Positions 1 to 63,722 of a stretch of DNA of 63,722 nt are shown here, piece after piece. Within the stretch, counting starts at the first letter, position 1; each line of letters starts with the position of its first letter. The notes beneath the pieces are model-generated. The model was given only the letters and a program-made list of their open reading frames with translations. It did no database searches and was not told the origin of the DNA. A program made the translations under genes and the position numbers. The stretch is taken from contig JAKMXF010000036.1 of NCBI GenBank assembly GCA_024704765.1, forward strand, positions 1 through 63,722, in the 5' to 3' direction. This DNA is from Oopsacas minuta (Eukaryota; Animalia; Porifera).

Positions 1-214
1 ATTTCATCGTAACAAATCGTAACTAATTCCTATAAGCTACTTAAGTCTTAATTACATTTGGATATATGGTCTTTCTACCATCAACCAAGGTTGTTACTTA
101 GAAATATTCCAGGTTGCTAGTTGCCCTCCCACCTATTTGGCGACGTGAACCACATAGTTTTTCAAGTCTCACGGATCCAAATGTAGACTCACGTATTTGA
201 GCAAAATCCCAGTA
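1..214 (-). repeat. Left arm of window-terminal inverted repeat
   Basis: Reverse complement of 63509..63722 with 4 mismatches (positions 46, 100, 201, 209; all transitions). Similarity breaks down after 214 and runs right to the window edge. Confidence 0.97.
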
Positions 215-668
215 CTTCTGGTCGAATATTCGGCTAACTTCACACTCTACAGTAATTAAAAATAGACCAAAAGTGACAGCATATACGTACATATGGGCTC
301 AGAAATCTGCATAAATCATCTAATGATTTTTGTTTGCATATACGTATACAGATTAATTACGCTTTATAATTATAATACTGTAGGGAGGAAATTTAAAATT
401 AGCATCATAAGCTATGTTACCACCTAGCACATGTATGAAATTGGCTCAGCAAGATAGTCTTCATTCTAGCAACAAAGTGATAGCAGTCTAGAACAGTGAA
501 ATATCATTCATCACAGCCAATACACACCCAAATATATAACCGTACATCTGTTCAAACAATATATTCCATGCCCTATGGGCAAGTAATATGTAACAGCTAT
601 AAACTGCAACTATTCGGGAGAATATAATGTTAACCTTTGTTATTGTGTCAAAAATGGAAATAATTTAA

Positions 669-959
669 TCATGTTTTGAACACTTCAAGTGGTTCAGCAT
701 GAACATACGTCAAATCAATAGCATTATCAATATCCATATCGAGCTCTCCAATAAGAGCAACGTTATCTCCTCTGATCACATATAGGCCCAGTGAGACTTC
801 TTCCACTCCTACATTATGCGAGTACACTCTCTCTACAGTATTCACTAACACTATATTTATGACTTGATCGTATGCCTTGAGATTGCCTGTAATCATTCTA
901 CCATCTCCAGTTATAACAGCTACTTTCTTGTCAGCAAAGGGTTCCAAAGATGCAGCCAT
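669..959 (-). CDS. LSM8: U6 snRNA-associated Sm-like protein LSm8
   Basis: 96 aa intronless ORF with Sm1 (VAVITGDGRMITGNLKAYDQVINIVL) and Sm2 (LGLYVIRGDNVALIGE) motifs and the LSm8-type acidic C-terminus. Confidence 0.95.
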   Translation of the reverse strand: MAASLEPFADKKVAVITGDGRMITGNLKAYDQVINIVLVNTVERVYSHNVGVEEVSLGLYVIRGDNVALIGELDMDIDNAIDLTYVHAEPLEVFKT

Positions 960-1317
960 GAAACAAGAATTGCTTTGTCAATAGATTGGCTAGAAAATCT
1001 CTTTGTATTTCACCTTTTTCAGAAATGCACACTAACTATATGTTTAATAAAAATGTAATCGGAAATATACGAATTAGTAAAAATTGTCCAATCAACAGAC
1101 CAGGAGTACTACTCGGGGTAGAATTTCAGATATCATTTGGTGTGAAAATAATAATCATATAATAAAAATATACTAATAATATTCAAATCTCTTTACGCCA
1201 TGACTATTAGCAAATACAAATCATGGGATTATTCGGAGAGAGACACTTGCGTACAGAGATATTTGTGTATAAGACAAGTGCACAATTTTGGTGCGACATT
1301 GTGTACAAAGACAAATA

Positions 1318-1966
1318 TGTACAGATTTTCTGTATAGAAATCAGTCTAAGGTTACAGCTCCCTTTTAACTCAGCGAACTACACACCAGTAGAATCTTTCA
1401 TTTGTAATAATAAATAGAATTTCTCTTGTACAGATATACAGTCAAGATCCATTATCTCGAACCCTCAGAGGAAATCAAATTCTGTTCGAGATATCGAATG
1501 TTGAATGTAGTACAAGTATATTCTTTGTTTTAGTAAAAATATGCTTTACTAAACAGAATTCAAGAAAGACTCAAGTTTTAATTGAACCCTAAGCCCAAAT
1601 TAAGAAGATTCTTAATCTAATAGGAAAGTTCAAATTCATTTTTACAATTGATTCAATTAATTAAAAGGGTTTGTCTAACGGGTGATGATCACCATTTTAC
1701 ATTAGTTTAATAGGAGAGGTGAGTATCCAGGATTCTTTGCAAAGCGAAAGCGACCTTTAGATGTTGTATAGGGTATTTCAATACTTATTGGTGTTCATTG
1801 ATTGGAACGATCAGGTTTGAGGTAATGGATGTTGAGTGTACATGTGTACAAGAAGAGAAATTCTATTTATTATCGCAATGAAAGATTCTACTGATGTGCA
1901 GTTCGCCGAGTTAAAGGGAACTGTAACTTTAGACTGATTTCTAAGTAATTACCCAGAAAATCTGTA
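1318..1966. repeat. Diverged inverted repeat pair (old MITE/foldback-like)
   Basis: 1336..1431 (agaaatcagtctaaggttacag...ttctcttgtac) matches the reverse complement of 1846..1942, with weaker extension to about 1318/1966. Confidence 0.8.
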
Positions 1967-2100
1967 CACAAGTGTCGTACTTCCGGGATTATTACGTCAT
2001 CATAAGTGCAAAAAATTGTTCATTCGGTAATAGTTATATGAAAATTCACCACAATGAAAAGATTCTAGAAATATATACATAGAATGAATTCAGACGAAAT

Positions 2101-2346
2101 TCAGAGAGCTAATAGGTTAGATTCCTTCTTCGTGTTAGCTACAATGATTCTATTTTGTCTATCAATAGCTACTCCAGAAGTTTTATCAAACTTCTGATCT
2201 CCTGGTAGCAGATCACTTGTGATAATGTGTATTAGTTCTCCTGAGTTGGAGAATATCTTGATTTGATTTTCATAACAATCAGATACGATATGATTCCCTA
2301 ATGTATCAATTGAGAAAAAGTAACTAATATCACCTGCTGATATCAA
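2101..2346 (-). pseudogene. NHL-repeat beta-propeller fragment
   Basis: FSIDTLGNHIVSDCYENQIKIFSNSG...GVAIDRQNRIIVAN is a typical NHL C-terminus. No ATG start and no upstream continuation found. Confidence 0.7.
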
Positions 2347-2399
2347 ACATCAGATTAACCCTCATTCGACATGAAGCTAAATAGACTCAATATGGAGTA

Positions 2400-3480
2400 T
2401 GCGATAGCTAAAGATGAGTTGGAAACCAGGAATGCAGATGAGAAGAAGAGAAATGCAAAGAGATGAAGGATTGGTATGCAGATGATGTTGAGGAGCATGT
2501 GACTTTCAGATTCAATGAACTATCTTTCCTGTACAGAGACGCTAGGTCACTAAAATATGTCGTCAGGAAGAATAAGGAGGATAAATATTTGAAGGAAATA
2601 TACGATATAATACTCAGAGTTATCCGTCACTATTACGACAACAGAATAGACATCCTTCATTTGCCATCATCACTCTTAACTATCTCCACCTAAAGAATAG
2701 AGGAACATCCCTATAACATCTGGTGTGATAGAGGTGGAGAAGATGTTATCCAATTAGATACACCAGTTGGTGTAATTGTGATTAAGAATAACGTAATAGT
2801 AGCGGATAGATACGGTAATACAGTCTCACTCTACAGAGCTATTGATCTCGCAGGTAGATATTCGTATCATGATACTCATTTAGCTACTACTCCTGTTTCA
2901 TTGACCTACTTCAACCCGTCCGTTAACATGGATAGATAGTAGAATTATATCTGGCATGAAAAGTGAACATACTATCTCAATACCACAGGCATGTTGTACT
3001 TCCTCTAACAGTAAGCATTTGTATGTGGAGACTCTCAAGCCCTGTCATCCGTATGCAGGTAGATCCTCTTCGTATAGAACATGAATACCCACTCAATACC
3101 ATCCTGCATACTAAGTTACCAAACAGGTATCCATGGCTACAGGACATGAAGGCTACTATTAATTGTGTTGTCTGTCTCTTTAGGTGATCTCCCTCTCCTC
3201 TTCAAGCATTCTCTCTACAAGGAGAACTGATAGAGTCCATACTCACAGAGGATCAGATGGTAAGAGCATACCACTTCAACCTTCTATAATCCTATCACAC
3301 ATGAATAGAGAAATACATATGCTATTCTGGGACAATTCTATCAAGGTTTTCGACTTGGGAGGAAAATTTATAGAACAGTTGTGAGACAGGACATGGACTG
3401 TGTCAAATATTCCGTCCCACTTGCATATTCATAGAAGGATCTGGCTATATTACAGTTGGTGACATGAAGGTGGACAATTG
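2400..3480 (+). pseudogene. Degenerate NHL-repeat family gene
   Basis: Fragmented frames (e.g. QLDTPVGVIVIKNNVIVADRYGNTVSLY; HMLFWDNSIKVFDLGGKFIEQL) interrupted by stops and frameshifts. Boundaries approximate. Confidence 0.55.
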
Positions 3481-4069
3481 TCTACAGAGACTCTAAATCT
3501 CTAATCTCTCTATCCCCTTGTTTAAATGTATTTATTATTATTTGTTGTTTATTTCCCAATTATAATGATTAGTATATTTATACATTTATTAGCCTATCTA
3601 GGGTATTTACTAGGCAAAACTGGAAATGTCATGAAATTTCTGGATCCCTGTTAATGGTAAACTTGTTTCAGCTCCACATGATGTCTATCTAAGCATGCGG
3701 GCGGGTAGCATTCATGTCTCATTATCTTATGACGTTATCATTATACAAGGTGGCCAATTCATGAAAATATTTCAATGACTCTACTTGTAAATATGTTAAT
3801 TAAGCGTGTTAAAGGAGGTCTGGTGAAACCCCTTGGGTATGCACTAAAGTGGTATACAGTGTATGCCGGTTATAAGAACATGTATTGCTACTCCCAATGG
3901 TGTTCTTATATCCGGTATCTCTATATTTATATACTATTTAGCATGAGATCTCATACACAAACATCAATCAGCTGATCAGTCTAGCCCTCTCTTGCATTAC
4001 AGTAGGTAATAGATATACATCTGATCATGTAGCCGGTTATAGAGTAGAATTACAAATTTTAACCCCATA

Positions 4070-5381
4070 CAGGGTGTCTAATAAGTTCTGTTATATATCA
4101 ATTCCCCAATAATTTCAAATTTATCCATTGTAAAGCCATGAAACTTTCTATTTTCCTAGGACTTATGTTCCTAATTACAAATTACAAATATCATTCAATA
4201 TAGCCTCCCTTTTTATGAATTACGGAAGTTAGTCTGCTCCGAAACTGATGGACAGCTTTTCGCAGCTCCTCCTGTGGGATTTTCTGCCATTCACTCAACA
4301 AACTAACTTTGAGGGACTCCAAACTCTTGTGAGATTTCGCACAGGCCCTGCTCTCCAAGTTTGCCCAAACAGAATAGTCGAGTGGATTTAAATCTGGGCT
4401 TGATGGTGGCCATTCATCCTTACTTATGAAATCGATATTTTGCTCACGGAACCAACTCTGGGATACTTTTGAAGCATGTGCAGGCGCAGAGTCTTGTTAG
4501 TAAGTCCAAGGATGGTTTTGAAAGAGCTTCTCACCCGCAGACGCGATTTCAGGCTCCAAGACCAGTTCTCTGTACGTCTGGGAGTTTATTTTCACTCCTT
4601 GGGGGACAAAAATCAGGTTTGTCCGTGAGTCTGCCGACACTCCCGCCCATACCATCAGAGAAAGAGGCTTCTGGACTCTATCAATGTACTTGATGCTATC
4701 TGGGATATCCTGACTTCGAGAAGCAAGTATACGGTCGTTTTGACGATTGCTTGCCTCCTCAACGGTGAACAGCTTCTCATCTGAGAAGAGAATCTGATCT
4801 TCAGTCCCAGGAGCGAATCGGGCTTTTAGTTGTATGCATCTTTCGAGTCGCTTACGACGTATGGAGTCGTTAAGATGGTGTACGTTTTTCCGCTTATAGG
4901 ACTTCATTCCTAGGTCCTCTACAACCAATTTCCGCATCGTTTCGTGATTGACACAGAATTCACGAGACATTTTTCGCATTGAACGCCGGGGATTTCTTAG
5001 GATTCGACATCTAACACTATTCTTCAGGGCTGGTGTGCGGGCGGATCTTGGACGACCAATTCGTTTCCTGTCGGACACGCTGCCAGTCTCTATATATCGT
5101 TTTATTGTGCGATAGATCAACATGGGACTCACTTTATCATTTTTTAGCCTTTTTAGAATTTCACTATTGCTAAATCCAGATTCGTGAAAAGTGACAATTT
5201 TTGAACGAATTTCTTCTAACATGATTTTCTGGGAAATCATCAACTTGAATGATATATACTTGGTATAATTTGAAAGAGCGCCAAAAATGCTACAAGAAAT
5301 TCTAGAAGATTACTTCATAAGTATATTAATAGCTACTGTCTAAGGCGCGAAAATGTATAACAGAACTTATTAGACACCCTG
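4070..5381 (-). mobile_element. Tc1/mariner superfamily, maT (DD37D) element, full length
   Basis: Perfect 26-bp TIR CAGGGTGTCTAATAAGTTCTGTTATA at 4070..4095 and 5356..5381, flanked by TA on both sides; 1312 bp. Confidence 0.95.
4191..5243 (-). pseudogene. maT DD37D transposase with one premature stop
   Basis: HTH region, FSDEK, then WTY*QDSAPAH (TAA at 4497..4499 where CAA is expected). The frame continues to SPDLNPLDYSVW...KKGGYIE* at 4191, with 37 residues between D2 and D3. Confidence 0.93.
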
Positions 5382-5975
5382 TATATATATATTCCGGTAT
5401 GTATTCCTCTCATATTATATAAGTGAATAATTCAGCGTTCAGATTTTACCCTGAAATCTTAGAAAAGAGAGTCAGAACAGTATTAAAGAAGAAGGAATTC
5501 TTTCACTGGTAGAGAAGGTATGGAAGAGAGTGAATTCTATTCTGCTAATGAATTGCTAGAATATATAATTAAATTCTAGATTACCAATCGTTATTCAACC
5601 TTCAGATATAGGTGAAAATTGACTGAAATAAAATTTATTTATGCATAATGTATGTATTTACCAAATGTTCTATAATATGATTTGGCGAAACTTGGCTACT
5701 TGTGGCCCATGAGCTCAATGACCAATTTGACGATAGTTGACCAACATGACCAAACAGCCCGGCTTCAGTTTGGTGTGTTCATAACAGAATTTTTATATAA
5801 CGTGTGGCTATAGCAGTATAGCCCATGGGTGTTAGAAGCCCTACTCTATATTTACTGCATATGCCATTCTATAAAATATATAATATTATTTCGTATCTAT
5901 CATCATTCAACTGTAAATAAAAAGCGATCTCGGGAATATCAAATACAAATTGTACGACAAATAAAGTATAACTAT

Positions 5976-8045
5976 CTAATGGTGTTTGATAATCTTATCA
6001 ATAGCATTATCTACTTTAGAAGGTAATGTAACCACAAGATCTACCTCATCATTGACTACCCCTGATATAGTATCATATGCTTCTTGAGCGCCTGACCAGC
6101 TTCTACGTGCTAATCCATTACACACATCCCAGAATAACATATCTCTAACTCTCTCATCAGCTGACTCACTTCCATCCAACAACATACCAAAACCTCCATT
6201 CATGACCTCTCCCCAACCAACTCCACCTCCGTTATGTAGACTCACCCATGTAGCGCCTCTCACTGCACAGCCTATAGCATTCTGTACAGCCATATCAGCA
6301 CAGAACCTGGACCCATCGTATATGTTACTTGTCTCTCTAAATGGGCTGTCCGTACCTCCAACGTCGTGATGGTCTCGACTCAGCACAACGGGGCCTTTCA
6401 GACGACCAGTTCGTATGGCTTCATTGAATGCTAGAGCTATTGAAACACGGCCTCGTTCATCCGAGTACAGAATCCGAGCTTTGGATCCGACTACCAACTC
6501 GTGCTTACCTGCTTCTTGTATCCACTTTAAATTGTCTGTGTATTGTTGCTGTTTAGCTTTACCGAGTTTTCCTGAGGACAGAGACTCGCTCAGAACACTA
6601 GCAGCTATCTGGTCGGTAGTAGTGAGGTCCTCTGAGAGACAGGAGCAACACACCCATCTGAAAGGACCGAATCCTAACGAGAATATTGTCCCCATAATGT
6701 CTTGTACATAGCTCACATACCTGAACTCAGAATGACCTGAGAAGTTAGATTCTTGACATGTCCCGTCTCCTGACTTGACATCTGCTCCACACCTGCCTGC
6801 CTCCAACAGAAATCCATTCCCGTAGTCCCAAAAAAACAATCCAGCTCCAGCTGACAGCTTATTGACAGCTGACACATGTCGTTTTAAACTCTCCTGTACT
6901 TTATCTCTAAACAATATCTCATCACTAGACAACAAGGTCAATGCCTCCTGCTCAGTGTACCCCACAGGGATATACCCACCCCCATACGGATTGTGCAGAC
7001 TAGTTTGATCTGACCCCAAAGAGACACGACACTTACCAGTCGATTCAAACTCCTGAACAAAGAATTCCCACAAATCAACAACATTACCATGGTAACCAAT
7101 ACTTACAGCGGAATGTTTTAGAATAGCAGTGTTTATCATTTCACTCAACTTACTCAGATCACCTGTCCACATAGTTAGCCAGCCTTGTGTGTGTCTCTTC
7201 TCGATAGCAGCCCTACTGACCTCTGCTATCACACCTACACACCCACATATAACAGCTGCTTTAGCCTGAGCACCACTCATACCTCCTAGCCCACTACTGA
7301 GGAACACACATCCTGACAGGTCCCCACTGTTCAGATGCTTCCTAGCAGCATTCAGGATAGTGAGAGTGGTACCATGGACGATCCCCTGTGGTCCTATATA
7401 GGCATAACTTCCTGCAGTCATCTGTCCGTACATGGTTACTCCGAGTGCAAACATTTTCTCATAACTCTGTTTACTAGAGTAGTTAGGTATAACCATACCG
7501 TTAGTTATTACGAGACGGGGTGAGTGAGGGGTGCTAGGGAATAGTCCCATCGGGTGTCCGGAGTACATGGAGAGAGTCTGCTTTTCTGTTAGTCTGGATA
7601 AATAATGCATTGTGAGGTAGAATTGAGCCCAGTTGGAGAATACCTGACCATTGCCTCCGTATGTAACTAGTTCATGAGGATATTGTGCTACCCGTGGATC
7701 CAGATTGTTCATAATCATCAGCATGATAGCAGCAGCAGCTTGTATCTGGCACGGATAGTAGGATATAGGGTATGCTCTTATGTCTATTGAGGGTACCAGT
7801 CTGTACATGTAGATGTGTCCATGGTCTCTAAGTTCGTCTGAGAATTCTGTTGCTAATGTAGAGTGTAGGTTAGTTGGGAAGTATTTGAGAGCGTTTTTGA
7901 CGGAGAGAACGAATTCTTGTGGGGTCAGGTTTGGTTTACGAGTGGGTGCGTGAGGAACAGATGGGTCTCTTTTCTTGAGAGGAGGGAGGGGAGACATGGG
8001 AATACCGGAACAAAGAATGGACAGATCAGATTTTATAGATTCCAT
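5976..8045 (-). CDS. UROC1: Urocanate hydratase (eukaryotic long form)
   Basis: 689 aa intronless ORF with TYGGNGQVFSNWAQ, GQMTAGS, GLGGMSGAQ, SRDHHDVGGTDSPFRETSNIYDGS and HNGGGVGWG motifs. Confidence 0.97.
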   Translation of the reverse strand: MESIKSDLSILCSGIPMSPLPPLKKRDPSVPHAPTRKPNLTPQEFVLSVKNALKYFPTNLHSTLATEFSDELRDHGHIYMYRLVPSIDIRAYPISYYPCQIQAAAAIMLMIMNNLDPRVAQYPHELVTYGGNGQVFSNWAQFYLTMHYLSRLTEKQTLSMYSGHPMGLFPSTPHSPRLVITNGMVIPNYSSKQSYEKMFALGVTMYGQMTAGSYAYIGPQGIVHGTTLTILNAARKHLNSGDLSGCVFLSSGLGGMSGAQAKAAVICGCVGVIAEVSRAAIEKRHTQGWLTMWTGDLSKLSEMINTAILKHSAVSIGYHGNVVDLWEFFVQEFESTGKCRVSLGSDQTSLHNPYGGGYIPVGYTEQEALTLLSSDEILFRDKVQESLKRHVSAVNKLSAGAGLFFWDYGNGFLLEAGRCGADVKSGDGTCQESNFSGHSEFRYVSYVQDIMGTIFSLGFGPFRWVCCSCLSEDLTTTDQIAASVLSESLSSGKLGKAKQQQYTDNLKWIQEAGKHELVVGSKARILYSDERGRVSIALAFNEAIRTGRLKGPVVLSRDHHDVGGTDSPFRETSNIYDGSRFCADMAVQNAIGCAVRGATWVSLHNGGGVGWGEVMNGGFGMLLDGSESADERVRDMLFWDVCNGLARRSWSGAQEAYDTISGVVNDEVDLVVTLPSKVDNAIDKIIKHH

Positions 8046-8145
8046 CTAGCCTCAATCTAATTGAAATTCTATATAATAACTGAGTGTATTCTAAAAATAT
8101 TACAAAAATAAGAATTGTACTAATTTGATCTAAAAAGGATAATTT

Positions 8146-9957
8146 CTATTTCCTATTCTTTCCATTCTTTTCTCTACGACGTTTCAGGTGCTTTGGCATT
8201 TTGTGCTTCCTTTTCTCTCTCTGTTCTTCCTTTATAGCCTTCTTACAAGCCTTCCATTCCTCTCTACTCATATTGTCTCTAGGATGGTTACCATGTGATT
8301 TCCTATCTCGTATCTCTTCAATACTTTCAGGTTCAGATTCACTATTTAGTTCCGAACAAGACTCGCTGTTAGATACGTGTACTTGAGCTCCTGATAAATC
8401 TTGTTTCAGACCAGTGACCAGAGGGTAGAACAAGTCTCTGTTCTCATCAACAGTTCTTGCTGTATCTTTTTCATAATGAACTACTTCTTGGAGAGTTCTT
8501 GGTATGTGAGCTACTTTGAATACTTCCTCATCTATCTAGAAAATTTGAGATATATAACGTATATGATCGGGGAAATGGCCCATCGGAAATTAGGATATTG
8601 ACAGAGTCTTAGAAAATACGAAAAATTTTCCATAGAGAACATTTATCCGAAAGAACAAATATATTCCTTCCACAAACTATTGCTAAAAAGGAAAATCTAT
8701 GTTATTAAACCGCCCGCGTTTATTCTTGCCGTCAAGAGAATCCCCAAGGGCTTATTCAAAAGTGATTTTGTGTGAATATAGTATGATGCACTGTATACCT
8801 AATACACTTACCATTTCTTCATTAGAAATCCCTTTCTCGATCTTCTCAGCAGTTCTCTCCATTGCAGCTTCAAAGTACTCCTCAACATCTTCCTCTTTGA
8901 TAAGCAAATTAGTGATAAGACCAAACAATTCCTTCACACTCATAACCATAGCATTATTCTTACTGAAGAATTTACTAATATTATAACAATCATTCCTCAA
9001 GAATAGCAGAGCGTTAGGATGGTCATGCTCTACAGCCTGTGAGACGTCAATCAACACCAGGTGGTGGTGCTGGTATAGGATATTATACTCAGAGAGATCA
9101 GCATGCACTAATCTAGCTTTATTATAAAGCGACCACATCATTAATACACATTCTCTATAGAGATCAGCTGCTGTCTCTTGAGTGAGAATTGCATCTTTTA
9201 GCTTTATAGCAGAGTTACCATTGTCTTCATCAATGTGCTCCATTATTAGTACGTGGCTACGGAGTAGGTAGGGAGCTGGACAAGGAATACTAGCTTGTTT
9301 TATACGCGTCAAATTCCGCATTTCTTTCTCCGCCCACAATCGCACCATCTTCCTGGGATTGTGTTTACAATAACCTCTTCTAAATCTGAATTCACCTGTC
9401 ACATACCTATCTCTATCTTTAAATGTCAAGATAGAAGTCTTGTAAACCTTGATAGCAATATCTCCAGGTTCTCCTGTTGCGTGATACACATTAGCTTCTT
9501 TCCCAGTTGAAATACAACCATTGATCTCTGTGAGATAACCTTTGTTCAGTAGTTTGAATAGGATTATTCTAGTCCTCGGATCTAGTACTTGTTCAATGGT
9601 AGCTCTATCGCTTTTATCCTTCTTTTTAACAATTCTCTCTTCTCTGTTACGTCGGTTGATAAGCATATTTGTAGTAGAATGAGGTAGGTTCTCTCCATCA
9701 TATAACTCTACATGAATACGTTTCGACATTCCTGCATACTTATTACTCCAGTGTTGTGTGTATTTATTTTGCTGGTGCTGTCGATAACTCTGATTAGGAG
9801 TATTTGGGTTAGATTTTAGTGTGTTGTAGGTCTTGGTTAGATCTGTTGATTTGCTTGATAGCGTGTGAAGACGTTCATATATGTCATCATTGTACTCATC
9901 TGTATCGTAATCTGAGTAGGAATCAGACTCACATTCATTCTCTGAAAGCGCATACAT
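8146..9957 (-). CDS. RIOK1: Serine/threonine kinase RIO1, 2 exons, ~511 aa
   Basis: complement(join(8146..8535,8812..9957)). Intron GTAAGT...TTTTCTAG joins EEM|IDEEVFKVAHIPRTL. Motifs STGKEANVY and VHADLSEYN; basic C-terminus KMPKHLKRRREK. Confidence 0.95.
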
Positions 9958-10406
9958 GAATAACTAGAAATATTAATTATTCAAGTTTCAGAAAATTATC
10001 CCGAAGAATTCCAGAACCTATTACGAATTAGATTATTATTTGCAGAATATAAATATACGTGTGCTAAAGCTGTGAATTATGGAAGCTTTGGACATGTTGG
10101 TATTTGATGTATAATAATAATAATTATTATTATTATAATTATAATTATAATTATTACGCTATTTAGGATAAAATAATCTCAAATGAGAATAATCGTTATT
10201 AGAATTTGTATTATGTAATACATCATTAATTTATTGGAAATTAGTATTCATTGAATTTAACTCGAAATAGATTTTTAGTTGAATATTACAAATTGAAAAG
10301 TTCAACGAAAATGTAAATTGGTTCTTTGACTAAGAATATCCTACAATAGCTCTTAGATTACTATATAACTATCAAATATAATCAAAAGAATATAGTAGTA
10401 TTCATA

Positions 10407-11555
10407 ATGGCTATAAAATTTGTATTCATTTTACAAGATATTCTCTATGGAATTTTCATGGTTGTACTCTTTTTATTCCAAACATATTATATCGGAGCTA
10501 CAATTAAACAATTCAGGAATCAATTGACAGAATTTATAAACACTCGCAAGTTAGATACATTTCAGATAAATACAATAGTCAAATACAAACTTTTGTATAA
10601 CCAAAAGACGATTCTCATCAAAAGTCTATTCATTATATTCATATTATCATATGAGATAGTAATATTTAGTTACGCAATTGTGGATCTTGCAGTTTTTAGC
10701 AAAAATATCAAACATCCTTATGTAATAGAAGAAGTACAAATGATTTCACTGAATTGTTCTGTACATCCGACCTTGGGATATTACTACCATTATCCGGCAT
10801 CTAGATTCTTACCTATAATTCTAGGAATAATGCTATGCAGCTTAATAACTCTCATTTCTATCCTCACTACATTTCTTAAGAAACGATACTATGTCCATTC
10901 GATTCGTACATCCTTGATAAGGTATGCTGTCTGTTGGTGCATTGAAGTAATTGTTCTATTAGCTTGTTGTACAGTATACACACTACCTCTTCTCTTTATA
11001 CTTGCTCCATCACTCGCATTCATCAACTGGGTATACTTCGTATATGAAAGTAAACAACTTGTTTACATTCTGAAAGCTAGAATAAGAGATATTGTGAATT
11101 ATGAATGGGATCGAATGCATTACAAAGAGAGCAGACATTCATATAAGATGTATGTTGTATTCAGTATTATCTACTCATTCGCCTTGCTGAATATGATTAT
11201 TGTATTAGCACTAGATTTAGCGAGACTATTTATTCGTCTTGTGTTACTAGATGAGTGCTATTTTCAAGTTGTTTACAAATACAAATTTGATTTACAACTT
11301 AGTCAAAATTCTATTCAAAAAGTATCCTATTGGACTCATAAATTCGAGTTATATATTTTACCTTTCATTTCCTACTTCTCGTTCAGTACAGTCTTATTTC
11401 CATTCATTGCAATTGTTGTCTGGAATACAATGACAGAATGTATAAAGAACAGAACAACTCCAATTCGTTACACTCCTGTATACGGAGGTTCCAATAGAGA
11501 TTACGGAAGATTAAGACTCAAGGCACATCGTAGGGAACCTTTATTCAGCTTCTGA
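10407..11555 (+). CDS. Lineage-specific multi-pass (about 7TM, GPCR-like topology) membrane protein, copy 1
   Basis: 382 aa intronless ORF with roughly 6-7 hydrophobic segments and an NCS sequon in a loop. No recognisable family motif. Confidence 0.8.
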   Translation: MAIKFVFILQDILYGIFMVVLFLFQTYYIGATIKQFRNQLTEFINTRKLDTFQINTIVKYKLLYNQKTILIKSLFIIFILSYEIVIFSYAIVDLAVFSKNIKHPYVIEEVQMISLNCSVHPTLGYYYHYPASRFLPIILGIMLCSLITLISILTTFLKKRYYVHSIRTSLIRYAVCWCIEVIVLLACCTVYTLPLLFILAPSLAFINWVYFVYESKQLVYILKARIRDIVNYEWDRMHYKESRHSYKMYVVFSIIYSFALLNMIIVLALDLARLFIRLVLLDECYFQVVYKYKFDLQLSQNSIQKVSYWTHKFELYILPFISYFSFSTVLFPFIAIVVWNTMTECIKNRTTPIRYTPVYGGSNRDYGRLRLKAHRREPLFSF

Positions 11556-11618
11556 ATTGTGTCTACTCAAGCTATACTATAAGACAAATCAGACTAATTA
11601 CGTTGTATATCAATAATA

Positions 11619-12929
11619 CAAGGGTTGTTCGATAAATAATGAGACTTTGTTTCATACTTCATATAGTAAACCTATACTTATCATAATTGATTATCAAATG
11701 TTTCGATAAACTCCCCTTTAATTTTATACATCGATTCCATCGTTCTGGTAACTTTTCCAGCCCAGTGGTATAAAATTCTTTAGGGGTCCCTTTTCCCACT
11801 TTTTTATTTCGTACTCTAGCCGTTTGAAATGCCCAATTCTCTCCCCTCGAAGGGGTTTCTTCATCTCTCTAAACAGCCAGTAATCGCTGGGAGCCAGGTA
11901 TGAACAACACGGGGGATGAGGGAGGCATTCGAATCCTAAGTCGTCAATTGCAGCCATTGTCTTGGAGCTTACATGGAGCCTTGCGTTGTCACGTTGCAGC
12001 AATACGCCACGTGTCAACTTGCCTCGCCTCTCACGTTTAATCGCTTGACGCAATTCTTTCAATTCGTCAAAGTAATAATCACTGTTTATAATGGTCTTCT
12101 CAGGCAACCAGTCGAGGTGTATAATTCCTTCCCTATCCCAAAATACCCTTGCCATTCTCTTCCCTGCTGATTTTGCGGCCTTTACCTTGATGGGTAGAGG
12201 TTCATCACGTCTCTTCCACTGCTTCGATTGAGTTTTGCTCTCTGGTTCATAATAATGAAACCAAGTTTTATCCCCGGTTACGATACGATCCAAAAGGTCT
12301 TCCTCTACCTTGTATCTTGAACGTAATTCTCTGCTAACTCTGACCCTTTCGCGTTTTTGTTCTTTTGAAAGAAGTTTTGGGACCCAACGCGCAGTTACCT
12401 TCGACATTTCTAGATCTTCAGTGATAATCGAGTGTAGTGGGCTTTTGATATACCTACTCTCTCTTCTAACTTTCGCAGGGTTATTCGTCTGTCCTCGTCC
12501 AAAATTGTTTGGACCCCTCTCGATATTACTGCGGGCTTTTGAGGAAGTCGGATGACCTGGGCGAGGGTCATCGTGGAGGTCCTCATCGACATTATCACAA
12601 CGTTCGATCCATCTATATATGGTTGCTTTCGAAGGACATTCATCACCGAAATATCCTGCATTTGACGAAGAATATATGAGCCATTATTCCCCTTTTTCCA
12701 CAGGTACCAAATTTTTTGTCGTTTTCCTTCTTTACTAAAATCCATTAGTTAAAAAAGTAGCCTATACAAATGAAACTTTATACTGAAGAATATGCTAGTA
12801 GAGTAAAGTGTATATTGCATAGAAGTTAGATAATCAAGTTAGGCTTGTAATCTGATATTAGGCTTAGAGCTGTATTAACAAGAATATGAATTCGATACGT
12901 TAGTCTCATTACTTATTGAACGACCCTTG
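11619..12929 (-). mobile_element. mariner (DD34D) element, frameshifted transposase
   Basis: 28-bp TIR (caagggttgttcgataaataatgagact, 3 mismatches) with TA duplications at 11617-18 and 12930-31. Transposase pieces lie at 11724..12745 (WVPKLL, TGDKTW, RDNARLH...APSDY; 34-residue spacing). Empty site at 22497. Confidence 0.95.
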
Positions 12930-13074
12930 TAACAAGCCGTTCAGCATACTTACGCTGGGCGGTTTTCGGACCCGTATTCGCCGGATGTACCCTACAAGTG
13001 CTTCATATAATCCTATTAATTTAATGATCAGTATATACGTATTTATTAAATCGTATTGAAAGCGTATTCATATA

Positions 13075-13711
13075 CCGTATTACCTCGAATAATAGCTGGG
13101 GCTTATTAATATCAAGCCGCCTTGAGAGGGAAGTTACGATTTTTGTAAACACAATAATTTCTAAATAATCATACAAATGTGCTTACATTATGTCTCTTTA
13201 TCCTAAAAAACAGTAGATAAATCAAAATATACGGGAAATGACGACTGTAAGCAGTTATTAGGGTGTTGGTATCGTGCGATCGATCACGATACATTATTGA
13301 CGATCGGGAATGATCGCCCATAATTATGCAAGCAGTGATCTAACGGAAGATCGCGATCATTTTTTCCCGAAAACTTTCGATGAGAATTTGAAAATTTCGA
13401 ATCTATACCCGAAATTGTTTATTCAAATGTATGTACTAATTTTCATGGCAATCAAACTGGTAGATTTGCATGCCCGCGACGGAAAGACGGACACATGTAA
13501 TAGAGCATAAATTTCAGAAAAGTGATCGGATAAAATGATCGTGAACGTGATCGCGATCCTTTTGGTGGCTGGGTCGCAATCACGATCTCCAATAATTTTG
13601 TAATGAACGAACGTGATCGTGATAGCGATAATAAAGTTGGTGATCGACTAATGCCCCATCAGTTATTAGTTTTTAGGAGCCTCAGGAGGGCTATTATTCG
13701 AGGTAATACGG
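13075..13711. mobile_element. TA-flanked MITE (Tc1/mariner/pogo-type), copy 1
   Basis: Perfect 22-bp TIR CCGTATTACCTCGAATAATAGC, TA on both sides, no transposase. Confidence 0.88.
13259..13658. mobile_element. hAT-like non-autonomous element nested in the MITE
   Basis: Ends TAGGG.../...CCCCA (imperfect 12-bp TIR), 8-bp flanks GCAGTTAT/TCAGTTAT (7/8), dense CGATC/GATCG subterminal motifs. Confidence 0.65.
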
Positions 13712-14199
13712 TATTTGTAAAAATTATTATATAATCTACAATTTATCACAGAATACTTTCGTATAAAATCGGGCAATAATTAGTAAAGAATCTACCCTAG
13801 ATGAACTGCCACAAACAGTGAAACGTGATAGCATTGTTCGGCGCCCCTACTGTCACGCCAAAACTGGTCCAGGACAAATCTCAAGGATAGCTTTGTACTA
13901 AAGTTGACAAATATGTCGCTTTCTCCTTGGAAAAAACCACTGGTAAAATTCCTACTTCAGAAGATCTGTCCTGTTACTCCTGTACTAATCCTTTTAGGGT
14001 AAAGGAATTACAGTTATAAAATGTAAATGTAAATATTTAAAAATTAGGTGTATAAATAATAAATATATTTATAAACTTCATCAATCCATCTCTCGTGGCT
14101 GCAAAGCTATCGGTGAGGCAGTCCGTTCGAGCCCGATCAAAGCGCATGAATGGAGACTCAGTTATGATTGAATACCCGAACTATACTATGAGAAAATAA

Positions 14200-15720
14200 A
14201 GGATACTGCATATCGAATGTGTAGTTTCCGAAAATATAGTCGAAAGCCACAAGGTGGATCAAGAAGCAAAAAATGAATGAATCAGCTATGAGCTATCTTC
14301 TACACCTAATTTAATCTCGTACAGACATATCACTTCTGTTCATGAATGAAATATGTTCGCATTAAAGAAAGGATTTACAATTATCAGTGTCTACTATTGC
14401 ACGATGTCTAGAAGATTGGCTTATTACTTAAAAAGACAGTTGAATTGAAACCACAAACAGAAATTTAGAAGAGAATTAAGTGGCAAGACATATATAAGAT
14501 TTATATTGTATATAATATGCAACTTTATTGGCTAAAATTATATATCAGAGCTGATAGAATTACAATAAATAAGAATAAATAGGACATACAATATTATTAC
14601 TATACTAAACTGTATCTATTGATACTTGTAACGACTTTATTATAAGAGAAATTGTTTCTAAATTGAGTGAGTATTGAAATGTCATCAGCTGATCTTGTTT
14701 ATACAATTTTAGTGAGTGAAAAGCTTGAGAAAAACTAAATTTATTGAAGAGTGATTGACGAGAATAAATCAAAAGCAATTCGCGTTGAGAGGAAATGAAA
14801 CAGTTGATCGACATGAAATCAGAAGGTGTTGAGAAAATTGGATAGTAATTGGACAGAAGTAAATGAGAGAAAGGAGAAGAGTAGAGAAGCCAAGAAATTG
14901 AAAAAACATTGAGCTGAAATATAGCATACACAGACTGTATAGTTGTAGCAAACAGATTATAAGTTTTCAGAGGATACTCCTATTCAACTGAAGTGGAGTT
15001 CTCGTGCTAGCATGTTGTTAACAATACTATGAATAAAAGGATTTATGTAGCTGATTTTATCCTTATAGAATTCAGATATTCTCTAAAGAAGGAGATTGGA
15101 TCAGAAGTGTCAAAGATGAAGAAATGGTTAGACCAGAAAATATCCTCATTATTCAACTTCCGTTTTCATACAACAATGTGGCGAGTGTATCCTAAAAACA
15201 TTATACTTTAGAAAAGAAAACTACAAATCTTGTCAATATATATCTCATAAGAGGTATCCGTACAGACAATATCAATGTATATGTAGATGTATACTGTATA
15301 GAGAGATAACACTGATAATGGTAACTCTTGATTTGAAAGAAGAAATATAATAATCCTAATCTCATTTCCACGAACTACAGAAACTAAAATCAGAGATATT
15401 TCATAAGCGGAAGGAGAATTCTATGTTTTGTTATCTGATACAGAATATCCTCTCCAAACATTTTCTAGAGAAGGAACTCTCCCTCAGATGTATTGTTACG
15501 AAAGATTTATTGAATGATGCTTTCTACATCTGTTTGGATCAACAACATAGCATAATTCTATCTGATTGAGGAACCAGTAAAGTGAAGATATTCTCAAATG
15601 AAGGTGAACTGATATTTCAGTTCTGTAATAAGGGAACAGCTGTATGAGAATTTACAATCCTCAGAGGAGTAGCAGTAGATAACTTAGGATCTATTATTAC
15701 AGTTGATTGGAGGCATAATC
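14200..15720 (+). pseudogene. Degenerate coiled-coil + NHL-repeat gene
   Basis: Fragmented frames with NHL remnants (YICLDQQHSIILSD*GTSKVKIFSNEGELIFQF) and many stops. Boundaries approximate; the 5' part is duplicated at ~23770..24063. Confidence 0.5.
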
Positions 15721-15725
15721 ATAAA

Positions 15726-16138
15726 GGGAAGTTTCGCTAGTCAGAATTTCGAAGTTGTCATTAGTCAGAATATCCTTAGTTGTCACAAGTCAGAATCGAT
15801 TTTCAGACTGTTGTCACAAGTCAGAATCTGCTTTTCCGATATGTCGCGTGGCAAAAACTTTGTATTGTATTAATTACAAGCCCGTACCATTGGGAGGGGA
15901 TTAGGGATTTAGTTTACTACCTTATGGATCTGGGAGTTTTTATTTGTACTTGTTATTAAGCTACATAGGGGCGGGGATGTGGACTTCATGGTAATTTTGT
16001 GTTTGGTTGGACAAATTATTAGAAAAGTTTGCAAAATGGCGGGTCGTTGGATTTTTTTGTTTTTAAACTTGTGACAACAGTCTGAAAATCGATTCTGACT
16101 TGTGACAACTAAGGATATTCTGACTAGTGAATGCGCCC
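15726..16138. mobile_element. Foldback/Harbinger-like MITE with modular TIR
   Basis: Perfect 60-bp inverted arms 15762..15821 and 16067..16126 built from AGTCAGAAT/GTTGTCACA modules. The right end reads GGGGCGCATTCACTAGTCAGAAT on the minus strand. Confidence 0.75.
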
Positions 16139-17828
16139 CAATCATATGCTACAAGCAATCTCTCAAGCTCTCTTTATTGAACAATAATTGTATATTAATA
16201 TGCTCTAACTTTCTAGAATTTTGATTAGATGTGTTGTAATGGGCGAGGGACAGTACTAACTATGTATGTCTGAAAACGAAATGGTTGCTTAATATGTGAG
16301 GAGTTATTTTTAGGATCTTCTAGTCAAATTGGACAGCTTGACGTAGACCACTAGAGATAAGATCTTGAAATGCTAACTTCATGAGGATACCATTAAAAAT
16401 TATTTGGGTAACAAAAATTTGAAGGTAGCCAAATTGTTTCTTGAAATATTCACATGCAGATTTACAAATGTGTGGGGCCTTTCTCATATGTTGTTACTGA
16501 TCATATGGGGGTCATCAGACCCCTGAAGCTATTCCTATGGATAACTTTTACTTTAAGCTAGCAAATATAGAAATACAGTAGAACTCGGATATAACGTTTT
16601 TCGGTATTAATAATCAATTTGTGTGTTAAATTTGGAAAAAAAAGTATTTATCGCTATGATGATATGAAATATTTGGGTTTCTCAGAAGAAAATTTCTTAC
16701 AAATTTGTATATTCAACCAACAACCTTAGGGCATAATATAATCAATAATTATTGAAATAACAGTTGTTGAAAGAAGTGGCTATACATATTGACTCCAAAC
16801 TCTCTAATTAAAGGACATTTACATTTGAAATTATAAATGGGGAAAGGGGGGTATCTGGAGACTCGCCGGCCCGACTTCCCCCACTTATAGAGGTTCTACT
16901 ATAATTTCAATATTTTCACGGCCTCCGTCTATAAAATAATCGAAAGATAATTCAATGGAAGCGAGTAATTACATTAAGAATTGCACAGAAAGGGTGCAGG
17001 AATTGACTCCATATCTAGGTGGAGTATGAACATTTTTACGACAGGTTGCGTCGGTCATGAATTGCCAAAACTCTATTCTTTAATCCCGGAAAAGACTTTA
17101 TTGATCTTAGAATTCATTCAGTGGTGATACGACTGTAATGACGGATAGAAATCCACATTCCTTAGAGACACAATTAACTCCTAGATACGATTATATAAAC
17201 CAAGATTTGGCTCCTATTTCCAATGAGATAACTGCCAGAACATTTCAGTGTCAGAGATGTGCCCCTAGTTACCACCCACGTTTACAGATACTTACCCCTT
17301 GGAGAAAGATCATAAACCTGTGACTAACAATAAAGTTATTAAGCGTGAGCGATCTAGAAGTCAAATGATAATAATATGTTTCATAAATGACTTCCAATGG
17401 TTGACAGTTCAACGTCGATTTTGCCATGCATATCGAACGGAATATTATATGTATTTGACAGTCCTATTACGAATTAGATTATTATTTGCAGAATATGAAT
17501 ATACGTGTGCTAAAGCTGTGAATTATGGAAGCTTTGGCCATGTTGGTATTTGATGTATAATAATTATTATTATTATTACGCTATTTAGGATAAAATAATC
17601 TCAAATGAGAATAATCGTTATTAGAATTTGTATTATGTAATACATCATTAATTTATTGGAAATTAGTATTCATTGAATTTAACTCGAAATAGATTTTTAG
17701 TTGAATATTACAAATTGAAAAGTTCAACGAAAATGTAAATCGGTTCTTTGACTAAGAATATCCTACAATAGCTCTTAGATTACTATATAACTATCAAATA
17801 TAATCAAAAGAATATAGTAGTATTCATA

Positions 17829-18977
17829 ATGGCTATAAAATTTGTATTCATTTTACAAGATATTCTCTATGGAATGTTCATGGTTGTACTCTTTTTATTC
17901 CAAACATATTATATCGGAGCTACAATTAAACAATTCAGAAATAAATTAAGAGAATTTAGAAACACTCGCAAGTTAGATACATTTCAGATAAATACAATAG
18001 TCAAATACAAACTTTTGTATAACCAAAAGACGATTCTCATCAAAAGTCTATTCATTATATTCATATTATCATATGAGATAGTAATGTTTAGTTACGCAAT
18101 TGTGTATTTTGCAGTTTTCAACGTAAATATCAAACATCCTTATTTAATAGAAGAAGTACAAATGATTTCACTGAATTGTTCTGTACATCCGAGCTTTGGA
18201 TATTACTACCATTATCCGGCATCTAGATTCTTACCTATAAGTCTAGGAATAATGCTATGCAGCTTAATAACTCTCATTTCTATCCTCACTACATTTCTTA
18301 AGAAACGGTACTATGTCCATTCGATTCGTACATCCTTGATAAGGTATGCTGTCTGTTGGTGCATTGAAGTAATTGTTCTATTAGCTTGTTGTACAGTATA
18401 CACACTACCTCTTCTCTTTATACTTGCTCCATCACTCGCATTCATCAACTGGGTATACTTCGTGTATGAAAGTAAACAACTTGTTTACATTCTGAAAGCT
18501 AGAATAAGAGATATTGTGAATTATGATTGGGATCGAATGCATTACAAAGAGAGCAGAGATTCATATAGGATGTATGTTGTATTCAGTATTATCTACTTAT
18601 CCGGCTTGCTAATATTGATTTTTGTAGTGATGGGAAATTTCGCGGACTCTATCCTCCGGCTTTTGTTTATTAACGATTGCTATTTTGAAACTGTTTACAA
18701 CTACAAAATTCCGATAGAAATTGATGAAATTTGGAAATCCCGTATTTCAAATTGTATCAGATACATTACCCATTATATTGCCCCATTCATTCATTGTGTT
18801 AGTATAATCCTATTAATATCCCCTCTCATCCTGAATATTGTTTGGAAGTGTTCAACACAGTTTGTAAGGAATAGAATAACTCCAATCCGTTATACTCCAA
18901 TCTATGAAGGTTATAACGGAGATCGTAGTAGACCATGGCTCAAGGTATATGCAAGGAAACATTTCTTTAACTGTTGA
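17829..18977 (+). CDS. Multi-pass membrane protein, copy 2
   Basis: 382 aa, near-identical to copy 1 up to VVFSIIY, with a strongly diverged C-terminal third. Confidence 0.8.
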   Translation: MAIKFVFILQDILYGMFMVVLFLFQTYYIGATIKQFRNKLREFRNTRKLDTFQINTIVKYKLLYNQKTILIKSLFIIFILSYEIVMFSYAIVYFAVFNVNIKHPYLIEEVQMISLNCSVHPSFGYYYHYPASRFLPISLGIMLCSLITLISILTTFLKKRYYVHSIRTSLIRYAVCWCIEVIVLLACCTVYTLPLLFILAPSLAFINWVYFVYESKQLVYILKARIRDIVNYDWDRMHYKESRDSYRMYVVFSIIYLSGLLILIFVVMGNFADSILRLLFINDCYFETVYNYKIPIEIDEIWKSRISNCIRYITHYIAPFIHCVSIILLISPLILNIVWKCSTQFVRNRITPIRYTPIYEGYNGDRSRPWLKVYARKHFFNC

Positions 18978-21291
18978 ATTTCTATAATATCATGAGGATT
19001 GTATGAATTTTGTCTATCGTCTTTAATGCAATAATATTGTAATGTTGTTAATACTTGAGTTCTGAATACTCAAATTGAGTATATTCAATGCTATGGGATA
19101 TTATACTTTTAACAATCGCTTGTACAAACGAGCCGGGTGCTCAGTTTGAATTAGTAGGTTTTTGTAATGGGAGAAAATGTAAACAGCAGATTATGTGTAG
19201 CTATTAAGTATTGATACTTGTGTCCTAAACTATTGAATAATCTACGTGATAGAGTTGTTATACACTAGATTGATTTGAAACCTTATAAATTGGGAAGAGG
19301 GTGCAAAACTGAAAGTGAACTTCTCGTTTAAGTAACCAAAAATTCTGAATAACAAATTTCATTGGCGATCACCAAGCGATTACTCATATAATAATTTCCC
19401 TCCAGAAGAAAATTTATTATTCCTTTTCAGTGTAATGAATTTTCACTTTTATTATTGATATAATTGTAATTATCGTTTTAGTGCAACTCCTATAGGGAGA
19501 TTTCTTAATGGCATGGACGATGTACGACGTCCTTATCTCCATCTGTACGGCCGTACGAAATCTGTCAGTCCGATTAACATGAAATTGGTAAACATTTTGA
19601 ATCGGAAATTCACACCTCAGATATGATTTTTTCTAGAGTGAATAATTCACCTTAATATATACAATTCAATAGCATGTTAGGGATTAGGTTCATTGTTGCC
19701 AAATCAAGAACATAGTTATTAGATTTTGGCATTGACAGGAATTTTTTACTTATGTCATGAACATCGCAAGAACCATTTACATTGGCACGAACTTTTAGGA
19801 TAACCTGAAAATGATATCAAGATAGAATAAACTAGTATTTTGGCAAGAACTTAACATTTCGAACTTTAGATATTTCATCTGATATAATTTGGTATTTTAC
19901 CCCACTTTGAATCAAAATATCCCCGTGGGCATACTTTGTGGGTGTATAATGACTTATCGATTTACTAGTACATTCCATGTGCTGTATTTCATCATTGATT
20001 TTACAAGTATGAATATATTATCAATTTGGATATTCGAGAACTGAAATATTTCTTTTAACAGTAGAATAATGTCTCTATATCCAGATAATGTAATTCAATT
20101 TGTTTGAGAAATATTTCAGTTTGTGTATAAGAGACAGACTCAGTACACTCAATAGAATTTGGGATTTTCTTCACATCTAGTTTGAATTCATTTTATACAA
20201 CTCATAATATATATATTTGATGTTAATAATCGAAACTTCTCATTTACTGAGAAGTTTCGATTATTCACAACAAAGGACCAAAAGAAGAATTGTGAGGTTC
20301 CATTCCTTGAGAAGCATGCTCACCAACATCAGTCTATCCGGAGAGAATATATGTTTAATGGTAACTATATTGTATAATTTATGTGTAATATATTCATTAT
20401 TTTCTTCTATGAAATGAGAATAATTTTTGTTTATTATTTCCTTCAAATTCGTATTTATCACTTTAATTGACCAATTTAATTCTTAAATCTTAACTAAGAA
20501 ATTGGGAATATCTCTATGTCGATTTTTGCCAATATCACAAGAGTAAACAGCCAAGGGCGTCGATCTCTTAGCCCCCCCTAATCTCTCCCCTGTTCAGAAA
20601 TTTTGATTATTAACTATATTTGCCAGATACCAACCCTCTGTAACTCCTACATTATTTTGAAAATTAATGCACAGTTGCATTGCAGGCTTTGTAGCGTAAT
20701 TATATCATAATCAGTTAACAAGGCTAAATTAATGATCAGATTGTATTATCTAACTAGATAGCATTTGGCCAGAATATGAGCATTTCTAACTCACTATTTG
20801 GATAGCCTGTGTGGTTTTGATTGGATTATCGTTAGATCTTGGCTGTACGAGGCGGCTGGAAGTTCCTTGACCCGCGTACATGTTGCTAAGTGTTGCGAAG
20901 GGAAGCATTCGGAGAAACAGGGTTTCCTAGTGAATAATGTTCGGGGTAACAGGATTACTTCTGACACCGCTTCTGCTAGATCCTAAGACCACCACTCCCC
21001 ATTATATATTGCGATTTTCCCCGAATTTGAAATCTTGGCCTTGGGCTATGCAAAATCCTGGAACCGCCCCTGTATCACAGATACAGGACACCATGTGGAA
21101 GCTTCCTGGAATAGCAATGATAATAGAATCTATATAGAACGATCGGCGAAGAAGTATTGTATTGTCTCGCCCTCTCTGCCATTTAGCATATCTATGATTC
21201 TGAAATGAACGATATCAGATATTAACCCCCGGGAAAGCATTATAGAAGGAAAACTAAAATTAAATTTGATAATATCAATTGAATTTATAAC

Positions 21292-22434
21292 ATGGCATTG
21301 ATTTACAAACTACAAAATATCCTATATGTGGCAGTTATTATATTATTCCTTTTATTCCAAACATATTATATCGGAGCTACAATTAAACAATTCAGGAATC
21401 AATTGAGAGAATTTAGAAACACTCGCAAGTTAGATACATTTCAGATAAATACAATAGTCAAATACAAACTTTTGTATAACCAAAAGACGATTCTCATCAA
21501 AAGTCTATTCATTATATTCATATTATCATATGAGATAGTAATGTTTAGTTACACATTAGTGTATTTTGCAGTTTTCAACATAAATATCGAACATCCTTAT
21601 GTAATAGAAGAAGTACAAATGATTTCACTGAATTGTTCTGTACATCCGACCTTGGGATATTACTACCATTATCCGGCATCTAGATTCTTACCTATAAGTC
21701 TAGGAATAATGCTATGCAGCTTAATAACTCTCATTTCTATCCTCACTACATTTCTTAAGAAACGATACTATGTCCATTCGATTCGTACATCCTTGATAAG
21801 GTATGCTGTCTGTTGGTGCATTGAAGTAATTGTTCTATTAGCTTGTTGTACAGTATACACACTACCTCTTCTCTTTATACTTGCTCCATCACTCGCATTC
21901 ATCAACTGGGTATACTTCGTGTATGAAAGTAAACAACTTGCTTACATTCTGAAAGCTAGAATAAGAGATATTGTGAATTATGAATGGGATCGAATGCATT
22001 ACAAAGAGAGCAGACATTCATATAGGATGTATGTTGTATTCAGTATTATCTACTCATTCGCCTTGCTGAATATGATTATTGTATTAGCACTAGATTTAGC
22101 GAGACTACCTATTCGTCTTGTGTTACTAGATGAGTGCTATTTTCAAGTAGTTTACAAATACAAATTTGATTTACAACTTAGCCAAAATTTCATTCAAAAA
22201 GTATCTAATTAGACTCATGATTTCGAGGTATATATTTTACCTTTCATTGCCTACTTCTCGTTCAGTACACTCTTAATTCCATTCATTGCAATTGTTGTCT
22301 GGAATACAATGACAGAATGTATAAAGAACAGAACAACTCCAATTCGTTACACTCCTGTATAAGGAGGTTCCAATAGAGATCATGGAAGATTAAGACTTAA
22401 GGTACATCGTAGGGAACCTTTATTCAGCTTCTGA
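21292..22434 (+). pseudogene. Multi-pass membrane protein, copy 3 (nonsense-disrupted)
   Basis: The ORF stops at KVSN* (22212) where copy 1 has KVSYW. The frame continues homologous to copy 1, with a second stop (TPV* vs TPVY), to EPLFSF*. Confidence 0.85.
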
Positions 22435-22639
22435 ATTGTGTCCACTCAAACTATGCTATAAGGACAAATCAGACTAATTATGTAGTATATCAATAATAAC
22501 AAGCCGTTGAGCATACTTACGCTGCGGTTTGCGGACCGGTATTCGCCGGATGTACCCTACAAGTGCTTCATATAATCCTATTAATTTAATGATCAGTATA
22601 TACGTATTTATTAAATCGTATTGAAAGCGTATTCATATA

Positions 22640-23277
22640 CCGTATTACCTCGAATAATAGCTGGGGCTTATTAATATCAAGCCGCCTTGAGAGGGAAGTT
22701 ACGATTTTTGTAAACACAATAATTTCTAAATAATCATACAAATGTGCTTACATTATGTCTCTTTATCCTAAAAAACAGTAGATAAATCAAAATATACGGG
22801 AAATGACGACTGTAAGCAGTTATTAGGGTGTTAGTATCGTGCGATCGATCACGATACATTATTGACGATCGGGGAATGATCGCCCATAATTATACAAGCA
22901 GTGATCTAACGGAAGATCGCGATCATTTTTTCCCGAAAACTTTCGATGAGAATTTGAAAATTTCGAATCTATACCCGAAATTGTTTATTCAAATGTATGT
23001 ACTAATTTTCATGGCAATCAAACTGTTAGATTTGCATGCCCGCGACGGAAAGACGGACACATGTAATAGAGCATAAATTTCAGAAAAGTGATCGGAAAAA
23101 TGATCGTGAACGTGATCGCGATCCTTTTTGGCGGCTGGATCGCAATCACGATCTCCAATAATTTTCTAATGAACGAACGTGATCGTGATAGCGATAATAA
23201 AGTTGGTGATCGACTAATGCCCCATCAGTTATTAGTTTTTAGGGGCCTCAGGAGGGCTATTATTCGAGGTAATACGG
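22640..23277. mobile_element. TA-flanked MITE with nested hAT-like element, copy 2
   Basis: Same 22-bp TIR and the same nested CGATC-rich insert as 13075..13711; copied by the segmental duplication. Confidence 0.88.
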
Positions 23278-25773
23278 TATTTGTAAAAATTATTATATAA
23301 TCTACAATTTATCACAGAATACTTTCGTATAAAAATCGGGCAATAATTAGTAAAGAATCTACCCTAGATGAACTGCCACAAACAGTGAAACGTGATAGTA
23401 TTGTTCGGCGCCCCTAGTACTGTCACGCCAAAACTGGTCCAGGACAAATCTCAAGGATAGCTTTGTACTAAAGTTGACAAATATGTCGCTTTCTCCTTGG
23501 AAAAAAACACTGGTAAAATTCCTACTTCAGAAGATCTGTCCTGTTACTCCTGTACTAATCCTTTTAGGGTAAAGGAATTACAATTATGAAATGTAAATGT
23601 AAATATTTAAAAATTAGGTGTATAAATAATAAATATATTTATAAACTTCATCAATCCATCTCTCGTGGCTGCAAAGCTATCAGTGAGGCAGTCCGTTCGA
23701 GCCCGATCAAAGCGCATGAATGGAGACTCAGTTATGATTGAATACCCGAACTATACTATGAGAAAATAAAGGATACTGCATATCGAATGTGTAGTTTCCG
23801 AAAATATAGTCGAAAGCCACAAGGTGGATCAAGAAGCAAAAAATGAATGAAATCAGCTATGAGCTATCTTCTACACCTAATTCAATCTCGTACAGACATA
23901 TCACTTCTGTTCATGAATGAAATATGTTCGCATTAAAGAAAGGAATTACAATTATCAGTGTCTACTATTGCACGATGTCTAGAAGATTGGCTTATTACTT
24001 AAAAAGACAGTTGAATTGAAACCACAAAACAGAAATTTAGAAGAGAATTAAGTGGCAAGACATCAACACCTGCATTATGGCTACAGTAAATAGATGAAAT
24101 GGGAGCAAATGCTTGGCTATATTGATGAGTGTGGCTTTGGTTTAGGGCTGACTGAATGGTAGAAAGTGTTGGAAAACTACTTGATTGAATGGTGGGAAAT
24201 AGGGCGTCCCCCTCCCCAACTTTTCGATGTGGATCCAGCTCCCTGGAACGCAGAACATGGATTACATTTAATAAGGTGACATTTGGCAAGAATATCACGT
24301 TATCCTTCTTTTACACAAATATTTTATTTTCCATTTGCATTTTTCACGAAACATAATTTAATCAAATTAGCGAGGTTGTCTTACATTTGGAATTGTAAAA
24401 AACAGCTGTAAATCCATAGTCATACATGGCACAACTTCAACATGGTTATTTAGGATTGCCTAAAGAAATTGAACTATCGAAGTGACCTCAGGATTGTAAG
24501 TTTGTGTCGATATTACTAATATTCACGTGATTAGAGAGCAAGGGAGTCTAATAAACCTGAACATACAGATATCAACATTACTTTTACATATACTAATAGT
24601 GCATGTACTGAGTAGTAATACTTATATATGAAGCTGAAACATGATAAATCATCAAAGTAGCGGCTGCACAGCATTGTAAGAATAACTTGATAAAATTGAT
24701 AAGACATTCTGGATAAAGATTCCAATCCTACTCTTATACGTTTATCAATCAAGTGATTTGTCAGCTCAATTAGTTTTAGGAATTTCTATTAGTGCCTGAT
24801 AGACTCATAATTATGATTTTAATAGAGGTTATACATAATACTTTCCTGGACTCTAGAAAAATTACTTTGTAATTTTACAAACAATAAATGCGAACAGCTC
24901 AGCAGGCCCTGATAATATAGGCAGCTATGAAGCTGAAAACAGAATTTATGGTTAAACTGATGGCTGGATAACGGAGCACTCGAATTTCTTAACGACGTTC
25001 GAGTAAACTGATAATAGGAGAAGACGAATTAGTTTAGGACATATTCCAACTACATTATGATTGAGTGCAGGATATTTTCCGATATTTATGTAGGACTGAA
25101 GTGGGACATATTCCGCGTTCCAGTAAAAAAAGGGCTAAATCCCTGCTTGTTGAGTGTCATGGACTCATGGTCTATTGAAATTGTCAAAATCAGAATTATA
25201 TATACATAGCGTAGCTAAGTCACAAAGCTCAGACATACTCACGTACATACTAGTTGGCTTACAATACAAAGCTCGATTTTTAATCCTTGTATATCAAAAT
25301 CAGTTAAAAATTGTCTTTACTTGTAATATAATTTGAATACTCAAACAAAAAAACTTTCGAGATTTTAACCCCTGAATCCCCTAATAGATAACATCCTCCC
25401 ATAAGACTCAATGTCACACTAAACACAACCATACGTAAGATGGAGCAAAGATTCCCCCGCCCTTGCTACACTGTATAAGTACAATCGCCTATTATCTACC
25501 AAGTCGGTGGTCCCAATATAATCATTCCCATCAGATTTGGGACCCATGGGGTGTGACAATAAGTGACCTTGACTGTATAAAACAATTAAATAAATCAAAC
25601 ATATTCTAGGATAATATCAAATTAAATGATATTGAATAGTAATATACTCTCATTAAAGATTATTCAATTTAAGAGAGGTATTTAGTTCTGAAGTCTTTCA
25701 ATTATTATCACAATTCCATCAACTTCATGAGAGAAGGTGATTAGATGAATTCCTTTGTTAAAAGTATCCCAAA

Positions 25774-26505
25774 TCAGTATTTATGGGTCTTAGGGTACTC
25801 GAATGCAGTCATTGGCTTTCCGCCAATGTTACAGGTGCCTACTCCAACTTTTCCCTCAATTGCATCTGGTACAGAAAAAATGCTGGACTTTTGCTTCGCA
25901 CTAATCATTTTGTTTTTTGATGTTTTCGACCTAAAATCTTGCCATTTTCTGATCTCCTTCGCACTTGCTTCGTCTCTCTCTTTAAATTTCTGTTCCTTTT
26001 TTAATGCTTTATTCTTTTTATACTCCTTCTCATCGGGTCTTTTTCGTTTCCTATCATTGTTCATAGCAGATTTTTCGAATCGCTTTTTGAAGCTACCGGG
26101 CGGATTATGATTTGGACGTAATTGCGCTATGTCTACTCTCTCAGTTACATTGTAATATTCAAATTTGACAGTACATTTCCCGTCACCACTAGTCAAGTCT
26201 ACAATAACACCAGGGTAGTACTTCCCATCTTGTGGCCAAATAGCTAAACAACGGTCACCTTTAGTTAATGGCGCTTTGGCGCCTGACGTTTGTTTATCAG
26301 ATTCACTACTCTGTACATTTCCCTCAGACCCTTGCCCACCCAGGATTTGTGTAATACCAATCAGCTGTTCTAAATCTGATTTCAATTTAATTAGCTCCTC
26401 ATTATCTGGGGCTTGTGATAAAGCTGAATCTACCTGTTGTAATTGAGTTGTATATTCTTCTAGACTAGCTTCAAATTCTCTGATCTGGAAGGAGTTACTA
26501 GCCAT
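25774..26505 (-). CDS. SMNDC1: Survival of motor neuron-related splicing factor 30 (SPF30)
   Basis: 243 aa intronless ORF: N-terminal LEEYTTQLQQVDSAL...DNEELIKLKSDL, Tudor domain (GDRCLAIWPQDGKYY), C-terminal SIFSVPDAIEGKVGVGTCNIGGKPMT. Confidence 0.95.
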   Translation of the reverse strand: MASNSFQIREFEASLEEYTTQLQQVDSALSQAPDNEELIKLKSDLEQLIGITQILGGQGSEGNVQSSESDKQTSGAKAPLTKGDRCLAIWPQDGKYYPGVIVDLTSGDGKCTVKFEYYNVTERVDIAQLRPNHNPPGSFKKRFEKSAMNNDRKRKRPDEKEYKKNKALKKEQKFKERDEASAKEIRKWQDFRSKTSKNKMISAKQKSSIFSVPDAIEGKVGVGTCNIGGKPMTAFEYPKTHKY

Positions 26506-28190
26506 ATTAGAAAAGTAGCTAGCATTTTTGGATCATAAATTGGAATTACGAAGTATGAATTTACTTCAAAGAATCCGAAATATCGTTACGACATGTACAT
26601 GAACAAAATGCTACTGCTACATATTTAATTTGATGAGATTCCTTATGTATAGCTGAGCTATTGTGTTAGTACAGTTTTTTGCAATACGAAAAGCTCATAC
26701 CCTCATTCGAAAGGTTATTAATCCGAAAAAATGACCTTTCCTCGGAGATAGAAAAGCTAATACACAAAAACTGCACTATAATTATTTGTAATTTTTGTAA
26801 TTTTCGATTAGCTGCTTTGATAGACTTCATAATCATGAAATGGTTACCTAATTAATATACAGCAGCTCAATAGTACTAATTAGTATATGTGTTCCGTCCG
26901 ATGCCCAACCTCCATTCCGTTAACTAACTAGACCTCCCAATGCTTAACCGTACAGTTGAAACATTAAACCATACGTTATGTACAAGATCTTATTTTCAAA
27001 CATGGTCGGCGCATCATTTCAAAAAGTGGTAACGTATATTTTAACTGCCTTATGTAGCCGATCACGCTCCTGCTATTTCAATGGTTCCACTACCCCCTTC
27101 CTGAACTCCTCAAAAAAGGATCCCGATTCGGATAGTACAATCTTTGAATAAAAGTTTTAGTCACACCAACATAAGAAGGATACATAACTATGCTTTCTGT
27201 AGACAATTGAGCATCCATATTTAAATTCTAACAACAGATTAATTAACCTTCCTGGCTAGTTACTTAACGGGACGGCTGGATGCTTAACCAGATAGGTTGC
27301 ACATTGGAGTGTCTCTCCGGCTAATAATTCCATCAGCAAAAATAAGTTACAACAATTATTCTGAAAATGTAAGTACTAGAATTTACTAAATTGAATTAAT
27401 ACGTTCTCAAATCTTGGATTAAATAAACTTAGACGATATTGAGTATAATTGTTTCGTTATTGGAATATACGAGAGAGTGACACAGACATTTGGTGTATTG
27501 TGGAGTTTACTAGTATTTTGTTGGTAAGACTAGACTGAGCACAGCTTCACAGGTTAATGCAAACAGGATTGCAAAATATTTCACTACTGTCCTAAACGAA
27601 TTTCCACATGGTTAACAGCTGATATAATAATGAATCTAATACAGATAGATCAAACTAAATGAATGTGATATTATTTGTCTACTCAAGGATATTCATTATA
27701 TAACATCCTAATAATATTTCTCAAAATAATCCTAAAACATACCACAACAAATCAAATAAATCTCCTTGGAGAACCTGGCTGAGGGACAACCATGGGGCAG
27801 TGTTCGCACTAATCCCTCAGACATCTCTCCAAAGAACTAAAACAACCAGTTATTAGACACTGGTGCAGTGTTACCTATAACTTTCGGGGGGGGAAGCACA
27901 TCTGACGATGGGTGTCGTCAAAATTCCACGTGGTACTGGTAAAATGTGATAAATTCGGGCAAATATCCTGGGGGGCATTTGTAAGTGAAGTGGTAATTTA
28001 TAGCACATGAATATATGTATACATGTTGTCTACTTCAGGTTGCGAAACGATACCACGCATGGTGTATTACTATGTACAGTCTGTCCAATAATTATTTAGA
28101 ATTTTTAAAATTATAATTCCTGGCGAACTAGCACAGCGATAGAACTAATCTTGGTAAATATATCATGTAGAATATTGCGAGATTAATATT

Positions 28191-29150
28191 TTATTTTGCG
28201 CCGTCATTATCTATCACTAATTGACACCTCTTTGGCATTGATCTCCAATAATTTTCTAGAAAATTTCCATTGATATTTTCCCACAAGTCGGTAAACTCCT
28301 TCTTCAGCTGTGTAATATTCTTTGGACCCTTTTTTAACAGCTTTTGTTTGACCCAAACAAACAAGTTTTCTATGGGGTTAATGTCTGGACTCTGACTAGG
28401 CCAATTGATCTTCTTATTGGGCATGTTTTTCTCCATCCAAGCCTTGGTCATTTTTGCGGTATGCTTGGGATCATTGTCCTGAACTAAGAACCAATCATCT
28501 TGGTGGAATACATGAGCTTGGGCATGCAAATGAACTTCCAATATCTTTACAAACAATTCTGCATTCAGCATATGTGTCAAGATACACAATGGAAACGTCC
28601 CATAGAGGAGAAAGCTGCCCATATGTGAATTTTTGAGTATATTTGACTGTGAGTTGAGCCCTCACCATGCTTCTTTTGGTCCACATCCGAATTTGCCCTC
28701 GACACAACCAAATTGAGGCCTCGTCAGCGAAAATAGCATGCTACCATTGGTTATCAATGTTATTCCTTGCCCATTGAATTCTATAGAGCCGATTCTTTTC
28801 TGATAACAGGGGAGCAGGAGTCGGATAAGGCTTGGAATAATCAAGTTTTTTCAAGCAACGACTCGTGGTATCTCTTCCTACTTGAACTGGACACTTAGCT
28901 GTTAAATTGCGAATTAAAATCGCAGGATTTATGTTAATGGTCCTAGCAACCTATTTCTTTATTTTTGGGACAAGTGTCCCAGGTCTACCTGGTCCACTCT
29001 TGTGAACAAGAGAGGTTTCAGTCTTTAGACGAGAAATGAAGTTGTAAACGGTTGCAACAGACACACCCAAGATAGAGCTGATTCTTCCGGAGAGTCTTTC
29101 TTTCCTACTAAGAGTATTTGAATTTGTTTCCTCTTTGATTCTTGAGACAT
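28191..29150 (-). pseudogene. Degenerate Tc1-like transposase (DD35E spacing)
   Basis: ATG at 29150 with HTH region and GRP motif; stops and frameshifts follow. Catalytic part QDNDPKH...WPSQSPDINPIEN has 35 residues between D and E. A TACAGT end lies at 28075, but no matching opposite TIR was found. Confidence 0.85.
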
Positions 29151-29472
29151 TTGGGCGATAAATAGCTATTTAATGTATGAATAATCTCAATGAAATCAAA
29201 TTCTAAAAAGGCTCAGTACTGAGTACATTCTGAATGTGGTTAACGTAGTAAGTTGTTTAATTCCCCGTGTATAGAGACCCCATTTATAGAAGTTGCATTG
29301 TTGCACTGTAGTAGTGAAATATTTTGCCATCTAATTACATGATAATATGTTCTCAGTTGAATCTTGAGCCAACTTAATACTTGTGAATTAACGCAATAGA
29401 ATCTAGATTTAATAACAAGATTCTAAGCTAATAAGTTCGAGTTATTCAGATCTAAAAGATGCCTTGAAGCAT

Positions 29473-29765
29473 GGCTTACTATAATACGGCTATACATGCT
29501 GCCTATCTAGTTTTTGAAGAGTAGAAATTTGTAAAGGCTGATAAACTGAAAAATACGTGTGATAGGCCTTATGAATATATTATCAACATATGAAACGTAG
29601 TATCAAAGTATACATATATGTGGTGAAATATGTGATTAGTCATCATGTGGTCGGGCAAGTTTCAAAAATTGTATTTAGACATTAATAATGTCCGATTGGT
29701 ATATACTATGGCTAATTAATTACAAAAGATGAAAAGCAGCATGTATAGCTGTATTATAGTAGGCC
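29473..29765. mobile_element. Small MITE (Harbinger-like GGC termini)
   Basis: 30-bp inverted arms 29473..29502 and 29736..29765 (28/30 match); no clear TSD. Confidence 0.6.
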
Positions 29766-31205
29766 AGACTTGAAGTAATAATAAATATGGAGATGATAAA
29801 ATCGATAGAAAGATAAAATCATATGGAGTCCAACATGTGAAATATTCCAATAAATCGGGGCTGATGCCATTGAATTACAAACCTTTTAGTGAACATATTG
29901 CAATATATCAATTTATAATTGCAGTATAAGGGTTCAAAGGATGTTATATATATATGGAAACTTTAATTGTATAACAGTATTGCCCACTGGTATGTTTTAC
30001 AGCTGATTGTCTCTTATAATCTAATACATGATAAGTAGCCTCAATTGATAAAATCCATTTATGGATTTAAACAATCTCGTACATACGCTAGCGCTAGCGT
30101 GTCACTGGAACAACGCGAATATAAGATGTATTCACAGGTTCCACCCTCCATCATAACCTGTAAATAATAAAATTTGTGTTCAGCAAATTGTATATAATTT
30201 TTACATAAACTAAATATAGTAAGAATAGTGAACTCTGAGAACATACTTATAGCTTTCGTTATGTTGTAGACCTGTAGTAATCTCTGAAAAAGGATTAATT
30301 TTCAGGATACATTGAATATAATTAAATTAAACACCATACCGCCTATACGTACGGATGCAATCTGTTTGTATTCAAATGTAACCTACAAAAAATGGATCTC
30401 CTTCTTCAAAGTGTTAATGTTAGGACTGCATCTGATGGCATCATTCGCTTGAAGATGGAGACTTTATATTTGACTCAGAAAATATAAATTACGAAATTTC
30501 TGATCAACATGTTGAAACCTAATATCTAGCATGCTTTTGAATTATACATAGAAAGGTGTGAAATATGATTAATCACCAAAAAGGTGTTAAATATTCACTT
30601 TAGAAGAAATTCATACCCGAGGGCAAATCTTTGACCCAAAGTGTATATGTGTGCCAATTTTCATGTTAATCGACTGCTAGATTTCACACGGACGTACGAA
30701 CATCGTACATCTTCCTTGTCATTAGAGCAACTCCCTATAGGGCTGCACTAAAATTAACTTGAAAGACGCTATGGAAACAAGTAAGGGCAAGATTATTCCT
30801 TTCTGATCAAAAATACATAACTAAACGACCTGATAATATGCGAACTCCACCGTACAGTACTTACCAAACTTCTTGGTAGAGGTGGAAAGTTCCGAATTTT
30901 TCGACTACTTCAGGTGTCATGTGACTCATGTCCCGTAGAAATTCATCCCCCAAAATACTTTTCATCTCTGCTATCTACTCTAAAATTTAAGTTTGGATGT
31001 ACATATGCTTGAACCACCGATGATAATTTGAGTCTGGATTGTACTGCTGTTGTTAGCAGAAATTAAAGTTATCTGGCACTATTAAATTAAGATCATATCC
31101 TTCCATAGATGTATATGTATCAATTAGCAGAGGCTCTAGCAAATACTATATAAGACAACATGCATATGATGCATGCATCAGTACACTATATAGCAATCTA
31201 AGCAA

Positions 31206-32225
31206 ATGGAATATAGAAAGATACTTTTTGTAATTATTCTGTTATTTACACATTTTATAGAAACAAATTCTGAAATTGTTAGTAACAAAACATGTACATG
31301 CGATGTTAAATACACACATGTAGGTTATACATCGTATATGCGGTTAATCCCAACTGTCACACGCACATACTACACATATTCGTGTCTGGATTTCAGAGCA
31401 CTTTTCAGATGCACAGCTTATCGTGTTGTAAGAATTGAGAAATACATTAAAGTATACAAGAAAAAGTATTTCCTCGCGGTTAAACAGGTTCCATGTTGTT
31501 GTGAAGGTTATGAAGAAGTTGATTCAGATACATGCAGACCACAATGTACACAAATTTGTCAGAACGAAGGAGTATGTACACAACCAGATACATGTTCGTG
31601 TCCACTTGGATGGACTGGGCATGATTGTAGTACAGATGTTAATGAGTGTAATTCTAACCCTTGTCAACAGAAATGTGAGAATACAGATGGCTCATACAGT
31701 TGTAGTTGTCATCTGGGTTTCTACAAACAACCAGACAACATCAACAACTGTTTTCAACACACAGCTCGTCTACACAATTTCCGTGTGAGAGCAACAAATT
31801 CAGGACATTTGACTGTACATTGGAAGCTAAATGCCTCTTTCCAACACACACAACTTTTACAAACTTTCCAACTCAATTACAGTTATCCATTAAACGAGGA
31901 TATGGAAGTAAGGAGCCTCAATATCTTACCCACACAATCTCAAGTATCTACTTCCATTCTATATCCAGGCATACCCGTACACTTCAAATTCTCTCTCATC
32001 TACAAATCTGATCTACTACAAGAGAATCAGCCTAATCTAGACGGAATAACACAGATACATTTTCGTGTCCCTGATCCAAACATGGAGCGTTGTCTGAATT
32101 ATTACAACTTGGAACAGTTCGTTAAGAACCGAATAAGTGGTAATTCTACCCACACACCGAGTCCGTGCTCTGAAGAAACAGTTTGTATCGATCAATCCAC
32201 AACTCCCTATTACTTTTGTCAATAA
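31206..32225 (+). CDS. Secreted EMI + EGF + cbEGF + FN3-like protein (EGFL7/8-like N-terminus), copy A
   Basis: Signal peptide, EMI-type Cys pattern ending CCCEGY, EGF, DVNEC calcium-binding EGF, FN3-like segment, truncated terminal EGF; 339 aa. Confidence 0.82.
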   Translation: MEYRKILFVIILLFTHFIETNSEIVSNKTCTCDVKYTHVGYTSYMRLIPTVTRTYYTYSCLDFRALFRCTAYRVVRIEKYIKVYKKKYFLAVKQVPCCCEGYEEVDSDTCRPQCTQICQNEGVCTQPDTCSCPLGWTGHDCSTDVNECNSNPCQQKCENTDGSYSCSCHLGFYKQPDNINNCFQHTARLHNFRVRATNSGHLTVHWKLNASFQHTQLLQTFQLNYSYPLNEDMEVRSLNILPTQSQVSTSILYPGIPVHFKFSLIYKSDLLQENQPNLDGITQIHFRVPDPNMERCLNYYNLEQFVKNRISGNSTHTPSPCSEETVCIDQSTTPYYFCQ

Positions 32226-32326
32226 ATCCCATTACTTGATCTCAAAGGCTTTAGTTATACTGAAACTCAATTATGGTTAATCTGTCTGTGTTTTTCTTAT
32301 TTGAATCTAATTTAGTTTTTAGTATT

Positions 32327-32876
32327 ACGAGCCTTTGGCTCGTCGCTTCGCGATGAACTCGGCGCATTGCGCCTCGAGTTATTCAACGGACAAACAAACA
32401 GAGAAACAACAATTGAGATTGAATAATATTAATGTTGTTTACAATATTCAGACTCAGCATACTCGAGTATCTCAGTATAGTCGTTGAAAGTATGATTCTA
32501 CCTCAATTTTGAAATTTGTTTACTTTATGTACCTGAAAGTAGACAAATATTCACAATATGTTGTTTACAATTATCATATTTGGACTCAGCATACACTATT
32601 ACCTCAGTAGAGTCGTTGGAAGTATGATTCTACCTCAATTTTGAAATTGTTTACTTTATATTCAAAAAACAACAATAAATTTACATATGATTAATTCAAA
32701 AGTGTTAAATCGGATTCAACATGTTCGGTATATTTAGTGAAGTTTTATTGAATTCTATTTACTTCCTTGATAAACACGATAAATACATAGTTATATGACA
32801 ATTTCAAAATTGCATACCGTAAATCCTTTCCTTGACAACGGACAAACAAACAACAATTGAGATTTAATAATATAGA
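32327..32876 (-). mobile_element. Non-autonomous Helitron-like repeat, copy 1
   Basis: Minus strand begins A|TCTATATTATTAAATCTC followed by a TTTG microsatellite; the far end has an ACGAGCC-AAA-GGCTCGT hairpin. Shared with 33461.., 38719.. and 62982... The Helitron class is inferred from architecture. Confidence 0.6.
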
Positions 32877-33460
32877 TTTTCGAGAATATCCCTCAACGGC
32901 TACACAAGGGCAACCAGTTACGCTGATTTCACATTTCGATGTTTCTCAATGATGTATATTTTCTAGCGCGCTTGGCTTGATAGGTTGGCGACACAGCTTG
33001 GTGCTTCAATTTAGCTTAAGTATTAAACATCTTTATTTCTTAGTGCTTATTGTCCCTACGCGACGATAAGCAATCAGTCCCGAGGGTCTTCCAGTTTCTT
33101 CACTCAATTCCGAACATACAAACATATATATTAGTCCGCTTCGGTTTCTCGCGCTACACGGTTGCGAATACTTTGTGTCCGCACTCAAGCCTATGACCCT
33201 CAAGTACATAAACTCATACTTAACTGTAGCACACATGATACTGCCATAATATTTAAATCTGCTGTCTTTATGTCCCCCAAAGTGAACAAATATCTATGAA
33301 ATGTTGTTTACAATATCATATTTGGGCTCAGTATATTCGATTACCTCAGTATAATCTTGTTGTTGTGTAATATTCGTTCTGGACATTATGAACGAACCTA
33401 CGTATATGTTTCTATATGAGAGCGTCACAGACAGATAGAAATTGAGATTTAATAATATAG

Positions 33461-33735
33461 ATTATTAAATCTCAGTTGTTGTCTTTTTGTTTGTCCGTTG
33501 TCAAGGAAAGGATTTACGGTATGCCATTTTGAAATTGTTGCATAACTATGTATTTATCTTGTTTATCAAGGAAGTAAATAGAATTCAATAAAACTTCACT
33601 AAATATACCGAACAGGCTGAATCCGATTTTCACACTTTGGATTAATTATAGGTAAATTTATTGTTGTTTTTATGTATATAAAGTAAACGAATTTCAAATT
33701 GTGTTAGAATCACACTTTCAACGGATATACTGAGT
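33461..33735 (+). mobile_element. Helitron-like repeat, partial copy 2
   Basis: Reverse complement of ~32600..32870 (ttgtccgttgtcaaggaaaggatttacggtatg...). Confidence 0.65.
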
Positions 33736-34768
33736 TCATTGTCACATGACCAGATATATCTTATTTCTCTATTACTAATCCTGATTTATCTAGGGTCCAG
33801 TAGAGATTTGGTTGTAGTATGGGTATAGTTCCGCTTCAAGAGGTCATAGAATGCGTTACGATATATACTTAGAAAGTAAGAAAATATAGTTTAAATAATT
33901 ATGCATGTGTTTATTACTGCAACCCATGCAAAACGTTTGGATATCCAACAGCGTGGTCATTATTGAGGGAATTATACACGGTGGAGTAGCCATTGGAACC
34001 TGAGGCGAGTGAGCAATGTTAATAATCTTAGTTTAGTAACTGGTAATCGCATCGGTGTTGTATTGTTATGGTTGTAGATAATATTCAAATTCCTAGTTTT
34101 ACAACAAACCATTTTACAATGATTCTGAATAAATATACAATCGTTAAATTGGGATAGAAATCCCGATTAACCGATTCAATGTCCTAATTATCCGACGATT
34201 TTCTATGTAAAAAATCTGTTCCCAAACCATTGTCCCGTTTAAGCGGATATCCCAACTATCCGAGTCCCGATTAAGCGGCTTCCACTGTATGTACTATGAA
34301 GGAAATGGTTGCGAAATACAGTTAACATCCTATTACTCAAACCCTCAGGGGAAATCAAAATAAGTAATTTAACTTTTCATGTCCTATCCCACTTAGTTTT
34401 AAATAACTGTGAATATACTAGTGTTATTGCATTGGATCAATTTTGTAATAAATAATTAAAATTGTTTAAATTCCTGCCAAGGCAGTCTATTATCTATATT
34501 GGGAATAACAGAAGATCGAAGTGCATGTATTGTTTCTCCTCCACTAAGTAAATGAGGCTAACATCTGATATACCTTTTTATGCTTGACCTTCCTCTCTAC
34601 ATTAATCAGAAGATATTATTGATTTCATTAATTTGCTATTGCTATGGAATTCTTAACTCATCTTATTAGCTCAATATTATATTTAATTGAACAGTGGTTG
34701 AAACTGAATATTATTAATATCTTAATAGTTTAAAGTTAATTTACTTTGCACAGTGATATAGAATGGAT

Positions 34769-35779
34769 TTATTGACAAAAGTAATATGGAGTTGTGGATT
34801 GATCGATACAAACTGTTTCTTCAGAGCACGGACTCGGTGTGTAGGTAGAATTACCACTTATTCGGTTCTTAACGAACTGTTCCAAGTTGTAATAATTCAG
34901 ACAACGCTCCATGTTTGGATCAGGGACACGAAAATGTATCTGTGTTATTCCGTCTAGATTAGGCTGATTCTCTTGTAGTAGATCAGATTTGTAGATGAGA
35001 GAGAATTTGAAGTGTACGGGTATGCCTGGATATAGAATGGAAGTAGATACTTGAGATTGTGTGGGTAAGATATTGAGGCTCCTTACTTCCATATCCTCGT
35101 TTAATGGATAACTGTAATTGAGTTGGAAAGTTTGTAAAAGTTGTGTGTGTTGGAAAGAGGCATTTAGCTTCCAATGTACAGTCAAATGTCCTGAATCTGT
35201 TGCTCTCACACGGAAATTGTGTAGACGAGCTGTGTGTTGAAAACAGTTGTTGATGTTGTCTGGTTGTTTGTAGAAACCCAGATGACAACTACAACTGTAT
35301 GAGCCATCTGTATTCTCACATTTCTGTTGACAAGGGTTAGAATTACACTCATTAACATCTGTACTACAATCATGCCCAGTCCATCCAAGTGGACACGAAC
35401 ATGTATCTGGTTGTGTACATACTCCTTCGTTCTGACAAATTTGTGTACATTGTGGTCTGCATGTATCTGAATCAACTTCTCCATAACCTTCACAACAACA
35501 TGGCACTTGCACACTCTCTGTATAATACATTGGTTTATACACTAATACATATTTATGAATCCTCACAACACGATACGCAGTACATCTGAATAGTGTTCTA
35601 AAATCCCAACAAGAATATGTGTAATAATCAAATGTAATGGTTGGAAGGGATCGTAGAAATGTTCTGATACCAGACCGGGAGTATTTTTGAGTACACATGC
35701 ATGATTTATTTGAATGGATTGCTAGTAACGAAGATATTAACAATAATAGAATTGAGATGAGAAGATTATATTTTATCAT
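34769..35779 (-). CDS. Secreted EMI + EGF + cbEGF + FN3-like protein, copy B (inverted paralogue)
   Basis: True ATG at 35779 (MIKYNLL..., 336 aa). 34766..35503 is a near-perfect reverse complement of 31491..32228; the N-terminal EMI region is diverged. Confidence 0.82.
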   Translation of the reverse strand: MIKYNLLISILLLLISSLLAIHSNKSCMCTQKYSRSGIRTFLRSLPTITFDYYTYSCWDFRTLFRCTAYRVVRIHKYVLVYKPMYYTESVQVPCCCEGYGEVDSDTCRPQCTQICQNEGVCTQPDTCSCPLGWTGHDCSTDVNECNSNPCQQKCENTDGSYSCSCHLGFYKQPDNINNCFQHTARLHNFRVRATDSGHLTVHWKLNASFQHTQLLQTFQLNYSYPLNEDMEVRSLNILPTQSQVSTSILYPGIPVHFKFSLIYKSDLLQENQPNLDGITQIHFRVPDPNMERCLNYYNLEQFVKNRISGNSTYTPSPCSEETVCIDQSTTPYYFCQ

Positions 35780-36695
35780 TTTAAACCTTGAAACACATTT
35801 TGGTTCTACATACAACTAATCATATACGATAGAAAAGATATTCACGACATAAATAACATCTTGTTAATATAGAGTATATGGTAGGAGAGCGATTTATAAT
35901 CGAATTAGAGATTACTATTTAATATTTAAAACATTCCAACAAATATTCGAAGTTAGTATCAACCACAATACAGACTTGATCTCAGATATTTAGCAGGCAA
36001 ATACATTACACATTTAGACTTAGGTAGCTAGAATAATCATACTAGCTGCCCACGTCTATTAAACCCTCACAATGTTTCACTGAATTGTAATAATTTCTAA
36101 ATGATTTAGCAGCAAATAGATTAAAGTATAGAATTTCCATCAATCATAGGGTAGGAGAGAAGGGGGGTTGGGAGGGGCAGGTATGCTTTTGAATATTTCA
36201 AAAGCAGTGTTACAATTTTTGGAAGCCAAATTTATTAATCTACTAAGCCATATGCCACAACCTCATTAAAAACAGCGTGGAGATCGCATTAGCAACTATC
36301 TTTTTGTTTGTAAGGGAACAACTATTCCACTAGATAAAATTGCTAAATGAGAATATTGAATAGGAAAAGGCTGATGAACGGTGAGAAATCTCTAGGATAG
36401 TTTTGAATTACTTCTTAGAAAATAAAATTGTATTCTACACCAAATTACCCCCTGAGAAGGCGTTGAAATCTAGTTTCTAGTATCGTAGCAGTTTAGAGCA
36501 ATTTCTATACGAATATTCAAATTTTAAATACACATATTTGGACAATTATATTCATAAAAACAAAAGTAAATTTACATATCAGGAACCGAAAATGCGAAAT
36601 TCGGAATGAGAGTACTTTGTACACCTAACTTAAGAACCAAATCTCTAGCATCAATTTCAAATATGTGCAAAAAGGTGTGAAAATATGATAAATCA

Positions 36696-36937
36696 TAGAT
36701 ATAGATAGATATAGAAGAATAGATATAGATAAATAGATATAGATATAGATAGATATAGATAGATATAGATATAGATATAGATAGATATAGATATAGATAG
36801 ATATAGATATAGATATAGATAGATATAGATATAGATAGATATAGATAGATATAGATATAGATATAGATATAGATAGATATAGATATAGATATAGATAGAT
36901 ATAGATAAATAGAAAGATATAGATAGATATAGATATA
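36696..36937. repeat. Compound (ATAG)n/(ATATAG)n microsatellite
   Basis: About 240 bp of interleaved atag/atatag units. Confidence 0.97.
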
Positions 36938-37105
36938 CAGTAGAACTCGGATAAGACGTACACTCGGTTAAGACGTACTATTTCTTATATCCCAAAATAT
37001 CAGTATCATTTTTGTAATGCAAACATATTCGGATAAGACGTACACTCGGTTAAGATGTACTAATTTCTGTTTCCCGAGGGGGTACGTCTTATCCGAGTTC
37101 TACTG
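36938..37105. mobile_element. 168-bp TA-flanked MITE (CAGTAGAAC family)
   Basis: Perfect 24-bp TIR CAGTAGAACTCGGATAAGACGTAC, TA on both sides, internal direct repeat of the TIR motif. Confidence 0.9.
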
Positions 37106-38718
37106 TAGATATAGATTTGAAAATGTCAAATTTGAGATCTACATACTCGATTACCCCTGACTAGCAGTGAGAACGAAATCTCTTGCATGGTGTAGAATAA
37201 TATGCATTTCATACTTGAGGTGCAAATCTCTGACCCAAAATGTATAGGTGTACCAATTTTCATGTGAATCACACTGCTAGATTTCGCACGGTTTCACTAA
37301 CCGCGTCTCCGATAGAACATTAATATTACAAAGTCCAGTGCCCAGTTTTAGGATAAATTCCTGTCTCCCATATATATTTTGATGAAAGCAAAGTATTTGC
37401 AATAACTATTGAGGGTAACATAACTACAAATCGACAATAAACAATAAAATGATATGTCAACAACAAATCAATTAAATCCAACTGGAGTAATGTTTCCTTC
37501 TCTGCCACTATGTCTATAATGAATAATTAGAATACAAGAAATCTCATTAAGAATTACGTATGCTATAAGGATATAAAATATTGACAGTCACACAATATTA
37601 TAATTACATTTAATATAATTATAATGCAAAACATGTAACTCTACCTGCTGTTAATGACAAAGTAACGAGATAGTTCAGTCATGCAATACTAAAGTTTGTT
37701 ACTCATATACTCACTCGCAGTTACTGAACTTGATTCTGTGTGCAGAAAAACAGCTTTTCAACGAGTCTTTTACATACACAATCGCATTCTATTGTAAGTG
37801 GATATTCCTCAAATTTGCATTTTAGAATATAATGATGTGGAATCAATAATTTTTCTTCATTCTGATACTAGTATGACCACTCAAAAGTATTAATTAAATA
37901 TAAGGCAAGACGAGTTGCACAAAATTAGAGCCAGTACTGAATGAATGTATATATACTCGTTCAATGTTAATTTAATCTATTTGAAATTCTTGTGCAGGGA
38001 GATGTCCTGATGGCTTGGGTGATGTGCGACGTCCGTCCATTGGCACTTCGAGTATGAATTTATTATAAAGTGAAATATTCACAGCTTATTGTTTAGGGTG
38101 ATTATCATAACTAACACCTTTTATGTAAAATCATAGCCTAAAAGTCGAATACATTTTAGCGATAGGTTTCAACTTGTTGTCAGGGGTAATTGGGTGCGTA
38201 GAGTCCGATTTTGATATTTCCAGAACCTGAAAATACAAATTCACAGATTCATCATATAAGTAATTACTTTTCACACCCTGTTGTAGACGTTTCAGCTGTT
38301 AGTCAGGCGTAATCAAGGGTGTAGAATACAATTTTGATATTTTGAAATCTATATCCACATGATTTATCATATGATTAATCATTTTTTCACACAATTGGTA
38401 TATATTTTAAAATGATGCTAGAAATTTCGTTAAACGGCTAGTCATTTGTGAGGGGAACATCGATTGAACATACCGCTAGCTGCACTCCCAGTCTGTCGGC
38501 TGGATATTTTTAAATCGATTCAACTTAATCTAATGTACCTTAAAGACAGATAAACAGACATAAATCTAGACAGACAGACAGCAAGACAAAAATCGAGATT
38601 TCGGGAACTACTACTACTATGAGACAAGAAGTGGTGTGACATCAACGATTAATTGACATATTTTGACATTTCATGGACACTTATAGATAAGATCAATAGT
38701 CACAAAAATTTAACAGAT

Positions 38719-39328
38719 ACGAGCCTTTGGCTCGTCGCTTCGCAATGAACTCGGCGCATTGCGCCTCGAGGTATTCAACAGACAAACAAGCAGGCAAACA
38801 ACAATTGAGATTGGATAATATTGATGTTGTTAACGATATTCAAACTCAGCATACTCGAGTATATCAGTATAGTCGTTGAAGGTGTGATTCTACCTCAATT
38901 TTGAAATTTGTTTACTTTATATTCATAAAAACAACAATAAATTTACATATGAGAAACTCGAAAATGCGAAATTCAGATTCAGCGTATTGTGTTACCCCTG
39001 TGTAGCCGTTTAGAGCAAGCCTGTACGTATATTTTGAAATTTGGATAATTTGAGTATTTTGTATTTATAAAACAACAATAAATTTACAAATGATTAATTC
39101 AAAAGTGTGAAAATCGGATTCAACATGTTCGATATATTTGGTGAAGTTTTATTGATATCTATTTACTTCCTTGATAAACACGATTAATACATAGTTGTGC
39201 GAGAATTTCAAAATTGCATACCGTAAATCCTTTCCTTGACAACGGACAAACAAACAAACAAACAAACAAACAAACAAGCAGACAAACAAACAAACAAACA
39301 GACTATGATTGAGATTTAATAATATAGA
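38719..39328 (-). mobile_element. Helitron-like repeat, copy 3
   Basis: Same hairpin end (cgagcctttggctcgtcgcttcgc) and same terminus (gagatttaataatatagat); (CAAA)n expanded at ~39247..39300. Confidence 0.6.
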
Positions 39329-39634
39329 TTGGATCTAGGTAAGCTATAATAAATAATTATATAATCATTATGCCTAACTAGCATATGGGTCAGAAATAAT
39401 GTCTCACGTTGTACTTTGTGTTAGAATACTGATGGTACAGCGTTGTTGTGACAGTAAAGGTTCAATACAAATAAAATTAATCAAATCACATCATAATTGA
39501 TATAATTAAACATCGGTCTTTATATAACAATCTGATAAAAGTATTACACAATTGGATCAGTTGTATAAAACTGGCAGATTTCAAATGTCTTCATATATTA
39601 TATACTGGGGCTAATAAATTAATGGACAGAAATA

Positions 39635-39784
39635 CAGTAGAACTAAGGTTAGTACGTACTTTTCTCCATAACAGATTATAATTCTTGTACTAATTGTATA
39701 GGGAAATATTCGGATAAGAGGTAATTCAGTAGTACGTACTAATTTATATTTCCCGAGGGGGTGTGTCTTATCCTAGTTCTACTG
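39635..39784. mobile_element. Diverged CAGTAGAAC-family MITE
   Basis: TA-CAGTAGAACTA...TAGTTCTACTG-TA; the interior (ttcccgagggg) matches 36938..37105. Confidence 0.8.
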
Positions 39785-40375
39785 TAGTATTTTTTGAATT
39801 TCCACAATTTAAGGAATAAAACGAATAATCTATTGTTCTGAGAAAGTATCCATCGAAAAGAAATCCTTGAAATTGGGAGTAAAATGCGAATCAATATAAA
39901 ACCCCTGGGCTAGAGGATCCCGATGTATTTCAAAGTGAGATCTTTTGTGGTCTTGATCGGAACGAATTCTCTAGAACAATACTTTTTGTTTGTAAAAACA
40001 TAATCGCTAAACCTGACCAAATAGTACATATTTCAACAAGATTAGATTAGATCCTCGAATTGTTTTCGATCTATTTTTGTGAAGAGAAAGGAGTTGAATG
40101 TGTACTCGAAACGAATAAATATTTCATTCAAATTAGATCAAAGAATACTGTAGTATCGGAACAGAGAACACATATCAAAAATAAGATACTTGTAATTTGG
40201 TATTTCTATCAGTACGGTCTATTTCCCTAAATAATCTGAAATATAGAACAGTAAAATATATTAAGTTATAAAAATACAAAAAACAAACATGGATAAATTA
40301 TAAAACGTATAAACTCTAATAGTTAAATATTCTAAAATTATATTATTAAGAATTAGAGAATAGTAACAGATAACC

Positions 40376-43300
40376 TCATTCATTTCCACCTGCAAATAGA
40401 TCGAATCTAGCTTGGTAAGTAATACAAGGCCCCTCAGTGAAGAGAGTAGCTCCTGCACAGTTAAGGAAGCAGTCATCAGCATACGTAACTCCATTGATAC
40501 CGCATACCAGCTGGTTGGCAGCGGGTGTCGGGCAATCGCAGGAGAGACACTGTCCGAGTGTGTAAGGAACTCCATAGCATTTGTCCTGTTGAGGGAGTAC
40601 AGGGATAGTGCGGTTAAAGAATCGGGTCGGGACGCAGCCCAGATCTGATTCACATTTAAAGAAAGGAGTTCGTCTCTCAATATAACAGCTATCTCCAGTG
40701 GTTTGTAGTGGAGTACAATAACGGACAAGTAAGTTATTAGAAAATACATTATGTAAATCTGAAATAGCTGAAAAGGATAGTGCTACGTCAAATATGTGCA
40801 GCTTGTAAATAATTCCCTCAAAATTGAATTCATCTGTGCCAGGTCTACCCCCTATAGTCAATCTGTTGATTTCTGGAGTAAACACAACCCTGTTGTTTAT
40901 CTTAACACATCCTCTGGGAAGTCCATCAACATACAGGTAAACAAATCGTGAATTATCTGCTTGTAAGAGAACAACGGCCATTGTATGGTCTAATTCATCA
41001 TCTACTGTGATGTTAGAGAATATAGCATAGTCATGAAATCCTGTTTTAGATTTATATACGAACCAAACTGTGTTAGAAGTTCCTCTCAGATATAAACCGA
41101 AATCTCTAGCATGTGCTGATACTCCCTTAGCCACAATGTAACCCTCGTTATCAAATAATTGTCTGAATGTAACGAATATAGTTAGATCAAGAGTGAGGAT
41201 TGGTCGTTTCGTGATGGATATAGTGATCGGGTCGAAGCCAAAGAATTCAGTCTCCTCCTCAAGTAGCGCATACCTGAATGCGTGGAAATAAGGATCAAAG
41301 ACTGCAGGCAGAAGTGAATGACCATCTCGAGGCAAATATTCTCCACAAGCGTGACCAGACGGACAGTTAGAATTTATAGAACATTCTTGAGTGTTGCTAA
41401 TCGGGGAACATGTGTATACTCCACTCAAACCTCGTGATGGATATCGTGAGCTATCACAGCGTGTTTTGGTGGCAAATGAGTGATGCTGTGTAGGTACTGA
41501 TGGTTTGTAATGGGGACGGGATATACAAATATCACTTGTTACGTCACCACGACATCTACCTGTGCCATCGTATACTATAGGCCCTTCATCATGTAGTTTT
41601 GTTATCTACGAAACAATTGATAAAGTAATTATCGTGCTTTGCCTTAGCAGGCGATTACAAAAAATGTTTTTTATACTATCTGTCATCTACCACAACCTTT
41701 GAAAACATGTATTGTCGACAGACGCCAGTTACAATCATCACATATTATTCATATTAGGATTATTTATAATTGAATATATGAATAATTATATCTTACATAT
41801 TAATTTGTCGATGTTTTCTTTTACAGTGCTGACTATACTTTAGTATAAGGCTCAGTATTGACCTCAGCGGAAAGTTTGTTCGTTTTTTTAAAGTATCAAC
41901 CTACAGCCCACACCGTTTATGATTAAGAGCTGAAAAGTTGTCAATGGGTTCATTGTGACATGTCGAATTGCACCTCTGGATAAAACAACGCCACCATAGC
42001 GGTGGTGATGACAATGGTGACATCACGGAATTCTACAATGCTCATAAATGCAGCGACACGTGGCGCGTGGTGCAAAGAAATACAAGTACATTCTTGACCA
42101 TTTCACAAATTGTACTTCATTAATGATTAATGCGATATATACTGACCATGGAACAGCTATTCCCAATTTCCGCGTTGTTTTTATGCTTGATATGCATATA
42201 TATAACCAATAGTACGTCATTAAGAATACAAACTGCACCAGAAGACACGAAGTGTTCGCGTACCGCGCAGCGGAAGTAAGCAAAGCTTGCTTGTTATGAT
42301 AACACAACATGGAAATATTGACCCCAGTTGAAGATCTATGCAATATAATGTCAGATAATAAGCTTGGTTGCATGTCAGAATGGCTACCTGAATTATTGGT
42401 ACTGTGGTTATCGCTTATAAGAACACCCATGGGAGTAGCAAATAGGGATCGACTAGGAATCCGGGTTAATTCCCTATTTTTCCGGGATCTGGTCGGGAAA
42501 TTATGACACCATTACATAATGAAACTCCTATTGAATAAATATTCAAACGAATGTTTATGTATTAATGGTTAAAAGTATAATTTCACCGCACGGTTAATTT
42601 CGTTATTTACTTTGCCACTGTTGTATACCAGAATCAAACAAACCATGGATATATAATATCTATGCTAGTTTCACATATAAGTACTAGTATTTAGACAGAA
42701 TACCTATATGTTCAAACATGATGCCCAACCTCCATCCTGTTCCGTAACCGGCCATCCCGTTACGTCATGCTGAATCACCCAAACCATGGTTAACGGTCTC
42801 CAAACTTAAACACCGGTTATGGATATCCGTGGTACCAATAATACAGGGTGAGGCCAAGTTTTAGGAAACAAAATCAAACCAGGGGTCCACGGTGCGAAAT
42901 TGCTGCTACCTCTATGCAATTAAAAAAACGGTCTCCACCACTAAACCTGGGGGTGGTCCAAACTCCCCAGGTACCCAAACTTGGCGTCTATGAATACAGT
43001 AGCAATTATGTCGGGAAACTGTAATATGTCCGAATGGGATAAGTCTGCATTCCATTCTGTAGTATAAATTTGTCGGAATTCAACTCCACAAAAACTTACA
43101 ATATGAATAACCAGAAATTTAGGAAAAAGTTACATTTTTGATCCTCAGAAATATTCAATGATTGCTATAACCAATCTTATGGTCGTTTTACATTAATGCG
43201 ATAGTAAATACTGAATATACTAACCTGTGATTGTGTGAGACCGAAGGGATACAAAAATACGTACTCCATCCATCCAGTGAATTTAAACAAGTTCTCTATT

Positions 43301-46300
43301 CTTCCTCCCACGAACATAACTCTACTATTCTTCCTCTCGCCTAGAATGTAATCTGGGGTCCCTGTAAGTGGCTGAGTATCCACCATCACACCATTTTTGA
43401 AGAAAATAGCCTCACTATTAGTAAAGTTGAGGACGACTGCGATAGTATGAACAGAGGGACCTCTTACATCAAAAGATGTTACCTGGATTTTAGTATAGCT
43501 GCTAGCACCTGCTCTGGTGTAGAATAGGTATGCAGTTGAGGAGTTATAATCCAAGAATAATCCCAGATTCCTATAAACTGTTGAAGATCCAATGAACATA
43601 ACATATCCTTCATCATATTTAGTTTGTCTAAGTTTAGCAACTATCGTGACGTCACCTACTATTTCAGGCTGTATCTCACGTTCAAAAGGAAGAAGCATGT
43701 CTCCATCAAATACAAGAGGTTCAGACAACAGGACGTACACGGGCTTAAGATAAGTGAAGTTTCTATGGCAAAGACAACTCATACAGTCTTTGTCAGAAGT
43801 ACACCCCATGCCAGCTGGACAAACAACTGTTCCATTCATTGATACGTTACAAGTAGATCCAGTCACGCCAGCTGGACAGGCACAGGAGAAGTTCCCGATA
43901 TTATTAATACAAGTACCGAGATTACAAATATTGGGTACAGTCAAACACTCATTAACATCTTCTCCACAATTATTACCAGTAAACCCAGAGGGACAAACAC
44001 ACTCATAACTACCAGGGATATTGTTACAAATTCCTGAATTAAGACAAGGAAACAGAGTATTGCACTCATCTATATCTGTCTCACATAGGCTACCTGTAAA
44101 TCCAGTATTCGTGCAATTACAAGTGAAAGAACCTGATTCATCAATACAACTGCCTGCATTACATATTATCGTATTAAGACACTCATTAATATCATCTGTA
44201 CAATTCCTCCCTTTAAAACCAGTGTTCGAACAATTACACGTGTAACTGCCTAGAATATTCCTACAAGTACCAGGCGTACACAGTGTTGTATCGAGACACT
44301 CATTGATATCATCTACACAGTTATTACCTGTAATACCAGCTCTGCAAACACAAGTATAACTACCTGGTGTATCTATACAGGTGCTATTGTTACATAGGTC
44401 AGGTATATCAGTACATTCATCAATGTTAATAGAACAGTTATCACCTGTGTAGCCAGGGAAACAGTTGCAGTTGTAGGAGCCTGGTGTATCTGTACAATTA
44501 CCATTGTTACAGATATTTGTATCTTCGAAACATTCATCAATATTAACAGTACAGTTTTCTCCTCTATAGCCAGTACCTGTACAATCACAAAAATAACTAC
44601 CAAATAAGTTATTACAATCACCTGAAGAACATAGACCGAATATAGTATTACACTCATTCACATCTTCATCACAGAGCTGAGATTTATAACCAACAAAACA
44701 ACTACAAGAGAAGCTACCTTGTGTATTATTACAAGTCCCATTATTACAGATATCAGGAATATCACATTCTATAATATCGATATCACATAGCAAGCCTGTA
44801 TATCCAGCATTACACTCACAGGTGAAAGATCCTAGTGTGTTATTACAAACTCCATTGTTACATTGGTTCGGCATCAAGCATTCATCTATATCTATCTCGC
44901 AATTTTCACCAGTATATCCTGTATTATTACAACTACAAGAGTAGTAAGGAGCTATGTTTGAACAAGTTCCGTTATTCTGACAAATAGGAGGAACTTGGTT
45001 ACACTCATTTACGTCAATATCACAATTTGAGCCTACGAATCCAGTAGAAGTACAGTTACACAAATAAGTCCCCTCTTTATCAATGCATTGGCCGGTACCA
45101 CAAATAGTAGGCGTTATTTCACACTCATTGATGTTAATTTCGCAATTATCTCCTTCATAACCAGTGTTTGTACAATTACAGTCATATAATCCAGGACTAT
45201 TGATACAAGACCCATTGTTCTTGCATAAAGAGGGTAATATGAGACACTCGTTAATGTCTTGAGAGCATATTAGACCTGTGTAACCGGTATTAGCACAATT
45301 GCATAAGAAACTCCCATTAGTATTGCTACACACCCCATTATTCATACACACACTCGGATCAAATGAACATTCATTAATATCTACTGTACACAATTCTCCA
45401 ATAAACCCAGTTTCTGTGCAGTTACAACCAAAACTTCCTTCTGAATCAATGCAAACACCTGGCTGACACAATATAGCATCTACAGTACATTCATCTATGT
45501 TATTTTCACAGTTTATGCCTTCAAATCCTGTATAAGAACAATTACATAAGTAACTACCAATTGTATTTGTACATACTCCGTTGTTTTGACATAATCCTGG
45601 TTGTTCATTGCATTCATCGATCTCTTCTTTACATAACATGCCCCTGTGTCCAGTTTCAGTGCAATTACATAAGAAGCTTCCATCAGCATCAGTACACACT
45701 CCAGGAGAACATAAATCTACGTTTTCTGTACATTCATTCACATTGTTTTGACAGTTATCTCCTTCATAACCAGTAGCAGTACAATTACATAAATAGCTAC
45801 CTATTGTATTAGTGCATACACCTTGATTGAGACAAATAGCAGGAACAAAATCACATTCGTTCACATCAGTAAAACATCGTACACCAGTGTATCCAACTGG
45901 GCAACTGCAAGAAAAACCTCCAAATGTATTATTGCATACACCTGTGTTGCAATAAGTAGGATCAGTACACTCATTCACATCAAATCCACATTTAGATCCC
46001 TCGAAGAATTCAGTACAACTGCAATTAAAGGTGAAACCTGAAATTGAGCATACTCCCCCATTCTGACAGGTATTATTATCGTTTGGACTGAATCCACATG
46101 GATCTATCAGAAAGATGGAATAATAAGCATTTAGTGTACCCTTGTATACATTCTCAAAGTTATTAGGACCATCTTCATACATTTCCTTAGAGAAATAGCT
46201 GATTGATAACTCTTCATTTCTATTTTCTGGATAACGTTTCACTTCAGTGTTGCTATTAATGGGGAAAGTGAAGCTATTGGTTGAATGATCAATATTCAGT

Positions 46301-49300
46301 CTGTTACCTTCCTCAAAGAGATCATAAATGAAAGAATTAATAGTAAATCCTGGAAAGAATGAGTAAGTGATGGTGAAAGCCATAATATTAAGAGGAGTAG
46401 TTGGAGGGAATGTAAGTATAACAGGATATAAAGAAGGATCTGGTGTCAGGGGGAGTGCTATAGTGAAACTGAATTGTACTTCTATAACACCAGTCAGAGA
46501 AGGATCTGAAGGAGCAATAATGTATTAAGAAATAATGGAAACAAATGTTAGAAAAATGCAGCTTGAGGGGACCACAAGGCGGAACCAACACTAGGGTTAT
46601 GATAATAAGCACAAAGATTTAAAATTAGACGCAAAAAGGTGTGAAGTAAATGATAAAACCCTGGACAATCTATACCACAAATAGTCTCCTTTTCAATTGT
46701 TTTTCGAAAAACCAATTATTGACAGAATACTCATTTCAGAATATTTTCTATTTCTTTACAATAATCCGATGATAAGTTTTCATTTGTTCATCTTCGTTAG
46801 TATTTAGGAATACCTGAGATTCAAATTTCCAACAATTCAGCATATACGTAGATTGGCCGATTATTGGAATTTTCGAAAATCTATAAGGTGAAAATTACGT
46901 CATTATTTAGTTAAAAGTATGAATTTTGCCAAACTATATGGTGAACCCATGACCCATCCAAAAAATGATGTACCATGTTGCGCATGGGTCTGTGACTCAT
47001 TTGCAGCTCTGCTTCAATCAATTTTCGATATACTAACATATAAATGTATAGATTAATACCGATTCAATAGTATAGACAATTATTTAAAAACTCACCTAGA
47101 TCGCTGGTGTATGCCATTTCTACAACTCCTAAATAATCTCTAATAACTATAGGAGGTTGAATAGTACTAGTAATTGCACGTCCTGTTGTGTTATCAATAG
47201 AAATAGAATCAGGATCTCCAATCAAAGGCTTGATAGAGTATACAACCGTAAAATTTGGTGTAATAGTTCCTGCAGTAAACAGATAGAGACCTCCAACTCT
47301 ACTATTAGTGGTTGTAGCAGTATATTCAGTTGCATTTGATTGGATAGCATCATATACCTATAGAACAATCGTATATAATGAATCGTCGTGGTGACGTAAT
47401 CAACGGCAGAGCCAGGAATTTTGAAAAAGCGGAGGGATTGCAACACAAACCGCAGCCTAGATCTGCTCTTGCTAATACAGTTGAAATCAGATTTTGCTTC
47501 TTTTCGCGTGCCTTTTGAGGGGCAAAACACCCCATTTCGACTACACATTTGTTATTCTTGATTGTTCAATGGTAATCATGAAAATCCTATCAAATTGAGT
47601 TCGTATTATCTATGCTACTAAATGGAATTAATCTGTATGTTTATTTATTAATCGCATATTCGGAATTTGGATTGTTTGGATTGTTTGGATTACTTTTATT
47701 CCTCTAGTGCTTGCCTATTATCGGTTTGTTAATTATGAAACGAATAAATACAAAATAATTAATCTGTATGTACAGGGTGGCTCCAAAGTTCTGATACAAA
47801 ATCACGATTAATATACAACCATTATCAGGAATTATTCTCAATCGTTTGCTCTTCTATGACATACCTTATACGCTTCCTACCATTAGTATTTCAATTTGGT
47901 GTATTCTATTTCGAAAAAAAATTGTGATTGACGATGGAATCTGAGAGGTCAGCAATTATTGAGTTGCATGTAGCGGGAAAAAGTCCATCAGAAATTTCGA
48001 AACTGCTGAATATTGCAAAAGGACATAGGGCATTATCTACAGGACGATAAATCGATATAAGGAAACTAGGGACACTGTAGAGAAGCAGAGATCTTGTCGT
48101 CCATGATCTGTAACGACCCAGGTCTTAAGAAAGGGGTGCGAGAACGGTTTCGGCGGAACCTCACCATCCGATGAGGATAATGGCCTTGGGAGCTAAATAT
48201 ATCTCGCCGAGCAATACAAAAGGTTGTCAAAAGGGACCTAGGAATGCGCTCCTTTAAACGCAAAAAGGTACAGTTCCTATCTGGGTCGGTGAAAGAAAAG
48301 AGAGTATCCGGGAGCAAGAGCCTACTTGCTCTACACGCTATTGGGGTTCTTGAAAATATCCTTTTCTCAGATGAGAAAATTTTCACCATAGAAGAGGCTA
48401 CAAATAGCCAAAACGACAGAGTCATCTCGACCTTAGTTTCAGCGATCCCTGATAAGTTCAGATATATCAGTCGGATGAAGAAACCGCTATCGGTGATGGT
48501 TTGGGCTGGGGTCTCTGCTGTTGGCCGGACACCACTGATTTTTATCTCCTCAGGAGTGAAATCAATGCCAAAACATACTGAGAGCTTGTATTAGAGCCTG
48601 TGGTAAAAGGTCTGAGCCAGACCATGTTTTCTGGACAGCCATTTGTCTTCCAACAAGATGGTGCCCCCGCCCATACGGCCAATACGACCCAAGATTGGCT
48701 GAAGCACAATACTCCCAATTGTATACACAAGGATAAATGGCCACTATCAGTCCCGATTTAAATCCCATGGACTTTTCCGTATGGTCTATCTTGGAAAACA
48801 AGGCTTGTTCTGTGTCACATAACACAGTTAGCTCTCTAAAGATTTCCTTGTGTCGAGAATGGGAGAAGATACCCCAAGAAACTCTGCGTGCCGCAGTAGA
48901 AGGATTCCCAAACAGAATCAGGGCTGTCATTTCCAAAAAGGGTGGTTGTATTGAATAAATGACTAGGCAATATCTTCCTAATAGTATGTATTAATTATAT
49001 ATAGAAAATCAATAATGTAGGTCATGCTGAAAAATATTATAACAAAATGGTTTGTATCAGAACTTTGGAGCCACCCTGTATGTATACGTATACGAATTTT
49101 AGCTGGGCATGAATAACTGAGGATACGCAGCGATCTAACAATCGAAACGCGCTAGTAAGATATTCATTGTAAATAATTGAATATTGTAAACAAACCTACC
49201 GTGAAGTTGTATGGAACATTCACTGTTGATAGAACGTCTACACCGTTTTGAATCAACTGAACCTTAATAGATCCTGAATACGTTCGCACTTCATTGGGGG

Positions 49301-50201
49301 GACTAGCAATAACAACAGAAACAATTCCTGTACCAGGATGCACAGTAATGAAAAGATCGTCACTTGTAGTGCCGCGTGCATAAAATAAATCTAAATTGGA
49401 TGCCTGTGGACAGGTGACTGTTACAGATATTGTGAATAAAAAATTTCCAGCAGTGGGACGAGTTATAAAAGCCGAGTAATTAGCCTATACAAAAAATAAT
49501 AAATATTTCAAATAAATATAGTAAATAACCGGATGGAACAGACCCAGAACAATGAAAGATTTATATTCCTGGATTTATGCATTTTCGCCAGAAATAATGA
49601 ATTTCAATAATTGTAGGAAAACATGTTGTCAATCAAGAAATTCACAAATATTATCCAAAATGTGGCAATTAATTTTAATATGCACCAATTTCGCGATATA
49701 GGCAAAATCTATTAGAACCAAAAGTATGAAAATCCGGCAAAAGCGGTTCCTCTCGATGATGCCACATCTCATAGGTTTATCTAGGTACTTGGTGGGTACC
49801 TAAAAGAGCCAGTTTTCAGCCACGAAAGACACAAAGTGTCGAGCGTGAGAAACAGATTTGCGGCATAAAAAAGTGCCGGTCCAGAAATATCTGGATAACC
49901 CCTGGTTTACATATAGTATGAGATGTTATTATTAAGATAGGAAACTCACAGTAATTGGATCAATTTCACATACTGCTTCGTTTTCACAATCAGGACACAA
50001 TGTGCACTCTCCTGTCGACAAATCTATATTTCCTTTCGCAAGAGTACTATCACAACAGTCAGTAACCCCAAAAATAGTGATTATACAAGAAGACCTAACA
50101 TTGTTACAGCAGTCACATTCATTGATACAAAACAGGGACTGTCCATGTGTACCATAGATAGTGGATAGAAATATAAAAACTTCAAGTAGATACAGATGCA
50201 T
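40376..50201 (-). CDS. Large secreted multidomain protein (~1769 aa): signal peptide, Cys-rich, cadherin-like x2, 19 EGF, LamG/TSPN-like x2, Kazal-like
   Basis: complement(join(40376..41605,43225..46505,47096..47357,49200..49484,49950..50201)). All GT-AG with consistent phases (0,0,1,0), 5310 nt open. C-terminus has CGINGVTYADDCFLNC. A further exon after 40389 cannot be excluded. Confidence 0.8.
47773..49078 (+). mobile_element. maT (DD37D) element in intron 2 of the large EGF gene
   Basis: Perfect 28-bp TIR CAGGGTGGCTCCAAAGTTCTGATACAAA, TA flanks. Frameshifted transposase 47934..48958 (FSDEK, QQDGAPAH, SPDLNPMDFSVW). Confidence 0.95.
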
Positions 50202-53157
50202 CAGTATTCTTGTGATTAGCTAATATGCATGTAAAGTTAGGACATAAAGGACATGTAAATAATAAACAGTGTAAGTTCGTTAAATGGCCCATCCGTTTGT
50301 GTTAGTATTAATGAGGTTCTACTGTAATTATTTAACATCTCCTAGATATATTCTTCCATGACAAAAGAATCCAAGGTATTTATAGCCTATATAATTCATT
50401 TGTGTTTTCGAGGACAAAACAGTAGACGTTCACTATGAATGAGAGGAAATACATAAAGTTTAAGATGGGAGAAATGCTAAAAACAATTGTTTGGAGTATT
50501 TAAAGCATTCTATGCGCAAAAATCTGTTTCCGTAACTGCGTACAAGCGCAGGTTCTAATTAATTAGAGCATTGAAAAATTGTCAATCCGCATGGGAAAAC
50601 TGCAAATTTAACCTTCCCCAAACATAAAAAATGTGTAAATAAAGACCTAGCCCCCTCCCAAAGTAAATAGTTAATTATTCAGCAGCTGGTTTACTTAAAT
50701 ATTGATCCCGAAATTTGCTTTATGAATTCCGCACGATGATTGACAGATCAATATAAGGATAATCAATCATATATTCTAACACCTTTCAATATAAAATGCA
50801 ATATTTTTGGGGAATTATTATAAGTTACAAAATATCGGAATTATCGCATTAGAATGCATTAAATTATGTTGTACGATTTGACTTTAGGACAAGTTTGTAA
50901 TTGGTAGATGTGCCGACCACGAGGCTCAAATGTATACAGGATCAAAATGTTATGTTACCGCCCAAAATAGCGCCGCTGTAAGCACGTTTTTGGGACCAGT
51001 GATTTAGGGATCCCGTGCCTAAAAATTAAAACGCTAGCGATATAGGGATCAATCCAGTGACATAGGCCCTGTCACGAAAATATTTGGTCCATCTGAATCT
51101 GATGTAACAGTGATAAGTGTTGTCCATAAATAATGTTCCCCAAACATGATTCCTGTTGAACAGCGTACAGGGGAACATTATAAATGAATTTTTACAACAT
51201 GCTGGTTTATGACTGCCCTCATTCGTTGTCTCAGAAGAATTATTTCTGAGATTACAAATTTGTAAATACGTAGTTTGCATGCAACGAACTGGACACTAAC
51301 ACAAAGAAGAGAATGTGTGTTACTTTTTGCAAACAGTTCAAATGCAAACCATCCCAACACTAATAATGTAAACAAAGAAAGTCCCATGGCAACACCCATG
51401 TGTACCCAGGTGCTGCTGAGCCTGACACCAAGGTTGCAACTGAAATATCAGTATTCGGTTAGACTACTATTCATGAATACTGATACTCGGTTCGAGCGGT
51501 TGCAACATTGCTAACACTAATCCAAACAAACTCAGCCCTTAAATCACTTGGTCCCAAAAACGCCCAAAAACCCCTGGATAAACCCCTGCAAAGAAGAAGT
51601 AACAAAATCCTGAGTACTCACCAATTTATCTCAATTATAACGAAAATAATAATCAATAGAAATGGGAAATAATCCATTAAAGAAGTATTTATGCAATACA
51701 ACTACAATCACAATAAGAAATGCTATAGAAGTGCTATGAGTGGAATATTATGACATCATCACTAATTACTTTCTCTGAGAACTGTTATTTATTCTCTTGA
51801 ACAGCTAAATGATTTCATTGCGAATTTTGAGACAAAATAACCACAAATATGGTTAAAACAAATAAAACAATATTTAACTGCTGTAAACAAGGATATGCAA
51901 ATATGACAGCTTATCAAAAGTACACGCTTACGATTCATATAAACAAATTTGTGTTGACAATTTCAATTGAATTGTCGATTACTGCTGACTAGCTGTTGTA
52001 ACTAAAATTTAATCTATTAGCATCATTTTGAATATATACTAAAAAAGTGTGAAAATATGATTACGCAATCATATGTTCACAGGAAAGTTATTATAGTTAA
52101 TTATTAAGAATATAAGAGAAAACCAGTAACCTGAAGAGCGTACCGGTAACCTGAAGAGTACGCAGACCATGATGTCTTCACTTAGATACATACATACAAT
52201 CTTATTAATATAATAAACCTGTAAGAAGAGGATTCATTGCATTGGTCCCATGGTATCAATTAGTGACCTGAATACCCAAAATAGAATTTGGGTTCGAAAT
52301 GGATTATACAAATTGCAATAAAAGCAAATGATAACGGTTTGGACCGGTCTATTGGTCTGGAACTATTCATAATCCTCGAGCGGACAAACGAGCACATACG
52401 TAAATTATAAGAAGCTAGAAAAGGATAAAAGTATCAAATCAGCGCCTGTGACAACGAAATTCATTAAATTTATTGTCTTGGGTTTTAGAATCTATAATTT
52501 TCCACTAAATAATGAAATTAGCAAAGAAAAATTGTAAATAATCGAGTTAGACATTTCAAAGTGTTAGAATCGAATTCTACTCCTCTGTTTACAACAAATT
52601 ATCTGGTGGAAGTTAATCTCCAAGAAAATTATTAAATATTTCCAAATGTGTGAAAATGTGTTTAAATCCTGTGTTAAATTGTGTGTACAGTGGAGTCTCC
52701 CAAAACGGGCACTCCGAAGAGCGGACAATCTTCCACAACGTGCATATGCCATATCCCCAACATGTACGTTATTCGGAGACTCCACTCTATATAAAAAATT
52801 GTATATACATATACGTATATATAGGGGAAACACATATAATTTTCGATTGGCAGATTCCGCTCCGAGTTCGCAAACTACCCCTAAACCCATTCCAACAGGA
52901 AGATAATTCAGGACGAAAGGGAATGTTACCGGTAACATTTCATTCTCAAAATTTGTGCTGACCTCATCGAGTGACCCCTTGTTCGACGCCGCTCTGAGTC
53001 TAGTTTTAAGGATATCAACCCACTAAAGTACCTTTTAACACGATTATACGAGATCATCCCCATAATGTATTCAATAGATTCCTATTTCGAAACTATATCA
53101 AATATTTACATATAAACCAAAATAGAATTCTGGTAAAATCCGAATAACAAATACTCA

Positions 53158-55239
53158 CTACTTCCTCTTCCTATCACCACTCATCCTCCACACCATTTCA
53201 TACGGATAAGGGATTTTAGGTTGACTGAGTTTATTCAATTCATTCATTTCTTCCTGACTCAGATTCCAGTTAGTATCACCTGCACCCATGTTATCCTCCA
53301 GTTGCTGCAAAGTTCTTACACCTACTACAATAGAGGGAACAGCTGGTCTCTGTAACAGCCATTTGAGAGCTACCTAGAGAGGAATAAGCAATGCATAATC
53401 GTGTATAAATTCTGTACGTATGTAGCTATATTGATTACCATGAATAATCTCAGTAAACTAATCTCTCCATACAAGACCTTCATAACTCTGTTCGTATATT
53501 CGCAGCTGTTATAACTAATTATATCCATGGTTGCATAAAATTAATATTTAGTGCATAGCTTGGGTAATCATTAAACAGTGATAGAAAGTTTTCTCCCAAC
53601 GAGATTATTTAGATTTTAAAACAAATACTGTAGTTCTTAAACTGCTTACCTGAGAGACAGACCTGGAGTGATTAGAAGCTATCTTCTCCATTTGCTCTAA
53701 CATATCCCAGACATTCTCCTGACTAGCTAACTGAGAGTATGAAGGATGAGATTGGTTAGCTCTTCCCTTTTCACACTCATTCACCCAACCTATTCTACAC
53801 TCAGAACTTCCAGGAGCCTGGTCTCGCTTTATCTTACCTGTTAGCCATCCCCCTTTCAGAGGGGACCAGGGTAACAGAGCCACACCCTCTCTTTGACAGA
53901 CATCTCCTAGCTCCCATTCTGTTTCACGACATAACAGATTATATTGAGCTTGCAAACTTACTACAGATTCAAGACCCATATACCTATCAAATAATAACAA
54001 TAAATTATTGAAATTAAATAATATTCTCAGCGAAGTATTATCGCATTATGAAAAGGGAGTGCTATTAGAGCACACAATATATACAATAGAATTAATGACT
54101 CACTTGCATGTGTCTACAATCTTCTGCAGCTGCCATCCTAACACATTACTCACTCCCACATAGCGTACCTTACCAATACGAACTAGGTCATTAAGCGTAC
54201 GGAAAGTTTCCTCCAAAGGAGTAGCATCATCCCACACATGAGTCTGGAATAAATCTATATATGAAGTGTTCAGTCTGTTTAGACTACCTTCTACGGCTGA
54301 TATAAGGCTCTTACGGGATAGACCACGAGCATTGACATCTGTCTTATCCATACTTCCGGAAGCTTTGGTAGCTATCACATACCTGTTAGGGTAGATATAG
54401 GAATGTAAACAAATTGATAATATATACAATAGATAGAAGTTGATAGAAATAGTGCAATGCCATAGCCAGCTGATATATTCGGTTAAGCTCCTGGCTTACG
54501 TAGAGTATAAAGTAATTTTCTAGGGAGAATTGTTTTAAAAGTGTTTAATGCGGGATTTGCTTTATTGCAAATTAGGCATTAATAAGTGTAGCGATGCATT
54601 ATGCTAGGATGACTTTTACTGATAAAGAATTCGATAGTTCTACAACAAGTATCTTATCTTTGTTACAGAAATAGATAATGGGGTTTAAATAAGTCGAACA
54701 TGAATTGTAAAATGAGAATTTACAACAAAGGAGTATATTATAATCAGGTAACTAAGGATAAGGTAATCCTGGTCAATAACAGTTTTGAATTAAGCTCCAT
54801 GCATATGCTTTATGATATCAATTTTTCCAACTTAGGGTACAAGGTAAAGCCACTTATAAAAGTAGTGCTTCGGGAACAAACCCTTGTCTTATAACATATC
54901 TACACGAATAAATAAAGAAAGATATTTTATTGAAATTTATTTCTCTTCCCATAGTCGTATACCAATAACTCACCTATCTCTCTGCCTCTTGAGTAACCAT
55001 TTACCGAGAAAACTCTCAGATATCCCAGTCAGAGGTATAGGATAGATGTTAGCTGTGTCAAAGAAGTTCCCTCCCAGTTCTACAAATCTGTCCATTATGA
55101 GGTGGGAGAGAGCTTCGTCTGCTTGTCCAGGCCGCATGCCTTCTCCCTGTCCAAATGACATAGTACCAAGGCATATATTGGAGACCTTTAAACCTGAGTT
55201 ACCGAGGAAGTTATAGCCTAGGGAGTAGTTAGATGCCAT
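53158..55239 (-). CDS. Aldo-keto reductase, YajO/AKR9-12-like, 4 exons, 364 aa
   Basis: complement(join(53158..53373,53650..53983,54104..54382,54974..55239)), phases 2,2,0. Motifs [46 protein letters not shown]. Confidence 0.92.
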
Positions 55240-55857
55240 TTTATTCAATTACTAATATCAGAAGAGTAATATATAGAGGATTGTAACGCGACAATAAATA
55301 ATATAGTTTTATTGCATAATATGGAGAATCAGGCAGGCACGGGGCATTTGGCCAAGAAAGATTTTTATGTTCCGAATCTGCTAGATCCTAGGACCACTAC
55401 TGCCTATAATATAATATAATTTTAAAACAAGATTTTGACCCCGTGTGAGCGCGATTTGTGGATCTAGCGATATAGAGACGGATAAATTCTGAACACAGAA
55501 CCGAGGATCCCCATAACACTAGCGTCCCTGTATCACTCGCAATTTCGCCTTCCCCTTGGATTGGTGTAAATATTGCTTCTGGATGTAGCACAGTGTTCTC
55601 GCCACCCCTCTGATGTATGTATGTGTGTTTCGAAGCGATATATAATTGTATTGACATGAATCCAAGGTAAAAATCCTGAATTTCAATAAGAATATCAATA
55701 ATATCCACCAATATTACAATGTGATGAGTTACTAAATTATTTAGTAAATCATTTGCTGAAGACATTGCCTTACCGTGTAGAACTATGCCACAATGTAGTT
55801 CATATTTATCACAACTGTATTAATTATCAACCACAGTACAAATACAATATCAATAGA

Positions 55858-56877
55858 CTACTCAACACTCTTAGGAATTTCCGTAGGATATTTTATCTGA
55901 CAATAAGACATCAGTCTCTTCAAGCCTTGTATATATTTACGTTGTGTTTCATCATTCAAGACATGAGCTACGTTATTAGCGAATATTTTCTCCCTGCCAG
56001 TCCTAGCATGAATTCCCACCATAGTAACACCAATAGGCCAGGCTGCATTCCCAATAGCCATGTCTAGATACGCGTCATTAGCTTGGATATACTCCTGCTG
56101 CATTAAACTAATTAGTATAGGTTTTAGTGCAGTAAGAATATCAGAAGAAATAGATTTCTTCTTCAGACTCCGTAACAGAGGCTGCATGTAGGATATGGTT
56201 TGGTTATAAATAGCTGATTTATTCTTTCCCTCATAACTGTCCTTTACGTCACTACTCCTATCATTCAGATCGAATCCCCAAGAAGATATCAGGAATTGTA
56301 GAATATTTAGGATAATATTTGTGTCAGTAGCAGCTTCTTTGTGAGTTTTCAGTTGTTTCGTGAGAGATTTAACTTCAGAGTATGTCAGGTCTGATGACGT
56401 CACAGATACGTCACTACCATGTGACCCCTGCATACCTCCAGTGTCGTGTGTAACTAGGGATTCTATGTATTCTTTGTCGAGTCTTTCTATTGCTTTTAGA
56501 AAATCGTTCTGTAACCCGGATAAACCTTCAGGGGACTTCATCTCCAGTTGTTTTAATCTCTCCATAGATTCTACTTGTGTTTCTCCGAAGAGTAGGATTG
56601 GTTCTGACCTCTCTCTCAATCTACGAATAACTTCACATCTGGGAATAGTGTGAAGAGAGGGAGGGAGGGAAGTTGAGGAATTGTTTTGTAAGTTTTCATT
56701 GATTGTATTATTCTCCTGTATAGATTCTGGTATCTTAATCTGTGTAGGTTTAACTGTTGAAGATGGATGAGTATTCTCTTCTAACTCAGAACTCAAAACG
56801 TATTTCTTCCCTTTTGTATTACGAATATCTTCAACTAACTTACGCTTTCTAGCAAGTTCTTGCTTTAGAATATCCAT
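55858..56877 (-). CDS. PRPF18: Pre-mRNA-splicing factor 18
   Basis: 339 aa intronless ORF with MDILKQELARKRK, PRP4-like EVIRRLRERSEPILLFGET, and Prp18 domain IGNAAWPIGVTMVGIHARTGREKI...HVLNDETQRKY. Confidence 0.97.
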   Translation of the reverse strand: MDILKQELARKRKLVEDIRNTKGKKYVLSSELEENTHPSSTVKPTQIKIPESIQENNTINENLQNNSSTSLPPSLHTIPRCEVIRRLRERSEPILLFGETQVESMERLKQLEMKSPEGLSGLQNDFLKAIERLDKEYIESLVTHDTGGMQGSHGSDVSVTSSDLTYSEVKSLTKQLKTHKEAATDTNIILNILQFLISSWGFDLNDRSSDVKDSYEGKNKSAIYNQTISYMQPLLRSLKKKSISSDILTALKPILISLMQQEYIQANDAYLDMAIGNAAWPIGVTMVGIHARTGREKIFANNVAHVLNDETQRKYIQGLKRLMSYCQIKYPTEIPKSVE

Positions 56878-57400
56878 ATTTATCTTAATCTAGTATCATA
56901 AAGAGTAGTTACATAGTCAATATATGAAATGATATGAACAACCCACCAAGAAGGTGTGAAAATACTTCAGAAAAATTCATATCTCGATTGCAAATATCCC
57001 TCTAAATGTATAAGTGTATCAATTAGGTATTAATCAGAATGCTAGATTTCATACGGTTCCGCGGGCGAACGTCACACATTGTGCATGTAATTACGGCTTC
57101 ACTAAAATACATAAATGGAGAGGAATCAAATAAAGTTTACAATTAAAAAAATCCGCCAGTATTTTACCCACAAATTCATTATAGGAAGGGTAATGAATGA
57201 GAGCCTAAGGCTGTAATGGTATGAGGATTGATACAAGCGAATAATTAGGTAGACGGCATCAATTAAGTCAGCGGTTCCCAACGGGGTCCATGGACCCCTT
57301 GGTGTTCCACGGACGACAGCAGAGGGTCCACAGGTGAAAAATGATGGGAACCGCTGACTTAAATGTTGGTGGGTATATAAATTCTATCACGAAATATGTA

Positions 57401-58255
57401 TTAGGATGTCCATGGTTCCTCGGTTGGATCCCAGTCAAATACAGCATGTCTATCCAGAGCATTCAGCTTCAACATGTCATCAGCTGATATTTCAAAATCA
57501 AACAAATTTATATTTTCTTTAATCCTTTCCTGCTTTGAAGATTTAGGAATAACAATAAATCCACTCTGTATTGACCATCTAATCAATAGTTGAGCTGTAC
57601 TCTTATTATATTTGAGAGCTAATTCGGTTAGAGGAGGATCTTTTAGCATGTGTCCCTGTGTGAGAGGACTATAAGCCATTATTCCTATCCCTTGATGTCT
57701 ACAGTAACTGACTAGATCACTACGCGTGAGGTATGGGGTAATTTCCAGCTGATTAACAGATGGTAAGTCATTAGGAAATGAGCTTTGTAGCGCTTTCAAA
57801 TGATGTACACCAAAATTTGACACACCAATTGACCTCACGAGACCTTTAGCCTTAAGTTCAATGAGAGCCCTCCAAGTATCAACTATTTTACCACAATTAG
57901 GAGAGTGTATTAAATACATATCTATATAGCCTAGATCTAGCTTGTGTAGACTATTCATGAATGCTTGTGTAGCAGCTTTTCTACCGTGATCACTATCCCA
58001 TAGCTTAGTAATGATGAACAGCTGATCTCTAGGAATCCCGAACTTTTTGATAGCTCTACCTATCTCAGCTTCATTTTTGTATAAAGCAGCTGTATCAATT
58101 AGACGATAACCAGCTTGTATAGCCCACGTTACTGTATGAAGAGCTTTATCTCCTGTGTTAAGATATGTACCGAATCCTATACAAGGTATTTCTACACTGT
58201 CATTCAGCTTGATGGTAGAATTTATATTGAGAGTAGATAGAGAATTCTCTGCCAT
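57401..58255 (-). CDS. Aldo-keto reductase, AKR5-like (glyoxal/2,5-DKG reductase type)
   Basis: 284 aa intronless ORF with GYRLIDTAALYKNE, FIITKLW, LGYIDMYLIHSP, RSIGVSNF, AYSPL, IPKSSKQERIKEN. Confidence 0.93.
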   Translation of the reverse strand: MAENSLSTLNINSTIKLNDSVEIPCIGFGTYLNTGDKALHTVTWAIQAGYRLIDTAALYKNEAEIGRAIKKFGIPRDQLFIITKLWDSDHGRKAATQAFMNSLHKLDLGYIDMYLIHSPNCGKIVDTWRALIELKAKGLVRSIGVSNFGVHHLKALQSSFPNDLPSVNQLEITPYLTRSDLVSYCRHQGIGIMAYSPLTQGHMLKDPPLTELALKYNKSTAQLLIRWSIQSGFIVIPKSSKQERIKENINLFDFEISADDMLKLNALDRHAVFDWDPTEEPWTS

Positions 58256-58802
58256 AACAAAAGTCTAATTTATACAAACACTTATACGTAGCACATAAAT
58301 ATTTTGTGTATGATACAATATGTATTTGTTGCTCGAATATGGCCTATGGGAATTCTGCCTAAAAGATCGAATTTTCAAAACATGGGTGTATCAATGTGTA
58401 TACAGTATAATGACTCTAATATACGTATAATACCAAAGGTTCTGATAAAATGTTCTAATTTCTAAACATAAAATGTTGGTTAACAAAATCGGTTTGCAAA
58501 ATCAGAATAGCATACTACAGAAAAGATGGATTACTCAAAAGATAAGATTTAGATAAGATATTCCAAAAACCTCCTTAAAAAAGTGATATAAATAACAAGA
58601 CATTACTGTTAACCGCCAAGAACAGCTGATTGATATCTTCAATAATAGCCGGAATTATAATCAGCTAATGGTTTCTGGACAAAATATTTCCACCAAAAAC
58701 ACAATAAGTGAAAAAAGCTGTCTTTAATAATATCCCTCGTCTGAATACTTACCATTAATGATCTTGATAATTATTGGCTAGCACATTGTAAGAGAGTATG
58801 AA

Positions 58803-59285
58803 TCATGAATTATTGAGCAGACGAAAGCTAGGCCATAATACACACAATAGTTTTCCTGTAATCAACCCCTGGGATACAGGACCATACACATTGCTATCTA
58901 CACTTCTATTTGCGTTATCTCCCTCTACCCACACATGACCTCTGGGTACAGTGAGGTATCTGGTTTTATAAGACCTGGTCCTGATGTACTCACCTTCCAC
59001 CCCTGTAATTCTCTTCACCAGTGTCTCTTTAGGGTCTCGTGGACTTGTCAATGTTATCAAGTCTCCTGTTTTAAGTGAGTTAATTCCTAATTTTCTAACT
59101 AACACCAGATCAGAGAAGCGTCGCTCTACTGGATTAAGAGTAGGACACATAGATTCTCCTGACACTACTGCTACAGTGACGATATTATCACAGACAGTTA
59201 GTGTGATGAAGAAAGAGGCTACACAAGCCTGGATAGGACGTACTAGCATGCTAAATCTACTCATTAACCTAAATAATAGAGTCAT
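58803..59285 (-). CDS. IMMP2L: Mitochondrial inner membrane protease subunit 2
   Basis: 160 aa S26 peptidase with Ser-Lys dyad (GESMCPTLNP; LVKRI) and VPRGHVWVEGDN...SVDSN.YGPVS. Confidence 0.85.
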   Translation of the reverse strand: MTLLFRLMSRFSMLVRPIQACVASFFITLTVCDNIVTVAVVSGESMCPTLNPVERRFSDLVLVRKLGINSLKTGDLITLTSPRDPKETLVKRITGVEGEYIRTRSYKTRYLTVPRGHVWVEGDNANRSVDSNVYGPVSQGLITGKLLCVLWPSFRLLNNS

Positions 59286-60196
59286 GTTTGTAAATAAATT
59301 CTACATATACATAAATACACAATATTAATACAGAATACGTGGGTAATTTAGGTATTTGGAAATCCAACATTTCGTTCGAGGGTATTCCACTAATACGTAA
59401 TACATGGTATATTATGTCTGCAAGTTACCAGCTGAATATTACGCTATAAGCAATGTTATTTGTCCCTCTAACATGAAAATTCTGATTTTAACAGTATTTT
59501 AACCTAAGTTGACTAATTCATGAATTAATGAATAATTCGATAATTCATAATTCTTGAAGTTTGAAATGAACTATTCAAAAATATTTTTTCTGGATTTTAC
59601 AAAAATCTCGTGGACATAGCGTTAATGGGTTTAAAACAACAGAAGGTTGATGAATAGGATGAGATTATGAGGGGAATATGGGATATAGTAAAAGTATTAT
59701 TTGGATTTCATCTGTGTAATATACGAATACATATTAGTTCCATTAAGGTAGTTATTCGACTAATTCATTTAAATAATTCATATTCCGTAGCCAATTTTTA
59801 ATGAATTAGTCAACTGAGATTTTAACAGTAGCCAAACGTACCGTACCGTCTGTACGATATATTTGTTCAGTACAGGCCTTAGATATGAATATCGGGGAGA
59901 CGGTACTTATGAAAGAGCCGACAAAACTAGTCAAGCGCACAATTTACCCTATCATTGAAATCAAGGTATGTTCGGTTGATGTATCAAGAAAAGGCCAACG
60001 AGGATCGATAGGATCTGGCGAATTGTATTGTATACTGCTGGCCAAACAGGAAGCAATGTACTTGAATACTAAGACTACCAAATGAGCTAGATTTTATGGT
60101 ACAATTTCTATTAAAGGCAGGCTTTAGCAAAAATATATAAATATTCAAAAATCTATTTATACATTTACAATACTGCAGTAATAAGCTTAAAAAAAT

Positions 60197-61108
60197 TCAG
60201 AAAATTTGAATCATGCCTGTAGGTCGATCCACACAGACAGAAACAATATCTCCTTGTTTAGTAATAGCAATACCATTGGGTGATAATACACAGCCCTGTG
60301 ATGTTCCCTTGCTAGCGATTACATGTAGCAACTCTCCTTCCGGACTATATACTTCAATCTCACTAGCTATATAGTTGCTGAGTAGTATATTCAAATTAGG
60401 ATCTAATTCAAAGTAATACGGGCCTTTATCTGTCACAGATGTAATAATAGTATTCTGTGGAGTGTACGGATAACAAGGGTCATATATTTTAATGCAAAAC
60501 TTGCACAAGTCCATTATAAATAACTTTGTCGAGCTAAATTTCACATCTCGCGGTTTGTTCAAAGGCGAGTTTTCTGTGCTTGTAATTGCTCGAATATAAA
60601 AATCACTGAATACTTGTACTCGCGAATTATCACGGTCACAAATGAACATTTTATTCAACTCTTCATCAAAAGTGATTCCTTGTGGAAAATCGAATTTCCC
60701 TAATCCAGAACCTCTACCACCAAATAACGTTATAAAATCTCCAGTTAAATCATATACAGACACAGTGTTATTATAAAAGTTACTCATATAGATAAGTCCA
60801 TTGGCTATACACATGTAGAAATTACGAGCTATCTTTGTTGAGAATGAAAACAAGAATCCTTTCTGATTAAAAAGTAATATTCTTCCCAAATCTCTTTCAC
60901 TCACATAAATTGTGTCAGAAATGTGATCTATGACTACTCCTCGAGGCCAGTCTAATTCTGATAGAGATTTACCTTTCATCCCAAAACACGCCTTAGCATT
61001 CCCCTTTTTAGCAGAATAATCAATAACTTTGGACATTTCTATGTTGTTGAGTTGACCAGTACTAACATGAGCATAGAATGTAAATAAGAAATAAAGAGAA
61101 TTATACAT
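60197..61108 (-). CDS. NHL-repeat beta-propeller protein (TRIM/NHL-like C-terminus)
   Basis: Six NHL-like blades (WPRGVVID, FPQGITFD, KPRDVKF, SPNGIAIT). The start may be 61108 or the ATG at 61036, or this may be a terminal exon. Confidence 0.82.
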   Translation of the reverse strand: MYNSLYFLFTFYAHVSTGQLNNIEMSKVIDYSAKKGNAKACFGMKGKSLSELDWPRGVVIDHISDTIYVSERDLGRILLFNQKGFLFSFSTKIARNFYMCIANGLIYMSNFYNNTVSVYDLTGDFITLFGGRGSGLGKFDFPQGITFDEELNKMFICDRDNSRVQVFSDFYIRAITSTENSPLNKPRDVKFSSTKLFIMDLCKFCIKIYDPCYPYTPQNTIITSVTDKGPYYFELDPNLNILLSNYIASEIEVYSPEGELLHVIASKGTSQGCVLSPNGIAITKQGDIVSVCVDRPTGMIQIF

Positions 61109-61863
61109 TGAATGAGGATTATTGTACCAATTCGCCGTTAATTATTCATCCCCGCCAGTCCCAATTTGAATCTCCCGCTCTGACAAATTTACATACAGTA
61201 GAACCTCTGAGATCAGGGGCAGTCTTGTCTTGAGGGTGCTCAGCAGGGCTGCCGTGGCTATGGAATTTCTATTCCCATCTCATTCCAACAGGATTTCTGT
61301 GGGAATTCCCATGGGTTTTCTCATAGGTTTCCCATATGGCAATTTACATAGCAAGAAAATGATTCCTATTCCTATACCCAAGGCAACCCTCGTCCTCAGT
61401 TCTCAGAAATAACAAAACTCCATGGAAGTTCTATTTGGTACATACATAAGTATTGAGATCCTTCAAGTTAGTGAATCTAAATGTTTTAATGTGGCCATTA
61501 TCTGACACCTCGTATCCATGACCCATGAGCTATGACATATATATTACGCATCGTGTGATTCATTGACTCTCACAATTTTGAAAATCAAACATAGTGGTAT
61601 AGTGTAACACAACATCATGAACACACTAACACTCATCATTTATCTTTAACAGTATTGGATAATACATTCCAATTCAATTCGGTCATTAGTTAAGGACTCC
61701 TGGTGATCATATCACGTTCATACTAGCCAACTTGAGTGAAGAAAAAAGCGGGACGGAAAGCATTAAATTTAGCGGGGACATCTCAGGACCTAAAATCGAG
61801 ACAATCAACAAGGCTTTTTATAGACTCTTATTATGTAAGTTATTGATTATTGCACGATAGTAC

Positions 61864-62229
61864 TAGGGATCGATAGGGGGCACAATTATGGCCGGGAAAA
61901 CTGTACCGATTTTCGGCCGAAACCGGGACCGAGGCGATCCCTAGTTCCTCAAGTACAACCTAAGAGCTGTTAGATTTGAGCACCTCCTGACGTAGTTATT
62001 CCTAATCAACACGTCGAGGAAATTGTTGATGATAGTGAAGATTTAGATAGAGTATAGAGATACGTATATATTTTAGATTCAGTATCTCGCATTTAAATTT
62101 CTTTGTTCCAAACCTATGATGTTTTGCTTTAGAAATAACTCTTAGCATAAATTTCATTAAACACCCCGGCTGGCCAAGGGCCGGGTTCTCAACTTTTGGC
62201 CGTGGCCGGATCGGATCGGACGATCCCTA
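61864..62229. mobile_element. hAT-like non-autonomous element (TAGGGATCG ends)
   Basis: Left end TAGGGATCG at 61864; right ends CGATCCCTA at 61935 and 62221. Outer 8-bp flanks GATAGTAC/GATACCAC (6/8); CCGG-rich subtermini. Confidence 0.5.
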
Positions 62230-62981
62230 GATACCACAATAGAACCCAACCTATCAGACCCCAAATGCTGGGGTCAACCAGAATTTGGATGGTAACTTGG
62301 GGTTATTTAGTATTACTAGTATGTATACACATATATTTAACTGTAAATGTAAGTATCTTAATACATGACACAGTCAATCGTAATTACTACAATCTATAAC
62401 GTAACCTCTACTTTACAATTTAGTTAGTCCTGTTTTTAATTATGAATTTACATCATTCGCTAAAATGCTTCATTCATTTGCCAATCTGTATGTACAAGTA
62501 ATAATCCAAGAGAAACATATACAAACATAAGAGGTACTCCGCATTAGGTACACACATTATGAGATTTGTTTAATAAATTGAGAACTGAGTTGAATCTATT
62601 ATATAATTTGTCGATGGTTTGTATTTTGTACGGAATTAATTGAAGAACTGGTAAGAGCTACAAACTTGATCAATAAATTGATGGGATGTATGTATGTACT
62701 AAATTTAGTTAAAAGGTATCTCATGGCCTCTTGATAAGTAATGACCTTATTCTTTGCCATCTGGTTGCCCCTCAGCTAGGTAGCTATTTCTCCGTGATAG
62801 CGCCTCTGTAATTCCTAAAGTGATATCTACACCATACATTTATTTCATACATAACATTATATTATAGTTTAACTATGCAATTTCTAACAGTAAATTTCAT
62901 TAAAATCCATCCTTAATTATCAATTGAATTAAAGTTTGATGTATTTCTTAATCGGTCTATATCGTAGTATCCAATCAATGG

Positions 62982-63405
62982 TATTAAATCTCAACTGTTA
63001 TCTGTGTCTGTCTGTCAGTCTGTCTGTCTGTCTGTTTGTTTATCCGTTGTCAAGGAAATGATTTTAGGTATGCAATTTTGAAATCGTTGCATAACTAAGT
63101 ATTTATTGTGTTTATCAAAGAAGTAAATAGAATCCATTAATACTTCACTATACATATTGAATATGGTGAATCCGATTTTCACACTTATGGATTAATCATG
63201 TGTAGATTTATTGTTGTTTTTATGAATATAAAGTAAACAAATTAGCCAAATGTAAAAATATTCCTACGGGCTTGCTCTAAACGGCTACACAGGGGTAACA
63301 CAATACTCTAACCAGAATTTCGCATTTTCAAGTTTCTCATGTGATAATTTATTATTGTTTTTATGAATGTAAATACGTCGAGTTCATCGCGAAGCGACGA
63401 GCCAA
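62982..63405 (+). mobile_element. Helitron-like repeat, copy 4
   Basis: tattaaatctcaac..(TCTG)n..atccgttgtcaaggaa... ending cgcgaagcgacgagccaaaggctcgt. Confidence 0.6.
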
Positions 63406-63508
63406 AGGCTCGTTACCATTAAAATGCTAATTCCAGCTACCTCATTTCGTTATAAATCACTGTAAAACTTAATTTCCTGAGAAATTTTAAAGTTGGTAGG
63501 TTAAATAA

Positions 63509-63722
63509 TACTGAGATTTTGTTCAAATACGTGAGTCTACATTTGGATCCGTGAGACTTGAAAAACTATGTGGTTCACGTCGCCAAATAGGTGGGAGGGC
63601 AACTAGCAACCTGGAATATTTCCAAGTAACAACCTTGGTTGATGGTAGAAAGACCATATATCCAAATGTAATTAAGGCTTAAGTAGCTTATAGGAATTAG
63701 TTACGATTTGTTACGATGAAAT
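63509..63722 (+). repeat. Right arm of window-terminal inverted repeat
   Basis: Reverse complement of 1..214, 210/214 identical. Confidence 0.97.

Follow-up and report, generated by a model that had tools for sequence, protein, structure and literature searches.

Genes and mobile DNA in the window

The window analyzed here, a stretch of 63,722 nucleotides from the glass sponge Oopsacas minuta, is the whole of one contig (C36), and this contig both starts and stops in a repeat. Between its ends lie animal housekeeping and EGF genes of an ordinary, intron-poor kind. They encode LSm8, urocanase, a RIO kinase, a Tudor protein, EGF/laminin-G proteins, and Prp18, together with an aldo-keto reductase, an S26 signal peptidase, and NHL-repeat proteins, a content that roughly agrees with the 14 or so host genes counted in a preliminary description of the sequence. 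No replication or virion genes are present among them. The mobile DNA of the interior consists of two Tc1/mariner elements of about 1.3 kb (positions 4067 to 5385 and 47771 to 49080) and one mariner DDE fragment. Both elements have TIRs of 30 to 32 nt starting with TACAGGGTG, retain a transposase remnant, and occur in at least 38 copies each.

An inverted repeat at both ends of the contig

Positions 1 to 214 (left arm, plus strand, at the contig start) and 63509 to 63722 (right arm, minus strand, at the contig end) are reverse complements of each other. They are identical at 210 of 214 positions, a match far beyond chance, and the four mismatches, at arm positions 46, 100, 201, and 209, are all transitions. 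Alignment of the arms thus bears out the earlier observations that base 1 pairs with base 63722 and that only four transitions separate the arms, and a search of the window found no other copy of the 214 bp inside it, as had also been reported. Neither an ORF nor an IS was found in the 214-bp arms, and the window ends carry no telomere repeats. A scan of metagenome contigs for the outer 37-mer of the arm gave no hits. We compared C36 with 16 other contigs, and in none of them do the two ends form an inverted repeat; C36 is unusual in the assembly in this respect. End-to-end inverted repeats as a general artifact of the assembly were rejected on the same ground.

Each arm is composite, consisting of an outer low-copy part of 152 bp followed by the first 60 bp or so of a short dispersed repeat, here called repeat S. 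The low-copy part (positions 1 to 152 in the left arm, plus strand) has only three copies in the assembly, namely, this one, the one at 63571 to 63722, and one in another contig, C44, and none of 29 dispersed-repeat loci covers arm positions 1 to 147. The 5' boundary of repeat S is sharp and lies at arm position 153. The repeat is present in at least 40 copies at 80 to 93% identity (57 candidates), and its dispersed copies span arm positions 153 to 281. The copy in the left arm (153 to 211, plus strand) is truncated to the first 60 bp or so and includes an 8-bp stem with a 9-nt loop. The longer copy at the right end (63429 to 63570, minus strand) extends to arm position ~281 to 294 and is shared with C44, which matches window positions 63429 to 63722 over 294 bp at 95.6% identity. 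Searches of the window and of the repeat loci with Rfam (gathering thresholds) and ARAGORN returned no match; thus, the conserved core of S, about 60 bp, is not a known RNA or tRNA.

A third arm copy and paralogy with a 947-kb contig

The preliminary description had proposed that the copy number of positions 1 to 214 be determined in the genome. A search of the sponge's own assembly recovers three full copies only, the third being C44:508887-509091, which is 98% identical to positions 1 to 205 of the left arm. C44 is a contig of 947 kb, and the arm copy is internal there, running on into further sequence. On its inward side, about 2.6 kb is held in common with the right end of the window only. 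This includes an inner segmental duplication (61122 to 62963, plus strand) paralogous to C44:503350-505175 at 95.4% over 1844 bp. The shared block is interrupted by a repeat insertion at 62973 to 63424, an abundant dispersed repeat of about 400 bp that differs from S and has dozens of loci at 82 to 87% identity. The C44 arm copy is a single arm with no partner, and the remaining interior of C36 is not shared.

The left end of the window also has a paralog in C44. A block at 669 to 1620 (minus strand), which includes the LSm8 gene (669 to 959, minus strand), corresponds to C44:501116-502067 at 95 to 97% nucleotide identity, and the two LSm8 ORFs, of 96 amino acids each, differ at three residues. 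The spacer between the left arm and LSm8 (215 to 668) matches only itself in the assembly. In C44, the LSm8 copy lies 1.3 kb from the block shared with the right end, so that paralogs of both window ends are found within C44:501116-509091. The order there is the LSm8 block (window 1620 to 669), a 98% copy of part of an orphan gene, Y (Y[753-1497]), window 61122 to 62963, window 63429 to 63722, and Y. Gene Y, a 248-amino-acid ORF, is thus located outward of the arm copy, and a partial copy of it comes directly after the LSm8 copy. The adjacency of Y to both the LSm8 copy and the arm copy is as expected if the sequence beyond each end of the window likewise contains Y.

The shared sequence is non-TE DNA of about 1 kb or more, is at least 90% identical between copies, and is present in few copies, as is typical of segmental duplications. 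LSm8 and orphan gene Y are involved in a local family of young duplications. Two other interpretations of the C44 region were rejected. (i) The 501- to 509-kb region of C44 could have been C36 in inverted form or an allelic haplotype of it, but the homology ends at window positions 1620 and 61122 without resuming. (ii) It could also have been derived from a giant element by deletion, but the left-end block there has no arm and lies in the wrong orientation.

Contig ends and the assembly graph

The assembly comprises 61,460,524 bp in 365 contigs, in agreement with the published 365 scaffolds, about 61 Mb, and 36% GC (PMC10280926). It was produced with SPAdes 3.9 (--careful, k = 21 to 99), followed by SSPACE, Pilon, and GapFiller; only scaffolds of at least 1 kb that were classed as eukaryotic were retained, and the Illumina and PacBio DNAs came from different adult sponges (PMC10280926). 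It is documented that SPAdes leaves overlapping sequence at contig ends (PMC5481147).

The right arm shows the signature of a k-mer boundary. Its agreement with the C44 copy is complete over exactly the 99 terminal bases and first fails at arm position 100, that is, k + 1. We estimate the chance of such an exact run at about 0.05 to 0.3% for a local divergence of 1.5 to 4.4%. The left arm shares only 45 terminal bases with the other two copies, because it has a private T at position 46, and it would fit the same boundary only if this position were discounted. Four other contig ends were tested, and all of them lie in repeats from the very first base. At one of these, the end of C39, the overlap is limited to the last 99 bases, which are 100% identical to C79:5674-5772 and 99% identical to C348. 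At the other three, no clean run of 99 bases is seen, the longest stretches of identity being 120, 50, and 53 bases. Within C44:509092-516000, no contig end was found that would mark the far side of a supposed collapsed segment.

Origin of the bracketing repeat

We consider it likely that C36 is a complete SPAdes-derived scaffold, each end of which breaks off within a copy of a low-copy segmental duplication, at a shared graph vertex. The base-for-base bracketing was most likely made by the assembler, which stopped in two copies of a small duplicated segment, and the three-copy segmental duplication probably continues past both window ends. From inside to outside, the duplicated unit would consist of variable sequence, repeat S, the 152 bp of low-copy DNA, and orphan gene Y, with one full copy in C44 and two inverted copies at the ends of C36. 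These copies may be identical enough beyond arm base 1 to have formed one shared edge of the de Bruijn graph, which would have been assigned to the long C44 path, leaving Y-like sequence beyond both C36 ends. The C36 path would then end on both sides at one vertex, the 99-mer of arm bases 1 to 99, and ending there on both sides would yield the base-for-base bracketing. Because a plain k = 99 graph would end the left arm 53 bases further out, the model needs bubble collapse and polishing: the private bases of the left arm would have been restored by polishing (SPAdes --careful and Pilon) after the bubble had collapsed. Sequence next to C36 has probably been collapsed or lost in the assembly. 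A contig broken at the same point in two copies of a young dispersed repeat had already been considered in the preliminary description. The break itself is favored by the 99-base identity and the C44 paralogy, but the nature of the repeat has to be revised, since the outer 152 bp represents a segmental duplication present three times and only arm positions 153 to 211 belong to a dispersed family.

The same description had given prominence to a giant transposon, TIR-bounded or composite (Tn10-like), that has captured about 14 host genes and has the 214-bp repeats as its TIRs. An exact inverted repeat at both sequence ends and transposase fragments in the interior are what such an element would show, but we regard it as very improbable. 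The arms contain neither an ORF nor an IS, each being low-copy DNA joined to a piece of an unrelated dispersed repeat, and the transposases of the interior are those of ordinary Tc1/mariner elements, 1.3 kb long, with their own TIRs and dozens of copies elsewhere. The cargo consists of housekeeping genes (those for LSm8, Prp18, RIO kinase, and signal peptidase). TIRs should mark the ends of the unit in every copy, but the lone other arm copy, in C44, has no partner, and the long inward flank that it has in common with C36 is that of the right end alone. What sets the outer edge of the arm is the point where the contig stops rather than a loss of homology, and the termini coincide with the k = 99 graph boundary. 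Further copies or empty sites, the marks of mobility, were not found; there are three arm copies and no second unit, and no large duplicate of the 41- to 61-kb part of the window was present among the scored candidates. A contig that is instead a complete linear molecule (a linear episome, virus-like element, or mini-chromosome) with true terminal inverted repeats would explain why the repeat bounds the whole contig. Its ordinary animal genes, the nature of its ends, which lack telomere repeats, and the occurrence of the arm in the interior of the 947-kb contig C44, with more sequence beyond it, make this origin barely credible.

Inversion is a different matter, because it is compatible with an assembly break in a segmental duplication. 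The arms may be real inverted low-copy repeats, probably longer than 214 bp, that serve as NAHR substrates and flip the 63-kb block, the contig having been broken by the presence of both orientations or by a collapsed flank. The arms are 98% identical and inverted, the C44 paralog suggests that each runs outward into a copy of Y, and two platforms and different individuals were used for sequencing. On the other hand, four mismatches in 214 bp indicate no recent homogenization of the visible part, and the break requires no inversion; we regard this scenario as unlikely. Slightly more doubtful is its stronger form, in which the 63-kb block is flanked by inverted, nearly identical duplications of at least about 1.7 kb (arm plus Y) and both orientations exist in the sponge population as an NAHR-driven polymorphism. 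If true, such a polymorphism would explain why a hybrid assembly of two individuals breaks at exactly the ends of C36.

Taking the assembly break as the preferred reading, the finding itself is ordinary. Contig ends in this SPAdes-based sponge assembly fall at de Bruijn graph vertices inside repeats, and thus the bracketing of a contig by an inverted repeat is not evidence for a mobile element. Its main import is a caution for features that are defined by contig ends.

Comparison with known systems

C36 resembles a composite transposon of the Tn10/Tn5 type, or a giant TIR element, in having inverted repeats around nontransposon genes, but its arms differ in being composite non-TE DNA without IS or transposase modules and in bracketing a unit that has no second copy. 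The Tc1/mariner elements of the window are true TIR elements and provide an internal standard, with which the 214-bp arms share neither the 1.3-kb length, the TACAGGGTG TIRs, the transposase remnants, nor the copy number. With SPAdes k-mer boundaries, the likeness is the exact 99-base overlap of the right end, also seen at the C39 end. C36 differs from these in that its two ends arrive at one vertex, in inverted orientation, an arrangement unseen in the 16 other contigs, and in that the private base 46 of its left arm requires polishing after assembly. Inverted low-copy repeats, or segmental duplications, are classical NAHR substrates. Although only 214 bp of the pair is visible in C36 and the remainder would lie beyond the contig ends, the locus resembles them in its three copies at 95 to 98% identity, in a homology that extends over 2.6 kb on one side and is broken up by transposon insertions, and in involving genes, LSm8 and orphan gene Y, and not a transposable element.

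Inverted ends of contig C36

Comparison of the window ends shows that the left arm (window positions 1-214) and the reverse complement of the right arm (63509-63722) are identical at 210 of 214 positions. Base 1 pairs with base 63722, the mismatches lie at arm positions 46, 100, 201, and 209 (counted inward from the contig end), and no further copy of the arm was found inside the window. Because the match is far beyond chance, the inverted repeat noted in the preliminary description is borne out. Neither arm contains an ORF, and a scan of metagenome contigs for the arm's outer 37-mer gave zero matches. The repeat bounds a complete contig (G000:C36), one of 365 in an assembly that totals 61,460,524 bases; these figures agree with the Oopsacas minuta genome as published, with its 365 scaffolds, roughly 61 Mb, and 36% GC (PMC10280926). 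The genes in the window are animal-type and intron-poor (LSm8, urocanase, RIO kinase, a Tudor protein, calcium-binding EGF/laminin-G proteins, Prp18, aldo-keto reductase, S26 signal peptidase, and NHL-repeat proteins). A separate 745-bp inverted repeat (99%; 31485-32229 and 34765-35509, arms 2.5 kb apart) holds two convergent EGF-domain ORF copies (31206-32225, plus strand; 34769-35815, minus strand).

A third arm copy and a longer paralogy

A third copy of the arm exists within C44, a 947-kb contig of the same assembly (C44:508887-509091), and matches the right arm over 294 bp (95.6%). When C44:480-530 kb was compared locally with the window, a single stretch of 8 kb in C44 proved to be paralogous to both window ends. 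It comprises an LSm8 block (C44:501116-502067, window 1620-669 reversed, 95-97%), directly followed by a partial copy of an orphan gene, Y (Y[753-1497], C44:502051-502795, 98%), and a block from the inner right end (C44:503350-505175, window 61122-62963, 95.4%). The next 3.6 kb (C44:505175-508799) carries ORF fragments that are hAT-like, on a weak match below the Pfam cutoff, and mariner-like, as judged by eye. The arm with a short dispersed repeat, S, follows (C44:508799-509091, window 63429-63722, 95.6%), and then Y. Given this paralogy, with the window gap at 62963-63429 occupied by an abundant dispersed repeat of ~400 bp, the right arm forms just the outermost part of a ~2.6-kb duplicated block. 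The left arm is an island of 205-214 bp adjoining 454 bp that occur nowhere else in the assembly; LSm8 comes next.

LSm8 occurs twice in the assembly (window 669-959, minus strand; C44:501777-502067, L015:1777-2067), with 97% nucleotide identity and proteins differing at 3 of 96 residues. At its end, the C44 LSm8 ORF overlaps with an ORF of 113 aa, which reproduces the C-terminal half of Y at 98%. Y itself is a single-exon orphan ORF of 248 aa (C44:509418-510164, L008:1827-2573) starting 327 bp outward of arm base 1; its N-terminal half is Ser/Thr/Pro-rich, and it has no Pfam match. The first 752 bp outward of arm base 1 in C44 have no second copy in the assembly, and Y is otherwise represented by a partial copy (98%) lying 7.8 kb upstream and by a fragment of 118 bp on contig C82. 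An ORF family (382 aa/306 aa) without a Pfam match forms three repeats at 94-99% in the window (10017-14457, 17463-18476, and 21292-24028), with paralogues at 93% near the C44 arm copy (C44:513772-514405) and two more on contig C300. Its presence in both places indicates that C36 and the C44 region have several young duplications in common.

Composition of the arm

A dedicated search of the assembly found arm positions 153-211 in at least 40 copies (57 candidates) at 80-93%. In the aligned copies of this repeat, S, homology sets in sharply, exactly at arm position 153 (the 5' boundary), and extends 70 to about 260 bp inward; none of 29 dispersed loci covers arm positions 1-147. Thus, the arm is a composite of 152 bp of three-copy DNA and the 5' part of S. 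Truncated to ~60 bp in the left arm (window 153-211), S is longer in the right arm (63429-63570) and in C44; other copies are loci L061-L090. It has an 8-bp stem with a 9-nt loop near its 5' end, followed by several TCTCAC motifs, shows no match to Rfam or tRNA, and may be a SINE, a MITE, or another class of element. The outer 152 bp of the arm are probably the upstream region of Y. Such a composite has the anatomy of a duplicated genomic segment and not of a transposon terminus.

The ends in the assembly graph

The right arm equals the C44 copy over exactly its 99 terminal bases, with the first difference at base 100; the chance of a first mismatch exactly there is estimated at about 0.05-0.3% for a local divergence of 1.5-4.4%. 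Different adults supplied the Illumina reads and the Canu-corrected PacBio reads, which SPAdes 3.9 assembled (--careful; k = 21, 41, 61, 81, 99) before processing with SSPACE, Pilon, and GapFiller (PMC10280926). According to the Unicycler paper, the SPAdes process makes overlapping sequences at contig ends (PMC5481147). The base 99/100 point would be the merger of the right-arm and C44 paths into one k = 99 graph vertex. All four control contig ends lie in repeats from the very first base. One of them, the 3' end of C39 (L036, C39:63417-63515), bears the same 99-base signature, since a match of precisely 99 terminal bases links it to C79:5674-5772 (100%) and to C348 (99%). The longest identical runs at the remaining three are 120, 50, and 53 bases; after polishing and scaffolding, then, not every end shows the signature. 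The C39/C79 overlap represents a k = 99 SPAdes adjacency that could be used for joining or ordering contigs.

The left arm is the weak point of the graph model. Its private T at position 46 limits the identical run to 45 bases, and it has bases 101-200 in common with the right arm, a run of 100, or one k+1-mer. Against the right-arm route, the left-specific stretch with T46 and A100 would appear as a bubble of equal length, a structure that is normally collapsed by SPAdes; in a later step, --careful and Pilon may have used read pairs anchored in window 215-668 to restore the private bases. The exact coincidence of the two ends is best read as a k = 99 graph boundary.

In C44, Y comes directly outward of the arm, and the part of Y from position 753 on lies in the same relative orientation after the LSm8 copy. 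This order looks like the predicted left end (LSm8, 454 bp, arm, Y) minus a 1.4-kb deletion. A Y-like copy probably lies outward of both window ends, in which case the true inverted duplication would exceed 214 bp. Its outer part would have collapsed into the C44 path or have been among the small or unannotated scaffolds that were discarded; only eukaryotic-class scaffolds of >1 kb were retained (PMC10280926). No contig end marking the far side of a collapse was found in C44:509092-516000.

Origin of the inverted ends

The preliminary description named in its headline a candidate giant or composite transposon that carries host genes between its inverted ends. This is not supported, as the arms lack an ORF, the cargo consists of housekeeping genes, no second copy of the whole unit exists, and no large duplicate of window 41-61 kb was among the scored candidates. 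The interior transposase remnants belong to two ordinary 1.3-kb Tc1/mariner elements. One (1.32 kb, 4067-5385) has 32-nt TIRs that are 97% complementary and start TACAGGGTG; its family looks recently active, as about 15 of at least 38 copies elsewhere are 98-99% identical, and its ORF (4497-5243) gives HTH_32 and Sleeping-Beauty-like HTH matches below Pfam cutoffs. The other (1.31 kb, 47771-49080), of a second family, has perfect 30-nt TIRs, also starting TACAGGGTG, at least 38 copies at 87-95%, and a coding region split into short ORFs. A mariner DDE fragment lies at 11724-12407. The C44 region was also considered as a deletion derivative of the unit and rejected, because its left-end block is wrongly oriented and lacks its arm. 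That C36 is a complete linear molecule is unlikely: it contains neither telomere repeats nor replication genes, and an arm copy is embedded in the 947-kb C44.

The inverted ends are best read as an assembly breakpoint within copies of a repeat. The option of a contig broken inside two copies of a dispersed repeat thus holds as to the break, with the repeat refined to a three-copy segmental duplication. The finding is an ordinary one. Since C36 alone among 17 contigs examined has ends that are inverted copies of each other, the genome probably carries two low-copy repeats in inverted orientation, separated by about 63 kb, and pairs of this kind can mediate inversion.
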